64,000 nucleotides of DNA from Vampirovibrionaceae bacterium NZW_1234. Lineage in GTDB: Bacteria; Cyanobacteriota; Vampirovibrionia; Vampirovibrionales; JAGQHJ01. Positions 1-64,000 of the stretch are shown here, in pieces; positions within the stretch are counted from its first letter, which is position 1, and every line of letters starts with the position of its first letter. The DNA lies in the NCBI GenBank assembly GCA_041697335.1, contig JBGUGD010000015.1, positions 64,001 to 128,000 of the forward strand, given 5' to 3'. The position numbers and the translations under genes were made by a program. The notes under the pieces are model-generated. The model saw nothing but the letters and a program-made list of their open reading frames with translations, had not been told where the DNA came from and did not search any database.

Positions 1-553
1 CGATGATAACCTGACGATGGTTTTTCAGTACTCCGCCCTCTTCGATTCTCTAACTATCTTTGAAAACGTTGCTTTTTCCCTGTTGGAAAAACCGGATTTA
101 GGCACAAGCCAAAAGGCTCGCCCCAAATACACCGAGCAACAGCTTCGGGAATTGGTTCACCAAAAGCTGTTAATGGTCGGCCTGGACGACATCCAGGATC
201 TCTACCCGAACCAGCTCTCGGGCGGGATGCAAAAGCGGGTCAGCTTCGCCCGAGCCATTATGAGTGATCCTCGAATTATTCTGTACGATGAACCAACGGC
301 GGGGTTGGATCCCATTGCTTCAACCGTGATCGAAGACTATATCCAAACCCTCCGCAATGAAATTGGATGTACCAGTGTGGTGGTCACTCACAACCTCACT
401 ACGATTCGGCGAATCGCCCATCGAGTTTGCTTACTTTTTGGCGGCAAAATCCAGTGGCTCGGCCCAGCCCAAGAGTTCTTTACTACGGATAACCCCTATG
501 CTCGCCAATTTGCCCACGCTTCTCTTGAAGGGCCCATGACGCATATAGAGTGA
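1..553 (+). CDS. ABC transporter ATP-binding protein, MlaF/Mkl/TGD3-like (5' truncated by window edge)
   Basis: MVFQYSALFDSLT, LSGGMQKRVSFARA signature, ILYDEPTAGLDP Walker B, VVTH switch; Walker A lies outside the window. Confidence 0.88.
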   Translation, partial: DDNLTMVFQYSALFDSLTIFENVAFSLLEKPDLGTSQKARPKYTEQQLRELVHQKLLMVGLDDIQDLYPNQLSGGMQKRVSFARAIMSDPRIILYDEPTAGLDPIASTVIEDYIQTLRNEIGCTSVVVTHNLTTIRRIAHRVCLLFGGKIQWLGPAQEFFTTDNPYARQFAHASLEGPMTHIE

Positions 554-883
554 GGGCAGTTCCACTGACATTTACCTAAAACCCTTTTTCAGTAAAGTTT
601 TACAACACACCAACTCAAGACTACACGCTCTGACGGTTGAGATCACCCCTCCAAAGCGAGCAAATTCACCCTATATTGAATGTAAAGCCAGAGAGGCAAT
701 TTTCTATCTTGAGAAACTCTATAGCACCAGACCCCTTTCTTATTTAAAAATGGTCCACCTGGCACCTCTTACTCTAAGCAACACTGCCCTGTACTCCACA
801 GGCAGAGTCCTGGAGTTGATTTTAGCCATAAACTTGATTGAAGTGACCCAACACACTTTTTGGGATACGAGAGAGTCATTCCC

Positions 884-921
884 CCCTTCAATCCCCTCAC
901 TTGGGTTGAAGGGTTCTTTTT
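884..921 (+). terminator. Rho-independent terminator
   Basis: CCCTTCAATCC/GGGTTGAAGGG stem followed by TTCTTTTT. Confidence 0.7.
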
Positions 922-955
922 ACGGTTGATGCTATTTTACAAACTTACTCAACCC

Positions 956-1429
956 TTAGTGGTCCTGGGGGAAAATCTCCTTCAAAAAGGGAATATTGGC
1001 ACCTGTCCGCTTTAAGCCCAATAAAAACCCAGCCAAAAGCAAGCGTTTGGGATCGCTGCTAATGACGGTTTCCGTTTTGGAGCCAGCCGTCCAGCCTGGA
1101 TAACTGACAGCATCTGCCTTCAAATCTGCGGCAAGATAAAAGGTATCCACAGAAGCCGGCCCTTCCATTGGATCGTAATAAGGGGCAATATGCACATCCA
1201 CACCCAGTTTATCTAAAACCCGGTCCATGCCATTAATAATGGGATCTTTCTGAATATCACGAACCATTGAGGCTTTCATGCGTTTTAAGGTCCAGCGATC
1301 CCACCATCCCATACCAGGAACTCCCTCTTCCCAACTCTTGCTTCGATTCAGAGAAAATCCTTGAAAACGCATTTTTGAGCTGGGAACACCCATTTCACGA
1401 ACGGGCTTAAGTCCTTGAATTCCTTGCAT
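956..1429 (-). CDS. hypothetical protein with RFG-like leader (MRFQG)
   Basis: 157-aa ORF with AAGGAG RBS upstream; no recognised domain. Confidence 0.7.
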   Translation of the reverse strand: MQGIQGLKPVREMGVPSSKMRFQGFSLNRSKSWEEGVPGMGWWDRWTLKRMKASMVRDIQKDPIINGMDRVLDKLGVDVHIAPYYDPMEGPASVDTFYLAADLKADAVSYPGWTAGSKTETVISSDPKRLLLAGFLLGLKRTGANIPFLKEIFPQDH

Positions 1430-1669
1430 CCTGAAATCTCCTTTTAAATGTCCGATATTTCCCTGAATATCCCTTTCACCAGCCGCAGCGCGACGAGCAT
1501 TGGGCCAGTATAAAGGGTTTTACTAACGGATTCAACAAAATACCCCGAGACACCATGCACAAATAATCCTTAACTCTCTGCCTGGCGCCAAACTCTCAGC
1601 GGCATACTACGCCATAATGACCGGAGCGACAAGGCAATCTCTGCCACATACCAAGTGCAAGGATCAGCT

Positions 1670-1700
1670 CAAAAAATGAAGCAGACCCAAAGGGTCTGCT
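1670..1700 (-). terminator. terminator after the 68-aa gene
   Basis: AGCAGACCC/GGGTCTGCT stem followed by a T-run on the minus strand. Confidence 0.6.
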
Positions 1701-1744
1701 GCGATTCTACTTCCACTCAAACTGTTAGAATCAAAAAAAGAAAA

Positions 1745-1951
1745 CTATAATCCCAGACCGACTTTACGAGACGGGGCCGGGGTCACATCTTCGATAGTTT
1801 CGAAGACTTTTTTGAACAAATCGCACACTTGGTCTGCGTTCATATCAAACTTTTGGTTTTCACCTTCTTTGACGGTAGCACTTTTAATATACGCCACCAC
1901 AATCTCCTTGGCAGCATTCAACTTGGCTTCGCGGCTAATTCGATCTTCCAT
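1745..1951 (-). CDS. small hypothetical protein (helical; AKEIVVAYI resembles the Ros/MucR N-terminal helix)
   Basis: 68 aa, GAGAGGA RBS, downstream terminator. Confidence 0.7.
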   Translation of the reverse strand: MEDRISREAKLNAAKEIVVAYIKSATVKEGENQKFDMNADQVCDLFKKVFETIEDVTPAPSRKVGLGL

Positions 1952-2156
1952 CGCGGGTGAAGTCCTCTCTCAAACATCATGATTGATTAGGCCCCTATTG
2001 TATCACTTTCTTTCGAGAAGCCCAAGATCCAAATACCGCCCTTTTGCCTGTAAAATCCAAACCCAACTGCAACCTGAAACCCACGCCTCTTGGCCTTCTA
2101 ATTGTGTTACCCTAAAGTGATTATCAATATAGGCTTGTCTCTGAAAATTCCTACGC

Positions 2157-3122
2157 ATGATGCAGTATCGACCCTTTGGACAAACCGGCTTAAGTGTTTC
2201 CACTTTGGGACTAACCCTTGCCCCAACACCCTTCAGCCTGCTCTCGGGAACCTCCGCCCAATCTTCCTTACAGAGTATAGACATTGAGCCTAATTTAAGC
2301 CCAGAGCCCTTGTGGCGAGCCCTCATTGAAGGAGTCACTCTAGTCTCAGTATCACGTCAGAGTCCTGAAAGTGAACGTCTATTGGGGCAGGTTCTTCGAA
2401 AACATCAACGAGACGTAGTGGTGGTTAGCCAAAGCGCTTTACTGGACAGTGCTATGACCACTGAAGAGCTTCGAAAAACGCTTAAAAATTCTTTGGAGCT
2501 TTCTCGCAGAACTATGGACCGAGAAACGATTGAAGTCTGGGAGCTGCCACTACTCACAGTCCCTTTACTTCAGCAAGAGTGTATTGCTGACTTCCTGTAC
2601 TATGCGCGCCATCAGGAATGGATCCGCTTTTTTGCCATTCAGCCTGTTGATGAGAAGGCTCTGGAATTCGGTTTGCAGCAACCCCATTGGGACGTTATCA
2701 GCACACACTGGGCATGGTTTGGCCCCCAAGCTGAGGAATGGGTAGAGCTAGCAACACGGCGCCCGGTAGCTGTCACTCAAGCGTTATACTCATTGGATGA
2801 GCTTCTATCATCAAGCGCTTCTGCCTCAAGTAGGCTACAAAACCTGGCAAAGCGACTAAGTCGCTCCCAAGCTTTGTGGCAAACGAAGACTCTCAGCACA
2901 TCTGAATCGACCATAATTTTTACGCTAGCGCACCCACTCATTCAGGCGGGCTGGTTTGCCCCATACCAAGTCATTCCCTGGTTTACGCGCCATAAATTTC
3001 TGGATTTACCCCAATGGTCTCAAGCCCAGTGGCTTGAAGCACTTAAGGCATTAGAGCAAAACCAACCGGATCAGTTACAGGCAGTGTCCTCTTTGTTACA
3101 CTACCAGGAAACCGTGTCCTGA
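2157..3122 (+). CDS. aldo/keto reductase-like protein (degenerate)
   Basis: MQYRPFGQTGLSVSTLGL, SERLLG and SLELSRRTM match the AKR pattern; catalytic residues not evident. Confidence 0.65.
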   Translation: MMQYRPFGQTGLSVSTLGLTLAPTPFSLLSGTSAQSSLQSIDIEPNLSPEPLWRALIEGVTLVSVSRQSPESERLLGQVLRKHQRDVVVVSQSALLDSAMTTEELRKTLKNSLELSRRTMDRETIEVWELPLLTVPLLQQECIADFLYYARHQEWIRFFAIQPVDEKALEFGLQQPHWDVISTHWAWFGPQAEEWVELATRRPVAVTQALYSLDELLSSSASASSRLQNLAKRLSRSQALWQTKTLSTSESTIIFTLAHPLIQAGWFAPYQVIPWFTRHKFLDLPQWSQAQWLEALKALEQNQPDQLQAVSSLLHYQETVS

Positions 3123-3200
3123 ATATTCTTAGCAACAAGATCCCTTGAGCCGTTTTATACCCGTATTGTCCCCCTCGATACAAAAGGAATTGCCTTTTTC

Positions 3201-4586
3201 ATGAAAATTCATTCCCCAATGGCGATGTCACCGCACTCAACCTATCGCAACCAATTCAAGGGTATCATCACTCCACAGCAGATAACCATGGCCTCAATCC
3301 GGTTTGAAGGGGAAAAACAACGTCATAACGAAGCATCGGGTCAATCTGATGGAAAAGGGCTCTTCGGCACCCTATGGCACTGGACGCGCTCGGCCTTATC
3401 AGGTGTTTTCTCGCTTCTGACAGCTCCTTTTCGCTGGCTGGGAAAACTTTTTAATTGGGGGAATAAGACTAAAACAGATCATTCAAGCGAATCCAAGGAT
3501 CCTACAGAAGTTGGGAACATCCTACGTCGGGGTCGAACCAAGCGAAACAATGGAAGCCAGGGAAAAACAGCCGCAGATCGCCCTGACTCTCCTGCAAGTC
3601 TCAATCACCCCACTAGCACGTTCGCAGAGCCTCAAGACGATAGTACAAGTACGACCACAACCGTACCCAAAAAGAAATTCCGCCCATCTCATACTGAGGC
3701 CCCTTCAGTAAAGATCAAACCCCACAGTATAAAGTCAGACTCTTCAACCACACTTATTCATACCGGATTGGCTCTTAGCCCTCATCAAACGGTTACCATT
3801 AATGATAAAATGGTCCATTTTTCATTACCAGAGCTCGAAAAGGTTTTTAATATCCTTGCCTTCGAGGATAACAATGATTTCACCCCGACAGAAGCTCATC
3901 AAGCCGCAGTCCTTACTCTGAAACTCCTGGAAATTGTCAGCCAGGGGCAGCAAACCAAACGTTTCCGCTCTGGCGAACAGGTCCTCAATACCGGCCTGAC
4001 CTTTGAAACTCTGAAAACCCAATTGGGCTCGCTGGCAACTGTTTCAGCAGAGAATATCCCCCGTCAAAGACGGTTTATGCACTGGCTGGTCAAGGATGTC
4101 ATCCGCCCCAACCAGGAAACTCTGGATGATCTTGCACAGACACTGGACTTGCAAAGCCAACAGCTTAATGCCCCTAAAGATAAACGGGCAGATGCCACAA
4201 TCTGTGTTCAAGGACCCTCCGAAAGTCGTCAAATTTTGTTCTTCAAGGCCCCACATCTGGCTAAGGTTTTCCAGACAGTTGCTGGTGTCCGTAAAGACTC
4301 TGCCCTGTTTAAGACATCTTTCACCCAGGACCAGATCCATCAGGCCGTTGCAACCACGTTAAAATTCTTACAGCAGACCAATGGAAAGCTCCTAGAACGT
4401 TCTCTAGCAAACTTGTTTGAGGTAGATCCGATTTCAGAGGATCAGCTTCTTAAACCGCTGGGCTTTCGTTCGGAGAGCTTGTTCCAGATGCTGACCAATC
4501 TTAAACGGGATCCCAGCTCTGCCGAGTTTAATCCAGATGCCGCCCGCTGGTTTCTCCAATCCATGCTGGATTTAACCAGCTCGTAA
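3201..4586 (+). CDS. hypothetical protein with RFG-like leader and an internal duplicated domain
   Basis: 461 aa, AAGGA RBS, IRFEG leader, two copies of KVF...FT...HQA..TLK.L. Confidence 0.75.
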   Translation: MKIHSPMAMSPHSTYRNQFKGIITPQQITMASIRFEGEKQRHNEASGQSDGKGLFGTLWHWTRSALSGVFSLLTAPFRWLGKLFNWGNKTKTDHSSESKDPTEVGNILRRGRTKRNNGSQGKTAADRPDSPASLNHPTSTFAEPQDDSTSTTTTVPKKKFRPSHTEAPSVKIKPHSIKSDSSTTLIHTGLALSPHQTVTINDKMVHFSLPELEKVFNILAFEDNNDFTPTEAHQAAVLTLKLLEIVSQGQQTKRFRSGEQVLNTGLTFETLKTQLGSLATVSAENIPRQRRFMHWLVKDVIRPNQETLDDLAQTLDLQSQQLNAPKDKRADATICVQGPSESRQILFFKAPHLAKVFQTVAGVRKDSALFKTSFTQDQIHQAVATTLKFLQQTNGKLLERSLANLFEVDPISEDQLLKPLGFRSESLFQMLTNLKRDPSSAEFNPDAARWFLQSMLDLTSS

Positions 4587-4661
4587 ACACCATCGCACTA
4601 AAGGCCAACGCCCTCTTGCAAGCAAGAAGGCGCTGATACTAGTTTGAATTTTACGAATGAC

Positions 4662-5699
4662 TTAGCGGAATTGAACCGGACCACGGCGTTCACCGGTCAT
4701 ATGAATCGTGTCCACAAACCGAATCATCCCGGATTTGTAGGCCATAACGATACTGTGTGTGCGAATCCCAGTTCCGAAGTATCGCACCCCAGCCAGAGTG
4801 TCACCCGTAGTAATACCTGTTGCGGCAAAAACGATTTCATCTCCGGGCACCAAGTCCTCAGTGGTATAAACACGCTCTTCACTGGGATCCAAGCCCATCC
4901 GCTCACCGCGCTCACGCTCTTCAACACTACGCCATTTAAGCTGAGCCTGGATTTCACCACCTAGACACTTGATGGCGGCAGCGGCCAAAACCCCTTCCGG
5001 AGCACCACCAATTCCCATGACAGCGTGGATACCTGATCCGCTGAGGGCAGCCGTAATAGCCGGCATCACATCACCATCGGTAATAAGCTTAATGCGGGCC
5101 CCGCATTCACGAACCTCTCGAATCAATTCTTCGTGTCGAGGGCGATCCAGGATAACCACGGTGATATCTTCAATGTTCCGCTCAAGACTCATCGCGATAA
5201 TGCTCAAGTTGTATTTCACCGGCGCATTGATATCCACCTTGCCTTTAGCCGAGGGCCCCACAATGAGCTTACGCATGTATGTGTCCGGGGCGTGAAACAA
5301 GCCTCCTTTTGCAGACAGGGCCAAAGTTGCTATAGCGTTTGGCAACCCGTTGGCCACCAGATTGGTACCCTCAACGGGATCAACGGCAATGTCCATCTCA
5401 GGCATTTCAGCAGAGCCTCGGCCGACTTTCTCGCCAATGTAAAGCATCGGGGCTTCATCCCGCTCGCCTTCGCCAATGACGATGGTGCCATTCATCGGGA
5501 TTTTGCCCAAGTGCTCACGCATTGACTCGGTCGCGGCATTATCCACAGCATGACGATCACCCATCCCCATGTGTCTGGCAGCCTCAATGGCCGCGGCCTC
5601 CACAACCCCGAGAATCTCCCGGGATAAAAAACGTTCGGCTGAAACACCGTCTGGCATCATTGTTGGCATTGGCAAATCCCGCTCTAATAATTCAATCAT
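4662..5699 (-). CDS. glpX: class II fructose-1,6-bisphosphatase (GlpX; FBP/SBPase-like)
   Basis: [44 protein letters not shown]; start chosen from the GAGGGG RBS. Confidence 0.95.
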
Positions 5700-5768
5700 A
5701 CACATATACCCCTCTATTTTAAGTGACATCCCCACTCTACGGCGTCAAATATTTTTTGCAATGATTAG

Positions 5769-5814
5769 AAACAAAAACACCCAACCTGACGATACGTACA
5801 AAGGTTGGGTGTTT
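5769..5814 (-). terminator. terminator hairpin upstream of glpX
   Basis: 13-bp stem 5775-5787/5802-5814 with TTTTTGTTT on the minus strand. Confidence 0.7.
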
Positions 5815-5957
5815 GATTGGTCCACACACACAACCTGTTTATACCGCAACCTCGTCTGGGACCGGAGGACCAGGAGCGGTTCACCTGTTTCTATAAGAAA
5901 CAAGTGCAATTCGGATTCCATTATCTTCTATTATGTCGGTTTGTGTGGGTCTAAAGT

Positions 5958-6905
5958 TTATTTACGTTCGGTGGTTTTTGCCTCATCCTTGGGCTTACCC
6001 GCATCTTGAGTCTTGGCCTGATCCGCAGGCTTGTCGGCGGGCTTATCGGCTGGTTTGTCGGCGTTTTTTTCAGCAGGCTTGTCGGCTGCTTTTTCCGTGG
6101 TTTTCTCTGCCGGTTTATTGGTATCCTCCTGAGCTTTTGCCTGTTCCTTGGCCTTGTCGGCCTCCTCAGCTTTGGCTTCTTCCTTTTTAGCCTCTTCTTT
6201 CTTGGTGGCCTCGGCCTCATCGGCTGCTTTTTTCTCATCGGCCTTTTTATTATCCCCTTGCAGCTTGGACTGCACCATGGACATCAAAGATCCGAGAGAA
6301 TTGGGATCCAATCCCAAGCCACCCAGCAAGCCCGCCAAGGGGTTTTGCTGTCCCATCTGCTGCTGCATCGGCATTGGTGGCATCATCTGCTGCATCTGGG
6401 CACGCTGCTGTGCCATAGCACCAATTCGAAAGATGTCATTCTTGATTTCTTTTACAAAACCACCCACGCTTTTCTGACTGGCAAACGCCTGATCAATGGG
6501 ACTCATACCGGGTAGAATAATAGGGCTAATAATATTTTGAAGCGAGTCTGGGCTCAACGAACTGCCACCACTAAGGCCCATCCCGCCCATAGCACCTAGG
6601 GGATTAGCACCGCCCAGAGAAGCCAAGGGAGAAGGCACACCCATCATAGGATTGGCCGCACTCAGAGGAACAGCACCACCCAATGTACCGGCCAAGCTGC
6701 CACCGAAGGCATCCGTCAACGCACCAGTTCCGCCTTGCGCCTGCTGAGAGGTCAACAGCACGTTAAACAATGACATAATCAGCTTCGATTTGTCGGCAGA
6801 TTTGGATTTGGAAGAGTCAGAGGACTCAGCGGATTCAGAAGCCTTACTTGAGCTGCCACTTTGCAGGGCAGACATCATTGACATAATTGATCCAATACCA
6901 TCCAT
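5958..6905 (-). CDS. Gly/Met/Gln-rich, Cys-free low-complexity protein with a charged K/E/A/D tail (harpin-like composition)
   Basis: Long ORF, AGGAG RBS before MDGIG; (A)DKP repeats in the tail. Confidence 0.75.
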   Translation of the reverse strand: MDGIGSIMSMMSALQSGSSSKASESAESSDSSKSKSADKSKLIMSLFNVLLTSQQAQGGTGALTDAFGGSLAGTLGGAVPLSAANPMMGVPSPLASLGGANPLGAMGGMGLSGGSSLSPDSLQNIISPIILPGMSPIDQAFASQKSVGGFVKEIKNDIFRIGAMAQQRAQMQQMMPPMPMQQQMGQQNPLAGLLGGLGLDPNSLGSLMSMVQSKLQGDNKKADEKKAADEAEATKKEEAKKEEAKAEEADKAKEQAKAQEDTNKPAEKTTEKAADKPAEKNADKPADKPADKPADQAKTQDAGKPKDEAKTTERK

Positions 6906-6986
6906 CGGGGGACTCCTAACACTCAATCAATTCACTACGAGGAAAACATCATTTAAGAGAGACTGTTGAAAAGAGATAGCTTGTAT

Positions 6987-7040
6987 AAATATAAAAACAA
7001 TCTTAAGACTCTCGATGATAATCTGTTAAAAAATCGTAAC
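6987..7040 (-). promoter_or_regulatory. conserved upstream element, copy 1
   Basis: GTTACGATT-N11-TATCA-N10-TAAGATTGTTTTTATATTT; matches the copies at 54978 and 55352. Confidence 0.7.
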
Positions 7041-7139
7041 GAAGCCTTCCTAATTCAAGAGAGTCAAAGGGGATTCCTTTCGGATATATTGGGGTAAAAG
7101 GCGGTTCCCGGATTTGCCAAGCACCCCTATAATAGGACC

Positions 7140-8294
7140 ATGGTGTTTAAGTTCATTAAAGATAAATTACCTGGAAGTGGTGGACGCAGCCTGCATGTGT
7201 CCCGCTTTTTTAATGTCTCGCTGGATGATTATCAGGCCACCGGGGAGCGTGATGCCATTTTGGCTTCGAGCGGGATGGGGAAATCCTACTTGACGGGCGT
7301 TATTGCCGAAGAAACCCTGGAAAATGGCGGACTCCTGTGTGTTATTGACCCTGAAGGCGAGTATTTCACTCTGGCCGAGCGATACCCCATGCTCATTATT
7401 GGCGGAGAGAACGCGATGTTGCCTCTGACAGAAGAGGCCATTGATTTATACATCCAAGCCATGCTGGAAACCAACCTGTCACTGGTCTTCGATTTATCGG
7501 AATACCTGGACCATGAACAACAGGATCTATACGCCCAGATTGCCGAGAGCCTGTTTCACCAGGAAACAACCTTTCGCAAGAAGGTCCGTATCATCGTGGA
7601 AGAAGCCCAGATCTACGCCCCACAGCGCTTAGCCAGTGCTGGCGGCGGCACAAAAAAGAAGAAATGGGACCCGGTGAACTCCAGTCAAAAGATTGCCAAG
7701 CGGGGTCGAAAACGAGCCATTGATTCTTTATGGGCCACCCAGCGCCCTGCCAGTTTAAGCAAGGATATTCTAAGCCAATGTAACCGTTTCTGGTTTGGCG
7801 GGATTACAGCCGAACAGGACTATAAAGCCATTAAGCCGTTCCTGACCGAAGCCGGTATCTCGTTTAACAACGTCAAAGAACTTCAGCCCGGGGAGTTTTA
7901 CTTCTACAGCAAGGGCATGACCAAGCTAATCAAGGTCCGAAAGCGCCATTGCAAACATGCCGGAGCCACCCCGGAAGCCCAGCAAACCTTCCAGGCGGTG
8001 ACCGATGTCGGACTCCAGCGTGCCGTAGAAGCTCTCGCCGAGCAGATTGCCGTTCGCGAAGAAGAAAAGCGCCAGGAGCAATCTGAAATCAACAAGCTCA
8101 AAATGAAAATCAAAGACCTGGAAGACGAAAACGCCCGCTTAAAAGACGAACTTGGACAAGAACGTCTGGCCACAAAGGTCATTAAACGCATCGAAATTCA
8201 AACCGACGAGCTCCCTCCACCCAAAGCCCCTGTGCGCCGCCGCCGGTCTCTGGCCTCGGCAACCAGTGCCGCCTCGGACTTGAATGACGAATAA
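7140..8294 (+). CDS. HerA/FtsK-like P-loop ATPase (DUF87/DUF853-like) with C-terminal coiled coil
   Basis: ASSGMGKS Walker A, IDPEGEY, IIVEEAQ Walker B, RGRKR, ATQRPA. Confidence 0.85.
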   Translation: MVFKFIKDKLPGSGGRSLHVSRFFNVSLDDYQATGERDAILASSGMGKSYLTGVIAEETLENGGLLCVIDPEGEYFTLAERYPMLIIGGENAMLPLTEEAIDLYIQAMLETNLSLVFDLSEYLDHEQQDLYAQIAESLFHQETTFRKKVRIIVEEAQIYAPQRLASAGGGTKKKKWDPVNSSQKIAKRGRKRAIDSLWATQRPASLSKDILSQCNRFWFGGITAEQDYKAIKPFLTEAGISFNNVKELQPGEFYFYSKGMTKLIKVRKRHCKHAGATPEAQQTFQAVTDVGLQRAVEALAEQIAVREEEKRQEQSEINKLKMKIKDLEDENARLKDELGQERLATKVIKRIEIQTDELPPPKAPVRRRRSLASATSAASDLNDE

Positions 8295-8330
8295 CCTTTA
8301 AACCAACTTCAGGGCATATTTGAGACTATC

Positions 8331-8681
8331 ATGGCATTCTGGCTAATCAAACTGGTTCTTTCAGCCTTAGTTATAGTTGTAATATCTGAAGTTGCCAAGC
8401 GCTCCGGCTGGCTTGGCGGTCTCATCGGCTCTCTTCCGATTGTGTCTATCCTGACGATTATTTGGGTTTATCTTGAGCAGCAACGTACGGACATTATCAT
8501 GGATTTGTCCATAAGCATCCTGTACTTTATTTTGCCCTCACTGGTATTGTTTTTGAGTTTGCCGATTTTACTGAAACGGGGAGCGCCCTTTTGGGGAGCC
8601 CTTTCTGTTGCCTTGACCTTAACCCTAGTCGCATATGGCCTGTTTTTTGGGGTACTACAACGACTTGGCATCAAGCTTTAA
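8331..8681 (+). CDS. small membrane protein, DUF3147-like
   Basis: 4 hydrophobic segments; SEVAKRS..LGGLIGSLP. Confidence 0.75.
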   Translation: MAFWLIKLVLSALVIVVISEVAKRSGWLGGLIGSLPIVSILTIIWVYLEQQRTDIIMDLSISILYFILPSLVLFLSLPILLKRGAPFWGALSVALTLTLVAYGLFFGVLQRLGIKL

Positions 8682-8765
8682 ACTTCAGAGTATTATCGAG
8701 TTCCACCTGTTGGATGCATCTCTAAGACCAAGCAGAAGGAGAAAACTACCTCGACAAGGCATCCT

Positions 8766-9425
8766 CTAGGCTATCTGCTGGCGCTGAAGCGTTTCCACAT
8801 ATTGAGCATAGCGAAGAAACTCATACTGTTTTTCAAGCCACAGATGGTAGTACTCAGACTCTCGACCAAACAATACCTTCGCGGCATCGGCTTTGTAGAG
8901 CGCATCGGTGACGACCAGATTGAAAAAGTGCTTTAAACCGCCTCCCATCTTCAGCACTTGCAAGGCATGCCACAGATCCGGTTGGCCAAACCTGACCAGA
9001 TACAAGATCAGCAATGTCTGAAGCTCCCGCCTAAGGCTGATGCGATCCTCCAGCGTGGTCACCGTACTCGAGAATGGCAATGTCTGCTTCCACATGGTTT
9101 CAGTCAAAGACTCAATGATCTCATCAAACTCGGGGTACTGTGGCAGCTCTTGAAATCCATGGCTGAATTGCCAACTCTGAGCATCGAGATAGGGCTTGTT
9201 AAAGACCAATTGCCGACGACTTACCGGAACTTCAAATTCGTGCTCCAGCATCAATAGGATTGCCTCGTCGGGTAGCGCAAACTCCAGGGTGTTTCTAGAG
9301 CGCTCCGGCAGGCATTGTTTAAACCGGCTCAGACATTCCCAAGGGGACAGCTCTAAAAATGCCTGAGGTGACAAGGCTTCATAGGGCTCTACCAGGATTG
9401 AAAATTTGACGGGCAAATTAAACAT
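8766..9425 (-). CDS. hypothetical protein
   Basis: 219-aa ORF, AAGGA upstream. Confidence 0.65.
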   Translation of the reverse strand: MFNLPVKFSILVEPYEALSPQAFLELSPWECLSRFKQCLPERSRNTLEFALPDEAILLMLEHEFEVPVSRRQLVFNKPYLDAQSWQFSHGFQELPQYPEFDEIIESLTETMWKQTLPFSSTVTTLEDRISLRRELQTLLILYLVRFGQPDLWHALQVLKMGGGLKHFFNLVVTDALYKADAAKVLFGRESEYYHLWLEKQYEFLRYAQYVETLQRQQIA

Positions 9426-9552
9426 GGCAGCAACAAGATCCTTGGGTTTGGGTCGTCACTATCTATTGTACAGTATTAAATCCCCTCGCTGACTTTCGCA
9501 ATTTTTGAAACAGATACAAAACACGCTCCCCAGGTCAGCAAGTTCGAGAACC

Positions 9553-9588
9553 AAAACCAAAAACAGGAATCCATGATGGATTCCTGTT
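9553..9588 (-). terminator. terminator downstream of the tRNA
   Basis: AACAGGAATCCA/TGGATTCCTGTT 12-bp stem plus T-rich tail. Confidence 0.7.
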
Positions 9589-9603
9589 ACCAGTCTTTTG
9601 AAA

Positions 9604-9680
<77 letters not shown>

Positions 9681-10206
9681 TCGCTGAGATGAAGGTCTCT
9701 ATTAGAATGCCCTAAAGAAAGGTTAAATGCAACCCCATCGATCCCATTTCAGTCCATTCGTCAAAAAACGACGATGGTCATAGCCAAAGGATTGGCAAAA
9801 CCTGGGTTCTACGCACCGACCATCCTCATACCCCCTAGGAAAAAGGGTCTCGCCATTTGCCTGGACAAAAAAGAAAACGTGCCTTTATGAGAGAAAAGGC
9901 ACGAAAGGTGTGAATGTTTAGAGAGAGAGGAGGGTGAGAGAATATCCCTCTGATAACATGAATGTCGGCTGAACCCAGCGCTTCTATATACCATATTTAG
10001 AGGAGATTTCCGAAAGCAGTCTCCTCTTATCAAAGGAGCAAAAATACTGATAACAGGCTTTTGTTCATTTTTTAAAAATAAACAACTTGTATTACAGTTC
10101 TTTAGGGTTGATTTAAAAGCAACACAAAATCTTAAGAAAATGTTTTTAATCTAATACAAGGTGATTCGAGTAAAGCGATTCGAGAATATTAACGGGGGGC
10201 TTAAGA

Positions 10207-10458
10207 TTGAGTCAACAGAGGGACTGTTCCTCCATGGGAACACAGGATTTGCCTGAAGGATATTCTAAATTTGACAAGCGGTATCAAGATTCCAAAGATT
10301 TTTTGATGCAGCAACTGCGCCATTCTGCTTCCGTGCAAGACTTTCGTACGGTAAAGCAAGCGATTATGCGCTCGATGCAATTTAGCGTCGGTGCTCGCAC
10401 GTTTCAATTTGCCAAAGTTCCCGTTTCTGCGGAACAACAACCTAAGCGCAAACGCTAG
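10207..10458 (+). CDS. small hypothetical protein
   Basis: 83-aa ORF after an AT-rich region; start uncertain (10207 or 10234). Confidence 0.5.
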   Translation: MSQQRDCSSMGTQDLPEGYSKFDKRYQDSKDFLMQQLRHSASVQDFRTVKQAIMRSMQFSVGARTFQFAKVPVSAEQQPKRKR

Positions 10459-10588
10459 CCCACGCTTTTACAAAATTACGGTAAAGCATCTATTTGCTTG
10501 ACCTTAGACGTAAAGATAAGGAGAGAGACTACTCAGTCCTATTGTTTGAGAAGCCCAGCGGATGATGTTCTGCTCATCATCCAAACAA

Positions 10589-13060
10589 TTAACGAAATGA
10601 GACCGGCAGTTGACTCGACAACTGCCGTTTTATTTTTTCCATGGCTGCATCTATCTCTTTATCGGTCAGCGTTGCTGTCTCGGACTGCAGGGTCAGACGA
10701 TAGGCCAAACTACGCGTCCCGGCCTCCAATTGTTGGCCCCGGTACTGATCAAACAGCTCAATATGCCGCAATAAGGGCTCATTGGCCTGATTAACCGCAG
10801 AAACCACCTGTTGATGGGTGACCTGATCCGGTGCCGAAAACGCAATGTCACGCTGCACGGAAGGATAGGCTGTAAGGGACTCCACGGCCAGGGTCTCCGT
10901 TTTCTTTTGGAGCACCTGCCAAAGGACCTCGACATTGAGCTCAAACACGTACACCGGGGCCTTAAACTTCAGGGTCTCCTGCAAGGCCGGATGCAATTGA
11001 CCCACTATACCCAAGGGCTGCTTGCCCAGTTTCAAGGCCGCTGAACGCCCAGGATGCATAGAAGACATCGATGTTTCAGCCACCCAACGCGTGGACTGCC
11101 CTGGCAAAAGAGTCTCTAAGAGGTTTTCCACAATCCCTTTAACCGTAAAGTAATCGGTTTCAGGCGCTTTGTGCCAAACGCCCCGGGCCGGATGCCCGGT
11201 CAATAGTCCGCCCAAATAAAGCGATTCCTCCACGCCGGAATCTTTTTCATTCGCAGAGCGACGTTTCACATATGTCCGGCCGAGTTCAAAGATCCAACAA
11301 TTCTCGTTCCCCTGAGACTGATTGTACTTAGCAATCTCCAACAAGTTGGGGATCAAGCTCTGACGCAAGAACGTATGATCAATCGACTGGGAATTATTCA
11401 CGCGCACGGTGGAATCAGGGTCTTGGCTAAAACCGGTCCGCTGCAATAGGGCGTCCCCAATCAAGGAGTGGGTTGCCACTTCAGACAGCCCCGTAGCAGC
11501 CATCAAGCGTTGGATCTGGCGAAGCAGAAAATCCCTGCGATTTAAGGCGGGTGCAGCCGTTTCCTGAGGCAAGGTATAGGGAATACGGTCATACCCAAAA
11601 ATTCGAATTACTTCCTCAATCAGATCAATCTCCCGATAAACATCCTGGCCACGAAACGAGGGAATGGTCACCCTCCATTGACGATTATCCCCGGCGGACG
11701 AACTCTGAGGTTCCAGTTGGAAACCCAGCGGGGTCAAGATGGCTTCAACATCACTTTCGGCAATGGTCATACCGAGGATGCGTTGAATGCGATCCGACGA
11801 CAGAGGGACCTGCTGGGTCTGGAGTTGCCGATGATCATCCTGAGCAATGGATACCAGGGAAGCCTCGGTCAACTCTTGCAATAATGCAATCGCCCGATAA
11901 AACGCCAGATGGGTTGAGGCTGGATCCACGCCACGCTCGAAACGAGCAGAGGACTCAGACCGCAAGCCAACACTTCTGGCACTTCGACGGTTACTGGCAG
12001 ACGGGAAAAAAGCAGCTTCCAGAAACACACTTTTCGTGGTGTCAGAAATCTCCGTGTCCTGTCCACCCATCACCCCAGCCAACGCTACAGGGCGATCGTT
12101 ATGTGTCACGACCACACTCTGTTCAGTTAGCGTGCGAGCCTGATCATCCAACGTCGTAAAGACTTCACCCGGCTTGGCCACCCGAACCCCGATGGTCCCT
12201 TCAGGGAGCTTCTGGGCATCAAAGGCATGAAGCGGCTGACCGTATTCGAGCATCACATAATTGGTGATATCCACCACTACGTTAATGGAGCGAATACCGG
12301 CACTCAAAAGGCGTTGTTTCATCCAATCCGGTGATTCGCCATTTTGAACTTCGACCAGATAGGCTCCCGCATAGTATTGGCAGACACTCGTGTCCGTTAA
12401 TTTAACCTGATAGTTGCTGGTTCCCGCAGGAGAAGGCGCTTGAGCAGAGGGCAACTTGAGGGGCCGTTTGAACAACGCGGCAACCTCTCGGGCAACCCCA
12501 ATAACAGACATCAGGTCACCACGATTGGCTGTGGGGGCAACCTCTAATACCGTATCAGGCTTCAGGCTCAAGACGGTTTTCAAATCCTGGCCTAAATCGG
12601 CATCGGTCACCAAGTCCGTTAAAGGCCAAATCCCATCGCCTTCTGCAGTGTACTGGTCTTGAAGGCCGAGTTCCTCCAGGGAGCAAATCATCCCTGTCGA
12701 TTCAACCCCGCGAATGGTGGCAGGCTTCAGCTCGAACATGCCACCTTCTTTTCGATTGATGACTTTGGCACCAATTTGAGCGTAGGCAATACACATCCCC
12801 TGAGCCACGTTAGGGGCACCACAAACTACCCGGTTCTGCCCTGCCGGCCCCAGGTTCACCGTGACTAGGCGTAATCGGTCGGCATTAGGGTGTTGCTCCA
12901 CCACATCCACCCGACCAACCACTACACCGGAGAACTGGCCCCCAACGGTTTCAATAGATTCCACTTCCAGCCCTGCATTAGTCAGAGCCTCGGCAATTAT
13001 TTCCGGGGTCAGGCCGCTAATATCTACATATTCATTTAACCAATCCAGAGAAACCCGCAT
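10589..13060 (-). CDS. pheT: phenylalanyl-tRNA synthetase beta subunit
   Basis: HPNADRL, VVCGAPN, NRGDLMS, VDITNYVMLEYGQPLHAFD, RFERGVD, FDX-ACB-type C-terminus. Confidence 0.98.
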   Translation of the reverse strand: MRVSLDWLNEYVDISGLTPEIIAEALTNAGLEVESIETVGGQFSGVVVGRVDVVEQHPNADRLRLVTVNLGPAGQNRVVCGAPNVAQGMCIAYAQIGAKVINRKEGGMFELKPATIRGVESTGMICSLEELGLQDQYTAEGDGIWPLTDLVTDADLGQDLKTVLSLKPDTVLEVAPTANRGDLMSVIGVAREVAALFKRPLKLPSAQAPSPAGTSNYQVKLTDTSVCQYYAGAYLVEVQNGESPDWMKQRLLSAGIRSINVVVDITNYVMLEYGQPLHAFDAQKLPEGTIGVRVAKPGEVFTTLDDQARTLTEQSVVVTHNDRPVALAGVMGGQDTEISDTTKSVFLEAAFFPSASNRRSARSVGLRSESSARFERGVDPASTHLAFYRAIALLQELTEASLVSIAQDDHRQLQTQQVPLSSDRIQRILGMTIAESDVEAILTPLGFQLEPQSSSAGDNRQWRVTIPSFRGQDVYREIDLIEEVIRIFGYDRIPYTLPQETAAPALNRRDFLLRQIQRLMAATGLSEVATHSLIGDALLQRTGFSQDPDSTVRVNNSQSIDHTFLRQSLIPNLLEIAKYNQSQGNENCWIFELGRTYVKRRSANEKDSGVEESLYLGGLLTGHPARGVWHKAPETDYFTVKGIVENLLETLLPGQSTRWVAETSMSSMHPGRSAALKLGKQPLGIVGQLHPALQETLKFKAPVYVFELNVEVLWQVLQKKTETLAVESLTAYPSVQRDIAFSAPDQVTHQQVVSAVNQANEPLLRHIELFDQYRGQQLEAGTRSLAYRLTLQSETATLTDKEIDAAMEKIKRQLSSQLPVSFR

Positions 13061-13065
13061 GGCAC

Positions 13066-14127
13066 CTAACCTCGAAACTGATTCAGAAACCGTAAATCAT
13101 TGTTGTAGAACATCCGCAAATCCCGGATAGAGTATTGAAGCATGGCCAAACGCTCCACTCCCATGCCAAAGGCAAAACCATTGTATTTCTCCGGATCAAT
13201 GCCCACGCCTTTTAGGACGTTCGGATCGACCATACCGGCGCCCAGGATTTCCAGCCAGCCATGATGACCGCAAGTCCGGCAACCATTGCCGTTACACAGA
13301 ATGCATTGGACATCCACCTCGGCACTGGGTTCCGTGAAGGGGAAAAAGCTGTTACGAAATCGGGTCGGACGTTCCTGACCAAAAAAGAGCTTTACAAACT
13401 GGTGCAAAATCCCTTTCAGATCAGAGAACGTAGTCTTTTCGTCCACCAGCAGGCCTTCAATTTGGTGGAACATGACCCCCTTACGACTGCTCACCTCTTC
13501 GTTGCGGTAGACCCGCCCAGGAGACACCACGCGAAACGGGGGCTTCTGGCGCTCCATGTAGCGAATCTGGGCATTGGAGGTCTGGCTTCTCAGCAGAACG
13601 TTCGAGGCCACATCCGTGTAAAAGGTATCCTGCATGTCCCGAGCAGGGTGGTCGGCAGGGAAGTTCAAGGCTTCAAAGTTGTAGTAATCCGTTTCCACTT
13701 CGGGGCACGTGTTATCCTCAATCAGCTCAAAGCCCATGCCGCGGAATATATCCACCACGGATTGCGTCACCAGGGTTAAGGGATGAATCGTACCGGTGGG
13801 TAGATAGACACCCGGCATGGTCACATCCAATGCTTCTTCCGCCAATTGAACCGCCAGTGCCTCTTGCTTGAGGGCGGTTAAACGTTCATCCAGCAGAGAT
13901 TCGATAGTCTGACTAATTTCATTCGCCAGCGACCCAATTTCGACACGTTCCGCATCCGGAACATCTTTTAAACCACGCTTAATGGTGGACAGCGGCCCTT
14001 TACGCCCTAAAAAATGGACCCGATACTCTTCAATCTCCTTCAGAGACGTAGCCTTGCTTAAAGCCGCCTGGGCTTCTGCTTGCAGGCTCTGGAGCTGTTC
14101 TTTCAAATCGTGACTGACTGGACTCAT
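13066..14127 (-). CDS. pheS: phenylalanyl-tRNA synthetase alpha subunit
   Basis: HPARDMQDTF, FHQIEG, FPFTEPSAEVD, GFAFGMGVERLAM. Confidence 0.98.
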   Translation of the reverse strand: MSPVSHDLKEQLQSLQAEAQAALSKATSLKEIEEYRVHFLGRKGPLSTIKRGLKDVPDAERVEIGSLANEISQTIESLLDERLTALKQEALAVQLAEEALDVTMPGVYLPTGTIHPLTLVTQSVVDIFRGMGFELIEDNTCPEVETDYYNFEALNFPADHPARDMQDTFYTDVASNVLLRSQTSNAQIRYMERQKPPFRVVSPGRVYRNEEVSSRKGVMFHQIEGLLVDEKTTFSDLKGILHQFVKLFFGQERPTRFRNSFFPFTEPSAEVDVQCILCNGNGCRTCGHHGWLEILGAGMVDPNVLKGVGIDPEKYNGFAFGMGVERLAMLQYSIRDLRMFYNNDLRFLNQFRG

Positions 14128-14139
14128 GGCAGACCTACT

Positions 14140-15273
14140 CTATACTAAATGCTTGGCAATCACAAGCCGCTGGATTTGGCTCGTGCCTTCAACAATTTCT
14201 GTGGATTTGGCATCCCGGAAATAGCGCTCGACAGGAAAGTCTTTGGTGTACCCATAACCCCCATGGATCTGGACCGCCTGATCGGCAGCCCGCATGGCCG
14301 CCTCGGAGGCATACAGCTTTGCCATTGACGCTTCCTTGGAAAAAGGTTTTCCAGCATCCTTCAAGCGCGCCGCGTGATACACCAAATGCCGAGCCGCCTG
14401 TATCTCTGTTGCCATATCCGCCAATTTAAACTGGATGGCTTGAAAGTCCGCAATGGGTTTTCCGAATTGCTTACGCTCCTTGGCATACTTAAGGGAATCC
14501 TGAAGACAGGCTTCCGCAATCCCCAAGGCCATGGCCCCAATACTGATCCGGCCAGCATCGAGACTGCTCATAAAGATCTTAAACCCTTGTTCGGGCTCTC
14601 CCAACAGATTCTCGCGAGGCACCTTGGCATCTTCCAGGACCAGCGTACCCCAATCCGATCCCTGAATACCGAGTTTCTCATCAGCAGGCTCGACTTTAAA
14701 ACCTGGGGTCTCTTTTTCCACAATAAAGGCCGACAAACCTTTGCCATCCGATATGTCTTTGTTGGTTCGGGCCGTCAAGACAAACACCGAGGCTAAATGG
14801 GCATTGGTAATAAACATCTTTGTGCCGTTTAAGAGATAGTGGCCATTCTGTGTTACAGCCTTGGTCAGGCCGCTCCCGGCATCCGATCCGGCATTGGCTT
14901 CTGTCAGTCCAAAGGCCGCCATTTTTACGCCCGTCACCAAATCCGGCAGATAGGCTTGCTTTTGGTCTTCAGAGCCATAATTGTAGATAGGTAAAATGCC
15001 GACCGTGGTATGCACGCTTAGCGTAACAGCAACAGAAGCAGAGGCTTTGGCCAACTCTTCAATGGCCAGCAAATAGGTTACCGAATCTGTTCCCATCCCG
15101 CCATACTCCTCGGGAAACTGGAGCCCCGTGAATCCCAACTCCGCCATCCGTTTCCAAATGGCCCAAAGCGCCTCTTTGCTTTTTTCAATTTCACGCGCCC
15201 GAGGACGAACTTCCGATGACGCAAAGTCTCGAACCAAGTGCTGAATGCTTTTTTGTTCGTCGGTCAAAAACAT
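14140..15273 (-). CDS. acyl-CoA dehydrogenase (short-chain type)
   Basis: LTEANAGSD, GTKMFITN, ERKQFGKPI, QIHGGYGY, EIVEGTSQIQR. Confidence 0.95.
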   Translation of the reverse strand: MFLTDEQKSIQHLVRDFASSEVRPRAREIEKSKEALWAIWKRMAELGFTGLQFPEEYGGMGTDSVTYLLAIEELAKASASVAVTLSVHTTVGILPIYNYGSEDQKQAYLPDLVTGVKMAAFGLTEANAGSDAGSGLTKAVTQNGHYLLNGTKMFITNAHLASVFVLTARTNKDISDGKGLSAFIVEKETPGFKVEPADEKLGIQGSDWGTLVLEDAKVPRENLLGEPEQGFKIFMSSLDAGRISIGAMALGIAEACLQDSLKYAKERKQFGKPIADFQAIQFKLADMATEIQAARHLVYHAARLKDAGKPFSKEASMAKLYASEAAMRAADQAVQIHGGYGYTKDFPVERYFRDAKSTEIVEGTSQIQRLVIAKHLV

Positions 15274-15357
15274 TGGCTTGACGCGCCCTATATCCACTCT
15301 TCTATAATGACTGCCAATAGAATGCGTAATTTTAGCCTGAAAGACTGGTCATTATCA

Positions 15358-15873
15358 ATGCGTGATCTCATTGCCCTGTCCGGGAAGCAGTATGCCGGAA
15401 AAGACCTCCTCGCAGACCTTTTGCTGAAAGAGTTGCCCGAATTTCGAAAGTCCCCGCTGGCTGGAGCCATTAAATCCGAATTTGCCTACCTGTATCATTT
15501 AACACCCCAGGATGTGGAAGCCGAGAAATCCAAGTATCGCACCGGGCTAATTGCCTTAGGCCAGCGCCGCCGCCAACAGGAACCGGACTATTGGATTCGA
15601 CGCGTAATGATGCATACCGGCCCGAAAATCATTTCGGATATTCGGCTTCAACGGGAATATGATTTCTTTAAGACCCGGCGTGCTCTTATGATCCGGGTTG
15701 AGGCTGATCGGGATGTTCGTGCCAGCCGAGGAACCTTGACCGCAGAGAACGACCCAACAGAATGCGAACTGGATACCGTTTCGGGCTGGGATCTGGTCAT
15801 TGTGAATAATGGCTCCCTTGAGGATCTGGCTGCTGCGGTCCCAAATATCGTTACGCTTGTTACGAAAGGTTAG
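15358..15873 (+). CDS. NMP-kinase-fold kinase (animal-type phosphomevalonate kinase / phage dNMP kinase-like)
   Basis: SGKQYAGKD P-loop, IISDIR, RVEA..R..RG, TECELD, WDLVIVNNG. Confidence 0.75.
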   Translation: MRDLIALSGKQYAGKDLLADLLLKELPEFRKSPLAGAIKSEFAYLYHLTPQDVEAEKSKYRTGLIALGQRRRQQEPDYWIRRVMMHTGPKIISDIRLQREYDFFKTRRALMIRVEADRDVRASRGTLTAENDPTECELDTVSGWDLVIVNNGSLEDLAAAVPNIVTLVTKG

Positions 15874-15876
15874 CCT

Positions 15877-16266
15877 ATGTTCGTTAAACCATTGTTCGCG
15901 TTTTTGCTTGCTGGCCTCACCTTGGTGGGGTGTTCAGCCACGCAGCATTCCCCGGCAGACAAATTAGTGACACCCAAAGAGACAAGCACTGCCTCAACGG
16001 ATCCACTTGTGCGAGGCGCATCATTGTATGCCGAAAACTGTGCGGGCTGCCACGGCGCCAAAGGCGAGGGGGGCAGCCCAATGCTGCAAGGCAAGCCCAT
16101 CCATTTCAATGAGCCTGACTACCTCAAGGATATGACTGATACGGAAATTCAGCAAACCATTCTCAATGGTCGCGGCAATATGCCGGCCTTTGCCACCACA
16201 CTCACCCAGGAAGATGTGGTCGCATTAACACAGTATCTTCGTAACCTCCCAAAATCAGGCCAATAA
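15877..16266 (+). CDS. monoheme cytochrome c lipoprotein
   Basis: LVGC lipobox, CAGCHG heme motif, GNMPAF axial Met. Confidence 0.9.
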   Translation: MFVKPLFAFLLAGLTLVGCSATQHSPADKLVTPKETSTASTDPLVRGASLYAENCAGCHGAKGEGGSPMLQGKPIHFNEPDYLKDMTDTEIQQTILNGRGNMPAFATTLTQEDVVALTQYLRNLPKSGQ

Positions 16267-16271
16267 AACCT

Positions 16272-16298
16272 AAAAAAAGCCACCCCTTTCGAGGTGGC
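16272..16298 (-). terminator. terminator of the glycoside hydrolase gene
   Basis: GCCACC/GGTGGC stem plus T7 on the minus strand. Confidence 0.65.
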
Positions 16299-16324
16299 AT
16301 TGGTATAAGTTGATGATGATGTCT

Positions 16325-18370
16325 TTAGAAACGTTTTAACAACACCGTGTTACTAAAGGGTGAAGCACCATTGTTGTTAATGGCCCGAACCCGATAGTAA
16401 ACATCCCGCCAATTGCTGAACGTGGAAAAAGACCATCCTGTGACATTGGCATTAACCTTGCCAGCGACACTGAAGTTACTGTTAGGCTCAAAGCTGGACC
16501 AAATTTCGAACTGTGTCTCATTGGTTGAGTTGTCCTTCCAGTTCAGGATGACTTGCTTCTGGTTGCTGAACTTTTTGTTCGCCTCTTGCACCGTAACAAC
16601 CAGATTAGAGGGTGCCAAAGGTGCCGCCGGAGCAGGAGCCGGTGCGGGAGCCGGCCCAGGTGCGGGAGCAGGTGCAGGAGCTGGCCCAGGTGCGGGAGCA
16701 GGTGCAGGGGCGGATACACCCACACTGATGCTGGCGGTATTGGAGGGTGGTGTCAACCCAGCATCATTGTATGTCCGTACATGGTAGTAATAGGTTCCTG
16801 GGTTTACCGTATCCGTCCATGTTGTGGCGTTTACCCCAATACTGGCGATTTTGGTAAAGCCGGAGGTCGCACTGGTACTGCGCCAGACTTCATAACCGAC
16901 TTCGTTAGTGGCATTGTCACTCCAGCGCATATCGATAGCAAAGGTCCCGTTACTGTTGGTACGAGCTTGCAGGGTCAAATTACTGGGAGTTGCCGGAATA
17001 CCTGCAGGGGCAGGAGCAGGTGCTGGACCAGGAGCAGGCGCTGGTGCCGGACCCGGGGCAGGAGCCGGTGCTGGAGCTGGTCCTGGAGAGGGTGCCGGAG
17101 CAGGAGTACCGGAACTGAGGATAAAGAATACAGGCCCACCATAAGCATTGCCGGTATAACTGGTAATGCTACCAGCTTGAGCCACCTGACTCCCATACAC
17201 GTTATAGGCACCTTGAATGCTCAACGGTTGCGGGAAATTTACTGTGGTATTGTTGAGACTGATAGGCCACCATGCCAGAATTTTCTGGCCATTGGATTGA
17301 TTTTGAAACAAGATGGCCCGCATCCCATTGCCATAATTGACATTGTCCCCAGTACAATTCGCCAAAAGGTTATTGGTATAGGTCAATGCCCGGGTAACTT
17401 CATTATCCCGATCCAGGCGGTACTCGTCCCCGGAATCCATACCGTACATCGTGCTTAAATAGACCCCGGCATAATAGTCGTCCAGCATTAGACGTATATT
17501 CTGCTTGGCCGAAAAGTCCAAGGGCGTTTGTGTAATAGAGGACTGCTGGCTGGGAGCTGCCGAAAACTCGGTATTCACAATGGGTAGTACTCTGCCACCA
17601 TTGTATTGTGACATCCACTGCTTGTATTGTTCAAACCAAGCTTCCTGATTTTCCAAGCCATAGTACGGACCGTTATTACGCTCGTTAGGATGCGGCGGAT
17701 CGTAGGAGTGAATGGCAAAGGCATTGATCCCTTTCAAAGCCCCAGCTGCCATGGCTCGCTTGGTAAAATCGGAATCCCAATACGCGTGAGCAATCCCACC
17801 ATTAACAATGTATGCATTGGGATCGGCTTGTCGCATGGCTGCCGTAGAGGCTTCAACTAACCTGCCAAAGTTCTCGGGGTTGGGGGAAGGCCAGAACTGG
17901 TTCAAATCCGGTTCATTCCAAATTTCCCAGATAACACCCTTGTCTTTGTATCGAGCTGCCGCAGCTGCCGCAAAGCGTGCAAAGGCATCCCGATTCTCCT
18001 GGGTGGAAATACCGGTTTGCGTCCCAGCTCCACCGTTATAAAGGTTGTTGTTGTAGTCCAGCACAAAGATGGGCTTCATGCCGTTTTGGGCTAATGTATT
18101 GTAGAGCTGATCAAAGAAACTGAAGTCATACTGACCTCTGTTGCGCTCAATACTGGCCCAGCTCATATCATACCGAACCCGTCCAAACCCCATGGTTTTG
18201 GCACGTGAGATTCCGGTTTGCCAAGATGAAACCCATGAGAAATTCGAAACAGCGGTCGTATCACGATACAGCGGCCCTGCGGCGAAGGCAGGCATTGCAA
18301 AGCCAACAGTCAGGGTTGCGGCTAAGGCAGATGCCAAGAAGGACTTACGAAATAAAGTTGTGATCGTCAA
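16325..18370 (-). CDS. secreted clan GH-A glycoside hydrolase (GH5/GH39-like) with Pro-Ala linkers and two fibronectin type III domains
   Basis: Signal peptide ending AFA-A, WEIWNEPD acid/base, NTEF nucleophile, PAPAPG linkers, two W.DN.TNE...Y.VR..N..G Fn3 repeats. Confidence 0.88.
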   Translation of the reverse strand: MTITTLFRKSFLASALAATLTVGFAMPAFAAGPLYRDTTAVSNFSWVSSWQTGISRAKTMGFGRVRYDMSWASIERNRGQYDFSFFDQLYNTLAQNGMKPIFVLDYNNNLYNGGAGTQTGISTQENRDAFARFAAAAAARYKDKGVIWEIWNEPDLNQFWPSPNPENFGRLVEASTAAMRQADPNAYIVNGGIAHAYWDSDFTKRAMAAGALKGINAFAIHSYDPPHPNERNNGPYYGLENQEAWFEQYKQWMSQYNGGRVLPIVNTEFSAAPSQQSSITQTPLDFSAKQNIRLMLDDYYAGVYLSTMYGMDSGDEYRLDRDNEVTRALTYTNNLLANCTGDNVNYGNGMRAILFQNQSNGQKILAWWPISLNNTTVNFPQPLSIQGAYNVYGSQVAQAGSITSYTGNAYGGPVFFILSSGTPAPAPSPGPAPAPAPAPGPAPAPAPGPAPAPAPAGIPATPSNLTLQARTNSNGTFAIDMRWSDNATNEVGYEVWRSTSATSGFTKIASIGVNATTWTDTVNPGTYYYHVRTYNDAGLTPPSNTASISVGVSAPAPAPAPGPAPAPAPAPGPAPAPAPAPAAPLAPSNLVVTVQEANKKFSNQKQVILNWKDNSTNETQFEIWSSFEPNSNFSVAGKVNANVTGWSFSTFSNWRDVYYRVRAINNNGASPFSNTVLLKRF

Positions 18371-18944
18371 AACTCCTGTCCCCTAAATTATTCTCTTCTA
18401 CTTACTTCAGATGCAAACGCTTGGTCAGCTAACCAAGCGTACTAAGTTTTGCCTCGCATAGGCCGAGTCAAAAATGAGATTTCTCATATTTCACACATCA
18501 CTTTAAATTTACCACTCCGATTCCCTCCAACTTCCTGCATCAGCGGCTTTTGAGGCAAGGCTGTTGAAGAATCAGAATTACGACCAAAATAGCAATTTAT
18601 TTTTTGGAGGGTCTTTATTGAGGCATCACCAACATTGTCCGCAATGTGGCCTGGGCGAAAGCTATTTTTGGCCTTGGTCAAAAGAAAGGTGCTTCATCTA
18701 TGTGGAACGGGTATAGAACCTTCACAACGTCTCGCTTATTACGTTCGGCTGGGATACTCGCCATATTTCCCAAATATCAGTCACGGCTCAGCTTTATTCG
18801 TGCGGCACTGTCTCACACATCAAAGCCACACCCTCGTAGGTGGTCTCCTTTTTCCTGGCAAAACACTCACTGATTCCCCGGACAACCAGCAAATCTATTG
18901 AGACTATTTATTCCCACACTGGCAAAGACTCATGAAAAGGAAGT

Positions 18945-19676
18945 TTGACATCTATGTCTACCCAAAATGCTCATTCTGTTTCCAACCTCCTCGCCAGTCA
19001 TAATGCTCCCGCCAATATGTCCATTTCTGCCGCATTAACATTCGACTGGCAATGGAACACTCGACCATGGCACTTGATTCAGCAAGGTTTGAAGCGAATC
19101 GGTGATTTTGTACTCGCACTAATCGGATTAATCGGGCTTTTACCGCTATTTTTGGGGATTGCCCTAGCCATCAAGCTCACGTCTCCCGGCCCGGTTTTTT
19201 ATAAAAGCCCTCGAATCGGCAAAGATTTTGAGCCGTTCTCAATGTATAAATTTCGCACCATGAGGCCTGACGCAGACAATCTTCGGGACGGCTTACGGGA
19301 AAAAGCCGAACTCCACGGTGAGCTCTTCAAGCTGAAAAATGACCCACGGATCACCACGATAGGCCGTTTTTTAAGAGCCTCCAGTCTGGATGAACTGCCG
19401 CAACTCATCAACGTTTTACTGGGCCATATGAGCCTCGTGGGACCTCGCCCCTTGCCACCAGATGAAAGTGCGCTATTTGAAGAGCCTTACACTGTCCGGT
19501 TTGCCGTCCTCCCAGGAATTACGGGGAAATGGCAGGTTAGTGGTCGCTCCAGCCTTTCGTTTGAAGAAATGTGTTCATTGGAGTGGACTTATGTGAAACA
19601 GTGGAGCCTTTGGCAAGATGTTCACATTCTTCTTTTAACGATTCCAGCCGTGGTACTCCGGAAGGGTGCCTATTAA
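18945..19676 (+). CDS. bacterial sugar transferase (priming glycosyl-1-phosphate transferase)
   Basis: KR..D, YKFRTM, DPRIT.IGRFLR.SSLDELPQL.NVL.G.MSLVGPRP, PGITG.WQVSGR. Confidence 0.93.
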   Translation: MTSMSTQNAHSVSNLLASHNAPANMSISAALTFDWQWNTRPWHLIQQGLKRIGDFVLALIGLIGLLPLFLGIALAIKLTSPGPVFYKSPRIGKDFEPFSMYKFRTMRPDADNLRDGLREKAELHGELFKLKNDPRITTIGRFLRASSLDELPQLINVLLGHMSLVGPRPLPPDESALFEEPYTVRFAVLPGITGKWQVSGRSSLSFEEMCSLEWTYVKQWSLWQDVHILLLTIPAVVLRKGAY

Positions 19677-21412
19677 GCGCTGTCAGCGTCACCCATCTTA
19701 AAACACTGCTCAATGCCCTGACAAATGGCTTGAATTACCTTATTCTGATGCTTTGGATCCAAACATCGCTCGGCATCTTCGGGATAGGTCAAAAACCCTA
19801 GCTCCAGTAACACAGACGGCATCGTCATAACACGGCAAAGATGCAAGCTATCGTACACCACGCCATAATCGTCAAACTCTGTGCTGTTAGTAAGCACGTT
19901 TTGAAAGCACCGGGCAAAAGGCAAGGCAAAGGAATGATAATAAAACGTGGCCACCCCACGTTCGGTTTTCGGGTCTCGGCCATCGGGCAAGGCATTATGA
20001 TGCAGGCTCAACAACAAGTGACCACCAGCTTCCTGAGCCGTTTTTACACGCTCAGCGAGTGTCTTCTCATTATCTTCATCACGAGTGAGAACTACCGTAT
20101 AACCCGCATTAGCCTCCATGGCTCTTTTAATCCCCAGGGCCAAGTGGAAGTTGAGCGCTTTTTCAGGGGTCCCATCGGGTGCCTTCGCCCCGAATTCTTC
20201 TCCCCCATGACCAGGGTCAATAACAATAACACGATTGGCTGAAGGCATACTCCCTCGGGTACGCACTCGAAGGCAAAGCCTCTGAGCATCCGGAGAATAC
20301 TCTCTCTCTAGTCCCCAAACATCAGAGCTAAAGGACGCTTCCAAGCATACAGTATCCGAAGAAACTTGCTGCCACCGAATTTCATTTAGCCCCAGCTCGA
20401 AGGCCAACGAGTCATAACGGATGACATCACACCGCGAGACGGCTTGGTAAAAATGTATCCGGACCAACCTCGGCTGAATCTCAATTTGATGCGCCAACAA
20501 TCGGGACATCGGGATTGACAATTCAATTCCCAGGGGTGTGCCCTTGGCCTGAAGCGTATGTATTTGAACCTGCGTAGGAATCAGTGGTACATCCAACAAT
20601 CGGATATCTTCAGCCTGAAGCCAGACCTGTTTTGTTTGAGTCAGTTGAGCCTTATAATGGGGCCCATCAAAGCCCACTAAATCGACGCAAGTACCTTCTA
20701 AAAATGGGGTTAACCTTGCACCCTCTTCCTTAGCCGTTCTGACGATAGCCTCCTGAGCAGTCACCATGGCCTGAAGCCTTTTACCATAAGGCAGAATGGT
20801 CAGTGTGCCAGGAGTTCGAACCTCAATACGCTGACTGTCTGAATGCAGTGCATATTGCACGCTTAGATTTGGCATCGGCGGCGTGTTAACCGGAATTTGA
20901 ACATAGGCCCCATAGATCTCCCCTCTGGGCCATGGGGTACGTACTTGGTGTAATTCACCAAAAATCCCTTCCCGGGTATCGAGGACTTGGCCAATCGGGC
21001 TCATTTCCGTGGGTCGGCTCATGAGCCACTCTATGCGGCAAGTCACTTTGGCCTGCTTTGGGCCTGGACAAAGTAACAGGATGGTCTCTCCTGGCTGAAC
21101 CCCAACATCGTCTTGGGGCCAAGCATACACATGACTATGCTGTACCGCATCGTCCAAACTCAAAAGGTCGGGCACAGGTTTACGAAGGATCGTAAGTGAG
21201 TGAGTCATTTCAGAGCCATCCGGCTGAATTTCACGGCAGATAAACTGATTTTCGCCCGCCTCAAGACAGACCACCTGGGAAAAGAAACCTTTATCAGACG
21301 GGATCAGCTCTTGATCATTGATGCAAAATCTTGCCCCCGGCACCACGGAACCAATGAGAAACGTGGAAGCTTCAAATGTTTCATGAAACGGGGGAGGATA
21401 TACCAGTAGCAA
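19673..21412 (-). CDS. N-acetylmuramoyl-L-alanine amidase (Amidase_3)
   Basis: VIDPGHGGEE, PEK, VLTR, LSLHHNA, SVLLELGF. Confidence 0.92.
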   Translation of the reverse strand: MLLVYPPPFHETFEASTFLIGSVVPGARFCINDQELIPSDKGFFSQVVCLEAGENQFICREIQPDGSEMTHSLTILRKPVPDLLSLDDAVQHSHVYAWPQDDVGVQPGETILLLCPGPKQAKVTCRIEWLMSRPTEMSPIGQVLDTREGIFGELHQVRTPWPRGEIYGAYVQIPVNTPPMPNLSVQYALHSDSQRIEVRTPGTLTILPYGKRLQAMVTAQEAIVRTAKEEGARLTPFLEGTCVDLVGFDGPHYKAQLTQTKQVWLQAEDIRLLDVPLIPTQVQIHTLQAKGTPLGIELSIPMSRLLAHQIEIQPRLVRIHFYQAVSRCDVIRYDSLAFELGLNEIRWQQVSSDTVCLEASFSSDVWGLEREYSPDAQRLCLRVRTRGSMPSANRVIVIDPGHGGEEFGAKAPDGTPEKALNFHLALGIKRAMEANAGYTVVLTRDEDNEKTLAERVKTAQEAGGHLLLSLHHNALPDGRDPKTERGVATFYYHSFALPFARCFQNVLTNSTEFDDYGVVYDSLHLCRVMTMPSVLLELGFLTYPEDAERCLDPKHQNKVIQAICQGIEQCFKMGDADSA

Positions 21413-22115
21413 GGCTTATCTCCTCATCCAATGCTGCTATCACCGCCATCGGATCTGACGCAGCAAGAATCGGTCTTCCGATGACCAAGTAATTGCCGCC
21501 AGCCGCAAGCGCGTCTCGAGGTGTCATCACACGCTTCTGATCATGAATATCGGCTCCACTGGGACGGATTCCTGGGTTGACCAAACACAACCTCGAACTA
21601 ACCTCCGCTCGTACTCGTGTATTTTCATGAGCACTACAAATAATGCCCTCCAAACCTGCCGTTTCAGCGAGCTTGGCGAGATGAATCGCCCACGTCGACG
21701 GCTCAGTAGTCAATTCAGGATAAACATTCTTGAGAGAGGCTTGATCAAGGCTTGTCAGAGCTGTTACGCCAAGCAACCCCAATTTGGAACCCGCCACAAC
21801 CGCTTGTGCCGCTTGTAGCATTTCCAAACCACCACTCAAATGGACCGTTAAAAATCGTACATCCAGAGCCATCAGGCTCTCACAGGCCTTTGCCACTGTG
21901 TTCGGTATGTCGTGCAACTTCAAATCAAGAAAGATCTCAGCCCCCCGAGCCCGGACCTCTCGCACGATGGTAGGTCCCTCACGGTAGAACAACTGCATTC
22001 CAATTTTAAACAGCCCCACCCGCGCGACACAGCGATCGACCCACGTTAACGCTTCCGAACCGGTAGGCACATCCAGAGCCAGAATAAGGGGTGAAGTTGG
22101 TTTTTGTGACGTCAT
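21381..22115 (-). CDS. pyrF: orotidine-5'-phosphate decarboxylase
   Basis: LILALD, FLDLKLHDIPNTV, PGIRP, DQKRVMTP, VIGRPI. Confidence 0.97.
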   Translation of the reverse strand: MTSQKPTSPLILALDVPTGSEALTWVDRCVARVGLFKIGMQLFYREGPTIVREVRARGAEIFLDLKLHDIPNTVAKACESLMALDVRFLTVHLSGGLEMLQAAQAVVAGSKLGLLGVTALTSLDQASLKNVYPELTTEPSTWAIHLAKLAETAGLEGIICSAHENTRVRAEVSSRLCLVNPGIRPSGADIHDQKRVMTPRDALAAGGNYLVIGRPILAASDPMAVIAALDEEISLATGISSPVS

Positions 22116-22232
22116 CGTCCTTAGACTTTCCCATTTTCCACATCGTTGACCATACCCAATGGCTACAGATCAGTATACGACCAAAACACGTTCTGCGGTT
22201 TAGGAAACTCTTATCCTTGAAGGACTAGGCGA

Positions 22233-23096
22233 TCAACGCTGGTCCCGATATAGGCTACGGTAAAAGTCGTTGAGCTTGGTATTCAGCTTTTCCGTTAAGC
22301 TCCGCCGGCTTTTCAGTTTCGCAATCATTTTTTCAGCTTTGCGTAAATTGAGATCGTATTGATTCACGAGACGCCCGATCTGATCGGCAGTAAAGCAGGG
22401 ATCATGCAGCTGTTCTTCCATAATATGCTGCAATGTTTCCAACTCCAAATTGATTTCAGCCACTTCATTGCAAATATCGCGATTCGGGTTGGGGATAAAT
22501 GCCCAAGGTCCTCGTTTGGGCTTGCGCTTGGCTTCAGCAGAAGCCGCACCCGGCTTTAGCCGAGCCAGGGTGGTATACATCGACTGAAACGGGTTAATCT
22601 CCGACAACTTGTCATCTACCAGTTGCAGCTTATGACGCAACAAGCTCAGACGTTCTTCCAAGGCTTCGATTTTTGTGTCGTATTCCCAGCCTTGCAGCTG
22701 GCGGTACTGAACCAGATCATTTTCCAACTCGGTGAGTTCTTTGAGGATCCTGTCACGCATCATCTGGTAGCGGGTACTGGGTGTCGGCAGATACCGTTCC
22801 AGCTGGCTATTGGCTAATTGAGAATCCAAATGATGAAGGACTCGCCCCTGATACTGGGGCGATTGGGCATGAGAGTATGCTTCTGCCGCATCGGACTGAA
22901 GCAAAACCTCCATATCCGGCTTGGTGGGTAAGGAACTCGGCGTTGATTTAAATTCCTGCTTTGGAGCCGATGTCCGTCTACTCAAATGCTTGGATATATA
23001 GTCACTAAGCGACCCAACGGGACGTTCTCCCTCGGTGGCGGAGATATTTGATTCTACCGGTGACGAAGCGTTAAACATATCGTCAGAATTAGACAT
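22233..23096 (-). CDS. hypothetical coiled-coil protein
   Basis: 287-aa ORF, GAGAGGA RBS, heptad-rich segments. Confidence 0.7.
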   Translation of the reverse strand: MSNSDDMFNASSPVESNISATEGERPVGSLSDYISKHLSRRTSAPKQEFKSTPSSLPTKPDMEVLLQSDAAEAYSHAQSPQYQGRVLHHLDSQLANSQLERYLPTPSTRYQMMRDRILKELTELENDLVQYRQLQGWEYDTKIEALEERLSLLRHKLQLVDDKLSEINPFQSMYTTLARLKPGAASAEAKRKPKRGPWAFIPNPNRDICNEVAEINLELETLQHIMEEQLHDPCFTADQIGRLVNQYDLNLRKAEKMIAKLKSRRSLTEKLNTKLNDFYRSLYRDQR

Positions 23097-23195
23097 TCAA
23101 GACGGTCCTCTCTAGAGCCTGCTGGTTTTTCTTTCCAATGAAGACAGGGCATGATGGTAATTGTGGTATCGTTAACATGCTGGAAAACTTGAGTC

Positions 23196-26105
23196 TTGTT
23201 TACAAAGGAAGTGTATTCGGAATTGGAAGAAATTCACGTTCACAATGCTGCGGAACATAACCTCAAACATGTGGATTTAACCATTCCTCGGGACAAATTG
23301 GTTGTTTTTACCGGTGTTTCGGGCTCGGGTAAGTCTTCATTAGCTTTTGACACCATTTTTGCTGAAGGCCAGCGCCGCTATGTCGAAAGCTTGAGCAGTT
23401 ATGCCCGCCAATACATTGGCCAGTTCGAAAAACCCAATGTTGAGCTGATTGAAGGGCTTTCGCCAGCTATCTCCATTGACCAAAAAACCGCAAGCCGGAG
23501 TCCTCGATCAACGGTGGGAACGGTAACAGAAATCCTGGATTATCTTCGACTGCTCTATGCCAAAATCGGCACCCCCCATTGCCCCCAATGCGGCCAGAAA
23601 ATTTCAGCCCAGTCTGTCCAGCGCATTGTTGATCGGATTATGTCTTACCCGGACGGGACCAAGCTTCAACTCTTATCGCCCATTGTCCGGGGGCGTAAGG
23701 GGGAATACCGCGCTTTATTCGAACAATTTCGAAAAGAAGGCTTTACTCGGGTCCAAGTGGATGGGGAAACCTTGCTTCTGGAAGAGTTGCCGGATGATTA
23801 CCGCCTGGAGAAAAGCAAGAGCCATACCATCTCAGTCGTGGTGGATCGAATTGTCGTGCGTCAAGAAACTGAAGATTTGGTTATTCGCGTAACGCAAGGC
23901 GTTGAACGAGCCTTAAAGCTATCGGAGGGTTTTATACTCTTAGAAAATATGGATGCTCGCTCGAAAGAAGAGCGGACAGCGCTGTATTCGTTGAAGCTGG
24001 CTTGCCCCAGCTGTGATGTTGGCTATGAAGAACTCGCCCCACGGATGTTTAGCTTCAACAGCCCCTATGGCGCCTGCCAGGCTTGCGACGGTTTAGGAAT
24101 TTCTCTGGCCATTTCTGAACATTTGCTCGTGCCGGATGAAAATAAGACCTTAGAGGAAGGTGCGATTACGCCCTTTCAGAAACTGTTGGGACGGTATTAT
24201 GCCAAATACATCCGTGGCATGTGTAAACAACATCAGATTCGGCGCACCGTCCCCTTTAACCGTCTCACTGAGCGCGAGCGTGCACTCCTTCTCTACGGAG
24301 ACAAAGCCTCGGACTCCGGTGATCTTTTGGCCCAAGCTGCTGAAGATTTAGACTACTCCGCTCGTGATGCCGATGATGATCTCTGGGAAGATTTTGCCGA
24401 TACCTTTGAAGGGGTCATCCCCATGCTACGACGCCGTTACCTGTACGGTTCCACGGCTCAAAAAGAATACATTCAGCAATTTATGGATGAAGTGGTCTGT
24501 GACGCCTGCCACGGCGCCAGATTGAAGCCGGTTAGTCTTTCCGTAAAGCTGGGCCCTTATTCCATTTATGAGTTGGGCGAATTGTCCTTGCGCGAGGCCT
24601 ATCAATTTTTAACCTCGCTGCCAAGCAGTCTCAATGACTTTCAACGGACGGTGGGTCGGGAGCCTCTGCATGAAACCCATCTGAGACTCAAGTTTTTGAT
24701 GGATGTCGGGCTGGACTATTTGACCCTCAACCGACGTTCAGCCACGCTTTCCGGAGGCGAGGCCCAGCGCATTCGCCTGGCTTCCCAAATCGGCGCCGGA
24801 CTCTCTGGGGTGCTCTACGTCTTGGATGAACCCAGCATTGGCCTTCATCCGCATAACAATACCCAGCTCATTGCGACTCTGCAGCACTTACGAGATCTGG
24901 GAAACACCTTAATTGTGGTGGAGCACGATGAAGAGACCATGCGGGCAGCGGACTGGATTGTCGATATCGGTCCCCAGGCTGGACGCTTTGGTGGGGAAAT
25001 TGTGGCTTCAGGCCCTCTAAAGACTATTTTAAAGAACAAAAACTCCTTAACCGGGCAGTACCTTTCTGGGAGACGCAAACTCGTTCCTCCTAAAACCGTC
25101 CGCCCCGGGAACGGTCATATTCTTTCGCTCAAAGGCGCTACATTGCACAACCTGAAAAACATCAGTGTTGATTTTCCCCTGGGAAAATTCATCTGTGTTA
25201 CGGGTTTAAGCGGCTCCGGCAAGTCAACTCTGGTCTTCGACTTGCTGTTCAATCTTCTTCAACATCATTTTGGCAAGCACCGGGTAAAGCCCGAGGGCTT
25301 TAAGAAGATTACCGGGCTGGAGCATCTGGACAAGTTTATTCATATTGACCAATCTCCCATTGGCAGAAGCCCTCGAAGCAACCCAGCAACTTATACCGGA
25401 ATTTTTGACCCCATCCGCAATGTCTTTGCCAATTGTGAGGAGGCGAAAATCAAAGGGTTTAAGCCCGGACATTTCAGTTTTAACGTCGCCTTAGGCCGGT
25501 GCGCCGACTGTAAGGGGGATGGAATGATTCGGATAGAAATGAACTTCTTACCCGATGTTTACAGCCCCTGCAGCACTTGCCAGGGCAAGCGTTATAATCG
25601 GGAAACCCTGGATGTTCGTTACCAGGGCAAATCCATTGCCGATGTGCTCGCGATGACTGTAGAGGAGGCACTTGGCTTTTTTGAAGCCCATGCTCATATT
25701 CAACGTCAACTGCAAGTCTTATCGGACGTCGGGCTCGGTTATGTTCATCTGGGACAACCTGCCACCACGCTTTCCGGTGGTGAAGCACAGCGAATTAAAC
25801 TGGCTACCGAATTTTGTAAACGCTCTACAGGGAAAACTTTATACCTGTTGGATGAGCCAACCATTGGACTCCACTGGCAAGATTTGGAAAATTTGCTGCT
25901 GATTCTGAACCGCTTGGTTGATGCTGGCAATACGGTCATAGTGATTGAGCATAACCTGGACTTAATTAAAATGGCCGATCACATCATTGATCTGGGGCCT
26001 GAAGGCGGGCAGAATGGCGGCGAGATTGTGGCTGAAGGCAGTCCACGAGAGGTTGCCCAACACCCGACATCCTATACGGCACAGTATCTTCAGCCCATGC
26101 TTTAA
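23196..26105 (+). CDS. uvrA: excinuclease ABC subunit A
   Basis: Two ABC domains (GVSGSGKS, GLSGSGKS, LSGGEAQRI twice) and CxxC zinc motifs; start approximate. Confidence 0.98.
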   Translation: MFTKEVYSELEEIHVHNAAEHNLKHVDLTIPRDKLVVFTGVSGSGKSSLAFDTIFAEGQRRYVESLSSYARQYIGQFEKPNVELIEGLSPAISIDQKTASRSPRSTVGTVTEILDYLRLLYAKIGTPHCPQCGQKISAQSVQRIVDRIMSYPDGTKLQLLSPIVRGRKGEYRALFEQFRKEGFTRVQVDGETLLLEELPDDYRLEKSKSHTISVVVDRIVVRQETEDLVIRVTQGVERALKLSEGFILLENMDARSKEERTALYSLKLACPSCDVGYEELAPRMFSFNSPYGACQACDGLGISLAISEHLLVPDENKTLEEGAITPFQKLLGRYYAKYIRGMCKQHQIRRTVPFNRLTERERALLLYGDKASDSGDLLAQAAEDLDYSARDADDDLWEDFADTFEGVIPMLRRRYLYGSTAQKEYIQQFMDEVVCDACHGARLKPVSLSVKLGPYSIYELGELSLREAYQFLTSLPSSLNDFQRTVGREPLHETHLRLKFLMDVGLDYLTLNRRSATLSGGEAQRIRLASQIGAGLSGVLYVLDEPSIGLHPHNNTQLIATLQHLRDLGNTLIVVEHDEETMRAADWIVDIGPQAGRFGGEIVASGPLKTILKNKNSLTGQYLSGRRKLVPPKTVRPGNGHILSLKGATLHNLKNISVDFPLGKFICVTGLSGSGKSTLVFDLLFNLLQHHFGKHRVKPEGFKKITGLEHLDKFIHIDQSPIGRSPRSNPATYTGIFDPIRNVFANCEEAKIKGFKPGHFSFNVALGRCADCKGDGMIRIEMNFLPDVYSPCSTCQGKRYNRETLDVRYQGKSIADVLAMTVEEALGFFEAHAHIQRQLQVLSDVGLGYVHLGQPATTLSGGEAQRIKLATEFCKRSTGKTLYLLDEPTIGLHWQDLENLLLILNRLVDAGNTVIVIEHNLDLIKMADHIIDLGPEGGQNGGEIVAEGSPREVAQHPTSYTAQYLQPML

Positions 26106-26114
26106 TTGTTCCGG

Positions 26115-26714
26115 TTACGTTGTCCGTTCAGCCATTTGTCGATTGAAGAAAAACTGAAAGCGCATTGATTCATCCAATTCTCCAGGAGCAACAAAGGGAT
26201 TACTGGTCGCATAAGCCTCTGCAAACACTTTTCTTAAGTTATTGGCAGCATAGCTGGTGCTTTGACCTGAAACACGACCTTTCCCATAGGCTCTTTGATA
26301 AGCTTGTCCTTTAACATCCCCGTTCTTTCCATTCCCAAAGGGATTTTGAGTAGACGCAGACTGCTCGGCGACAGCTCCTGCCAACGCCGCACTGACATTA
26401 TTGCCATTAATGGCAACGACTGCCATATTTAATGTCTTCAGAACATTTTCCAAGCTGCGGCTCGGTTTTTTCTGCGACTTATTGGCATCAGCCATACCTT
26501 CCAATACAGCAGACGGTTGCTGAGGTGCAACAGTATCACTGTTAGACTGTATGTCCATTTGATCACCGGCACCGGAGCTCAACCCCGGAGCTTGAGTGTA
26601 ATCTGCTTTTTGTTGCTGGCTTTTCTCAGAAGATTGTGTCTGTTTCGGTGTAACCGCGTGAAAATTCGGGGCGCCCCCGGTCGCCTGTATCTCTGCCATT
26701 GTCCTCAGCCTCAT
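26115..26714 (-). CDS. hypothetical low-complexity protein
   Basis: 199-aa Q/S/A-rich ORF; may start at MAEIQ. Confidence 0.65.
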   Translation of the reverse strand: MRLRTMAEIQATGGAPNFHAVTPKQTQSSEKSQQQKADYTQAPGLSSGAGDQMDIQSNSDTVAPQQPSAVLEGMADANKSQKKPSRSLENVLKTLNMAVVAINGNNVSAALAGAVAEQSASTQNPFGNGKNGDVKGQAYQRAYGKGRVSGQSTSYAANNLRKVFAEAYATSNPFVAPGELDESMRFQFFFNRQMAERTT

Positions 26715-27054
26715 CCATACTACTACGTTTCGTCCAAGAGCATAAAAACTCGGGTCCAGGGGGTGTTGCTACGACCCAAACGAGACTCAATATTTTATTA
26801 AGAAAGCCTTATCCGTTAAGCATACAAACTGCCATATTTTGCACTACAAAACATATCCAGTTTTGCATTGAATAAATTAATTTGTTTATATTAAATTAAA
26901 GCTATTTTTGATTAAAACCCTAACCATTTAGGGAATACTCTCTATAATGTGGCTTTCATTATAGTATTGTTCTCTCCAACATAAGACAGAATATGCTGGA
27001 GACTGTCTCTCCACCTAAGTTCCGTGAGTGATGTAGCGATAAGGAATTAAACTC

Positions 27055-27513
27055 GTGAGGGATTCTCAGACTCAATCCAGAAAGGCTAGTGCTGAACTTG
27101 CATGCGGGTTAGAGAAACCTAGCTTGGCGGTGTATGGGAATATCCCAACAAGCAAGACTTTACTGAATGAAAATGCTTTACCATTATTACGTCATGATGA
27201 TCCGGAGAAACGACGGCGGGTCTATTTGGAATTGCAAGGGTCGGATCCCCAAGCATTACTGGCTGAACTTGCCCAGGCAGGCTTTGATATGAACACCCTA
27301 TGCTCTCTAGAGGACCCATCCTTAAGCGTCAAAGCAACGCGTCCCGAACTACACTGCCTCATCATGGGGACGGCAAATGCTATTTTGACTTTACTGCAAT
27401 CGAGTGCACACCTGGTTCTGGCTCGTGTGGATTTGCCGGAGTATACGTGGCTTTCATCCTGTAAACCCGTTATTGCTGCACCAACACGCCAACCTCTTGG
27501 AGCAGCCTGGTAG
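27055..27513 (+). CDS. hypothetical protein
   Basis: 152 aa, AAGGA RBS before GTG. Confidence 0.55.
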   Translation: MRDSQTQSRKASAELACGLEKPSLAVYGNIPTSKTLLNENALPLLRHDDPEKRRRVYLELQGSDPQALLAELAQAGFDMNTLCSLEDPSLSVKATRPELHCLIMGTANAILTLLQSSAHLVLARVDLPEYTWLSSCKPVIAAPTRQPLGAAW

Positions 27514-27635
27514 CCCGCTTGGCTACGTATTGCTAAGTTGACTAGCACAAAAGTATCAAAACTGTTTTTAATGCTTATAGGTCATATAGGCATTATTTTT
27601 GAGTAAACCAACGCACAGGTTGGGGGTAATTGGAC

Positions 27636-28070
27636 ATGGCATTCGGGGTGAACCCGTCTATCTTCTCGTCGACACAGTCGACAGCATCATCATCGTCAAG
27701 CGCATCGACACCAACAGATGCGTCCAATACAGACACGACACAGAAACAGGATGATCGCACCTGGTATGACGAGTCTTATCGACGCTCTCTTGCCGACCAA
27801 GTGAGCCGTAATGAAACGGCGAAAACACAAATGACCAACACCCTAAACCAAGTCAAAGCGAAAATTCAGGAAAACAAAAACGCTGTATTTAGCTTATTAA
27901 ACACCACTCTGAATCCAACTGATCTGAGGCGGCTATTAGAAGAACGCCAAGGTCTACGAAGCCAGGAATATGTGCTGGATGCCAACATCATGTCGGCTCT
28001 GCAAAACATTCAGGGAGCGCAACTTTCTGCGGCAAAATACCTGATGACGCCATTAGACACCGTTGCTTAA
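27636..28070 (+). CDS. hypothetical protein, Ser/Thr-rich N-terminus plus coiled coil
   Basis: GGGGG RBS-like sequence; downstream terminator. Confidence 0.7.
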   Translation: MAFGVNPSIFSSTQSTASSSSSASTPTDASNTDTTQKQDDRTWYDESYRRSLADQVSRNETAKTQMTNTLNQVKAKIQENKNAVFSLLNTTLNPTDLRRLLEERQGLRSQEYVLDANIMSALQNIQGAQLSAAKYLMTPLDTVA

Positions 28071-28235
28071 GACTTCTTAACACAATACCCGCAACACTTT
28101 TGGAAAGCCTTCTCAGCCGTGTTTCTTTTAAACACTGAATGAGAATACTAGTCAGGTGGCGGATGCCCATCAGCTATAGGCTTGGGCATAATAAGACTGT
28201 GATTCAACTCTTCTACTTCCACTCTTAGGACTTAC

Positions 28236-28265
28236 AAGGCCCTTCTTAAGGGCCTTTTTTCTTTT
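28236..28265 (+). terminator. Rho-independent terminator
   Basis: AAGGCCCTT/AAGGGCCTT stem plus T-run. Confidence 0.75.
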
Positions 28266-29155
28266 GTCTTCTTGTTTTAGCCCTCATGCTTTTTATCAGG
28301 ACCTGCCCTTTTAAAAGAGAGAATAATCCGCCCTATTGTGGGGGTAGCCTAAGAGTCAGATGAAAAGCAGCGCTCTGGATGAATGATCCGGGTAAACCTT
28401 GGCTATCGTCTTACCAGAAGTTATGAAAAGTAACACTCGCCGAAGGCACATTCCTTTCCAAACTCGCTCTCTCTCCCAATCGTTCAATGTAGTCCTGGAT
28501 AATGCCTCCGTTGAGGGGTGGCGTTATAGCCATTCAGCAGCAAACGCTCGACAAAGGATCGACAAAAACGCGAGCTTATCCGTCATTTTGACGTCGGTTG
28601 CGCGTCGTTTTCGCGATGTCTTTAAATTGAAAAACCTTTAGTAGAAAGGTTTTTCAGGTTTTTCGCTTCAGAATCCCGAGGCGATCGACGCGGTTTGTCG
28701 TACTTTGTCGATCTGGCCTAAATGTCCACAAGGCCTTAATACGTTTTTCGAGATGTTGAGTCTTGATTTCATAGAATGTCTGCTGGCGTGTACAACAAGC
28801 TTTTTATAGGTATTATTCCCACATTGATTAATTCTTAAACCTCTTATGTACTGAAAACTCCTTCCTAGCCCTATAATTTGCCATAATGATCCAGCTTTAA
28901 AGTTGTCCTCATCAACGATAGCGTCAGCAAGGCACTCGCTTTTTTGGAAAACAAACCCTTTCTTTTACTCTTCTGCCTTGAATCTGCCCAACACCCATGT
29001 ATCTAAAAGCCCTTATACACATTGTTTCGAGCATTATCTTTATACTTTCTTAAGGACTCTTAAAAAAAACCATCGAAAAATAATTCTGATTTTATTTATT
29101 GTTATTATAAAAATATCAAGTGTGAGGTTACTAATTAAACGTAGGTGGGTATGCT

Positions 29156-30010
29156 ATGGTTGCACAATTAAATCGTCAAACTAGTGAAGTACAAACGCTG
29201 CAAGCACGGAACCGTGAAATTGCATTCGTGGAATTACCGGCTGCAGAGCGTGAAATGGAAAATAATCCGCTTGCCATGATTATGGGCGGTAATGAAGTTG
29301 AATCCCTTGAAACCGAACTGGCTGGCAACATCAGTCGCCTGGCTGAAGAATTCGACGAAGATGATGCCTTTGGTACCGGTGAAGGCGGTGGCCTCGGCGG
29401 TGGCGCTAATGGTAGCGGCGGCCTGGGTGGTGGTTCTGCTGCAGGCGGCTTAGGCGGTGGCGCAACGTCTGCTGGTGGATTACAGCCCGGCAGTGCCGGC
29501 GGTATGGGAAGCAGTCAACCTGCACCAACAAAAGATCCCTTTGTAGTTGATACCACTGGTGACGGTCAAGTGACTCTGCTCGGCGACGAAGCTGGAAAAG
29601 TTAAAATTAACGATGGCTCCGGCGAAGTTGAAGTCAACAAATGGGAAGATGACATGTTGTTTGCCGATAAGAATAACGACGGTCAATTCCAAGCGGATGA
29701 AATTCAGAGCACGAAAGATCCGGAAGCTATCAAGAAGTCCGGTTATGACAAAAATAACGATGGCAAACTTGACGAAGACGAAGCTAAAGCCGGCAATCTG
29801 AAATTTGTATCCTTCGATAAGAGCGGCAAAGAGCAAGTTCGTGGCTTTGGCGAGGAAGGCCCCGGAGGTAAACCGGCCATTAAATCCTTTGGCTACGAAT
29901 TTAACAGTGGCGCTCAGAACGGTACGGCGGGCGTTATAGAAAAAGGTCGTGGTACGGCTGAATTCGCTAACGGCAAAAAAGCTCAAACCATTAACTTCGA
30001 CTTTGCATAA
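29156..30010 (+). CDS. Gly-rich protein with C-terminal Ca-binding, FrpC self-processing-module-like domain (paralog 1)
   Basis: D127-P128 in KDPFVVDTTGDG; DKNNDG loops; highly similar to the next two genes. Confidence 0.75.
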   Translation: MVAQLNRQTSEVQTLQARNREIAFVELPAAEREMENNPLAMIMGGNEVESLETELAGNISRLAEEFDEDDAFGTGEGGGLGGGANGSGGLGGGSAAGGLGGGATSAGGLQPGSAGGMGSSQPAPTKDPFVVDTTGDGQVTLLGDEAGKVKINDGSGEVEVNKWEDDMLFADKNNDGQFQADEIQSTKDPEAIKKSGYDKNNDGKLDEDEAKAGNLKFVSFDKSGKEQVRGFGEEGPGGKPAIKSFGYEFNSGAQNGTAGVIEKGRGTAEFANGKKAQTINFDFA

Positions 30011-30060
30011 TCAAAATAGGTCGATAAAAAACGTTATTTCTTTGAATTACCGTTAACCTG

Positions 30061-30093
30061 ACAGGTGGTCACTGCGTGACCACCTGTTTGTTT
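30061..30093 (+). terminator. terminator after paralog 1
   Basis: 12-bp perfect stem ACAGGTGGTCAC/GTGACCACCTGT plus TTGTTT. Confidence 0.75.
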
Positions 30094-30349
30094 TAAAAAT
30101 TCAGTCAGCCTGGTGCGACAGACACTTTCGCGATATTTTTTTGAGCCAATTGTGAATCCTGTATCTGCTAAAAAGCCTTCTTACTATTAATAGCGCTGTC
30201 TTTGATCCGAATGTCAGCTTCGCCTATAACATATCCAACGGATTATTAAATCTAAAAAAAATCCGCCCATTTTAAATTGTTTTTAAAAACTAATGTTACT
30301 CTAAAAATAGATGTACTGGTAGGGCAATGTTGTAAAGGTTGGGTTAGTT

Positions 30350-31318
30350 ATGGTCGCAAATAATCTTGTGTCACTAAATCGTGGCGATAATGCCACACGT
30401 TTAAGACAACTCCAGGATCAGCAACGCGAGGTTGTTGATCAACTAAAATCGATTGATCAAAAACCACTTGGGTTTCTTGAGAAGCCTCGCTTGGAGCGCC
30501 AAAATCAAGAATTAACACAGCAAATAGAAGAACTGGGTGGCAAGCCTGTTGGCGCTGACGAAAAAGATAACGACTTGTTCAATGCCGGGGGCCTGCAAGC
30601 AGGCAATAATAACGGTGGCGGAGGACTTGCGCCAACCGGTAATTCTGCGGGCGGTTTAAATCCAGGAGGCGCAGGTGGAATGCAGCCGGCTGGTGCAGGT
30701 GGAATGCAACCAGGCACTGCCGTCCACACCAAGGTCAACCCTGATGGAACCACTGAAACCACCACAACGCCTGCTGGTCAGCCTGGCCCTTGGAAAGGTG
30801 ACCCCTTTGCCGTGGATTCCGATGGCGATGGCAAGTTCACCATGCTGGGCGATGACAAAGGCAAAGTCACGATTGACGATGGTACCGGCAATGGGCCCAT
30901 GGAAGTCAACAAATGGAAAGACGACATGTTGTTCCAGGATAAAAACGGCGACGGGAAGTTCCAGGCCGACGAAATTCAAAACACGAAAGATCCGGAGTCC
31001 ATTAAAAAGTCCGGATTCGATAAAAATAACGATGGCAAAATTGATCAGGAGGAAGCCAAGGCGGGCAACCTTAAGTTTGTTTCTTACGATGACAATGGAA
31101 AAGAACAAGTTCGAGGTTTTGGTGAGGAAGGCCCCGGCGGCAAACCCGGTATCAAATCCTTTGGCTACAATCTTGATAAAAAAGCACAACAAGGAACCCA
31201 GGGTATCGAAGAAAAAGGCAGAGCTACCGCAGAATTTACAAACGGTAAAACGGCTGATACCATTAACTTCGACTTTGTGGTCGACCCCTCGACCCAACGA
31301 AGAAGACAATCGGCATAA
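30350..31318 (+). CDS. Gly-rich protein with SPM-like domain (paralog 2)
   Basis: D151-P152 in WKGDPFAVDSDGDG; DKNGDG, DKNNDG. Confidence 0.75.
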   Translation: MVANNLVSLNRGDNATRLRQLQDQQREVVDQLKSIDQKPLGFLEKPRLERQNQELTQQIEELGGKPVGADEKDNDLFNAGGLQAGNNNGGGGLAPTGNSAGGLNPGGAGGMQPAGAGGMQPGTAVHTKVNPDGTTETTTTPAGQPGPWKGDPFAVDSDGDGKFTMLGDDKGKVTIDDGTGNGPMEVNKWKDDMLFQDKNGDGKFQADEIQNTKDPESIKKSGFDKNNDGKIDQEEAKAGNLKFVSYDDNGKEQVRGFGEEGPGGKPGIKSFGYNLDKKAQQGTQGIEEKGRATAEFTNGKTADTINFDFVVDPSTQRRRQSA

Positions 31319-31348
31319 GTTTCCCCTCATATCCTTTCCACACCGATT

Positions 31349-31387
31349 GAGGCCTCTCCTGCTCCCAAGCATTGTAGGAGAGGCCTC
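31349..31387. terminator. hairpin after paralog 2
   Basis: GAGGCCTCTCCT/AGGAGAGGCCTC 12-bp stem; no clear U-tract. Confidence 0.5.
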
Positions 31388-31526
31388 TGCCAATAAGACG
31401 GAAATACAGGATATTTGCTTTTTTAGCCGATTATTAAAAAATCCCATCGGTTTTTGATTGTTTATTATTAAGTTTGATATTATTGATAGTAGGGTATAGG
31501 TAGTAACGCTTAGGTGGGTCTCGTAC

Positions 31527-32492
31527 ATGGTCACATTAGGAAACGCTGACGCGCTTGGCAATCGCGAACGCATTCGTGATTTACAAGTAGAAAACGACGG
31601 TCTTCAACAACAAATTACACAACAGGAAAACAACCCCTTGGGGCAGATCTTCCAAATGATTGGCCTTGGGGGTGATGGCGGGGATCTTGAACAACTTCAA
31701 GGCCAACTCCAAAATAACATGGATGAAATTGACGGACTCGGAGGCAACGGCCAATACTTTAGCGATGGTGGTAGCGGTGTCCAAGGTGGTGCCCAACCCA
31801 CCAATGCAGGTGGAGGAGGCGTGGCTCCCGGCCAAGGAGCTGGTGGTATGGCTCCTGGCCAAGGTGCCGGTGGTCTCCAAGGTGGTGGCAGCGGTGCTGG
31901 AGGCTTAGCCGTTCACACCAGAGTAAACCCAGATGGCACATCGGAAACCGTCACGACTCCAGCCGGTCAACCCGGCCCCTGGAAAGGCGATCCTTTTGCC
32001 GTCGATTCTGATGGTGACGGTAAGATGACTTTGCTCGGCGATGATAAAGGCAAGGTCCAAATCGATGATGGCACTGGCAATGGCCCTATCAACGTCAACA
32101 AATGGAAAGACGACATGCTATTTGAAGACAAGAACAAAGACGGCAAATTCCAGGCCGATGAAATCCAGAGTACCAAGGATCCAGAAGCCATTAAAAAATC
32201 CGGATTTGATAAAAATAACGATGGTAAGCTCGATGAAGCTGAAGCCAAGGCGGGCAACCTCAAATTTGTTTCTTACGATGACAATGGAAAAGAACAGGTT
32301 CGGGGCTTTGGTGAGGAAGGCCCCGGTGGAAAGCCTGGCATAAAAACCTTCGGCTATAACCTGAATAAACCAGGACAAACCGGAACCGATGGCATCCAGG
32401 AAAAAGGACGCTCGACGGCAGAGTTCACCAATGGCAAAACTGCCGATACCATTAACTTTGACTTTGTCCCGAAAAAAAGCCAAGCCTCATAA
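31527..32492 (+). CDS. Gly-rich protein with SPM-like domain (paralog 3)
   Basis: D155-P156 in WKGDPFAVDSDGDG; DKNKDG, DKNNDG. Confidence 0.75.
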   Translation: MVTLGNADALGNRERIRDLQVENDGLQQQITQQENNPLGQIFQMIGLGGDGGDLEQLQGQLQNNMDEIDGLGGNGQYFSDGGSGVQGGAQPTNAGGGGVAPGQGAGGMAPGQGAGGLQGGGSGAGGLAVHTRVNPDGTSETVTTPAGQPGPWKGDPFAVDSDGDGKMTLLGDDKGKVQIDDGTGNGPINVNKWKDDMLFEDKNKDGKFQADEIQSTKDPEAIKKSGFDKNNDGKLDEAEAKAGNLKFVSYDDNGKEQVRGFGEEGPGGKPGIKTFGYNLNKPGQTGTDGIQEKGRSTAEFTNGKTADTINFDFVPKKSQAS

Positions 32493-32558
32493 GGTGAAAA
32501 AATCACAGATACCCCTCGTTAGTTAACACAACACACTGTATCCATAACGCATCATGTT

Positions 32559-32598
32559 AAAATCCCCGCAACGCATGCCAGCGGGGATTTTGACTTTC
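32559..32598. terminator. bidirectional terminator
   Basis: AAAATCCCCGC/GCGGGGATTTT between convergent genes. Confidence 0.7.
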
Positions 32599-32614
32599 GT
32601 TTTCTCCGGGTAAT

Positions 32615-33382
32615 TTAATATCCGTATGAATCGCTGTCTTGAGCCACTTCTCTCAAGATATCGAGATTGGTTATTAATATCTTGCCGCCCCGGAGGTATT
32701 TAATACACTGATATTGCTTCTTCAATCGACTGATTATTCGGACGGATTCCTCATAGGCAATGCCCGTCATACTGGCAATGTAATCATGAGGTAATTGAAT
32801 TTTTAATTGCAGACCTTCGGGTGTTTCTTCATATCCATCACGTTTCAGATGATACAAAATAATCTTTGCTACTCGGGCTTCGCTCTTCTTGACGACCTGA
32901 TTATGCGTTGCATAGTTAAACCAGAGCACTTCTCCCATGGCACAAAGCATATCCAAAGCAATCTCGGGAGACTGAGAGGTCAGAGTTCGAAAGCTTTCGC
33001 CGTTGAGATAAAGCACCGTGGTATCCGTAAGCGCTTCCGCTGAGAACGGATGAGGTTGATTCGTCAAGGCTCCGGTAACCCCAAAAAACTCACCGGTAGA
33101 CGCCAAGCGAACAATGGTACTCTCACCATCCGAAGAATATTTCACCAGCTTGACACAGCCTTCAACAACAAAGTAAATCCGAGACCCCGTCTTGGAAGGT
33201 AAATCCATTTCATAGAAAATGACCGTCTCTTTGCGGTAGGTCGTTTCATAAAACAAAGCCCGAGCCTGCTGCAATTCTTCGTTGGTCAACGACTTAAAGA
33301 GCGGAATTGCTCTCAGCTTTTGAACAATGTCGATCTTATCCGGCTGACTGACGGGCAGGGTGGAAATCATGAGGCTTTCCAA
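32615..33382 (-). CDS. Crp/Fnr family transcriptional regulator
   Basis: cNMP-binding domain (IYFVVEGCVKL, GEFFG) plus HTH (IASMTGIAYEESVRIISRL). Confidence 0.9.
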   Translation of the reverse strand: MESLMISTLPVSQPDKIDIVQKLRAIPLFKSLTNEELQQARALFYETTYRKETVIFYEMDLPSKTGSRIYFVVEGCVKLVKYSSDGESTIVRLASTGEFFGVTGALTNQPHPFSAEALTDTTVLYLNGESFRTLTSQSPEIALDMLCAMGEVLWFNYATHNQVVKKSEARVAKIILYHLKRDGYEETPEGLQLKIQLPHDYIASMTGIAYEESVRIISRLKKQYQCIKYLRGGKILITNLDILREVAQDSDSYGY

Positions 33383-33475
33383 TCCGAATTACTTCTAAAG
33401 GGTCTACCAGTATTATAGTCAGAAAATATGATGACGGTAGAACAACTTTAAATTTATTATCAGCTTCGGCCAAGA

Positions 33476-33853
33476 TTAGTTCTTGGCAACACCTTTAAAC
33501 TGATTTGACAAGTAATATACAGCCTGGGACTCACTGGGCCAGATTTCAAGGACGGACCCAAGCTGTGTAAGCTCGACCAGGCGTGCAAACACATCGTTTA
33601 AACCACACAGTGCCAGGCCACCATGGCTTTCTTTTACCATTTTCAGCACAGAAACCACTGTGGCGAGCCCATAACTATCGATTACACCAATGGCCTCGAC
33701 ATTGAGTACAAACAAGCGAGCACCCTGATCCAAAAGCTTCTGGACACAGGTCTTCAGTATGGCCGTTTGAGGATAGGTAAAATTCTCAGCAGTAATGTCC
33801 AGGACAACACAATCATCGACCTGTCGTCCCTTTACGTCAACGGTTACATCCAT
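33476..33853 (-). CDS. STAS domain anti-sigma factor antagonist
   Basis: IDSYGLAT phospho-Ser motif, GGLALCGL, LVELTQL. Confidence 0.88.
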   Translation of the reverse strand: MDVTVDVKGRQVDDCVVLDITAENFTYPQTAILKTCVQKLLDQGARLFVLNVEAIGVIDSYGLATVVSVLKMVKESHGGLALCGLNDVFARLVELTQLGSVLEIWPSESQAVYYLSNQFKGVAKN

Positions 33854-34065
33854 CGACACACCACCATGCCCGTTTATCACCTAAGCAGTATATTCCCTCT
33901 AATTCTACCATAGTCAACACGCGCCGTTTCTCCTCAAATTAAGGGGTTTTTCACCACTCACCCCATCAGCCATTGGAGAATTCACGGTCTTGGTCGATAT
34001 GAAGTAAGTAAGCAAAAGCGACCTGGAAATACCCACAAACCGCTTTCCCTCAAGGATTACGCATC

Positions 34066-34881
34066 ATGGCTTATTTTGATTTTCAAAGACCACGAGGCAT
34101 CATCAGCTTATTACTTGTTGTTAGCCTTTTCATTGTTTCATTCTCACCCCGCATGGTCCAAGCTCGGGCAAAGCAATACAGTGCTTCGGTTTCAACAAAT
34201 CGAAGCGAAGTTTATGCGGGTGCTCACCTTGATCGCATTGTCAGAGAAAAGTTTCCAGATCCCACGAATGCCGGTATTCAGCAATATGTCAGCAGTGTTG
34301 GTTTGAAAATCGCATCTGTCAGCCACAAGAACATCCCTCTCACCTATACCGTACTGGAAGATCCTCGCCAAGCCCTCTCATTTTCAAGCCCAGGAGGCTT
34401 TGTCTATATTACGACAGGGCTTTTGAACATGATGGAGAGTGAATCTCAACTGGCTGGAGTGCTTGCCCATGAGACAGGTCATGTGATGCAGCATCATACT
34501 GCCCATCGAGTCCAGGATCAGTTTCCAGAAGAGTTTCGTCTGATGGCTAGCGGGGCTCCCTTATCAAATAATGTCTATTCGGCTCTCTCTCGGGTAGGGG
34601 ATATGATTATCAACCTACAATTCGATACCTGGGAAGATGATGAAGCCGATAAGCTGGCTGTTCGCATGATGGCAGAAGCAGGGTACAACCCGAATGCATT
34701 AAGCAGCATTCTGGAAAAGATAAATAAGATGAGCACTCTGGGTGTTGTTATCAGTTATCAGCAACAACATCCTGCTCATGAAACCCGAGTACTCCTTCTA
34801 AATGAGTATATTTATCGAAATCAGCTTCATCAGGCAAATCAAATTAAAGACACCCCACAGTTTCACCGATTTATTCGATAG
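34066..34881 (+). CDS. M48 family zinc metallopeptidase, exported
   Basis: Signal-like N-terminus, PGGFVYITTGL, LAHETGH, EADKL, GYNP, HP. Confidence 0.9.
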   Translation: MAYFDFQRPRGIISLLLVVSLFIVSFSPRMVQARAKQYSASVSTNRSEVYAGAHLDRIVREKFPDPTNAGIQQYVSSVGLKIASVSHKNIPLTYTVLEDPRQALSFSSPGGFVYITTGLLNMMESESQLAGVLAHETGHVMQHHTAHRVQDQFPEEFRLMASGAPLSNNVYSALSRVGDMIINLQFDTWEDDEADKLAVRMMAEAGYNPNALSSILEKINKMSTLGVVISYQQQHPAHETRVLLLNEYIYRNQLHQANQIKDTPQFHRFIR

Positions 34882-34882
34882 C

Positions 34883-35749
34883 CTAAACCACCTGTGGGGG
34901 TGGTTGAAGAATAGAAGAATCCTTATCTTTCGGATCGTCAGGGTTTGAGTTTTGCGGCCTTGGATACTCCATGACAGGTGATGACGACTTTGGCATGGGA
35001 CGAAACTCAACCTGGGATACTCGCCGCGCAAAAACTTTTGTACCCGATTCGAGATTTTGAAATACCCGGGTTTTACGTTCTTCTGAAGCTGAACGCTCCT
35101 CCCAGCCAGACCCGATTAAAATTAACCGGTTGTTGCCACTCCCCCCCTGGATTTTTATACGATTGGCTTTTGCCGGATAGATCACAAACTCATCATCGCC
35201 TTTCTCGCCATCGAGTAAGACTTCTTGATGGTCGCCCACGACAGAAAAGCGATCATTGCCAGGGCCGCCATTATAGATCCCCTTTGTCCGATGTCCGCCA
35301 ATACAAATATAATCGTTTCCTTTACCGGCCATCACATTATTCTGATTTTGATAACCAAAGCAGATAAATTCATCGTTTCCATCACCACCAATAAACGTAT
35401 TGTGATGTTTGGCCCCATTGCAAAAGAACATATCCCGTTTTTCTCCGCCATGGAAGAAGTGGTTCCCTCGTTCGCTGCTTTTGTTGATATTCAAAGTGTT
35501 TTCAGCCTGTTTAGCGCCAAGAAACACATTAATATTGCCATTGCCGAAAACATCCATCTGGTTGTGAACGCCGCGTCCATGATATTGAAGAACATTTTGG
35601 TCGCCTTCAACCCGAATAAAGTTATACTGTCCCTCTCCGTGGAATTCGCGCGTCACAGCCCTTGCCCCATATGGGATTTCATACGTTGCAAACCTGGACG
35701 AATCCACATTCGTAATGAAAGACGTTGAATGAGACACAATAAAACCCAA
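34883..35749 (-). CDS. RTX/hemolysin-type Ca-binding repeat protein
   Basis: GGDGND, AGKGND, GGPGND, GEKGDD, GGSGNN repeats. Confidence 0.75.
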   Translation of the reverse strand: MGFIVSHSTSFITNVDSSRFATYEIPYGARAVTREFHGEGQYNFIRVEGDQNVLQYHGRGVHNQMDVFGNGNINVFLGAKQAENTLNINKSSERGNHFFHGGEKRDMFFCNGAKHHNTFIGGDGNDEFICFGYQNQNNVMAGKGNDYICIGGHRTKGIYNGGPGNDRFSVVGDHQEVLLDGEKGDDEFVIYPAKANRIKIQGGSGNNRLILIGSGWEERSASEERKTRVFQNLESGTKVFARRVSQVEFRPMPKSSSPVMEYPRPQNSNPDDPKDKDSSILQPPPQVV

Positions 35750-35911
35750 GCCCGTAATATATACCCCTTATATACCCCTTGGGCCCAGCTAATATGCAGC
35801 ACCCAATTATGTCAATTAAACCATAATGCTATCAAAAATTGTTTGAGAAGCCTGCTTGGGTTCATACTCGTTTACCAAATCAGCATCGCATGAGCACCTT
35901 CGTATATCATG

Positions 35912-37864
35912 CTAGCCACAAACTGAATACTGGCAGTCTGGACATTGATGGCATCCTTCAATAAAAGCCAATGGTTTACGACAATCAGGACAATGACGCC
36001 CATCCACCAACTCTAGCTTGGCGATTTCGGAATCATCATTAGCGCTTGGATCGACGGTCAATGTTTTTAAACTCATGGGCTGAAACTGGCGACTGTTGTT
36101 TCGATACACGGTAATACCCTTCAGCCCCAGCTCAAAGGCCAGTTGATACGTTTCGGAAATCTGCTCCATTGTGGCGGACTCAGGAAAATTGATGGTTTTA
36201 CTCACAGCATTGTCACTATAGCGTTGAAAGGCCGCCTGCATTTCTACATGCCAGCTAGGTGAAATATCATGGGCTGTTACATAAACTTGACGAAGACGTT
36301 GAGGCAATTGCGACATGTTTTTGATAGTCCCCTCCTGACCTGCCTGCTCCAAAATTTCGTCTCTATAAAGTCCATGAGCTTTTAAAGCAGCCTCAAAACC
36401 AGGATGAACCTCTAGCAGTTCTGTCCCATCCAAGACATGTCGCTTAAAGACCAGGGAATACAATGGTTCAATCCCACCAGAGGCCCCGGCAATAATGCTA
36501 ATGGTGCCTGTCGGAGCCAAACACAAGGTAGTGGCATGACGCAGCCCATATTCTGCCACCGCCTGATCCAAGGCTCTCCATTGCTCAGCGGTAATGCCAC
36601 CAGCCGGATCGTGGGCAAACTTTTCAAAAAACCACGTTCCTTTTGCATAGACACTCTGGTGAAAGAACGGAAAGCGCCCTCGGTCCTTGGCCAAGGCTAA
36701 TGACGCCAGTTTGGAGTGATAGCACATAAAGGCCATCACATCTTCGGCCAATGCAATGGCCTCAGCAGAATTATATGGGATATCCAGGGCCATCAGCGTG
36801 TCAGCCCAGCCCATCAATCCCAATCCTATCTTACGGTTGCCCTCCACCATCTCTTGAATCTGTTTGAGGGGAAAGGTATTCTGCACGATGACATTTTCCA
36901 AAAAATGGACACCCAGCATAATGGCCTTGCGAAAGCCCTCCCAATCCAAGTGGGCCTGACCATCAGACGCTGTAACCACAAAGCGGCCTAAATTGATGGA
37001 CCCGAGGTTACAGGCCTCATAAGGCAACAGGGGCACTTCGCCACAGGGATTTGTGGCCTCCATGGCCCCTACCCCCGGTGTTACATTTTCGGCATTAATC
37101 CGATCGATAAAAATAAGCCCCGGTTCCCCGGTTTGCCAGGCACAAGCGACAATTCTGCTCATTAAGGCTCGCGCGGAGACCTGTTTAACTATTTTTCGAG
37201 TCTTGGGATGGATCAGGTCGAAGTTTCCATCCGTCTTGACCGCGTCCATAAATGCATCCGTCACGGCAACAGAGATATTAAAGTTGGTCAACCGGGAAAG
37301 ATCATTTTTGATAGCAATAAAGGCTTCGATGTCTGGATGATCAATTCGCAAGATACCCATATTCGCACCTCGGCGCGTGCCACCTTGCTTAATGGCCTCC
37401 GTTGCCGCATTGTAGACCTCCATAAATGAGACTGGGCCTGAAGTGACGCCTGAGGTGTGATTTAAAAAATCTCCATGCGGACGAAGCCGTGAAAACGAAA
37501 AACCGGTCCCGCCACCACTTTGGTGAATCAGGGCTGCATGCTTCAAGGTTTCAAAAATGCCTTCCAAGGAATCCTCCACAGGCAAGACGAAACAAGCTGA
37601 CAATTGCCCGGAAGCCTTTCCTGCATTCATCAATGTGGGACTGTTAGGCAAAAAAGCCAATGTGGTCATAAGCTCGTAAAACTCGTCGGCAAGGTTCTCA
37701 ACATCTTTTGGTGCAGCCCCAAACTTCCGCTCACCTTCCGCAATGAAGGCTGCTACGCGGCGAAATAACGCTTCAGGTGTCTCAACAATTTGCCCTTGCG
37801 TATCTCGGAGCAAGTATCGCCTTTCCAGTACGACCCGCGCGTTTTGGGTAAGTTGCAATCCCAT
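35912..37864 (-). CDS. nrdJ: adenosylcobalamin-dependent ribonucleotide reductase (class II)
   Basis: NSPTLMNAG, QLSACF, GGTRRGANM, TNPCGE, CNLGS, APTGTIS, C-terminal CxxC..CxxC. Confidence 0.93.
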   Translation of the reverse strand: MGLQLTQNARVVLERRYLLRDTQGQIVETPEALFRRVAAFIAEGERKFGAAPKDVENLADEFYELMTTLAFLPNSPTLMNAGKASGQLSACFVLPVEDSLEGIFETLKHAALIHQSGGGTGFSFSRLRPHGDFLNHTSGVTSGPVSFMEVYNAATEAIKQGGTRRGANMGILRIDHPDIEAFIAIKNDLSRLTNFNISVAVTDAFMDAVKTDGNFDLIHPKTRKIVKQVSARALMSRIVACAWQTGEPGLIFIDRINAENVTPGVGAMEATNPCGEVPLLPYEACNLGSINLGRFVVTASDGQAHLDWEGFRKAIMLGVHFLENVIVQNTFPLKQIQEMVEGNRKIGLGLMGWADTLMALDIPYNSAEAIALAEDVMAFMCYHSKLASLALAKDRGRFPFFHQSVYAKGTWFFEKFAHDPAGGITAEQWRALDQAVAEYGLRHATTLCLAPTGTISIIAGASGGIEPLYSLVFKRHVLDGTELLEVHPGFEAALKAHGLYRDEILEQAGQEGTIKNMSQLPQRLRQVYVTAHDISPSWHVEMQAAFQRYSDNAVSKTINFPESATMEQISETYQLAFELGLKGITVYRNNSRQFQPMSLKTLTVDPSANDDSEIAKLELVDGRHCPDCRKPLAFIEGCHQCPDCQYSVCG

Positions 37865-37972
37865 CGAATGCCTCCATCTGATATCTTTATTTTAGCGCCA
37901 TATGGCCTCAAAAGCAGCCCTCGGCCGGAGGGTTCTCTGGCCAAGGGCAATTCATTGAAATAATGGTAGCGA

Positions 37973-39007
37973 CTACAGAGTGTTATTGACCACCACAGGC
38001 AAGGTAATGCGAGTCACATCAGCAGAGGATGGGAATATCATGCTCTGCAAGGTCGCAATAATCATATCCGATACGGTATCTGCCGCAGGTCCCTGAGGTT
38101 GAATGCGCAGAATCCGATCGGTCAGCACCTGAACTGAACTGACTAGCCCCGAGGAATCCACCCAGACTCGAAAGGTTGCTAGACCATGGTAGTTCTGGCC
38201 CCAATCTTTGGCCAAGCGATTCTGGATTTCCAATTGAGCTTCCTGCACAACCCGTTCAACTTCTTCCTGAGATAGACTGCCCTGAACATGAAGGCGTCCT
38301 TCTCGTATATGGCCATGGATGACAAAACGTCCTTCTCGGGGATCCATGGTGCCTTGCAGGGGTTGGACTGCATGCATGGCTCGATCATCAAAAACAACCA
38401 ATTGATTAAACAGGGAGGGGACTAAATCATAGAAGCTGTGGCCAGCCGAGGGCTGCATGATTTTGTTGGTTTCCCAGTAGTTCTCATCACGAAACACAAT
38501 GGTTTCCCCTCCCGTGAACTTACGTCGCTCCCAGTTGGTCAAGGAGAACACAAACGCCCAGCGACCGTTCTTGGCATCATTATGCACCCCCTGGCCACAG
38601 CCGTTCACATACAAACTTAGATAGGGATTGCTGACGTTACTTAACCCTAACGTCTCTATAGCCCAATGGGTCAATGTATCGTGAAACATGTGCATCAGAC
38701 GGGCTGGGATAATATGCTTGGGATCAGTCCGTAAGTAAGTATAGAGATTGGGCACATACCAATAATCCCAGATTTGATGGGTTGGGCCACTCTTTGCAAA
38801 AGGCTTATCAAAGTGCTCATCAATACAAGCCCGCATAGCCGCAGCTTGAGCATAAAAGTCTGGAACAATATAGTAGTGTTGTCGAGGATTAAGCTGCAGT
38901 GGGGTTGCCCCCTCATGCAAAATTCGTTCGGCCAAAGGAGTGGCTTGAGTCATTTGATTGGATTCCTTCTGTTGGGTTTGCAATGGCATTACTTTATCCT
39001 TATTCAA
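37973..39007 (-). CDS. 2OG-Fe(II) oxygenase
   Basis: HND (HxD), FTGGE, FNQLVVFD...HAV, distal R. Confidence 0.8.
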   Translation of the reverse strand: MNKDKVMPLQTQQKESNQMTQATPLAERILHEGATPLQLNPRQHYYIVPDFYAQAAAMRACIDEHFDKPFAKSGPTHQIWDYWYVPNLYTYLRTDPKHIIPARLMHMFHDTLTHWAIETLGLSNVSNPYLSLYVNGCGQGVHNDAKNGRWAFVFSLTNWERRKFTGGETIVFRDENYWETNKIMQPSAGHSFYDLVPSLFNQLVVFDDRAMHAVQPLQGTMDPREGRFVIHGHIREGRLHVQGSLSQEEVERVVQEAQLEIQNRLAKDWGQNYHGLATFRVWVDSSGLVSSVQVLTDRILRIQPQGPAADTVSDMIIATLQSMIFPSSADVTRITLPVVVNNTL

Positions 39008-40031
39008 ATGGGTTCCTAACGGCTTGGCTCAGCCGATAAAAAATCTGTTGTAGCGGATTCCAAAGCGGCTCTTTTTTGTAGTCCAAGGCGTCATCCAAGT
39101 AATCAATCACCGGGATATTTCCTTGCAGACCAATATTAAAGCTACATTGATACAGAGGCCTTTGGAAGCCAGACACTGAAAAACGACGCCCAGGCAAGCG
39201 AGAATGTCCCACCCGCAAATTATTCAGAATCAATATTTCAGCTTCTTCACCATAGTTCGTTCGGGAAATAAATGAAAAGCGGCGCCTGGCATCGTCTGAC
39301 GGAAACACCAAATCCCGATCCCCACCAATGGTCTTAGGTTGCTTTGCCAGATACCGGGCTCCTGGCTGCATATTGTTCCATCGACGATAGGCCTCCATAT
39401 CCATGACCACGGGCTCAGTACCTTCAAGATCTTGGAAACCCCAATAGCCATTCACCAAAAACAACACCACCTGACGATGACAGAGCTCTTCACCGGCATA
39501 TTCATGATGGGCATAGTGTCCCCGGACAATATCATCAGAAGCGCTGACAAAGCGATTCCCATGATCTCGATATCCTTGGCTATGACTAATATGGAGTTGA
39601 AAGGGCCAAAACTCTGGATCCTGCTGGCTGAGCCGCCACAAGTCCTCACCATGGGGATGAACCGGTAAATCTCGCTCCATTGTGGCGATAAACGCCATCG
39701 GATCATAGCGAAAGACATCATAAGCAACATTCGTCACAAAAGCTTCCCGATCTCGCACATCGAGATAAAGCTGATGAATCTTTCGCAAACGCACAAAACC
39801 AATGTCTGGGTCTGTCAGCTTAGAAACCATCCGCCGCAAGGCAGAGCCCTTCAGCGAGTATTGTTCCAAGTCCAGGAAATCCTTGCGCGTCAGAACAATA
39901 TCCGGATCCGGCGGGTGGCTTTGCCATTCCGGCAGCAAGGGCTCCAGAGGAGGTGGAGCGCATTCCAATCTGGGTGAGTCTGAGATAAGAACCATCTCGG
40001 TATCCCAATCATTGCATTGACGGTTCGTCAC
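39000..40031 (-). CDS. hypothetical protein, possibly TauD-like dioxygenase fold
   Basis: HHE and ILILNNLRVGHSR resemble TauD metal-binding motifs; overlaps the next gene (operon). Confidence 0.5.
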   Translation of the reverse strand: MTNRQCNDWDTEMVLISDSPRLECAPPPLEPLLPEWQSHPPDPDIVLTRKDFLDLEQYSLKGSALRRMVSKLTDPDIGFVRLRKIHQLYLDVRDREAFVTNVAYDVFRYDPMAFIATMERDLPVHPHGEDLWRLSQQDPEFWPFQLHISHSQGYRDHGNRFVSASDDIVRGHYAHHEYAGEELCHRQVVLFLVNGYWGFQDLEGTEPVVMDMEAYRRWNNMQPGARYLAKQPKTIGGDRDLVFPSDDARRRFSFISRTNYGEEAEILILNNLRVGHSRLPGRRFSVSGFQRPLYQCSFNIGLQGNIPVIDYLDDALDYKKEPLWNPLQQIFYRLSQAVRNPFE

Positions 40032-40093
40032 TCTTCAGGAAAAAACCAAACCCAACAGAAAATTGTGTAAGTCCTCTGTTTTGTAACTGGATG

Positions 40094-40909
40094 TTACGCC
40101 ATCAGATCAATCTCATATTCCTTTTGGAGCATCTTGGCAACGACCTTAAGAGAGCCGGGAAAATACTGTTGAAAGTTATCGTAGTTATACGTCGAGGATT
40201 TACCTCGCACCAGAATATCAACACACTCGGCAAAAGTCTCCTGTCGGGCATGTTGAAAGTCTCCATCCGGATCAGGCTCAAGATAGTAATAAAAAAAGTT
40301 TTTCGTGTGCGGATTCAACCAGGCCTGTTTCAGATGAGACGGGATCTGATCATAGTCACTCTGCCAGGCTGATTTAAATTCAGGGGATTCCGATATTCCA
40401 CGATTCAAATAGCGATCAATCTCAGCTTGAGACTTGGGAATACTAAGGCCCTGTTTCCTATCCCCATTGGCAACTCGAGCCCCAATGAGGTAGGCAACAA
40501 CATGCCCAAATTCGTGAACCACTGCATTTTCCCACACACGACTTAGGTTCCATTGTTGAGTCACACTATCTTTGATCTTTTCAGCAATCGTAATGATTTT
40601 CCGAAACGGGCCCCGATCATGATGGCCCCCCGTATAATCATTGTCTTCGGAAAACCAGCTTTCTCCCCCTTGGCGAATGTGATCCCGCACCTGAAGTTTA
40701 TATCCGTCTTGCAAAACATCGTTCACAATAGGCCGAGGCACTTGCCTCAATACAAAGGAGCGAATCGTATCCACAAAGCCATCTGAGGCACCATCGGCTT
40801 TAACGAGATGATCAACTGCCGCTACAGGCAAGGACACAGTCGACGCTTGGCCAAACCGCTTCTGTGGTTTGGCAACCCAATGCAAACACCTCGATGATAC
40901 CTCTAACAA
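40094..40909 (-). CDS. anthrax lethal factor/Pro-Pro endopeptidase-like zinc metalloprotease
   Basis: VVHEFGH, IS.S.EF..., ETFAE, YFP; KRFGQ leader. Confidence 0.75.
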   Translation of the reverse strand: MLEVSSRCLHWVAKPQKRFGQASTVSLPVAAVDHLVKADGASDGFVDTIRSFVLRQVPRPIVNDVLQDGYKLQVRDHIRQGGESWFSEDNDYTGGHHDRGPFRKIITIAEKIKDSVTQQWNLSRVWENAVVHEFGHVVAYLIGARVANGDRKQGLSIPKSQAEIDRYLNRGISESPEFKSAWQSDYDQIPSHLKQAWLNPHTKNFFYYYLEPDPDGDFQHARQETFAECVDILVRGKSSTYNYDNFQQYFPGSLKVVAKMLQKEYEIDLMA

Positions 40910-41059
40910 CCCTTATGATCCTCGCTAACACATCCCAAGCTAACAGCATACAGGCCGATAAAAGACCAAAGCAAACCCAGCCCTCTATTACTCCATGATT
41001 ATACGATAGCTCGCAGTTCTATGAAAAGAGCAGCACCGCGAGCTATCACCAGATATAAC

Positions 41060-43702
41060 CTAGGAGGCTTGCTTTTGGCCCTGCGCTGATGGTGTGACAG
41101 GAGCTAGCAGGGTGTAGTTTAAAATAGGCTCAATCCGATCTGTCATGACAACCAAGGCTTTTCCTACAGCTTGGCTGTCTTGAACCGCTTTGGTGATAAG
41201 AGCGTTGGCATCAGGCTGATTTGGCGCAACCTGGGCCAGATCCAACACTTGGAAGCGGTTCGCCATAATCGGTGGCAGATGCTTCAAGTCGTCTTCATTT
41301 TCCTTGGGTACAAAGACCACTTTGACAGCTCCATTACCGGCATTCATAGCCCCTCGAAGCTTGTGCTTCAATCCACCAATGGCAAGAACCCGCCCGTGCG
41401 TACTTATCGTCCCGGTCATCGCAACATCGTGGCGGATAGGCCTATTGGTGAGTGTACTCAAGGCAACAGTTGTAATGGCCGCACCAGCACTGTCTCCATC
41501 CACAGGACCGCCACGCTCGGTGGTCACAGTAAATGTCGTCCGCTTGCCCTGTGGAAGCGTCACACCCAACTCATCGGCGTGATCGAGAATCCACGTGAAT
41601 GCATTGTTAACAGAATCAGAGGTCATATCTTTCAAATTTTTGTTCAGTGGCGTCATCACCAATTCACCCGGGGCATTTGGGTCCGCCAAGGGTTGATGTC
41701 GCTTGGTACCCAAGAAACTCTCAACTTTCCCTGCCACATCGCCCATCACCACCAAGGCGTTGACGCGCCCTACGGTATCCGGCAAGACATGCCCCTTGAG
41801 CAACCGAACCGAGGTATTGGGCGGCTCTAATAAGTGCTCTAAATCAGCCGGTTCAATCTGGGGCTTGGATGGCGTACCCAATTGACGATTTAAAATAGTC
41901 ACTTCCGCCAGATCCTTAATTTTTTTCTGCAAGTCTCTTACACCGGCCTCAAAGGTATAATCAGCAATTAACCGGCGCACGGTTTTTTCTGGCAGCTGGA
42001 AGTCTTTATCCGTCAACCCCATGCTGGCCTGGGTTTTAGGAACGATAAATTTCTCGGCAATCTTTACTTTTTCGTCTTCATCATAGGCATCCAATTGAAT
42101 CATTTCCATCCGATCTCGCAAGGCTTCCGGAATGCGCTCCAGATAATTGGCCGTGACAAGAATAATTGACTTACTCAAATCCAAGGGAATGTCATCCCCT
42201 ACAAAGTGATCTTTAAAATGCTTGTTCTGCTTGGGGTCCAGAACCTCCAGCAAGGCAGCTGTGGGATCCCCATGCAGATTTCCTTGTGACATTTTATCGA
42301 CTTCGTCCAGCACGATAATGGGATTCTGGGTTCCCGCTTCCACGAATGCCTTGGCAATCCGGCCCGCCAGAGCACCAATGTAAGTTGATCGGTGCCCACG
42401 GATTTCCGCTTCTTCATGGACGCCGCCCAGGGCAACATGCGCTAATTTCCGCCCAGTGGCTTTCGCCACTGATTGAGCCAAGCTGGTTTTCCCAACACCG
42501 GGAGGACCCACCAAACACATGATCTTCCCTTCCAATGGAGGCAGGCCTTTGTCTTGCAACTCTTTGAGAACCGCAATATGTTGGACGATTTTACGCTTCG
42601 GCTTTTGCAAGCCCCAGTGATCCTGATCCAGAATGGTTTGCGTTTTACGGGCATCCAACGTTGTTTTGGATTCAACCCAAGGATAATCTTCAAGAATAAA
42701 GCTCAAGCGTTCCAGATACTTCTGGGCATCGGGTGATGAAATTCCCATGCCTCCTTGACTGGCCTTTTTAAATTTACTAAGCATGCGGCTAATGGCTCGG
42801 TATTGCTGATCGCTCATAATACCTTTGCCTCCTTGATAATGCTTGTCCAACAGAGCTTTAAACTCTTCTGGTGTTTCAGCCCGTTTGTCAGGATCATGAG
42901 TAAGCGGTAACGGTGATTGGGCATCTTTAATAATGTTGTTAAAAATCGCTGAAGCCTGAATGGTTTGATTTGAGGCATCTTTGTCGACCAAACCATTCCT
43001 GAAAAACTCTCCCAAATTCAAAAGCGAGCGATCTTCAGGTTTTGAATGTTTCCGGAAGAACCGGGCCAAGCCCTTAATCAGTTCATCACTGACATTGACA
43101 TTATCGCCCAGCTCTTTCATTTTACGCACCGGTTTGTCTTTTGGAAAGTTTAGTGTTTTGAGTGCCTCCAGCCCCTTTTCCAGCGCATACTGAAGTTGCT
43201 CTGCTGATTTACCGGCCCGCACCGAAGGGGGTAAGACCGCATCCGCACATTGTCTAAAAATCAGCCCAACGGGTTGCAACTCGGATGGTGCCGCATCCAT
43301 GAGCTTGGGAGAATGAAGAGCCGTCTTGGCAAACATCATCATGGTGTACATCAGGTGACGAGGCTCGGGTTTATCAACATAGCCTAAATAGGCATCATCA
43401 CGAGCTTGCAGCAGAATAGGCAATAGTTCTTCCATATCCGTTTTCAGGGATACTCTTACCAGCAGCAGATCCTTTAAAAAAGGGTCTATTGTATCTTTTT
43501 TCTCTTTTGGCCCCGAATCTTCGCCAAACCGAAGCTTATGGCCCAATTGCGCCTGCCATGAAGCCAAAGGCATCGTTGTTAGCATGCTTGACGATTGTGT
43601 TAAAACTGGACTGGAGACAGTTGTCGTTTGATGTCTAGAACGAACTGTTTGTGCTGACGGTTTAAAACGCACGCCAGACCAACCAACCTGTATGGGGTTC
43701 AT
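41060..43702 (-). CDS. Lon-like AAA+ protease with atypical N-terminus
   Basis: GPPGVGKTS, EIRGHRSTYIGA, LDEVDK, ALLEVLDP, DGDSAG (Ser), GGLKHK (Lys). Confidence 0.92.
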   Translation of the reverse strand: MNPIQVGWSGVRFKPSAQTVRSRHQTTTVSSPVLTQSSSMLTTMPLASWQAQLGHKLRFGEDSGPKEKKDTIDPFLKDLLLVRVSLKTDMEELLPILLQARDDAYLGYVDKPEPRHLMYTMMMFAKTALHSPKLMDAAPSELQPVGLIFRQCADAVLPPSVRAGKSAEQLQYALEKGLEALKTLNFPKDKPVRKMKELGDNVNVSDELIKGLARFFRKHSKPEDRSLLNLGEFFRNGLVDKDASNQTIQASAIFNNIIKDAQSPLPLTHDPDKRAETPEEFKALLDKHYQGGKGIMSDQQYRAISRMLSKFKKASQGGMGISSPDAQKYLERLSFILEDYPWVESKTTLDARKTQTILDQDHWGLQKPKRKIVQHIAVLKELQDKGLPPLEGKIMCLVGPPGVGKTSLAQSVAKATGRKLAHVALGGVHEEAEIRGHRSTYIGALAGRIAKAFVEAGTQNPIIVLDEVDKMSQGNLHGDPTAALLEVLDPKQNKHFKDHFVGDDIPLDLSKSIILVTANYLERIPEALRDRMEMIQLDAYDEDEKVKIAEKFIVPKTQASMGLTDKDFQLPEKTVRRLIADYTFEAGVRDLQKKIKDLAEVTILNRQLGTPSKPQIEPADLEHLLEPPNTSVRLLKGHVLPDTVGRVNALVVMGDVAGKVESFLGTKRHQPLADPNAPGELVMTPLNKNLKDMTSDSVNNAFTWILDHADELGVTLPQGKRTTFTVTTERGGPVDGDSAGAAITTVALSTLTNRPIRHDVAMTGTISTHGRVLAIGGLKHKLRGAMNAGNGAVKVVFVPKENEDDLKHLPPIMANRFQVLDLAQVAPNQPDANALITKAVQDSQAVGKALVVMTDRIEPILNYTLLAPVTPSAQGQKQAS

Positions 43703-43926
43703 ACACGTATCCTCACCAACCTAATTTGTTCCCAACCCACTTTCGAGTTTTATGTTCAGTTTTACTTCAGGCCCGAAAGTGCTTTTTAATAAACGCAGTC
43801 ACATTCCGAAATTGCGTTTTAGCTATCCAATGTAAACAATGTTTTCATTTTCGTCAAGCCGTATTCTACGCGCTAAGCCTTATGGGCATTGAATAAGAGA
43901 CCTATTTTAAAGATGCTTTAAGACAC

Positions 43927-46317
43927 TTAACCGGATATGCCCCGATCTCGTTTTAAAAGCGAAAACAGCGTTTTAAAGCGAACATCTCGTTTCATCTCAT
44001 CCAATGTCATGGGCAAACGTCTTCGCCAATTACGGCGGTGAGGTATCTCATCCGGATGAGACTTTGGGACATCATCGGTATGCTCGATTGTGTTTGGAAT
44101 ATTGATTTGCTCTCGAACCCCCATCACATCCTCCAGCTGAGCCCCATAAACCAGACTTCGGGCCCCGGACAGATATCGGGTCATCGCATTTACAAACGCA
44201 TCATAAGCCGGTTTGGCTTTTTTAGCGTTGACATTGGTCAACTCAGTCGCAAGTTCCTGGCGAATTTTGTCCACCGTAACCTCGGGAGAAAGCAGGCCAC
44301 GATCATACAGGGCCTGAAGATCACCAGCCAAGTAGCGTTGTTCAGCACGCATTGATTCATCAATCGCCGGGGAGTTTTCTCCCAGGGATTTTAGCGTTTG
44401 CCAATGATAGCCTAATACCAACCCTGCCAGGGTCGAAACATCATGATTGCTGGCGACAGCAATGGCTAAATCCCGATACGCTTCAGGGTCAATAGGCGGT
44501 TCCTGCGGCTTTTGATCCCAATGCCGTTGAAAGCGGGTCACATCGTAGCCCAGAATACGCCACGCCTTTAATTTTTCTTTAAACCCGGGCGGAGCCGTCC
44601 CCAGATCTTCACCAATGACGACACACTTGTTCCGATGACTCTCCAATGCAATAATGCCCAGCAAGTCATCCGCATTGTAATGAACATAAAGGCCATTATA
44701 TGAGGTTGTGTTGGGAGGAACGATAAATAAGCGCTGGAGCTTAAAAGCGTGGTCTTCTCTGAGAATCCCGGCATAGCGCATGGCCGTTCGGATACTTTCA
44801 ACGAATGGAGCGTAACCTGCTTCTTCAAGTCGTTTCGGGTGGGGAACCGGGAATCCCCAGTTTTGACCCAATGGGGCCAAACCATCAGGCGGGCACCCAA
44901 TAGAGGCCTCTCTCATAAAGACCGGCCAGCGCCATGTATCAAACCCACCCCGATTGGCTCCAACTGGGCGATCCATATAAATCCGCATCGGTAGGACCGA
45001 GCTGAACTCCTTTAGTTGAGTCTCGGTAACCCATTGAAGAAACGCATAAAAACGAACCCGCTCAGGGTGCTGGGCTTTAAATTCCTGGACGTGAGGGCTG
45101 TCTGGACTTTGCAGTGTCTCAGGCCACTGTTGCCAGGGCTTTCCCTGATGGGCTTCCTGGATAGCCTGAAACGTTGCAAACTGAGTCAACAAAGCGCCTT
45201 TCTCCTGGAGATATGCCTCGAAGGCCGGATTCGGTTTTTGGGCCTGGTGTTGAAACAAGGCATTTAAAATCGTCATCTTCGCCTTGGCAATCTGGGGATA
45301 TTCTACCCAGTAAGCATTCTTACGCGCTTGGGCAAGGGCTTGACGGATTTCGGAGGATTTCAACAATTGCTGAGCCGCCTTGGTTTTTTGCCAGGCCTGA
45401 TAATTCGGGACACGGGTTACATCTACTGTCAGGGGATTAAAGAACGCATTGCTGATGGCGTCATAAGGTGACGCCGTCTGAGGGTATTGGAGATTTGGTG
45501 TTGCAATCGGATTAATCCCAACAAATGCAGCTCCAAAGGACTTCACCCATTCTGCCAACCGTTTCCCTGTCGTCAAATCACCGGCACCCATGTCATGCCG
45601 ATGTTTACGAGGATTCTCTTTCAGCGCATACAACTGAACCGTGGGCCCCCATATCTTGCCCATGTCTTTGGGTAAATACGCTTTGTCCGGCGTCACAATC
45701 AGATGCGTCGAAGCCTTATCAACGGTCAGTTGATGATAGCCCCACTCTGGCTTGCTTACCGGCAACATGGCCCGATAACGGCGGTAAATCTTCCCATCCA
45801 AATTTTTGCTGGTCATCGGTTTAAGCTCAGCAGGAGTTAGGCTGCCGGATACGGTTTTCCCAGACTCAAACTGGAGCTGCCAGGAGACGGACTGAGAAGC
45901 GGCCTCCTCGGGTAGTGTGATTTCCAGAGGGATACCGGTGGCCACATGAGATTCAGGACGTACCAAAACCGGGGGCAGCGGCTTCTTCCATGCGGCCCGG
46001 GTCATGTCATCTACCAGAGCCAAGACCTTATCGGCCTGCTGTAGTTGCTCTATTGGGTATCCCATAACTTGCAGCACTGACTGAATCTGGCCGTTACTCG
46101 GACGCTTTCCTTCACTTCCCGGGGCATAGCTGACCAACTCAATTCCGTTCGCCTTGGCTAAGTCATCCAAAGCCAGATCCAAGGTGGGTGATGCCGAACG
46201 GAAACGGACGGAGTCCGTCCCATAAAGAGGCCGTAAAGAATCTGAACGGGGGGCTTTTGTTGCTGAGCTGACGAATGAACCAACTCGAACGGGGAAAAAC
46301 CCAAGAGAGGGGATCAT
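43927..46317 (-). CDS. malQ: 4-alpha-glucanotransferase (amylomaltase, GH77) with N-terminal leader
   Basis: WG..VQLYAL, GCPPD..APLGQNWG.P, LREDH, IGEDLGT, NHD, QINIP, NWRRRL. Confidence 0.92.
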   Translation of the reverse strand: MIPSLGFFPVRVGSFVSSATKAPRSDSLRPLYGTDSVRFRSASPTLDLALDDLAKANGIELVSYAPGSEGKRPSNGQIQSVLQVMGYPIEQLQQADKVLALVDDMTRAAWKKPLPPVLVRPESHVATGIPLEITLPEEAASQSVSWQLQFESGKTVSGSLTPAELKPMTSKNLDGKIYRRYRAMLPVSKPEWGYHQLTVDKASTHLIVTPDKAYLPKDMGKIWGPTVQLYALKENPRKHRHDMGAGDLTTGKRLAEWVKSFGAAFVGINPIATPNLQYPQTASPYDAISNAFFNPLTVDVTRVPNYQAWQKTKAAQQLLKSSEIRQALAQARKNAYWVEYPQIAKAKMTILNALFQHQAQKPNPAFEAYLQEKGALLTQFATFQAIQEAHQGKPWQQWPETLQSPDSPHVQEFKAQHPERVRFYAFLQWVTETQLKEFSSVLPMRIYMDRPVGANRGGFDTWRWPVFMREASIGCPPDGLAPLGQNWGFPVPHPKRLEEAGYAPFVESIRTAMRYAGILREDHAFKLQRLFIVPPNTTSYNGLYVHYNADDLLGIIALESHRNKCVVIGEDLGTAPPGFKEKLKAWRILGYDVTRFQRHWDQKPQEPPIDPEAYRDLAIAVASNHDVSTLAGLVLGYHWQTLKSLGENSPAIDESMRAEQRYLAGDLQALYDRGLLSPEVTVDKIRQELATELTNVNAKKAKPAYDAFVNAMTRYLSGARSLVYGAQLEDVMGVREQINIPNTIEHTDDVPKSHPDEIPHRRNWRRRLPMTLDEMKRDVRFKTLFSLLKRDRGISG

Positions 46318-46592
46318 AACAAGGTCTCCACAGGAAGGCTTCAAATAAATATGATTATTGTGTCATGAACATGAGATACCTCATAAAACATCCTTTTCTA
46401 CTTAACTCCTGATGTGCAAATTCACATAGCCTCTCATCGGGTGACATCGGTGTCTTGTACTTTATTCCACGCCAACAAAAACCCTGCTGCTCTTTCTCCT
46501 CGGAAGATTCCAGGTTTTACTACCTAAACAAAGGCCGGTTCTTCAGCAACCTGCGACTTTAACTTTGGCCAAGCCCCTCCAGCCTCAGCGAA

Positions 46593-47627
46593 TTATGAAA
46601 CCGTCTTGGCCATTGGTATCTGATAGTTCAACTGCTGCATCGCTTTGGCAAAAGAGGCCACAGGCATTTGCTCTGACGACCATCCGATGGTGTCACCCAG
46701 AGCATAGACCAAGGCAATCAATTGAACCATTAAGGCCAAGGTCCCCAAAGGCCCTTCCGCAGCCGTGGTCAGCGAAAGCGTCGGAATGTCGGACGGCAGC
46801 AGGGCCAGGGTCTGTTCCGCAAGAATGGCTTCGTTTGGGGTGACCAGCGCTATCACAGCGGTGTCCTGCCCATAGCGGTGAAGCCAATGATGATGCCCAT
46901 GAGCAAGGTTCCGATAATCGATCAGGCGGGTACTTACCATCGCTGCTTCAGTTAGCTTACACTCGGCATCCAGAGCCACTGGCAAACCCCACCCCCCATA
47001 GACAATCATCCAAGTGCGCTTCTTAGCCAACTCCGGCATTGCTTTGATGATGTTTGCCTGGACCTCGGCCCGAACCTGAATATCCAGATCCGAAAGATAC
47101 CAGGCCGGGCTAAACGCCTGCTGATAGGCTTTCAACAAAAGACCCATGAAGGCCACCAGGGAAACCGTTGCAAGAAAACCATCCTTACCTGTTGGAATGT
47201 CGAACTCCAAAGCAGATCCGGTCGAGTGTGCTTTGGCAGCCTGGGCCAAGGGGCTGTCAAAGCAGCCACACATGGCATGGATGGCCTTGACCTGGTTGCA
47301 GACCGCCACGTCAAAAGTATTCAAGACATCCCGATTTTTGCCTCCCGCACTGGGCAGAACCACGGCAACCTCAGAAAGACATTGGGGGAAATTAAAAAAC
47401 TCCCACGGCGTCACATGTTTGGCCACAGTACCTTGGGCCTGATGCATCAGGGCCATATAGGCTGCCACCGTTAAAGACCCTCCTGACCCCACACAGATGA
47501 GCGGTGTCGATTGCTGTTGCTTCCAAAACGCCACTAACGGATCGACACTCACACTTTCGTTAGCCCATTGCCAGGTACGGATTAGAATCTCTTGCTCGGT
47601 CTGAAAATTGGTCTGTAACCCGTGCAT
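46593..47627 (-). CDS. SIS domain protein (sugar-phosphate isomerase-like)
   Basis: VGSGGS, SAGGKN.D, second SIS-like half with K.TE and HG. Confidence 0.75.
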   Translation of the reverse strand: MHGLQTNFQTEQEILIRTWQWANESVSVDPLVAFWKQQQSTPLICVGSGGSLTVAAYMALMHQAQGTVAKHVTPWEFFNFPQCLSEVAVVLPSAGGKNRDVLNTFDVAVCNQVKAIHAMCGCFDSPLAQAAKAHSTGSALEFDIPTGKDGFLATVSLVAFMGLLLKAYQQAFSPAWYLSDLDIQVRAEVQANIIKAMPELAKKRTWMIVYGGWGLPVALDAECKLTEAAMVSTRLIDYRNLAHGHHHWLHRYGQDTAVIALVTPNEAILAEQTLALLPSDIPTLSLTTAAEGPLGTLALMVQLIALVYALGDTIGWSSEQMPVASFAKAMQQLNYQIPMAKTVS

Positions 47628-48027
47628 CTTGCACTCCCCGTAGCGTTGCTCACACTAAGCCCATTGTCCCAGTCTCATCAAAAAAGACAATGACAAGGCT
47701 CAAGTCCGCTGCGCTAGAACTCGTATAGGGAAACAACCGATGATATTTTTGATCACTGTTGACAACATCTACCCATTCTTCAAAGCATGACTCTCCGCCC
47801 ATGTTTGAGGAGCAAGCCCGATAAAAAACACACTATACACCGTTTTTGTCCCTCCCTAAAAAACAATCCTCCTCGACATCTTTCTCTTCGATCACTACAC
47901 TCATAAGTATCCCCGATGACATACGCTGGGTAGGTGAGGAAGGCAATTTAAGACTTCTTATTCACACCAAAACGACATTCAGTTACTCTCACTCCATTCG
48001 AAACACTCTGCTGTAGAGACTGCAATT

Positions 48028-48060
48028 CCCCCTGCCTATATTCAGGCAGGGGGCTTTTTT
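48028..48060 (+). terminator. plus-strand terminator with no plus-strand CDS upstream
   Basis: CCCCCTGCCT/AGGCAGGGGG stem plus CTTTTTT. Confidence 0.75.
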
Positions 48061-48067
48061 AGCGCTG

Positions 48068-49366
48068 TCAGAAAAAACGAAGCGGTGTATCCGCATCACT
48101 CATAAGAACAGCCTCATCAAAGCTTCCATATTGTGTAGCAGGCCCGTAACCTTGTTGCATTTTCCAAGATGGCGGTTTTAAACCTTCAGCAGCATAGACC
48201 AGCGTACCACCGCCCCAGCGAGCATTCACGCAATCCATCGCTTGCATCAAGGATAAGTGTTTCTCAGAGACAGTTTCGGCTGAAAACAAATTAAGCTGCA
48301 CGGCCTCTTGCGAGGATAAATTATGCAGCAGCACCCCTAACTTATGATATCCATACCCGGGTTGAAAGATCCGAGCCAGCCCCAATAACCCAGCCTGGGT
48401 AATCTGGGCCGTCAGCGCCGTCGGCACCGGCAATGCAATGGTAATGTCGTTCCGATACTGCGGCATGGCACGAAACTTATTGGTGCGAATAAAAATCGTG
48501 ACATGCCCAGCCACCATACGATGACTGCGAAGCTTTTCACATACTTTTCGGGCATAGGTTGCCAAAATTTGCTGTAACGTGGGTAAATCATACACGAGCA
48601 CCCCAAACGACCGAGAGAACATCATACTCTTAGGAGGCTTGACCAATGGCTGGATGTCAATACAAGGCACCCCATTGAGTTCGGCTACGGTTTGAGCGAC
48701 CAGGACACTAAAGCGTTGACGCATACGCGCCACAGGCTGCTGAGCCAAATCCCAGGCCGTTTGAATGCCCATCCGGCCCAAATGTTCTTGTAAACGTCGC
48801 CCCACCCCCCACACATCAGCGACCGGCAGCTGCTTTAATAATGTTTCCTGATCTGCTCGATCCAGTAGGATACGGACGCCTTGGTACTCGGGGGTTTTCT
48901 TGGCCACATCAACAGCAACCTTCGCCAGAGTCTTGGTTCGAGCCACCCCAACCGAAGTTGGAATGCCGACTTCCGCCAGTACAGTCTCCCGGACATGATA
49001 GCCCCAGGCATCCAAGGGGCCGACTACTACCGAAGAAATGTCCATGAAAACCTCATCAATGGAGTAAACCTCCACTCGAGGCGAAAAGGTCCTTAAACAC
49101 CGTACCACTTGCCGAGAAACATTGGCATAAAAGGGAAAGTCTGGAGAAACGAGGTGAATGTCGTGCTGGCGAATCAAAGAGCGAATTTTAAAAATGGGTG
49201 TTCCCATCCGTACACCAAGACGCTTGGCCTCGGGCGACATGGCAATGGCACAGCCATCGTTGTTAGATAACACAATCACCGGCTTATCATGTAGCGATGG
49301 GTTTCTTAGACGCTCACATGACGCATAAAAGTGATTACAGTCTACTAAAGCGCACAAACGATGCAT
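48068..49366 (-). CDS. umuC: Y-family DNA polymerase, UmuC-like
   Basis: LVDCNHFYASCE, VLSNNDGC, YSIDE, TKTLAK, VWGVG, SRSFG, W.M tail. Confidence 0.88.
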   Translation of the reverse strand: MHRLCALVDCNHFYASCERLRNPSLHDKPVIVLSNNDGCAIAMSPEAKRLGVRMGTPIFKIRSLIRQHDIHLVSPDFPFYANVSRQVVRCLRTFSPRVEVYSIDEVFMDISSVVVGPLDAWGYHVRETVLAEVGIPTSVGVARTKTLAKVAVDVAKKTPEYQGVRILLDRADQETLLKQLPVADVWGVGRRLQEHLGRMGIQTAWDLAQQPVARMRQRFSVLVAQTVAELNGVPCIDIQPLVKPPKSMMFSRSFGVLVYDLPTLQQILATYARKVCEKLRSHRMVAGHVTIFIRTNKFRAMPQYRNDITIALPVPTALTAQITQAGLLGLARIFQPGYGYHKLGVLLHNLSSQEAVQLNLFSAETVSEKHLSLMQAMDCVNARWGGGTLVYAAEGLKPPSWKMQQGYGPATQYGSFDEAVLMSDADTPLRFF

Positions 49367-49403
49367 GACAAATGCCCTCCTAAAGCATGGCTCGGGGAGA
49401 CTT

Positions 49404-49449
49404 ATCGAAAATATTTTCGATCATAAAAGTCCCGCCCGCTCTATGTCAA
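49404..49449 (-). promoter_or_regulatory. sigma70-type promoter with an overlapping 18-bp palindrome (putative SOS operator)
   Basis: TTGACA (49449-49444)-N18-TATGAT (49425-49420); ATCGAAAATATTTTCGAT at 49404-49421. Confidence 0.7.
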
Positions 49450-49541
49450 GCCATGGCCATCCTCGCTCCAAGACAAAGGTTGTCATTTTAACTGCCTTAA
49501 AAATTTCTGAAAATAAGGCTGCAGGAAAGTTAAAAAACTGC

Positions 49542-50321
49542 TTATTCCCCCAGCCACTGTCTTTTCAGGGCGGGTAAGGCACCTGAATCGTTGACATTGA
49601 CGAGCCAGTGGTTGAGGCGCTGCTGAAGGTCCGGGTGCTTCGGGTGGACGAGAAACACTTTCATCTCATGCGTGAATAGCGCGCGCTCATCAGAAACACA
49701 CAATGCAGGCTGATGACGATGAATCCATTGGGCTTCTTCCACATCGGTGATCATGACATCGGCTTGGCGAGCCAGCACGGATTGGATAGCCTCCTGATTT
49801 TTCGGCTTGATAATGAGCTGGGCTTGGGACAAGTGCTTGCGGGCAAAAGCTTCATTAGTGCCGCCAGCATTTTCAACCACCCGCACTGTGGGTTGATCGA
49901 CATCCGATAGCGTTTTAAAGCGAGAAACGGATTCACATCGCACCAGAAGAATTTTTCCGCCCTGAACGTAAGGCACCGTCACCAAGGCCTGTGCTTCACG
50001 TTCCGGGGTCAGGCTGATGCCTCCTACTGCAACCTGGAACTTTTGACGCTTTAAGTCACGCATCAACGACGTCCATGTGGTAGGAACCCACACGATACGA
50101 TAGCCCGCCTGATCCGAAAACGCCCGAATCAAATCGATATCGAGCCCCTGGTACTGGCGTTCTTTCCCTTCTCTCTGACTGTAAGGCGCATAATCACCTG
50201 GAGTCCCGATCCGCAGCGTTTTGGCCGAAGCTGAAACATCGTTTAATGGGACTCCGAACAATACCAGCACAATCGCTGTGAATGCCCAACTTCTCCACCA
50301 TCGAAAACCGCTCTGCCTCAT
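49542..50321 (-). CDS. family 3 solute-binding protein / cyclohexadienyl dehydratase (PheC)-like
   Basis: Signal peptide, GTPGDYAPYS, PTTW, GGIS.T.ER, NAGGTNE.F, MITD. Confidence 0.85.
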   Translation of the reverse strand: MRQSGFRWWRSWAFTAIVLVLFGVPLNDVSASAKTLRIGTPGDYAPYSQREGKERQYQGLDIDLIRAFSDQAGYRIVWVPTTWTSLMRDLKRQKFQVAVGGISLTPEREAQALVTVPYVQGGKILLVRCESVSRFKTLSDVDQPTVRVVENAGGTNEAFARKHLSQAQLIIKPKNQEAIQSVLARQADVMITDVEEAQWIHRHQPALCVSDERALFTHEMKVFLVHPKHPDLQQRLNHWLVNVNDSGALPALKRQWLGE

Positions 50322-50341
50322 CGCAAAAGTCTCTTGCGACC

Positions 50342-50692
50342 TTAATGAACCCGATTTTTGAGCTTCCAGTAAGCTTCGAGGACGGTCTGAACCACTTGGT
50401 TTGCATTCGTCATTCGGTGCAAGGTAAACACTGGCTTTGTCTCTGGAGGATAAGCCTTATTCAGCTCAAACCCAAGATAGTTGGGTTCCGTTGTTGATTG
50501 ACCGACCATATCATCAGCATAGAATACGGTTAACGTGTCCCTGTCATTACCATCGACAGCCAGCATCCTCTCTGCACGGGCCAGACCGTCTTTGACAGCC
50601 GGATTAAACTTCGCCCGTTCCTTACGGGTCATTTCATGATCATCCCAAACCAAACGGGTCCCAAACAATGGTGCTGATGACGAAATTCGCAT
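50342..50692 (-). CDS. hypothetical protein with short FG leader (MRISSSAPLFG)
   Basis: AAAGGA RBS before the ATG at 50692. Confidence 0.65.
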   Translation of the reverse strand: MRISSSAPLFGTRLVWDDHEMTRKERAKFNPAVKDGLARAERMLAVDGNDRDTLTVFYADDMVGQSTTEPNYLGFELNKAYPPETKPVFTLHRMTNANQVVQTVLEAYWKLKNRVH

Positions 50693-50924
50693 ACGCCCCA
50701 AGTCCTTTCTCTGAAACAGTAACTTGCCCCTCACGGCAATACGATGCATTAGGGCTTATTGTATTTATCCCATTCCCGGAACGCAAGTAAAAAAACACCC
50801 GATCGGCCTTCTGGAATTTATGGGTTCCTGGCAAATTCATAAATTCTGTCGATGCCCACAATACCTCAGCATACGGTACCATAAGGATAGCTCAGGATGG
50901 TCCAACCCTGGAGTGGAATCTTAA

Positions 50925-51686
50925 ATGCATTTCAGCCCTAAAAACGTGTGTTACCTAGGCATCACCATGGCTCTCATACTGTTGACCGTCATGCCGGTAG
51001 TCGCAGAAAGCCCAAAAACACGTATTCTTGCGCCGACAATCAGGGCTCCTTTACCTCCGTTACCCCCACTACCGGTAGAGACCGACCAACCATCAGCCCA
51101 ACCCCAACCTGTAACCCAGCCCACAGCATCTTCGCTCGAACCAAAGCCGTCTTCAACGTGTGTCGATTTACGTCAACCCATTCGGGAAGTCCTCCAGCAG
51201 GCAACACCCATTCATCTCACCCGTCGGACACCGCCACAACAGGAATATCATTTACGCATGAATATCGTTCAGGCAGCGCTATCGCAGGTTGGACTGAATA
51301 AGCGAGAACACCGAGAATATATCAATAGCACCTTTAGCCGGGGTCGAGATCAGGCGTGGTGCGCAGATTTTGCCTCAACCATCCTGAATTGGGTCCTGGG
51401 GCCAGGGCCACACTTCTCATTGGCCCATGACTTCTATCAATGGGCCCGAAGCGTGGGTAAGTTTACCGCCTCGCCTCAGCCAGGGGATTTGATTTTATTT
51501 AGCTATTCCGGTTGCCATATTGATCACATCGCCTTTGTCCATCGACTGCTACCCAACGGCAGCATTACCACCATTGGGGGCAACGAGGGGCCGGACAAAG
51601 GCGGTACGGGAGGTGGCGGCCAGGTTCAGGAATCCACCTACCCGGTCACGTATCCTTATATCGTTGGCTTTGTAAGTCCGCTTTAG
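50925..51686 (+). CDS. secreted CHAP-domain cysteine hydrolase
   Basis: Signal peptide, Pro-rich linker, AWCADF, PGDLILF, DHIAFV, TIGGN. Confidence 0.85.
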   Translation: MHFSPKNVCYLGITMALILLTVMPVVAESPKTRILAPTIRAPLPPLPPLPVETDQPSAQPQPVTQPTASSLEPKPSSTCVDLRQPIREVLQQATPIHLTRRTPPQQEYHLRMNIVQAALSQVGLNKREHREYINSTFSRGRDQAWCADFASTILNWVLGPGPHFSLAHDFYQWARSVGKFTASPQPGDLILFSYSGCHIDHIAFVHRLLPNGSITTIGGNEGPDKGGTGGGGQVQESTYPVTYPYIVGFVSPL

Positions 51687-52102
51687 GCAGACAGATCCAA
51701 TTTTGCAGCGGTCGTCTTTTTTGCGAGATAATCATCCCGTTCCCGATTCATCAAGTCACGGGTGGGCTTGTCCACTTCCGGTTGCAAGCGATTAATAATT
51801 TTCTGGCCCGCTTCATCCCCGTGCTGTTCAAACAACCCTTTGACCCATTCGCCAATTTTGTTGTGATTGTTTTGCAGGAAACCGGGTACAGCCTGGATGA
51901 ACACCGACTCATAATGACGATTCAAAAACCATTTTGACAACTGCGGCTCACCCGCCTTGGGATCATACGGCTCATCATCGTCCTCGTCGTCCTCATCAAC
52001 CGGTTTGGCTGGCTTGGCTTGTGCCGCAAACTTCACCTGAGACTGTGGTGCAGGCTGACGAACAGGGCCTCGAAATGCCGCATTGGAAACAGCAAACATC
52101 AT
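51683..52102 (-). CDS. hypothetical protein with leader (VKFA) and acidic tract
   Basis: GGGGAG RBS; DEDDEDDDE. Confidence 0.7.
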   Translation of the reverse strand: MMFAVSNAAFRGPVRQPAPQSQVKFAAQAKPAKPVDEDDEDDDEPYDPKAGEPQLSKWFLNRHYESVFIQAVPGFLQNNHNKIGEWVKGLFEQHGDEAGQKIINRLQPEVDKPTRDLMNRERDDYLAKKTTAAKLDLSA

Positions 52103-52309
52103 CGTAAATATACTCCCCAAAATTACTCACTCCAATTTAGGTTTCAAATTTACCACAAACAATCTCATTGACAAGCCCTTTGCCCTTCAGGGCAATTTAT
52201 AAAGCGCAATATTTTCAGGGGTAAAACGCAATTTTATACAGAGGTTAGACTTGATTGCGTCAGTGACTAACACCCATAGATCACGTAGGACACAAAGCAG
52301 GTGCGCGCG

Positions 52310-53299
52310 ATGCGAATTTGCTCTCTACCTCCCTTCAAACCGTCTTCATCTAACACAACTCGCTTCGGATGGCATAAACGGCAACCACCCCAAGGTTGGC
52401 GCTTTGAACTGTCATCGGATCACTTTGCCAACCCGGAGACATTAACCTTAAAACCCGAGGTGATTCAGCGCATTGCGGGCACCCTCATTCGAGACACCCT
52501 GGAAAAGCCCGGCTTTGCCTTTATTCCCAACCTTCATCAGTTCACAAATTCGGCTGAAGCTGCATGGCAGTTTCAAAAGACATTGCTTCACGATGTTTAT
52601 CGAATCGCCGAGAAGGCATGGGGACTAGACACTGTCGAGTACCGGCTCGGTGACGTGGTGATTGTTGATCGGGATGCCCAAGGCACAGTAGGCAATCGCG
52701 GAGGCAAGGGAATTTCATCTCTCCACTGGGATGGTGGCATCGACCAGCTGGTCTCATTTCTGTATCAAACCCGAAATCTGCGGGGCGGACTGCCAATGGT
52801 AGGCGATGTCATTCAATACCTTGTCGACAACCATCACACCGCCGGCCTGAGAACCTTGAGTGATTCCGATCCGCGTTATGTCCTCAGGGCTGAATCCCTC
52901 TTGAAAGAGCCTCATCCACGTCCCTCACAATCCAAAACACCGGGATTATTATCCCGCCTGGCCCGGTTCAAAAATCCGGTCCACCCGCTGCAACCCTACC
53001 ATTGGATCATTGATGATCCAGCATTTAGCCAATCGGCCTTTCCCATGGTCATTGTCAACAACCGACGTGAAGACGGTTTGACACACACCGGGACGGCAGT
53101 GAAAAAGCAGGACGAAAATCAACCTGCTGCTCGCGTGTTACGCCAGGTCTTTATTCAAACCGACTTGATCCCTGATCAGAAAATTATTCTGGTCGGGCCC
53201 CCGCCCAATGCACTGGAAAAAACGTTAGTGCCGGAATCCTTAAGCCATAACTTTGACGACCTTCCCGATCAGGCGACTGAACACCATCGCAAGGAATAA
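52310..53299 (+). CDS. hypothetical protein with RFG leader; possible 2OG-Fe(II)/TauD-like fold
   Basis: TTRFG; LHWDG (HxD) and VIVNNR...TH. Confidence 0.6.
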   Translation: MRICSLPPFKPSSSNTTRFGWHKRQPPQGWRFELSSDHFANPETLTLKPEVIQRIAGTLIRDTLEKPGFAFIPNLHQFTNSAEAAWQFQKTLLHDVYRIAEKAWGLDTVEYRLGDVVIVDRDAQGTVGNRGGKGISSLHWDGGIDQLVSFLYQTRNLRGGLPMVGDVIQYLVDNHHTAGLRTLSDSDPRYVLRAESLLKEPHPRPSQSKTPGLLSRLARFKNPVHPLQPYHWIIDDPAFSQSAFPMVIVNNRREDGLTHTGTAVKKQDENQPAARVLRQVFIQTDLIPDQKIILVGPPPNALEKTLVPESLSHNFDDLPDQATEHHRKE

Positions 53300-53503
53300 T
53301 TTTTTTGTTGCCTTCCTCTTGACAACGCATGTATCTGCGGTAATAATGAAGACCCTCGTTTAAACTTAGATTGCAAAGAGATTTGCCCCTCCCATGAAAT
53401 TTACCGTAATCAACGTAACTGCAATGATGATGTGCCCGATGCTCCGCCAGGAGGATCGGAACGAGTTGCGCTGTTAAAACCACGGTAACCCCAATAAAGC
53501 GAC

Positions 53504-53550
53504 AGCAAACCGCCGACCTCCCCCACTGAGGTCGGCGGTTTGCTTTTGTC
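53504..53550 (+). terminator. strong terminator closing a short orphan transcript
   Basis: 17-bp perfect stem 53504-53520/53528-53544 with T-rich tail. Confidence 0.75.
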
Positions 53551-53609
53551 CTCATCTTGTCCCTCTACACTATGTTGTCCACTGCTTTCCCAAAAAAAGG
53601 TTCAAGCCC

Positions 53610-54899
53610 ATGTCCACCCCCACTCCACAGCTAGCACCCCCAGCCCACCAGAGGCCCCGCTTTGGCGGTATCTTCGGCAAGGAAGCCATCCAGGGCCTGA
53701 TTGTGGATACCTTAGGCATCCTGGGTCCAAAACTGGTCGTTGCTCGGGGAAGCTTGAACCGCACCGAAGAATGGGTGCTCGAGGGGTTGGAAGACATTGT
53801 GTTCTACTTTACCGTGCCCGCTGTGGGGCTCTACGGCTTTTCCAAGCTTTTCCAGTCTCAACTAAAAACGCTGGGCACCAAAATTTCCTCGGTGGCCTTG
53901 GGGAAAGCCCTGCCCCCGGCGTTATTGAAAAATCGTTTTGTGTTGGGAGCCAAAACGGGAACCCTGCTGGCCACCATTGCGGTGGCCGCAGGGATGGAAT
54001 TTCTGGTGCCTCATGTGCGCAATTTCATTACTGCCAAAGCCTACAATGCCAAAAATTTTACGGCGGTGGCCAATCTGGAAGCCGCCCGCTCCACGGTCAA
54101 AGCCGGTGAGTCTGATCCTGTGGAGAAAGCCAAATCCCGGATTTTACCCGTTGCTCTCAGTGTGGCCGGTCTCGTCGGATTGGCCTTCTGCTTACCCAAA
54201 CTGGTGGCCAAAAGCAGCGCCTGGCAGAAAGCGGCCCAGACCTTTACCAAATACGTAGATTTTGGCTCCAGCAGCCCCTTTGATATGTCCAAACCCATTC
54301 TGGCCATTTTGGCACTCGTCGGACTAGGCGGCTACTTGGATGCCACCCGGGATAAACTCGAATTAAAAGAAGTCGCAACCCGTGTGGCACTTTTTACCAT
54401 TCCCTATTATTTGTTTGGGAAGGAATTGGCCGGAAACCTTCTGGGACGATTGATCCAAAACCAGCATGTCAAACTCAACGGCAAATCGGTGGCCATTAAA
54501 AGCCTTGTCCCTTTTATTAATCCCAAGCTGCCCAAATCATCGTTCCTAGATTTCAACCAACTGGTCAGCAATACCCATGTGGTTCAGACCCTGGATAAAT
54601 TAAAACTCCCCGCCAGTGTCAAATCAGCCATTGTGGGCAAACATACCTTTATTGGCTACGCCCGGTTTATTTTAAGTGCCCTGGTTGTCGGCGTTGTGGC
54701 AAATCTAGTGGCTTTTCATCAGACCAAGCAACGCCATCAGGAGGCTCAAAAAGCCAACGCCACAAAAGAAAGTCACACCAATTTTACCTTCCAACCCATT
54801 CTGGCAGATCCGTTAAAAGGCCCTCATCAACATCTCCCCTTTGTATACCCCACTCACGCCAACCAGCCTGCGTTTGCCAGAACCTCTTTCCGAATCTAA
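53610..54899 (+). CDS. multi-pass membrane protein with RFGG leader
   Basis: Several hydrophobic segments; MSTPTPQLAPPAHQRPRFGG. Confidence 0.75.
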   Translation: MSTPTPQLAPPAHQRPRFGGIFGKEAIQGLIVDTLGILGPKLVVARGSLNRTEEWVLEGLEDIVFYFTVPAVGLYGFSKLFQSQLKTLGTKISSVALGKALPPALLKNRFVLGAKTGTLLATIAVAAGMEFLVPHVRNFITAKAYNAKNFTAVANLEAARSTVKAGESDPVEKAKSRILPVALSVAGLVGLAFCLPKLVAKSSAWQKAAQTFTKYVDFGSSSPFDMSKPILAILALVGLGGYLDATRDKLELKEVATRVALFTIPYYLFGKELAGNLLGRLIQNQHVKLNGKSVAIKSLVPFINPKLPKSSFLDFNQLVSNTHVVQTLDKLKLPASVKSAIVGKHTFIGYARFILSALVVGVVANLVAFHQTKQRHQEAQKANATKESHTNFTFQPILADPLKGPHQHLPFVYPTHANQPAFARTSFRI

Positions 54900-54977
54900 T
54901 GCCGTCATGACATCAAGCTATCCTTCATGCAGACGCGTTTGCCCCCGACGCCCCGTTTGAACATCAATACACCCTTT

Positions 54978-55032
54978 GTAACGATTCAGACATAACCTAT
55001 CACAACAAAAGCTAAAGATTGTTTTTATATTT
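54978..55032 (+). promoter_or_regulatory. conserved upstream element, copy 2
   Basis: GTAACGATT-N11-TATCA-N11-AAAGATTGTTTTTATATTT. Confidence 0.7.
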
Positions 55033-55068
55033 TTGAAGAGAGTAAGGAAATAGAAGAGGTGATTTCAC

Positions 55069-55320
55069 ATGAGTTGGATTTTAAGTTTTTCATCGCCAAA
55101 CCCCATGAATGCAGGGCCTGCCCCTGCTAGTGAGCCTGCAGGGATGGCGAATACTGAGCCGTTCCCGGAATTTCCCGATTTTAACAATCCACCCAATGGT
55201 TTACCTGTGCCGCCGGTGTTTGACATGGGTCAGGAGACTTATCAGCCCAACTATCAGTTTAACCTCCTGATGCCGGTTGATCGCCAACAGCTTTGGAGCC
55301 TTCGCCCAGTCTTTGCCTAA
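55069..55320 (+). CDS. small Pro-rich protein paralogous to the N-terminus of the next gene
   Basis: SFSSPNPM.AG...EP.GMA shared; GAGGTG RBS. Confidence 0.6.
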   Translation: MSWILSFSSPNPMNAGPAPASEPAGMANTEPFPEFPDFNNPPNGLPVPPVFDMGQETYQPNYQFNLLMPVDRQQLWSLRPVFA

Positions 55321-55351
55321 AGAGCTTGTTTTGAAATCATTTCAACCGACT

Positions 55352-55406
55352 GTAACGATTTTGACAAGATGTATCACAACAAAATCCTAATATTGTTTTT
55401 ATATTT
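55352..55406 (+). promoter_or_regulatory. conserved upstream element, copy 3
   Basis: GTAACGATT-N11-TATCA-N11-TAATATTGTTTTTATATTT. Confidence 0.7.
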
Positions 55407-55515
55407 TTAGAGTAGTTATCCATCGTACTTGGTCTCGCACAGCCCCGCCCATCATCTGGCGGTCGGCTTCACGTGCCAAATTGATGAGTTAGGAATAAGA
55501 AAGAGGTACACCCGC

Positions 55516-56697
55516 ATGGATGTTGCATCAAATTTTACGAGTTTTTCATCGCCAAATCCAATGATTGCAGGCCTACCTCCTGCCCGCCCAACCCCTGAGC
55601 CTCCGGGCATGGCCATTGGATTAATCGCACCTGATCCGGATCCCATGCCGATGGGCCTTCCTGCCCCGCCTTGGGGATGGCCAAGCCCACCTACGTTCCC
55701 ACCTCCACCCTCTTTCCCCCCCATTCCGGAGCCCCCGATTTCATACCCGCCCATTCCGCAACCCCCCAAGCCACCCATGCCCCCGAAGCCGCCAATCCCC
55801 CCTATTGGCCCGCCAGGTGGCACCATCCAAAACGGCCAGTTTATTCCTTCTTTTGAATTGTGCTTGGCCGTCCAGCGGGAAAAAGATCCCAAAAAGCGTG
55901 CCTTACTTGTTGAAAAAGCCATCTTTGGTGCAGATATTCCCAATGATGCCAATAAAAAGCGTGAAGCCATCAACAAGCTCTTCGGTATCAACATCAAGAG
56001 CGGCCCCAATAAAAACAAGCAAGCGGCAGCGCTATTTGACAAGATTATCAATGAAACAACAACCAAACTCTTCAATGACAAGAAGTGTGGTTGCGCCCCC
56101 ATTGATTTCTCAGGCTACAAGAAAACCGCCCAAGGCATCATTAAAGTCGCCTCCCCCTTGGTACTGGATCTCAACGGCGACGGCGTGCGGATGTCCAGTC
56201 GTGAAGTCAAATTTGACGCCGATGCCGATGGCCGAAAAGATACCATCAATGACATTTCTGAAGGTGATGGCGTCTTGGTCCTTGATACCAACAAGAACGG
56301 CAAGGCCGGCGAAAACGGCCGAGAAGTTCTGGGCGACCTGACCGACCTCGATGGCGACGGCAAAGCCGATGGCTATAAAGACGGCTATGAAGCCCTGAAA
56401 GCTCTCGTGAGCAAGGCCGCTCAGCGTGGTCTGGTTAACGAGGACGACGTCCTGGATGCTACGGAGTTGGCAACCTTAGAGCGTGAATACGGTCTGAAGA
56501 TTAAGACCGGTAGCCTCAATGGCACCGCCAAATCTCTGAGCGAGGTCGGTGTCACCGAGATTCGACTGTCCTCCGGGGCCAAGTCAACTCAAACCAATTT
56601 CGACGAGCTCGGCAATGACCTGATGACTCAGGAAGGTGCTGTGGCCACCGTCAATGGCGAAACCCGCGAATATGCGGACATCTTCTTCCAAGTGTAA
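55516..56697 (+). CDS. Pro-rich protein with C-terminal FrpC-SPM-like Ca-binding domain (Ser-Pro variant)
   Basis: SPLVLDLNGDG, FDADADG, DGVLVLDTNKNG, EVLGD, DGYEAL, SLSEVGV. Confidence 0.8.
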   Translation: MDVASNFTSFSSPNPMIAGLPPARPTPEPPGMAIGLIAPDPDPMPMGLPAPPWGWPSPPTFPPPPSFPPIPEPPISYPPIPQPPKPPMPPKPPIPPIGPPGGTIQNGQFIPSFELCLAVQREKDPKKRALLVEKAIFGADIPNDANKKREAINKLFGINIKSGPNKNKQAAALFDKIINETTTKLFNDKKCGCAPIDFSGYKKTAQGIIKVASPLVLDLNGDGVRMSSREVKFDADADGRKDTINDISEGDGVLVLDTNKNGKAGENGREVLGDLTDLDGDGKADGYKDGYEALKALVSKAAQRGLVNEDDVLDATELATLEREYGLKIKTGSLNGTAKSLSEVGVTEIRLSSGAKSTQTNFDELGNDLMTQEGAVATVNGETREYADIFFQV

Positions 56698-56721
56698 TTC
56701 GCCGTTATAACCCCGATTTCA

Positions 56722-56761
56722 TGTATCCCGCTGCTCCAGACATCCAGGGCAGCGGGATACA
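56722..56761. terminator. hairpin after the SPM-like gene
   Basis: TGTATCCCGCTGC/GCAGCGGGATACA 13-bp stem; weak U-tract. Confidence 0.5.
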
Positions 56762-56879
56762 CACGTCAAGACCGCCAATTAAATTACAAGTGTAACATTT
56801 TATTGCGTCACCATGGCATTTCAGCCCTCTTATGGTTTTATAAGGGGGTGTTGGTATATCAGGGACGAGGGCTCTATCG

Positions 56880-57851
56880 ATGATTCCGGTTTCCGGATAC
56901 GCAAACCTCTGGCCAATCAAAACTCCGGGGCAAGTTCGGATGCGAAGTGAAAGCCCGGTAAAAACACCGATGACCTTATCCTCCGTTCACGCCTCAGATA
57001 AAGCCGAGGCATTGAAGCGGATCGAAGCCCTCATAAAACCCTTGGTCTATGGGGTCGATCTGGATGCACTTTTGGCTCCTGAGCAAGCATTTAAAGTACA
57101 TCCGCAAGGAGGACGCTTGTGGTTTGAAAACCTGATAACAGCGAAGCCTACCGGGACTCGGGGCTTGTGTGATGATTTGGTGGCAAGCACCCTAATGCGG
57201 CTTCAACACGATCCGGCTATTCAAAAGCACTTTGAATTCCGAGTTGCACGAGGCTCCACTCCCTCTTTTTTTCCATACACCCTAAGGCATGCCGCGCACA
57301 CGTACTTGGTGGGTATCCCCAAAACCCCTGGGGAACAAACTCGAATTCTTCAGGAATTGGAACGCTGCCCCAGAAAGATTCCCACAGGATGCCTGATCCT
57401 TGATCCAAGCCTGAAACAATTGCACTGGGTTACGCCCAATTATTATCCGGACTCTCAAACTCCCAACTACTTTATTTGTGGCGCTTTACTATCCCCAGAG
57501 CGTTTTTTAACCGAGCACAATACACCTGGTCATCAGTTTGCCTTTTATCAAAAAACCTGGGAAACCCATCCCATTTTATTGGGGGATCTGACGTCCTTCG
57601 TTCCATCCAAAGCCTCTGGCTTAGCTCCTGAAAAGCGGCGCCTCCTGTATTTCACCCTGAAGCACTTGCCCACGCAAGCACCTGAATTTTCGCTGTGGTT
57701 ACAAGAACCCAGTGGCCAGTTGAAACGCAGTCCGGCCTTAAAGCAGCTTCTCGCCCAGCCCAAACTGCCCGTGGAAACCCAGAAACTGTCCCAATTTCTG
57801 AACAGACTCATTGGTGATCTCACGCCAAGGGCAAGCAGTATCTCTGCCTAA
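56880..57851 (+). CDS. hypothetical protein with a putative Cys-His-Asp (transglutaminase/papain-like) triad
   Basis: GLCDDL...HTYLV...ILDPS. Confidence 0.6.
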   Translation: MIPVSGYANLWPIKTPGQVRMRSESPVKTPMTLSSVHASDKAEALKRIEALIKPLVYGVDLDALLAPEQAFKVHPQGGRLWFENLITAKPTGTRGLCDDLVASTLMRLQHDPAIQKHFEFRVARGSTPSFFPYTLRHAAHTYLVGIPKTPGEQTRILQELERCPRKIPTGCLILDPSLKQLHWVTPNYYPDSQTPNYFICGALLSPERFLTEHNTPGHQFAFYQKTWETHPILLGDLTSFVPSKASGLAPEKRRLLYFTLKHLPTQAPEFSLWLQEPSGQLKRSPALKQLLAQPKLPVETQKLSQFLNRLIGDLTPRASSISA

Positions 57852-58486
57852 AGAAGCCACGCAACCGTTTTCTGAAGGCCCACTGCTAAGCTTTGCCCCC
57901 GATAATGATCTGGGCCACATGCTGCTTCAAGGATTGGGAGATTGGGGTTTTATCGCTTTCAGCGAGCCAACATTGCTTAATGGCTTGCAAATGGCTCCGA
58001 GTGGTACGAACCATGACCCGATTCTGATGATGAGCAAGAACTTCGCAATCCAAGTCCGTCATAAGCTGTTTTGCCTCTGAGATCAACGTGTCAGAAGCAG
58101 TATGAAAAACAAAAATTCCTTTGACCTGTTGTCCCGTGGGGTGGGTAACTCGTTTTCGATTCATGGATCCGATATCCTAAATCCACTTTGACGTTTTTTT
58201 GGGGGTGTTGCGACCTCGTAAGGATATGATGCCTCATATTGCCTTGAAAAACACATCCAAAAGAAAAATGTCTTGCAAAATAAAACGAAGCGCCCACCCC
58301 ATCCCCCCATCAAGAGGCCCATACTGGTTTGGGGAAGATTAGAGCGCATATTCAAGATGGCTCCAATGGCTATAGGCTTGGGCAAAGCGAGACTTTATAC
58401 TATAGAGAAACGAGGGGATACATTTAATCTGGCTTCTACCGTTCTCGATCGTCTTCAGACCACCGGCCGAAACAGGAGGTTGCCTC

Positions 58487-59572
58487 ATGCCAACTCCGGT
58501 ACATCTGCTCATTGTAGAAGACTCGGACCAGGACACTCAAAACCTGGTGGAAACGCTGAGCCATGCTGGGCTTCGAGCGGATTATCAGCGGGTTGAAACG
58601 GCAGAGGACTTTAAAAAAGCCTTGCTCCAGAATTCCTGGGATGTCATCGTGTGTGATACACAACTCAGGCGCTTTAGTGAGCCAGCGGCACTGGAAGCCC
58701 TCAAGGAAAGCAAGCTGGATATTCCCTTCATCGTCATCTCCGATACACTGGATGAGCAGACCATGGTTGAAACCATGAAGGCAGGGGCAAGCAATTACAT
58801 TTCGAAAAAAAATCTGGACCAGCTGACACCCACCATTTACCGGGAAATAACAGATAGTGAGCACCGGCATGCGCGACAACAAGTCGAATGGGAGCTGGAG
58901 AAAGTTATTGAAACGTTGACTCACGATTTGCGGATTCCGCTTCTTGCCGAGCAACAAGTCCTGGAATCCGTCACCTTGGGAGGCTTTGGAGCACTGAGTG
59001 ATGACCTTCAGGCAGTCATGCAAGAGCTCCTGCAATCCAACTATTTTGAACAGCATATGCTCAATAATATCCTGGACTCGTACAAATACCGCCAGCATAA
59101 AATTACACTCAACAAGGTTCACATTGATCTCAATGCATTCTTGGAGCAATTTAGCGGCTGTGTCTTAGTGAAACCCCTGGTTCGGGAAAAAGCCGTCCAA
59201 ATTGAGCTGGATTTGGATACGGCCCTGAGCCGTGTGGATATGGATCCCCATGAAATTCAGCGTGTCATGATCAATTTAATTAAAAACGCAGCCGAGCATT
59301 CGCCCTACGGGGGAACCGTGACAATATCCACTCAACAGTACAAAACCCATGTGGCTGTCGGGGTTCGCGATCGGGGTCATGGGATTGAACCCAGCATATT
59401 GCCCTACATTTTTAAACCCTTTGCCGGGGCGTCACATAAAAAGCTACGCTCTGTCAGTGTCGGCTTAGGGCTTTATGTCTCGAAGAAAATCATCGAAGCC
59501 CATCAAGGAAAAATTGGCTTCAAAAGCACCCAGGACGAGGGTACCTGTTTTTATTTCGAACTGCCCAACTAA
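58487..59572 (+). CDS. hybrid response regulator-histidine kinase (REC-HisKA-HATPase)
   Basis: LIVED, DVIVCD, YISK; THDLRIPL; NLIKNA, DRGHGI, GLGL. Confidence 0.92.
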   Translation: MPTPVHLLIVEDSDQDTQNLVETLSHAGLRADYQRVETAEDFKKALLQNSWDVIVCDTQLRRFSEPAALEALKESKLDIPFIVISDTLDEQTMVETMKAGASNYISKKNLDQLTPTIYREITDSEHRHARQQVEWELEKVIETLTHDLRIPLLAEQQVLESVTLGGFGALSDDLQAVMQELLQSNYFEQHMLNNILDSYKYRQHKITLNKVHIDLNAFLEQFSGCVLVKPLVREKAVQIELDLDTALSRVDMDPHEIQRVMINLIKNAAEHSPYGGTVTISTQQYKTHVAVGVRDRGHGIEPSILPYIFKPFAGASHKKLRSVSVGLGLYVSKKIIEAHQGKIGFKSTQDEGTCFYFELPN

Positions 59573-59584
59573 TCCTCGTTAGGT

Positions 59585-59956
59585 TTAGGAGCGACGCCGT
59601 GCCCCTGGGGTCATCATTTCCAGGCCCTGGTCCAGGTTTTCCTCGAGACTCTGCTGGTTATCCTTCCAGGCCTTTTCCGTCAATTCCTGATAACTGGCTG
59701 TGCATTCCTGCAGGGTTTTCACATAGCTCTTCTGAAACCGCGTCATGTTATCAATCCAGGCATCGGTCCAGCGCAAGCTTTCTTCTTGCATGGTCCGTGC
59801 AAATTCATAGCCGGTTCGCATGCTGCGGCGATTAAATTCGATCACCGCATGGATGGTCCGGCGATTATTGGTCAGAACCGATCCCATGGTATCTTGGGCG
59901 CGTTGGAAGGCTTGCTCTGTGGTTCGCTCTGCTCGTGCTCTTGAACTTTCCGCCAT
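59585..59956 (-). CDS. phasin-like PHA granule protein
   Basis: Small amphipathic helical protein divergent from phaR; AAGGAG RBS; assigned mainly from context. Confidence 0.55.
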   Translation of the reverse strand: MAESSRARAERTTEQAFQRAQDTMGSVLTNNRRTIHAVIEFNRRSMRTGYEFARTMQEESLRWTDAWIDNMTRFQKSYVKTLQECTASYQELTEKAWKDNQQSLEENLDQGLEMMTPGARRRS

Positions 59957-60323
59957 TGAGACTCTCCTTCTTGTCGTCATTACTGTGGTTTAGTCCAGAT
60001 CCACCCCTTGGGTCGTTTGCGTTTGCACAAAACCACGTCGGAATTATTGAAGTACTATTTCCCAACCCGAGGCCAAATCCATCCGCCAGACGGCCAATTT
60101 CCAGGAGCAATTTCAAGCTTATTATCCCATTAGTACATTTAGTACATTTGCCCGCCGGATGAATTCACATTCAGACATTGCGGACAAAGACAAAAAAATA
60201 GGGCATCCTGTTTGTGTGCAGATGCACAAGAACCAGCCTCTGCCAAACAAGCAACCGCGAGGATAGGCCGCGTGTGAACGATGATCATCCTTATCGGTAA
60301 AGTCGTCGAGGGCTTCAGGGGAA

Positions 60324-60899
60324 ATGAGCCGTATGAACACCCATCCTGTCAAAATTAAAAAATATGGCAACCGGCGGCTATATGACACTCATCAAAAGCG
60401 CTATATCACGCTGGATGAACTTCGCTGTCTGATTCAGTCCGGCCATGAAGTGTGCGTTGTCGATGCCACCACAGAGGAGGACATTACCCAACCGGTGTTG
60501 ATTCAGTTGATTCTGGATGACCAGAAAGAACACGGCTACCGCATTTTTAGCAGCCAAATGCTGCATCAGTTAATCCAATATCGAGACGAGTCCATTGCCC
60601 TGTTTTATCAGGAGTACCTGCCCCGGATCTTTCAGGCCTATCTGGACTGGCATCATCAAACCCAAGCCCAGTTTTTGAATTGGGCCACCCTGGGCCTGGT
60701 GGCTAATGCCTACTCTCGTGAGTACTGGCTTCCCGGATTGCCGTTTTCTCTTGGGGCATCTTCATCCAGTGATTCAGAGACCTCGGGCACAGCACCTGAA
60801 TCCAAAACAGAACCCCAGGCCGAAATTATCGAACTCCGTCAAAAGGTTGCCCAGCTGGAAACACAGCTGCAGTTACGCCATCAGCGTCACCAACGTTAA
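60324..60899 (+). CDS. phaR: PHA synthesis repressor PhaR
   Basis: IKKYGNRRLYDT...YITL...V.DATT.EDIT..VL.QLI. Confidence 0.92.
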   Translation: MSRMNTHPVKIKKYGNRRLYDTHQKRYITLDELRCLIQSGHEVCVVDATTEEDITQPVLIQLILDDQKEHGYRIFSSQMLHQLIQYRDESIALFYQEYLPRIFQAYLDWHHQTQAQFLNWATLGLVANAYSREYWLPGLPFSLGASSSSDSETSGTAPESKTEPQAEIIELRQKVAQLETQLQLRHQRHQR

Positions 60900-60938
60900 T
60901 GTCATTGTGCAAGTGCACTAGAAAACTAAGGAGGGTCT

Positions 60939-61502
60939 ATGACCACCAGACACAGCCAATATCGCGACAGCGGCGAATCCGACACCAGAACCGCCCTGGA
61001 CATGTGGATGGACTATTACAAAACCGTTATGGAGCAGGGGCTTGAAGTCATGCATCGCGGGACGGAAATGGCCTTTCAAACCCCAACCGGTATGCCCGGC
61101 TGGGATTCCTTTGAAACATGGATGGATGCCTACCAAAGCCGCCTGAATCCCAGTGAAAAGCTGGACAACCAAACCTTGCGCAACATGTACGATGCCTGGG
61201 TGCATGCTTGGGCCGAAAGCATGGAGCGCTGGATGAGCACGCCGGAATTCGTGGCTAAAAGTGGCCAGGATTTGGAACATTTTTCGGAATTTCAGGAAAA
61301 AACCGGCACCATGATGAATCAATACTGGGAAACCCTGCACTTGGCCAGTGCCCGTGATTTGCATGAGGTCTTCCACAAACTGTACCTCATGGATCGCAAG
61401 CTCGACGATATGGATAAACGTCTGCGCCAAATGATGACCCTTATGGAACAGAACACATCCAAACCGACCGGCACCACAAAAAAGAAATCAAGCTCCACCT
61501 AA
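60939..61502 (+). CDS. phaE: class III PHA synthase subunit PhaE
   Basis: Trp-rich helical protein, YDAW...TPEF and L.L.S..D..E...KL..MDRK; directly upstream of phaC. Confidence 0.75.
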   Translation: MTTRHSQYRDSGESDTRTALDMWMDYYKTVMEQGLEVMHRGTEMAFQTPTGMPGWDSFETWMDAYQSRLNPSEKLDNQTLRNMYDAWVHAWAESMERWMSTPEFVAKSGQDLEHFSEFQEKTGTMMNQYWETLHLASARDLHEVFHKLYLMDRKLDDMDKRLRQMMTLMEQNTSKPTGTTKKKSSST

Positions 61503-61524
61503 CGCACCCTGAGGATACGTACCC

Positions 61525-62634
61525 ATGACCAACACGTTTCAAGACATGTTCAATCTGCAACGAGATCTCCTGGAAGAGCATTTTAAAACCATGCAGCGCT
61601 TTCAGAAGGGATTTCACCTGCATCGCAACTGGCAACCCAAGGTCAGCCAAACGCCCCACCAGGTAGTCCTGGAAGAAGGAAAAATCCGACTCCTTCATTA
61701 CCGCTCCCCACAGGGGACACGCTTCAGCCCCCCACTGCTCATTGTCTTTTCGCTCATCAATCGCTCCTATATTCTGGACCTGAAGCCGGGCAAAAGCATT
61801 GTGGAGAAAATGCTGGAGGCTGGCTTTGACGTTTATTTAATCGATTGGGGCGTTCCGGGGCGCAGCGATCAATTTTTAACGCTGGACGATTATATCAATC
61901 GATTTATGCTGCGCGTGATTCAATTTATCCTCGATCATGCCCAGGTACCTTCAATCTCGATGCTGGGCTATTGTATGGGCGGCACCATGGCCGCAATGTT
62001 TACGTCACTGTATCCGGAGCTCGTCAAAAACCTCATGCTCATGGCAGCCCCCATCGATTTTGAGGATAAGAACGGCCTTCTTTACCTGTGGTCCGACAAA
62101 GACCACTTCAATGTCGAAAAACTGGTCAAAGCCATGGGCAATATCCCGCCCTGGTTCTTGCAGTCGGCGTTTACACTCACCAAGCCCATGCAAAACACCG
62201 TCGACAAATACGTCAAATTCTACGATAAGATGGAAGACACACAGTTCGTGGATGACTTTTTAACCTTGGAATACTGGCTGAACGACAATATCCCGCTCTC
62301 GGGGCAGGTGTACAAGCAGTTCGTGGAAGACTGTTTTCATGAGAACCTGCTGGTTCAAAACAAACTGTATCTCAATCAACACCCGGTCAATCTGAACGAG
62401 ATCCGTTGCCCCGTCCTGAGCATTGTGGCCGAACACGATCATCTGGTTCCCCCGTCCTCAAGCCTGGCGATTGAATCGGTCATCGCCAGCAAGGATCATC
62501 AGGTCATTTGTTTTCCATCGGGGCACATCGGACTTTCAGTCAGCAGCAAGGCCATGAAGCAGCTATGGCCCCAGGTGTCAGACTGGCTGGCAGAACGTTC
62601 GGCAGCACTTACCAGCGCGACCAGGCGCATGTAA
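61525..62634 (+). CDS. phaC: class III PHA synthase PhaC
   Basis: LINRSYILDL, DWG, GYCMGG lipase box, DHLVP, GHIG; 369 aa. Confidence 0.93.
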   Translation: MTNTFQDMFNLQRDLLEEHFKTMQRFQKGFHLHRNWQPKVSQTPHQVVLEEGKIRLLHYRSPQGTRFSPPLLIVFSLINRSYILDLKPGKSIVEKMLEAGFDVYLIDWGVPGRSDQFLTLDDYINRFMLRVIQFILDHAQVPSISMLGYCMGGTMAAMFTSLYPELVKNLMLMAAPIDFEDKNGLLYLWSDKDHFNVEKLVKAMGNIPPWFLQSAFTLTKPMQNTVDKYVKFYDKMEDTQFVDDFLTLEYWLNDNIPLSGQVYKQFVEDCFHENLLVQNKLYLNQHPVNLNEIRCPVLSIVAEHDHLVPPSSSLAIESVIASKDHQVICFPSGHIGLSVSSKAMKQLWPQVSDWLAERSAALTSATRRM

Positions 62635-62647
62635 AGGAGACGGCCCC

Positions 62648-63145
62648 ATGAATCATTCTTCCGCCCATTCCTCCATCACCGACGATTTCCAGGCACTTTT
62701 GGCCTCGGGAACCGTAAAGCGCCTTGTCGGGGACCAGGCCAGTCATTCGGTCACCATCTCCGAAGAAATGGTTCGCCAATATGCCACCCTGGTTGGCGAT
62801 GAAAACCCCATTCATATCGACAAGGAAACAGGACGCAAAAGCATTTTCGGGACCAATATTGCCCATGGCATGCTGGTTGGCAGCTTGTTTGGCCCGGTGG
62901 TCGTCAACAAACTCCTGGGCCCCGGGGTCATCTATCGAAGCCAGACCTTGAATTTCGAAGCCCCGGTCCCGGTTGGCGAAAGCGTCATGGCCACGGTCAC
63001 CGTTAAAGAGGTGAAAGAGAAGCCGGATAAGTGTATTTATATTCTTCAAACCGACTGCTTTCTGACCGCCTCACAAAAACCGGTCATTACAGGCGAAGCA
63101 GTGATCATTCAGCTCCTGTCCCCATCTAAGCCCGAAGAATCTTGA
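62648..63145 (+). CDS. phaJ: (R)-specific enoyl-CoA hydratase, MaoC family
   Basis: GDENPIHID, IAHGML, GPG.IY.SQ.L.F.APV. Confidence 0.85.
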   Translation: MNHSSAHSSITDDFQALLASGTVKRLVGDQASHSVTISEEMVRQYATLVGDENPIHIDKETGRKSIFGTNIAHGMLVGSLFGPVVVNKLLGPGVIYRSQTLNFEAPVPVGESVMATVTVKEVKEKPDKCIYILQTDCFLTASQKPVITGEAVIIQLLSPSKPEES

Positions 63146-63421
63146 ACCCCAAGGGTTGTGGCCCCTGGGGACAGATACAATAATTTCAAATAAATTATAT
63201 ATACGATTTCATGCATTTAATGATGGAATACACTAAATTTAGACCCTAGCGCCCCGAGTAGGCGAAATAGGCTAGTTGTAGTAAGATGAGTCACAGCCTG
63301 GGACGCGATTGCTGTGACCCTTGTCCGCAGAGAATACCTTTTAAGCATTTTTCGGATTTCGTGTCTTCTGGTATCGTATACCTTATGTAGAGTGGTGATT
63401 AGAGAATGGAAGAGGGCTTCT

Positions 63422-63973
63422 ATGACTCAACCCGGCCTCACTCTTTGGCTCACAGGATTATCCGGTGCTGGTAAATCAACCCTGGCCCAAGCCCTGGCGG
63501 AGGTTTTGAATCATATGAACCTGCCAGTAGAGATATTGGATGGGGATGAGCTTCGCAAGCACCTGTGTCAGGATCTGGGATTTAGCAAAGCCGATCGGGA
63601 TACCAACGTCCTTCGGGCAGGCTATGTGGCAGGCCTCTTGTCCCGTCATGGGGTCTACACTATTGTGGCCCTCATTTCCCCCTACCAGGAGTCTCGAAAG
63701 GCGGCCCAGGCTAAATCCCAACGGTGCGTAGAAATCTATGTCCAGGCGCCTCTGGAAACCCTTATTCAACGGGATACCAAGGGCCTCTATAAAAAAGCGC
63801 TGGAAGAAAACCTGCCCAACTTTACCGGTATCAGTGACCCCTATGAAGCCCCCATTCACCCGGATATCGTGGTCAACACGGAAGCCCATAACGTTGAAGA
63901 TTGTGTCGCAAAGATTCTCGACCATTTGAAATGCCATCACCTGCTACCCGCCGAGGCCCATGCCCATGCCTGA
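63422..63973 (+). CDS. cysC: adenylyl-sulfate kinase
   Basis: WLTGLSGAGKST, LDGD..R, LGFSK.DR, ISPY, RDTKGLY, FTGISDPYE. Confidence 0.96.
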   Translation: MTQPGLTLWLTGLSGAGKSTLAQALAEVLNHMNLPVEILDGDELRKHLCQDLGFSKADRDTNVLRAGYVAGLLSRHGVYTIVALISPYQESRKAAQAKSQRCVEIYVQAPLETLIQRDTKGLYKKALEENLPNFTGISDPYEAPIHPDIVVNTEAHNVEDCVAKILDHLKCHHLLPAEAHAHA

Positions 63974-64000
63974 GACCATGTTGGATCCCTTGACGGCCCT

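Follow-up and report, generated by a model that had tools for sequence, protein, structure and literature searches.

In general appearance, type III export signals are disordered N-terminal segments with abundant Ser, Thr and Pro, few acidic residues and no hydrophobic core. The Plasmodium PEXEL (RxLxE/Q/D) and the oomycete RxLR are host-targeting motifs that follow a classical Sec signal peptide, and PEXEL is also a protease site. In the part of PMC8983047 available to us, early flagellar type III substrates carry a two-part signal made up of hydrophobic residues 2-5 and an FlhB-binding gate recognition motif (e.g., 36-FLTLL-40 of FlgD), with a published minimum spacing of 19 residues. For M16 peptidases, the available part of PMC2597178 gives the cleavage search motif R(FNESG)/(ILFSAGQ) and describes presequences of 4-24 residues that lack Trp and net negative charge. 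Here, we describe, from an uncultured Vampirovibrio-like bacterium, an N-terminal leader closed by the tripeptide RFG, apparently an undescribed address or cutting tag of an accessory protein set.

An initial annotation of the window (the whole 64,000-nucleotide stretch of DNA analysed) had proposed that nine unrelated proteins share an S/P/T/R/K-rich, acid-poor leader of 10-60 aa ending in [RKL]F[GAEQR]. All nine ORFs exist where they had been placed, four with canonical RFG and five with variants (Table 1). Among the 52 ORFs of the window, RFG was found 4 times versus 0.66 expected (p = 0.005) and RF[GASQ] 7 times versus 2.1. The genome-wide gene set consisted of 3034 ORFs from the whole 3.7-Mb genome, called greedily as the longest ones with a minimum of 100 aa, which is a crude procedure. 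In their first 60 residues, RFG occurred 173-177 times versus 38.6-39.1 expected (Poisson p = 1.6e-56 for 173 versus 38.6) and was carried by 176 of the 3034 ORFs, ranking top among the high-count tripeptides enriched at N-termini. Genome-wide enrichment after RF was confined to G, A, S and Q, with RFA, RFS and RFQ showing about 2-fold N-terminal enrichment (p 1e-7 to 9e-9; 2.3x for RFQ), and no enrichment was detected genome-wide for KFG (1.17x), LFG (1.2x), RFE (0.88x), RFR (1.3x) or RFK (1.3x). The shared motif is thus real, but its original definition was too loose.

Table 1 The nine window ORFs and their leader motifs. Scores are from the flank-only matrix.
ORF (nt)	Strand	Product	Motif position	Flank score	Other features
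52301..53299	+	332-aa protein	RFG, residues 21-23 (nt 52361-52369)	10.2	Leader MRAMRICSLPPFKPSSSNTT; no family match in Pfam or NCBIfam
53610..54899	+	429-aa all-helical protein, Melainabacteria-only family	RFG, residues 17-19 (nt 53658-53666)		Leader MSTPTPQLAPPAHQRP
41060..43702	-	880-aa Lon-like AAA+ protease, long N-terminal extension	RFG, residues 58-60 (nt 43523-43531); RFK, residues 12-14	3.9	Pfam AAA, Lon_lid, Lon_C; GGTGAGGA upstream of ATG
40094..40909	-	271-aa protein, HEFGH (HExxH) motif	RFG, residues 18-20 (nt 40850-40858), numbered from TTG start	<2	GAGGA upstream of TTG; no family match in Pfam or NCBIfam
43927..46344	-	4-alpha-glucanotransferase (MalQ, GH77), extra Ser/Pro-rich N-terminus	Variant SVRFRS, residues 47-49 (nt 46198-46206)	4.0	Pfam Glyco_hydro_77, MalQ_N
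956..1429	-	157-aa orphan	Variant KMRFQG, residues 21-23 (nt 1361-1369)	5.5	GGAG upstream of ATG
51683..52120	-	145-aa orphan	Variant QVKFAA, residues 30-32 (nt 52025-52033)	7.5	Acid-poor leader holding the motif, then acidic stretch
50342..50749	-	135-aa orphan	Variant SAPLFGT, residues 28-30 (nt 50660-50668)	6.9
3201..4586	+	461-aa orphan	Variant SIRFEG, residues 34-36 (nt 3300-3308)	<2	No genome paralogue by BLAST at E 1e-3

The excess was specific to the reading frame, with 173 RFG in frame, whereas the two other forward frames gave 51 and 80. A filtered set of 152 carriers, chosen for a low acidic content of the 10 residues preceding the motif, was then used to compare start sites, each backed by a Shine-Dalgarno (SD) sequence of at least 4 bases. 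Such a start lay upstream of RFG in 106 of the 152 carriers and downstream in 29, the latter being the background level; the motif is therefore translated, and the true starts lie mostly ahead of it. By BLAST, these carriers form 141 clusters, of which 132 are singletons, so the excess does not stem from a paralogue family.

The consensus is S-[P/V/L/I]-R-F-[G>Q,A,S], closing the N-terminal leader. The distance from SD-backed start to Arg ranges over 1-62 residues (median about 17.5), with a quarter of the leaders at 9 residues or fewer, which replaces the 10-60 aa given before. In the filtered set, where the acid filter inflates composition figures, the leader is enriched in Pro, Ser and Thr and, to a lesser degree, in Arg, as had been described, but not in Lys (0.79x). 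In the unfiltered set, E and D stand at 0.1-0.6x in the 12 residues preceding the motif, in line with the acid-poor leader originally noted. Downstream of the motif, both are back at about 1x in the filtered carriers, which marks a sharp compositional boundary. The leader has a mean net charge of +1.8, Trp is absent or rare directly ahead of the motif, and at position F+4 V, M and I are found at 0.3x, 0.2x and 0.6x, respectively.

When scored with a flank-only matrix (99th percentile of 1010 internal control sites, 4.07; 95th, 0.91), seven of the nine window examples reached at least 3.9 and the other two fell below 2, one of these having a canonical core. The highest score in the window belongs to 52301..53299; two of its paralogues in the genome and one protein in G024 start ...P[R/L]RFGW[HS][KR]xxPP. 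A weak atlas lead links this protein to TauD/TfdA-like dioxygenases (scores 0.86-0.89). Among the variants, the RFQ core of 956..1429 is of an enriched type, and the LFG core of 50342..50749 is not; 3201..4586, with its unenriched RFE, is the weakest of the nine. MalQ is a doubtful member of the tagged class: it scores 4.0, yet its RFR core is unenriched genome-wide, and its orthologues in 5 relatives have no RFG leader.

Relatives of the window proteins were also compared. In orthologues of the 53610..54899 protein, [RK]F[GQNS] is kept at 15 of 19 aligned loci behind unalignable leaders, and the family alignment (A1) has the consensus PRFG with F18 conserved to at least 90%. The AlphaFold model of this protein (mean pLDDT 72.6) has pLDDT <50 at residues 1-21 and helices elsewhere, so that its leader is predicted to be disordered; no fold match was found in PDB (best E 0.078). 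For the Lon-like protease, RFG occurs twice in the N-terminal region of the G008 orthologue, and a G004 relative has KFG. The preserved [RK]F-type motifs of both families, behind unalignable leaders in the 53610..54899 family, indicate that the motif is under selection. Three homologues of the latter family examined from other orders lack the leader, and the RFG-tagged malate dehydrogenase (MDH) is an extra copy present in this genome only (15 genomes searched), from which it follows that the tag was added to older families. RFG is thus a genuine, translated motif under selection and a later addition to older protein families. In the comparison of paralogues proposed in the initial annotation, the leader-bearing MDH, Lon-like protein and MalQ (subject to its doubtful membership) are extra paralogues beside leaderless copies; the canonical Lon is leaderless and 31% identical to the Lon-like protein, and the second MalQ is leaderless with 39% identity.

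Next, we asked which proteins carry the tag. A hydrophobic 15-mer near the N-terminus was found in 7.2% of carriers versus 23.1% of other ORFs, and any TM-like segment in 13.8% versus 31%; in a few carriers, a Sec-, Tat- or lipoprotein-like segment follows the motif. Among the carriers are orphans and repeat proteins, together with additional copies of enzymes and AAA+ proteases, and the motif also occurs on membrane-associated and tiny orphan proteins. Adjacent pairs of carrier genes numbered 20, a value not attained in any of 2000 permutations (7.4 +/- 2.6). The Pfam-identified housekeeping proteins of the window (PheS, PheT, UvrA, PyrF, ribonucleotide reductase and Pha) have no leader, as originally reported. 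The data are best read as a tag on some 130-140 proteins (about 4-5% of all ORFs), which are mostly soluble, without Sec signal and non-essential, with their genes in islands. In samples of 268-400 kb from relatives, the motif was strong in the window's own Vampirovibrionales family and weaker in its sister family; samples of three other lineages (G005, 400 kb; G098; G106), processed identically, showed no motif excess. Taken as a whole, the earlier observation was partly confirmed and its interpretation partly supported: a lineage-specific, protein-level signal without hydrophobic core, on otherwise unrelated proteins distinct from the housekeeping core, stands.

A question raised from these findings is what the leader does. 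We consider it fairly probable that the RFG leader is a lineage-specific address or sorting tag that is recognised by a machine, is probably cut at or next to R-F|G and leads to a Sec-independent destination. The RFG core would be a short linear motif read at the protein level, ending an unstructured Pro/Ser/Thr-rich, acid-poor and mildly basic leader; a cellular machine would recognise this leader, which would probably be removed at or adjoining R-F|G, and the tagged proteins would be routed to a destination not dependent on Sec. We thus infer that tagged proteins are sorted, cut or exported. Judged from the sequence, the RF-G cleavage-site grammar fits M16 (MPP/HPP-type) peptidases, which are multi-copy in the genome.

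A serious candidate, if an unlikely one, is that the leader serves as an export signal for either flagellar-type type III set, the proteins being secreted, perhaps onto or into prey. The genome encodes two full core sets (FlhA, FlhB, FliP/FliR, FliI and FliF, two of each), one extra FliQ-family gene and two secretins, and VirB4, contractile sheath and TssC were not found in this 95%-complete genome; the two type III sets are the only Sec-independent exporters detected. The general look of the leader and the avoidance of Sec signals by carriers also agree with such export. On the other hand, each of the 41 genomes searched in the order has both FlhA paralogues and both type III sets, even G005, in whose sample there was no motif excess, and of the two FlhA it is the C32-type that other orders share. 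Type III signals are not known to have a conserved tripeptide. Furthermore, the depletion of V, M and I at F+4 is a misfit to the flagellar gate-recognition motif F-x-x-x-hydrophobic, and the leaders of 9 residues or fewer fall short of the minimum spacing in the available part of PMC8983047. Carriers showed no visible concentration near the second type III loci (5 in ~100 kb versus ~4 expected, a rough count), and the rod-protein N-termini inspected have no RFG.

We regard as rather improbable a purely intracellular role, in which the leader is a propeptide or conditional degron and an M16-type or other endopeptidase cuts R-F|G without export, thereby activating the protein or exposing a new N-terminus that controls stability. 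The composition changes abruptly at the motif; the restriction to G, S, A or Q after R-F fits the Arg-at-P2 sites described in the available part of PMC2597178; in the 53610..54899 family, the predicted mature N-terminus would fall about where leaderless homologues start; and about 6 genes of the genome together give 8 matches to M16 domains. However, M16 domains were present in 41 of 41 genomes of the order searched, equally where the motif is absent and without co-variation, and why ~140 unrelated accessory proteins should have a single propeptide in common is not apparent. A Prp/L27-type shared cleavage tag was ruled out, as L27 begins MAHKKG without extension.

There is only a slim chance that, along the boldest line of the initial annotation, the leader is a transit-peptide mimic which, after delivery into eukaryotic prey, would route effectors into mitochondria-like organelles or plastids, with a host peptidase cutting R-F|G. 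The motif fits the hydrogenosome/mitosome presequence grammar in the available part of PMC2597178, tagged paralogues include proteins with organelle-like functions (FtsH-, Lon- and ClpB-like proteases, M16, MDH, a GlgC-like enzyme and MalQ), and relatives are named Vampirovibrio and Vampirovibrionales, the type species of Vampirovibrio preying on Chlorella according to the available part of PMC4451040. Nevertheless, no delivery machine was found, leaders so rich in Pro would probably not form the amphipathic helix that mitochondrial presequences typically have, and membrane-associated and tiny orphan proteins bear the motif as well. The sequencing runs in which at least half of this DNA's sampled words were present bear hot-spring or microbial-mat metagenome labels, so an algal host gains no support.

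It is scarcely plausible that the motif acts in translation, as an mRNA or nascent-peptide element, instead of as a tag of the finished protein. Its nearness to the start codon and a mild codon skew (TTT 78% versus 65% genome-wide; CGC 41% versus 29%) would suit such an element, but the start-to-motif distance is variable, codon use is broad (five codons for Arg, both for Phe and all four for Gly) in a frame-specific excess, and at the protein level orthologues alternate between R and K and among G, Q and S. An artefact, be it through chance matches, ORFs extended too far or a single paralogue family, is rejected by the enrichment, frame, start, cluster and orthologue evidence and by the lack of excess in the three identically processed lineages, even though the loose [RKL]F[GAEQR] would match an estimated ~14% of 60-residue stretches by chance, ~39 of the 173 RFG matches are expected background and the Obg leader is a spurious extension (13 of 13 orthologues found in 14 relatives searched begin canonically, M(Q/K)F(V/I)D-type). 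In chorismate synthase and MoaA, and probably in FliW, RFG falls within the domain.

Returning to the address or sorting tag, we compared it with the described systems. Like PEXEL and RxLR, a single short motif near the N-terminus defines a repertoire, in the hundreds, of otherwise unrelated, lineage-specific, clustered genes; unlike them, RFG leaders come without a Sec signal peptide, and neither the organisms nor the motif sequences are related. With the flagellar substrate signal (PMC8983047, available part), they share an N-terminal, unstructured, Sec-independent character and a short Phe-containing motif ~20-40 residues in, in a genome with two flagellar-type export gates, but they have no hydrophobic residue at F+4, a spacing often below 19 and ~140 non-flagellar bearers. 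Within the 53610..54899 family, homologues from gut Melainabacteria lineages start MKTN..NISFTN(A/S)G where this genome has ...RPRFGG, an NISFTN(A/S)G-type start as against Arg-Phe-Gly; 400 kb of one such gut genome contained SF.G 8 times versus 2.6 expected, a weak excess. The presequences cut by M16 peptidases (mitochondrial MPP, hydrogenosomal HPP and Giardia GPP) resemble RFG leaders in being short N-terminal extensions that recur across many unrelated proteins, have no negative charge and end in an Arg-at-P2 motif, and R-F-[G/S/A/Q], the median length and the depletion of Trp and acidic residues fit the M16 search motif in the available part of PMC2597178. They are, however, eukaryotic organelle import signals read by TOM/TIM-type translocases, whereas RFG is borne by a bacterium whose M16 genes do not co-vary with it, and the cleavage site is putative; RFG leaders further differ in being Pro-rich, with P, V, L or I before the Arg and Ser before that.

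The initial annotation had recognized a shared N-terminal leader on nine unrelated proteins of the window by the pattern [RKL]F[GAEQR], which by our own estimate is expected by chance in about one in seven 60-residue stretches. Because this pattern is loose, the test was extended to the whole genome (Vampirovibrionaceae bacterium NZW_1234; 3.70 Mb, 41 contigs, 94.75% complete; the window is C29:64001-128000), using a crude gene set of 3034 longest ORFs without overlaps (100 aa or more) and an unbiased comparison of tripeptides in residues 2–60 with those beyond residue 100. The results showed that the proposed enrichment at N-termini is indeed genome-wide: RFG tops the frequent tripeptides, with about 173–177 occurrences against about 39 expected (173 versus 38.6 over the 3034 ORFs, p = 1.6e-56), followed by PRF, LRF and VRF. 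About 39 of the 173 matches are background. In the 52 ORFs of the window, RFG occurs four times versus 0.66 expected (p = 0.005). Genome-wide, its frequency per 1000 residues falls from about 1.15 within the first 40 positions to 0.2–0.25 past position 80.

The context of the motif is Ser at −2 (4.3-fold), Pro, Val, Leu or Ile at −1, then R-F-G, and then Ser, Gln, Asn or Ala. Only Gly (4.5-fold), Gln (2.3-fold), Ala (2.1-fold) and Ser (2.1-fold) are significantly enriched as the residue following RF, and no significant enrichment was seen in this genome for Asp, Glu, Lys, Asn, Thr, Val or Ile at that position, nor for KFG and LFG at N-termini. The nine original examples therefore stand only in part, as four of them carry the canonical RFG, whereas the KFG, LFG, RFE, RFR and RFK variants are unenriched genome-wide; with a matrix of the flanks only, the scores of seven of the nine come close to or exceed the 99th percentile reached by 1010 internal control sites. 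Pfam identified one of the nine as a Lon-like AAA+ protease and one as a GH77 MalQ, and found no family for the other seven; it also confirmed the housekeeping genes that had been set apart as leaderless (PheS, PheT, UvrA, PyrF, ribonucleotide reductase and the PHA genes). NCBIfam matched nothing meaningful on 30 tagged proteins. A homologue search with the 52301 protein of the window returned two proteins, namely itself and one at 55% identity. An 'APFRW' likeness of the 3201 protein to some tagged proteins, seen by eye, was rejected, as BLAST gives it no backing. Separately, HEFGH, an HExxH motif of the zinc-metalloprotease type, is present in a tagged 271-aa orphan of the window that neither Pfam nor NCBIfam assigns to a family.

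The RFG excess is frame-specific: the three forward frames hold 173 (in-frame), 51 and 80 occurrences at N-termini, versus 35, 37 and 57 inside genes. Its codon usage is broad, covering five codons for Arg, both for Phe and all four for Gly, with a slight skew toward CGC and TTT. To define carriers, we required RFG within 65 residues of the start, at most one Asp or Glu in the preceding 10 residues and a permitted residue at −1, which gave 152 filtered carriers; the unfiltered set, with RFG within 70 residues, comprises 186. A Shine-Dalgarno match of at least four bases accompanies 39% of the longest starts versus 8% of internal ATGs. By this measure the motif is not an artefact of starts called too early, since a Shine-Dalgarno-backed start lies upstream of it in 106 of the 152 carriers and within 40 codons downstream in 29, which is the chance level. 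The Arg lies a median of 17.5 residues from the start (interquartile range 9–28, range 1–62). Acidic residues are reduced to 0.1–0.6-fold ahead of the motif in the unfiltered set and are normal past it, and the leaders of the filtered set have a mean net charge of +1.8. Trp is entirely missing at −8, −6, −3 and −2, four of the eight positions ahead of the motif. The positions past the motif are polar, with Ser, Gln, Asn, Pro and Thr enriched and Leu, Phe, Val and Ile depleted.

The carriers are diverse: BLAST sorts the 152 into 141 clusters, and 132 of these have a single member. Within a stretch made up of the leader and 60 further residues, 7.2% of carriers show a hydrophobic 15-mer, versus 23.1% of other ORFs. 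Any transmembrane-like segment is found in 13.8% versus 31%. A Pfam scan covered 65 of the 152 carriers, in 20 regions picked mostly for carrier clustering, and 38 of these 65 had no family. The 27 with a family include enzymes (IDH, MDH/LDH, guanylate kinase, PRPP synthetase, a GlgC-like transferase and enoyl-CoA hydratase), an adenosine-deaminase-like protein, NUDIX, methyltransferase and hydrolase proteins, a trypsin-like protease, an M16 peptidase of 1087 aa, FtsH-like (986 aa) and ClpB-like proteins, and TPR, HEAT, ankyrin and EF-hand proteins. The comparison of leader-bearing with leaderless paralogues, suggested earlier for Lon and MalQ, came out in the same way for MDH, Gmk, Prs, Lon, FtsH, ClpB, M16, GlgC and MalQ: a leaderless paralogue is present and the tagged gene is an additional copy. 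Of 15 genomes searched, this one alone yielded the tagged MDH. Obg, a candidate for a tagged single-copy essential gene, was rejected, its leader being a spurious ORF extension; all 13 orthologues found in 14 relatives searched begin at the canonical N-terminus. In chorismate synthase and MoaA the RFG lies within the domain and is background, and the same probably applies to FliW.

Adjacent carrier pairs are more frequent than by permutation (20 versus 7.4 ± 2.6), and the GC content of carrier genes resembles that of the rest of the genome. Two dense islands of tagged genes were observed, on contigs C25 (10 carriers in about 25 kb) and C8. The islands hold the giant tagged protease paralogues, namely the M16 peptidase, the FtsH-like protein, with its AAA domain from residue 547, and a 575-aa ClpB-like protein; two very large proteins of the C8 island (1182 and 1012 aa) bear the variants SPVFGS and TPRFSG. 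Elsewhere, a 604-aa EF-hand protein is tagged. A 503-aa carrier has a Tat-like signal (SRRQFLQDV plus a hydrophobic stretch) directly after its RFG leader, and another has a lipoprotein-like signal with Cys after RFG; the tag can therefore precede classical signals.

Positions of the features discussed (C, contig; genome NZW_1234 unless stated otherwise)
Feature	Position	Strand
3201 protein	window 3201-4586	+
Tagged orphan with HEFGH	window 40094-40909	-
52301 protein	window 52301-53299	+
53610 protein, RFG-tagged, 429 aa	window 53610-54899	+
Tagged-gene island, C25	C25:30498-55031	
Tagged-gene island, C8	C8:43123-56432	
Carrier with Tat-like signal	C10:63584	-
Carrier with lipoprotein-like signal	C34:197549	
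Tagged EF-hand protein	C23:21666-23480	
Type III set 1	C2:99137-104324, C2:179936-185745	
Type III set 2	C32:10110-20950, C8:66046-69954, C29:178730-179812 (about 50 kb past the window end)	
First FlhB	L001:3569-4657	
Second FlhB	C29:178730-179812	
Region with repeated 148-aa ORF, relative G005	G005:C1:100001-500000	

Conservation was examined for the 53610 protein, which was matched in 24 of 41 genomes of the order. At 15 of 19 aligned loci, RFG, KFG, RFQ, RFS or RFN is kept shortly ahead of the conserved domain, while the leaders are unalignable; a 14-row alignment of the family has PRFG in its consensus, with Phe at 90% or more. For the Lon-like protein, the orthologue in G008, a relative of a sister family, has two RFG in the N-terminal region, and a relative in G004, from the same family as NZW_1234, has KFG. 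Three homologues of the 53610 protein examined from other orders have no RFG leader. AlphaFold leaves residues 1–21 of the 53610 protein unstructured and builds the remainder as helices, an all-helical fold for which no PDB match was found; atlas matches are unnamed Melainabacteria clusters only, and the family is known from Melainabacteria alone. The names of relatives matched by one protein of this genome are Vampirovibrio sp., Vampirovibrionales bacterium and Candidatus Melainabacteria bacterium; relatives of Vampirovibrio chlorellavorus have the motif on orthologues.

A HMMER profile of the family collected 358 proteins at E ≤ 0.001, frequently as several copies in one genome. Among the best 150 of them, x-F-[GQSK]-[GSA] is frequent some 17–35 residues from the start, in acid-poor leaders; the anchor pattern failed to match in 101 of these 150. 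In 131 usable proteins of the best 150, F[GQS][GSA] was present in residues 4–80 in 37% versus 17% of internal windows, and [RK]FG in 18% versus 9%, a modest contrast. The range of the motif itself was assessed with a matrix trained on NZW_1234, counting N-terminal matches at a score of at least 12 in samples of relatives processed in the same way.

N-terminal matches to the RFG matrix in NZW_1234 and its relatives (G, genome; f, family; g, genus)
Genome	Relationship	Sample	Matches	Expected
NZW_1234	own genome	whole	140	3.3
G004	same family	268 kb	7	0.2
G024	sister family f3	400 kb	4	0.6
G008	sister family f3	400 kb	2	0.2
G005	family f2, genus g6	400 kb	0	0.2
G098	other order, f7	400 kb	0	0.2
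G106	other order, f5	400 kb	0	0

In these samples the motif is dense in the own family (f1), moderately frequent in f3 and absent from genus g6, f5 and f7. In G098, SF.G gave a weak trace (8 versus 2.6), and the 53610-family homologues of this genome begin MKTN..NISFTN(A/S)G. Considering these starts together with the x-F-[GQSK]-[GSA] form in the family, RFG could be the local form of a Phe-centred tag used across the class, a lead that is partly tested. An alternative motif in genus g6 was dismissed, because the N-terminal tripeptide enrichment in G005 is spurious and comes from repeated copies of one 148-aa ORF; F[RK][GAS] matches in this genome look random. The ORF (MFSRGKKSAGKQ...) is present in at least seven identical copies within 400 kb of this single-contig relative and appears transposase-like by eye.

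Four public runs, labelled as hot-springs or microbial-mat metagenomes, each contain half or more of the words sampled from window 50300-55000; none listed is an RNA run. Nothing was found in support of a eukaryotic host. No published description of an RFG leader was found in the literature searched, and the terms 'N-terminal', 'signal peptide' and 'type III' are all missing from the Vampirovibrio genome paper (PMC4451040).

Candidate machinery was then sought. Several M16 genes are present in NZW_1234, one of them itself RFG-tagged; M16 domains occur in 41 of 41 genomes of the order, motif-bearing or not, so M16 does not track the motif. Two complete sets of flagellar-type type III core genes are also present, with two copies each of FlhA, FlhB, FliP, FliR, FliI and FliF, as well as one additional FliQ-family gene and rod genes. 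Nearly every one of the 41 Vampirovibrionales genomes searched has two FlhA paralogues; the FlhA type on C32 is common to other orders of the class, and its set looks more divergent. In this second set, Pfam matches nothing in the gene that takes the place of FliG, the FliN-like protein has 471 aa, and a sigma-28-like gene follows the second FlhB, which by eye reads NPIH versus the canonical NPTH autocleavage site of the first. No VirB4, phage-type contractile sheath or TssC was detected in the genome at its 94.75% completeness. A link of the motif to a machine by presence and absence was abandoned, since the FlhA pair, the C32-type FlhA and M16 all fail to discriminate. No concentration of carriers near the type III loci was seen in this genome, and complex prediction of the 45-residue leader of the 53610 protein, run with the orthologue alignment, against both FlhB C-terminal domains gave a score of 0.01 and a mark of 0.32.

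Overall, N-terminal RFG is a genuine short linear motif under selection, borne by accessory, clustered proteins without Sec signals; the gene calls behind this are crude, relatives were sampled in part, and some 39 of the 173 matches are background. Most probably the motif serves as a tag for sorting, processing or both. Shared N-terminal tags tell what a cell sends where, and the known bacterial ones (Sec, Tat, lipobox and prepilin) are, to our knowledge, each tied to a known machine; the RFG tripeptide is present on 4–5% of ORFs and matches none of them. The lineage consists of predatory relatives of cyanobacteria that are barely culturable. If RFG is an export signal, it would yield a list of the likely predation toolkit and point to a so far overlooked step of recognition. 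Should it be a cleavage site, it would provide a large set of natural substrates for bacterial M16 peptidases, whose natural substrates are, as far as we know, poorly characterized. In either case the motif is a simple, specific handle for N-terminal proteomics, reporter fusions and orphan-gene annotation across the class.

Compared with known N-terminal signals, a cleavage tag shared with ribosomal protein L27 (Prp-type) is dismissed, as L27 here reads MAHKKGVGS directly from the start, with no extension. Type IV prepilin leaders are cleaved at G|F ahead of a hydrophobic helix with Glu at +5, whereas the order here is F-G and the downstream residues are polar. PEXEL/RxLR host-targeting motifs lie downstream of a Sec signal peptide, but RFG leaders have no hydrophobic core. 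The Tat signal has twin arginines (S/T-R-R-x-F-L-K) and then an h-region; in RFG leaders, Arg is not enriched at −1, no h-region follows, and Leu is 0.3-fold directly past RFG. A Sec (type I) signal peptide has a basic n-region followed by a hydrophobic h-region of about 10–15 residues, and a hydrophobic 12-mer was found in only 3.4% of 118 RFG leaders. As for an injectisome (needle, secretin, translocon), the type III sets recognised in NZW_1234 are flagellar-type with rod proteins only, and two secretins are present. The gate recognition motif of early flagellar substrates is F-x-x-x-hydrophobic, at least 19 (optimally 24) residues from an N-terminal hydrophobic signal (PMC8983047). In contrast, F+4 of the RFG motif is enriched in Ser, Pro, Trp, Thr and Arg, with Val at 0.3-fold, Met at 0.2-fold and Ile at 0.6-fold; at least one quarter of the leaders are too short for this spacing, and many would fit.

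With the Sec, Tat, prepilin, flagellar gate and Prp/L27 comparisons all failing, two mutually compatible logics are left, namely cleavage and Sec-independent export, for which the flagellar-type type III sets would be a candidate route. On the side of cleavage, the published M16 presequence motif (MPP/HPP-type) is R(FNESG)/(ILFSAGQ), with Arg at P2 (or P3) and presequences of 4–24 residues (PMC2597178). R-F-[G/S/A/Q] likewise places Arg at P2 of a putative M16-type cut, R-F/[G/S/A/Q], and the leaders resemble such presequences in being short, not negatively charged and Trp-poor. We consider it rather improbable that Vampirovibrionales, and in other dialects the class as a whole, have a Sec-independent routing pathway in which a cleavable presequence with organelle-like grammar (Arg at P2, R-F|G cut by an M16-type peptidase) would direct about 140 accessory proteins to an extracytoplasmic destination, plausibly the prey interface. 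Such a pathway would be previously undescribed and, if true, a bacterial counterpart of presequence-based targeting.

Follow-up and report, generated by a model that had tools for sequence, protein, structure and literature searches.

Three tandem genes in a 64,000-nucleotide stretch of DNA (hereinafter the window) encode small proteins whose C-terminal domain is, very probably, an SPM-fold domain and a very distant relative of the calcium-triggered self-processing module (SPM) of the meningococcal protein FrpC. The domain shares only about 18-29% identity with the SPM family, and the two are linked by profile methods only. That these proteins cleave themselves at the Asp-Pro with which the domain begins, and then become linked to other molecules, is no more than a plausible hypothesis, to which we give slightly less than even weight. 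To our knowledge, few natural protein modules other than the SPM make a reactive anhydride on demand, and the SPM has been studied to date only within large RTX proteins of pathogens. It underlies NeissLock ligation and self-excising purification tags.

The tandem array and its flanking elements

The family comprises four paralogs, namely the three window genes on the + strand (284, 322 and 321 aa) and a fourth gene on another contig (L003, 303 aa). The features of the array are as follows:

29036..29155, + strand: conserved 5' region of gene 1, from the upstream alignment of the four paralogs
29058-29075, + strand: A-rich box upstream of gene 1, a block shared in the four-paralog alignment
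29142-29150, + strand: Shine-Dalgarno-like TAGGTGGGT of gene 1
29156..30010, + strand: gene 1, 284 aa; N-fragment residues 1-127, D127 codon at 29534-29536
29537-30007, + strand: SPM-like domain of gene 1, P128-A284
30061..30087, + strand: terminator-like hairpin after gene 1, with 12-nt arms, a 3-nt loop and a T-rich tail
30230..30349, + strand: conserved 5' region of gene 2, with the A-rich box at 30251-30268
30350..31318, + strand: gene 2, 322 aa; N-fragment residues 1-151, D151 codon at 30800-30802
30803 (P152) to about 31294, + strand: SPM-like domain of gene 2
31349..31387, + strand: inverted repeat after gene 2, with 12-nt arms and 15 nt between them
31407..31526, + strand: conserved 5' region of gene 3; TAGGTGGGT lies ahead of the ATG, and a promoter-like site spans 31454-31483
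31527..32492, + strand: gene 3, 321 aa; N-fragment residues 1-155, D155 codon at 31989-31991
31992 to about 32474, + strand: SPM-like domain of gene 3
32556..32594, + strand: inverted repeat with 14-nt arms, between gene 3 and a convergent Crp-family gene

The first-pass annotation had described three adjacent paralogs with a conserved C-terminal domain of ~160 aa, and the open reading frames bear this out: the C-terminal ~160 aa of the window paralogs are 73-87% identical, their N-termini being far more divergent. Paralog-to-paralog matches have E-values of 8e-72 to 5e-102, and the relationship is far beyond chance. Between paralogs the C-terminal domain has a pN of 0.08-0.15 with a saturated pS (0.70-0.80); the paralogs are therefore old duplicates under strong purifying selection. 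All four proteins are small and acidic, and consist of a helix-prone N-segment, a Gly-rich flexible tether and the C-terminal domain (~157-170 aa), which ends 0-12 residues ahead of the stop codon. As annotated, this domain starts at an Asp-Pro, with DPF at residues 127, 151 and 155 (D127, D151 and D155), and it carries three Dx[DNT]xDG loops, at D9-G14, D50-G55 and D77-G82 in domain numbering. The reported absence of Cys, of a signal peptide and of RTX repeats was likewise borne out: the Cys count is zero in all three window proteins, there is no Pfam RTX match at E<=1, and the proteins are without a signal peptide or TM segment because no 19-residue window in any of them is hydrophobic (Kyte-Doolittle maximum <=0.45). 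A search for an export signal or linked secretion genes found none for the paralogs. As a separate observation, an ABC-MFP-OMP type I system is encoded in the genome, unlinked to the paralog genes, and the genome's RTX and T1SS loci are on other contigs.

The N-terminal halves had been read as variable payloads. The N-termini, though divergent, share invariant residues (M1, V2, L5, R18, P38-L39, L51 and F72) and are homologous rather than unrelated. The Gly-rich flexible stretch lies immediately upstream of the Asp of the Asp-Pro; in NeissLock constructs, a Gly-rich tether before the Asp helps the anhydride to reach its targets, as described in the excerpted text of PMC7846742.

Ahead of each gene lies an AT-rich region, as first noted, with a GC content of 0.34, 0.365 and 0.44 upstream of genes 1-3 versus 0.46-0.565 within them. 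Alignment of the upstream regions of the four paralogs reveals blocks in common. The 18-mer A-rich box has six genome-wide matches at <=3 mismatches, three of which are upstream of paralogs, as against a single match for the reversed pattern. Of the downstream hairpin claimed for each gene, what stands is an inverted repeat 3' of all three; only that of gene 1 was called by the terminator scan.

Relationship of the C-terminal domain to the SPM

A profile of the four paralog domains, run forward against 1.84 billion proteins, gave full-length colinear matches to P0025, P0016 and P0007. P0025 in turn matches the FrpC SPM chain 6sjw (E 8e-28), and BLASTP aligns the window domain with P0025 at 29% identity (E 3e-12), Asp-Pro on Asp-Pro. 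In hhalign comparisons with 97 SPM-family domains, the domain was matched colinearly over 162 columns (probability 97.2%, E 8.5e-11) with a score of 58, while the reversed control scored 18.4, ten column shuffles <=17.4 and ten block shuffles 20-35. An independent alignment with MAFFT also places the domain in register with the SPM family. In the reverse direction, an HMM built from the 97 foreign SPM domains only was run against the genome's 13,257 six-frame ORFs. It found three of the four paralogs: paralog 2 (E 6.9e-7, HMM 10-178 against open-frame residues 159-322), paralog 3 (E 6.5e-5) and paralog 1 (E 3.6e-4, a partial match over HMM positions 7-109); paralog 4 was absent from this listing. 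PDB sequence searches from the window domain did not reach FrpC at E<=10, and the local Pfam and NCBIfam libraries returned sub-threshold EF-hand matches only. The precomputed label of the Pfam family PF26745 is absent from the four paralogs, though carried by 120/120 listed SPM-family proteins.

An AlphaFold (AF2) model of the gene 2 domain (pLDDT 86.8, pTM 0.84) had 6sjx and 6sjw as its top Foldseek matches (E 1e-4, TM 0.63-0.64), the next being at E 0.59. VIA-align over 48,161 chains ranked 6sjw first, with Z 12.4 and an rmsd of 3.3 A for 140 residues, the next chain having Z 3.1; model residue 5 (Pro) fell on chain residue 1 (P415) of 6sjw, and the model's first and last strands aligned with the N- and C-terminal strands of that chain. 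The SPM fold has been described as two perpendicular beta-sheets and a helix-turn-helix, with the N- and C-terminal strands paired. This fold check, which the first-pass annotation had proposed, is partly circular because the alignment behind the pLDDT 86.8 model held 29 SPM-family proteins; an AF2 run with the paralogs only reached a pLDDT of 43.8. The earlier by-eye claim that the motif order follows the SPM agrees with hhalign, the reverse HMM, MAFFT and the fold model, the Asp-Pro aligning with D414-P415 of FrpC. It is highly improbable that the likeness is instead convergent, with unrelated EF-hand, FG-GAP or dockerin-like Ca2+ loops that start by chance with Asp-Pro: although the direct library matches are EF-hand-like only, and the second-best representative match (after the window's own paralog P0002) is the FG-GAP repeat kinase P0005, over the first 30 residues, the full-length colinear match spans non-loop parts (the Trp, the DD-hydrophobic strand, the GI.S strand and the C-terminal hairpin), is lost on block reordering and is full-length in the reverse HMM as well, and 6sjw is the sole structural match.

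Two known systems were considered as identities for the domain and set aside. With EF-hand pair proteins of the calmodulin / troponin C type it shares two 12-residue DxNxDGxxxxxE loops and weak Pfam/PDB alignments. However, its matches to the canonical EF-hand pair (Pfam EF-hand_1/7) fall below the curated cut-offs (best score 20.8 versus 25.4 bits), and the domain is modelled as a beta-sandwich, not as a four-helix EF lobe. MIIA domains are cleaved at the motif GD|PH. The link to MIIA/DUF1521 that had been drawn was not upheld, there being no Pfam DUF1521 match at E<=1 and the window motif being [KGA]-D-P-F, not GDPH. In MIIA / DUF1521 proteins (NopE1 and Vibrio coralliilyticus VIC_001052), Ca2+ induces folding of a disordered domain and Asp-Pro autocleavage (excerpts of PMC6506597). 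MIIA is cleaved inside the domain, whereas the window domain, like the SPM, opens with its Asp-Pro.

The candidate scissile bond and the case for self-cleavage

According to the excerpted text of Kuban 2020 (PMC7078468), Ca site 1 of FrpC is formed by D419/D421/D423/G424 and completed by D456; its EF-hand-like loops are D462-E474, D499-D511 and D521-E532; and W451/W519 form a T-shaped Trp pair. The counterparts in gene 2 are as follows:

30815..30832, + strand: loop D-S-D-G-D-G of Ca site 1, which corresponds to D419-G424 of FrpC and stands at an equal distance from the Asp-Pro
30920-30922, + strand: D44 of the domain, the partner Asp, which the alignment to FrpC equates with D456
30938..30973, + strand: Ca site 2, canonical 12-residue EF-type loop DKNGDGKFQADE (FrpC D462-E474)
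31019..31054, + strand: Ca site 3, canonical EF-type loop DKNNDGKIDQEE (FrpC D499-D511)

The window domains have in common with the FrpC SPM a size of about 160-177 aa, the initial Asp-Pro, an identical D-P-x-x-x-D-x-D-G-D-G spacing, site 1 with its distal Asp, two canonical EF-type loops, the W451 equivalent, an Asn at the position of D579 and the predicted fold (Z 12.4). DPF is present in 4/4 paralogs, the Asp-Pro being constant despite saturated pS while the residue ahead of it varies (K, G, G and A). Site 1 (D9-x-D11-G-D13-G14 with D44) is kept in paralogs 2 and 3, position 11 being Thr in paralog 1 and Asn in paralog 4. The predicted loops 2 and 3 are of canonical form and do not vary among the paralogs. 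W42 corresponds to W451, and N159 occupies the position of D579; FrpC D579N is active (excerpts of Kuban 2020, PMC7078468).

The differences lie in predicted site 4 (D100-E112), which is degenerate (13 residues, non-canonical, Lys at position 5), in the W519 position (Tyr in three paralogs, Phe in one) and in the port. In FrpC the ELFG-D478 segment and G491 are "port" residues that shield the scissile bond, the port/fifth-Ca residues at this bond being L475, G477, D478, G491 and D579-L582, and D478A strongly reduces cleavage (excerpts of Kuban 2020, PMC7078468). The window domains are missing the ELFG segment (L475, G477, D478), with a ~12-residue loop deleted, and have Asp at the G491 position, in a gap-rich region where the alignment is uncertain. 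In the 33 Asp-Pro-type family domains, the port F, G and G columns are conserved in 33/33, 31/33 and 33/33. The remaining 64 of the 97 SPM-family domains are without Asp before the Pro, because of which the SPM fold alone does not imply cleavage. As judged from the alignments, the missing port residues, the degenerate site 4 and the Asp-less family members argue against full catalytic equivalence.

By analogy with FrpC, the low-Ca2+ cytosol would keep the Asp/Asn/Gly-rich domain unfolded until the protein is exported, as we presume it to be. Outside the cell, Ca2+ would fill site 1 (DxDGDG and the distal Asp) and the two canonical EF-type loops, and the loaded domain, going by homology and the model, would adopt the SPM beta-sandwich, in which the first and last strands pair. 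The strained Asp-Pro bond with which the domain begins may then be attacked by the Asp side chain; this would free the domain and leave at the end of the Gly-rich tether an Asp anhydride that would either hydrolyse or form an isopeptide bond with a nearby Lys.

A serious competitor, which we consider quite possible though still short of even, is a Ca2+-binding domain of SPM fold that does not cleave. It would act at the C-terminus as a module for folding, export or anchoring that depends on Ca2+, as the domain presumably does in the many Ser-Pro/Ala-Pro family members, and the Asp ahead of the Pro would be inherited and have no chemical role. The preponderance of family domains lacking Asp-Pro and the loss of G477, D478 and G491 together with site 4 favor such a module, as does the genome's own set of other SPM-like domains, which are mostly Ser-Pro and very C-terminal, suggesting that they have a function in common that needs no cleavage. 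It fits less well with the retention of Asp-Pro in 4/4 old paralogs while the upstream flanking residues vary, with an Asn at the D579 position that is permissive in FrpC, and with intact equivalents of W451 and D456 and an intact site 1 beside the scissile bond. Moreover, in the excerpted text of the split-NeissLock paper (PMC12538545) every SPM homolog tried was cleaved, but those homologs are much nearer to FrpC.

If self-cleavage does occur, the anhydrides could react with Lys of neighbouring copies, which the N-terminal helices would bring together, instead of with a foreign surface, to yield a covalently cross-linked, Gly-rich extracellular matrix or adhesive. We regard such mutual cross-linking as unlikely, as it presupposes a cleavage that is itself a hypothesis. 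The C-terminal domains offer 18-25 Lys. In paralogs 1 and 3 the N-fragment contains a lone Lys, 1-2 residues ahead of the Asp, which would limit self-cyclisation; however, the N-fragment count is 7 in paralog 2 and 5 in paralog 4. Also in its favor are the apparent co-regulation of the four paralogs through a common conserved upstream element and a fifth Asp-Pro SPM protein (contig C34) that likewise has a Gly/Asn-rich N-half. FrpC itself is said, in work by Osicka in 2004, to form linked oligomers in vitro.

Distribution and implications of RTX-free SPM-like proteins

The window subfamily is an orphan, with no member among 60 relatives or elsewhere among 5.8 billion proteins. Unlike the SPM-bearing RTX exoproteins, in which RTX nonapeptide repeats and a T1SS signal follow the SPM, the window proteins have no HemolysinCabind match (E<=1) and no recognisable T1SS context; and they differ from FrpC in having the domain at the extreme C-terminus of 284-322 aa proteins, encoded in a tandem array in a non-pathogen. 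In its excerpted text, Kuban 2020 treats SPM proteins as a "specific subclass of RTX proteins" (PMC7078468), and our literature searches found the SPM discussed in RTX proteins only. To this extent the first-pass statement that stand-alone forms are undescribed holds, but SPM-like domains occur commonly in database proteins that are not RTX proteins: 108 of the 120 listed SPM-family proteins, many of which come from short contigs and may be partial, have no RTX Pfam domain. Like the window proteins, several of these (P0138, P0069, P0025 and P0141) are small and have just one SPM-type domain, located at the C-terminus or close to it and, in some, beginning with Asp-Pro; P0138 combines a GH108/PG-binding N-half with RRDP. 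They share 40-55% identity with each other and have the ELFG and WQD motifs, the window proteins being outliers.

The same genome encodes about six further SPM-like domains, four starting with Ser-Pro, one with Thr-Pro and that of C34 with Asp-Pro. All are at the extreme C-terminus except the Thr-Pro one, which has a 44-residue tail. They belong to an 874-aa open frame on C37, a 365-aa protein on C34, two tandem genes on C9, a protein on C7 and one more open reading frame in the window:

55429..56697, + strand: separate, more canonical SPM-like-domain protein, 422 aa (reverse HMM E 1.8e-18), with a Pro-rich N-half and a C-terminal domain that starts with Ser-Pro, not Asp-Pro, and runs to the stop codon

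Their reverse-HMM E-values are 1e-50 to 3e-10, with C7 at only 2e-3. Similar to the window paralogs in their C-terminal domain and lack of RTX repeats, and in part also in architecture (Asp-Pro and a Gly-rich N-half in C34, a tandem pair on C9), they are nearer to the family consensus. BLASTP of the window domain against C37, C34, one C9 gene and the window ORF gave weak matches (best E 1.9e-4); the window family is therefore not a recent offshoot of any of these four.

In its fullest form, our proposal is that these are minimal, RTX-free clip-and-link proteins, in which an SPM of ~157 aa without the port loop would still yield a Ca2+-triggered Asp anhydride, and a co-regulated set of four paralogs would weld Gly-rich, coiled-coil-bearing tethers to each other or to the surface of a partner cell. 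We hold this combination to be doubtful. If true, it would mean an extracellular covalent glue in a non-photosynthetic cyanobacterial relative from microbial mats, and an anhydride chemistry that makes do with less of the module than the structure of FrpC would lead one to expect. An active module, shorter and highly divergent, would define the parts of the fold truly required for the chemistry, would offer a smaller engineering tag, and would imply that environmental bacteria, too, use Ca2+-triggered covalent attachment of proteins, and do so outside toxins. Should it be inactive, the view of the Asp-Pro subset would change, and the SPM fold would be a general C-terminal Ca2+ module, of which this genome has about ten copies.

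Paralogs, upstream blocks and the conserved C-terminal domain

The family comprises the three proteins of the tandem array and a fourth paralog encoded on a different contig of this genome (locus L003; 303 aa counted from the upstream ATG). The array and its flanking elements are laid out as follows, the upstream blocks being defined by the paralog alignment:

29036-29155: conserved block upstream of gene 1
29156-30010, + strand: gene 1, ORF of 284 aa
30061-30087: inverted repeat after gene 1, within the terminator-scan criteria
30230-30349: conserved block upstream of gene 2
30350-31318, + strand: gene 2, ORF of 322 aa
31349-31387: inverted repeat after gene 2, below the terminator-scan criteria
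31407-31526: conserved block upstream of gene 3
31527-32492, + strand: gene 3, ORF of 321 aa
32556-32594: inverted repeat after gene 3, below the terminator-scan criteria
L003 2395-2500, - strand: conserved block upstream of paralog 4

In the paralog alignment the N-terminal halves diverge and are followed by a Gly-rich middle; the C-terminal stretch of about 160 aa, the C-domain, is highly conserved and starts at an Asp-Pro. As the first-pass annotation had described, the array proteins display DPF at residues 127, 151 and 155, contain no Cys and lack a signal peptide: the maximum Kyte-Doolittle mean over 19-residue windows is 0.45, so that neither a Sec/Tat signal nor a membrane segment is present. 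The AT-rich upstream regions and downstream hairpins were likewise recovered, with GC content lower 5' of each gene and an inverted repeat 3' of all three, only the first of which is scored as a terminator. Between paralogs the C-domain has a pN of 0.08-0.15 and a saturated pS of 0.70-0.80, which indicates that the copies are ancient duplicates whose C-domain has been under strong purifying selection. The N-terminal parts (pN 0.36-0.55) had been interpreted as variable payloads; they are instead homologous and fast-evolving rather than unrelated, sharing an M-V start, an Arg, an N-P-L motif and a Phe ahead of the Gly-rich tract. A protein-atlas look-up with the N-terminal 150 residues gave no usable match.

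The approximately 110 nt ahead of the start codon contain conserved blocks common to all four paralogs, namely an A-rich box and the sequence TAGGTGGGT preceding the ATG, and these persist despite the saturated synonymous sites of the paralogs. Allowing up to 3 mismatches, the 3.7-Mb genome has six sites for an 18-mer from the A-rich box; three lie upstream of paralogs, and the reversed pattern used as a control has one match. The shared blocks are candidates for a promoter, operator or 5'-UTR element common to the four genes.

Relationship of the C-domain to the FrpC self-processing module

Direct searches did not recover the calcium-triggered self-processing module (SPM) of FrpC. Neither phmmer nor hmmsearch, run against PDB sequences with one sequence or the profile of the paralogs as query, retrieved FrpC at E<=10, and only sub-threshold troponin/EF-hand and nanobody matches were returned. 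A scan of Pfam and NCBIfam likewise gave nothing beyond weak sub-threshold noise from EF-hand, DUF7151 and XopAW-like models. The four-domain profile, scanned exhaustively with HMMER against 1.84 billion cluster representatives of all lengths, yielded 22 matches at E<=1e-3, including colinear whole-domain matches to the database proteins P0025 (profile 2-160 on residues 228-391), P0016 and P0007. P0025 is clearly related to the FrpC SPM (6sjw_A, E 8e-28), and in pairwise BLASTP the window domain is 29% identical to it (E 3e-12), with Asp-Pro aligned on Asp-Pro. The relatives of P0025 number 1051 matches, and all 120 of those listed carry the label PF26745; the SPM-family domain is therefore already catalogued in Pfam.

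From these 120 proteins we drew 97 full-length domains as a reference set. Profile-profile comparison of the four-paralog alignment with this set gave a probability of 97.2% (E 8.5e-11, score 58) over 162 colinear columns. The reversed template scored 18.4, ten column shuffles at most 17.4, and ten reorderings of intact 15-column blocks, which keep the Ca loops, 20-35; hence, the signal resides in the order of the elements and not in the Asp/Gly loops alone. In the reverse direction, an HMM built from the 97 foreign domains alone was run against 13,257 six-frame ORFs (>=80 aa) of the genome, and it matched paralog 2 over its full length (6.9e-7), paralog 3 (6.5e-5) and part of paralog 1 (3.6e-4); paralog 4 was not among the matches listed.

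Structure prediction with AlphaFold2 from the four paralogs alone was unusable (pLDDT 43.8), and an alignment of the four with 29 SPM-family proteins produced a model with pLDDT 86.8 and pTM 0.84. A Foldseek search of this model against the PDB placed the SPM chains 6sjx and 6sjw on top (E 1e-4, TM 0.63-0.64; next match E 0.59, TM 0.15), and an independent structure search against representatives found 6sjw with Z 12.4 (rmsd 3.3 A over 140 residues; next Z 3.1). In the superposition, model residues 5-168 lie on residues 1-174 of the 6sjw chain, such that the Pro at model position 5 corresponds to P415 at chain position 1. This check is partly circular because the model alignment carried SPM covariation; nevertheless, the model does place the window sequence in the SPM fold with confidence. 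The proposed kinship with the FrpC SPM is thereby upheld for homology and fold, and the suggested link to DUF1521/MIIA was rejected. Taken together, we regard membership of the C-domain in the SPM superfamily as highly probable.

Among 5.8 billion proteins (177-564 aa) covered by a word-indexed search, the four paralogs and no other relative of the whole protein were found; at E<=1e-30 the HMMER scan of the cluster representatives retrieved the window's own paralog (P0002) alone, and the 60 related genomes searched yielded no match to the family. The sequencing runs containing DNA of the region are labelled as hot-spring or microbial-mat metagenomes, equal-sized rows among them probably being duplicate filings, and no RNA runs are among those listed. 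The window proteins are a very divergent RTX-free form of the known SPM module, so far in one genome.

The Asp-Pro bond and its possible cleavage

The features of the FrpC SPM, as defined by Kuban et al. 2020 (PMC7078468), were mapped onto the gene-2 domain.

Features of the FrpC SPM and their equivalents in the gene-2 domain (domain numbering; add 147 for protein numbering)
Scissile bond D414-P415: D4-P5; kept
Ca site 1, D419, D421, D423, G424: D9, D11, D13, G14; kept, equal spacing
D456, partner of site 1: D44; kept
W451: W42; kept
Ca site 2, D462-E474: D50-E61; canonical 12-residue EF-type loop, D/N at 1, 3 and 5, Glu at 12
Ca site 3, D499-D511: D77-E88; canonical 12-residue EF-type loop, D/N at 1, 3 and 5, Glu at 12
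W519: changed, to Tyr in three paralogs and Phe in the fourth
Ca site 4, D521-E532: degenerate 13-residue stretch D100-E112 with Lys at position 5
D579: N159, aligned via the database protein P0069; permissive
ELFG-D478 segment: deleted, with about 12 residues after it; missing
G491: Asp, alignment uncertain; missing

Position 11 of Ca site 1 is Thr in paralog 1 and Asn in paralog 4. According to the same study (PMC7078468), FrpC D579N is active and D579A dead; the scissile bond is framed by a narrow port made up of L475, G477, G491 and D579-L582, and D478 contributes to the binding of a transient fifth Ca2+. The port columns F, G and G are conserved in 33, 31 and 33, respectively, of 33 Asp-Pro-type family domains.

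The Asp-Pro is present in all four paralogs, preceded by K, G, G or A, and in only 33 of the 97 domains of the wider family. There, the Pro at the domain start is nearly invariant (91/97), and the residue ahead of it is Asp in 33, Ser in 36 and Ala in 12. This implies that the fold has a role that does not need cleavage, with Asp-Pro marking a subset. By motif the window sequences fall in that subset, yet without its other hallmarks, and comparison of columns between Asp-Pro and non-Asp-Pro domains gave no clear placement of the window domains in either group.

Most likely, the proteins would be exported and the C-terminal SPM-fold domain would fold upon binding Ca2+. Such folding may in addition strain and break the Asp-Pro bond, in which case the Gly-rich tether would end in an anhydride. 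Judged from sequence, self-cleavage at this bond is a tentative proposal, with slightly less than an even chance of being right. It is favoured by the survival of the motif through saturating divergence, by the intact residues around the bond (site 1, W42, D44 and N159) and by the flexible tether directly preceding it. Against it stand the missing port loop, the degenerate Ca site 4 and the fact that most family members do without the Asp. The distribution of Lys may bear on what the putative anhydride would hit: the fragments ending at the Asp contain one Lys each in paralogs 1 and 3, located 1-2 residues ahead of the Asp, seven in paralog 2 and five in paralog 4, and the four C-domains contain 18-25 Lys versus 2-5 Arg. 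The N-terminal fragments of genes 1 (29156-29536) and 3 (31527-31991) are Arg-biased, with 1 Lys versus 5 and 4 Arg, respectively.

Genomic setting and other SPM-like proteins

The neighbours of the array are housekeeping or unrelated genes, encoding UvrA, PyrF, an amidase, a Crp-family regulator (32615-33382, - strand; adjoining the array and convergent to it), a STAS protein, an M48 peptidase, RNR and Lon, and no secretion genes are indicated in its neighbourhood within the window. Just upstream lies a 146-aa ORF (27630-28070, + strand) with a Ser/Thr-rich N-terminus and an otherwise helix-prone sequence; it matches no family, and its terminator-like hairpin is at 28236-28256. A 288-aa ORF (34883-35749, - strand) contains repeated GG/GK-x-G-N/D-D-x-F/Y motifs resembling RTX or beta-roll repeats; Pfam gives no match to it at E<=1e-3, and it is absent from the HemolysinCabind matches of the genome search. 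Elsewhere, the genome encodes RTX proteins and an RTX-HlyD-ABC-OEP cluster, none near any paralog, and all HlyD and ABC_membrane matches are distant from the paralogs. No Photo_RC gene was found in the 94.75%-complete genome. The cluster and the other SPM-like proteins are located as follows:

C16:145-5718, contig start: apparent type I secretion cluster with RTX-repeat ORF, HlyD, 709-aa ABC transporter and TolC-like OEP
C37:20673-23294, - strand: SPM-like, 874-aa open frame, Ser-Pro
C34:165144-166274, + strand: SPM-like, 365 aa, RRDP start, Gly/Asn-rich repeat N-half
C9:140338-141855 and C9:142102-143580, both - strand: SPM-like tandem pair, Ser-Pro
C7:83467-84960, - strand: SPM-like, Thr-Pro, 44-residue tail after the domain
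Window 55429-56697, + strand: SPM-like, 422 aa, Pro-rich N-half, Ser-Pro, ending at the stop codon; reverse HMM E 1.8e-18

The 422-aa protein has nothing in Pfam. It lies in a run of ORFs of 332, 429, 422 and 323 aa without Pfam matches (52301-57851), of which the 429-aa ORF (53610-54899) looks by eye like a multi-pass membrane protein. These other SPM-like domains are more canonical than the window family, and BLASTP of the window domain against four of the proteins gave weak matches, identifying no local parent.

In the papers and passages retrieved on the FrpC self-processing module and on clip-and-link, the SPM is treated solely as a part of RTX proteins or as a tool for engineering, and no description of RTX-free SPM proteins was found there. 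None of the genome's other SPM-like domains is followed by RTX repeats and, with the exception of the C7 protein, they end no more than a few residues from the stop codon. This lineage seems to use the SPM-like domain as a general C-terminal module.
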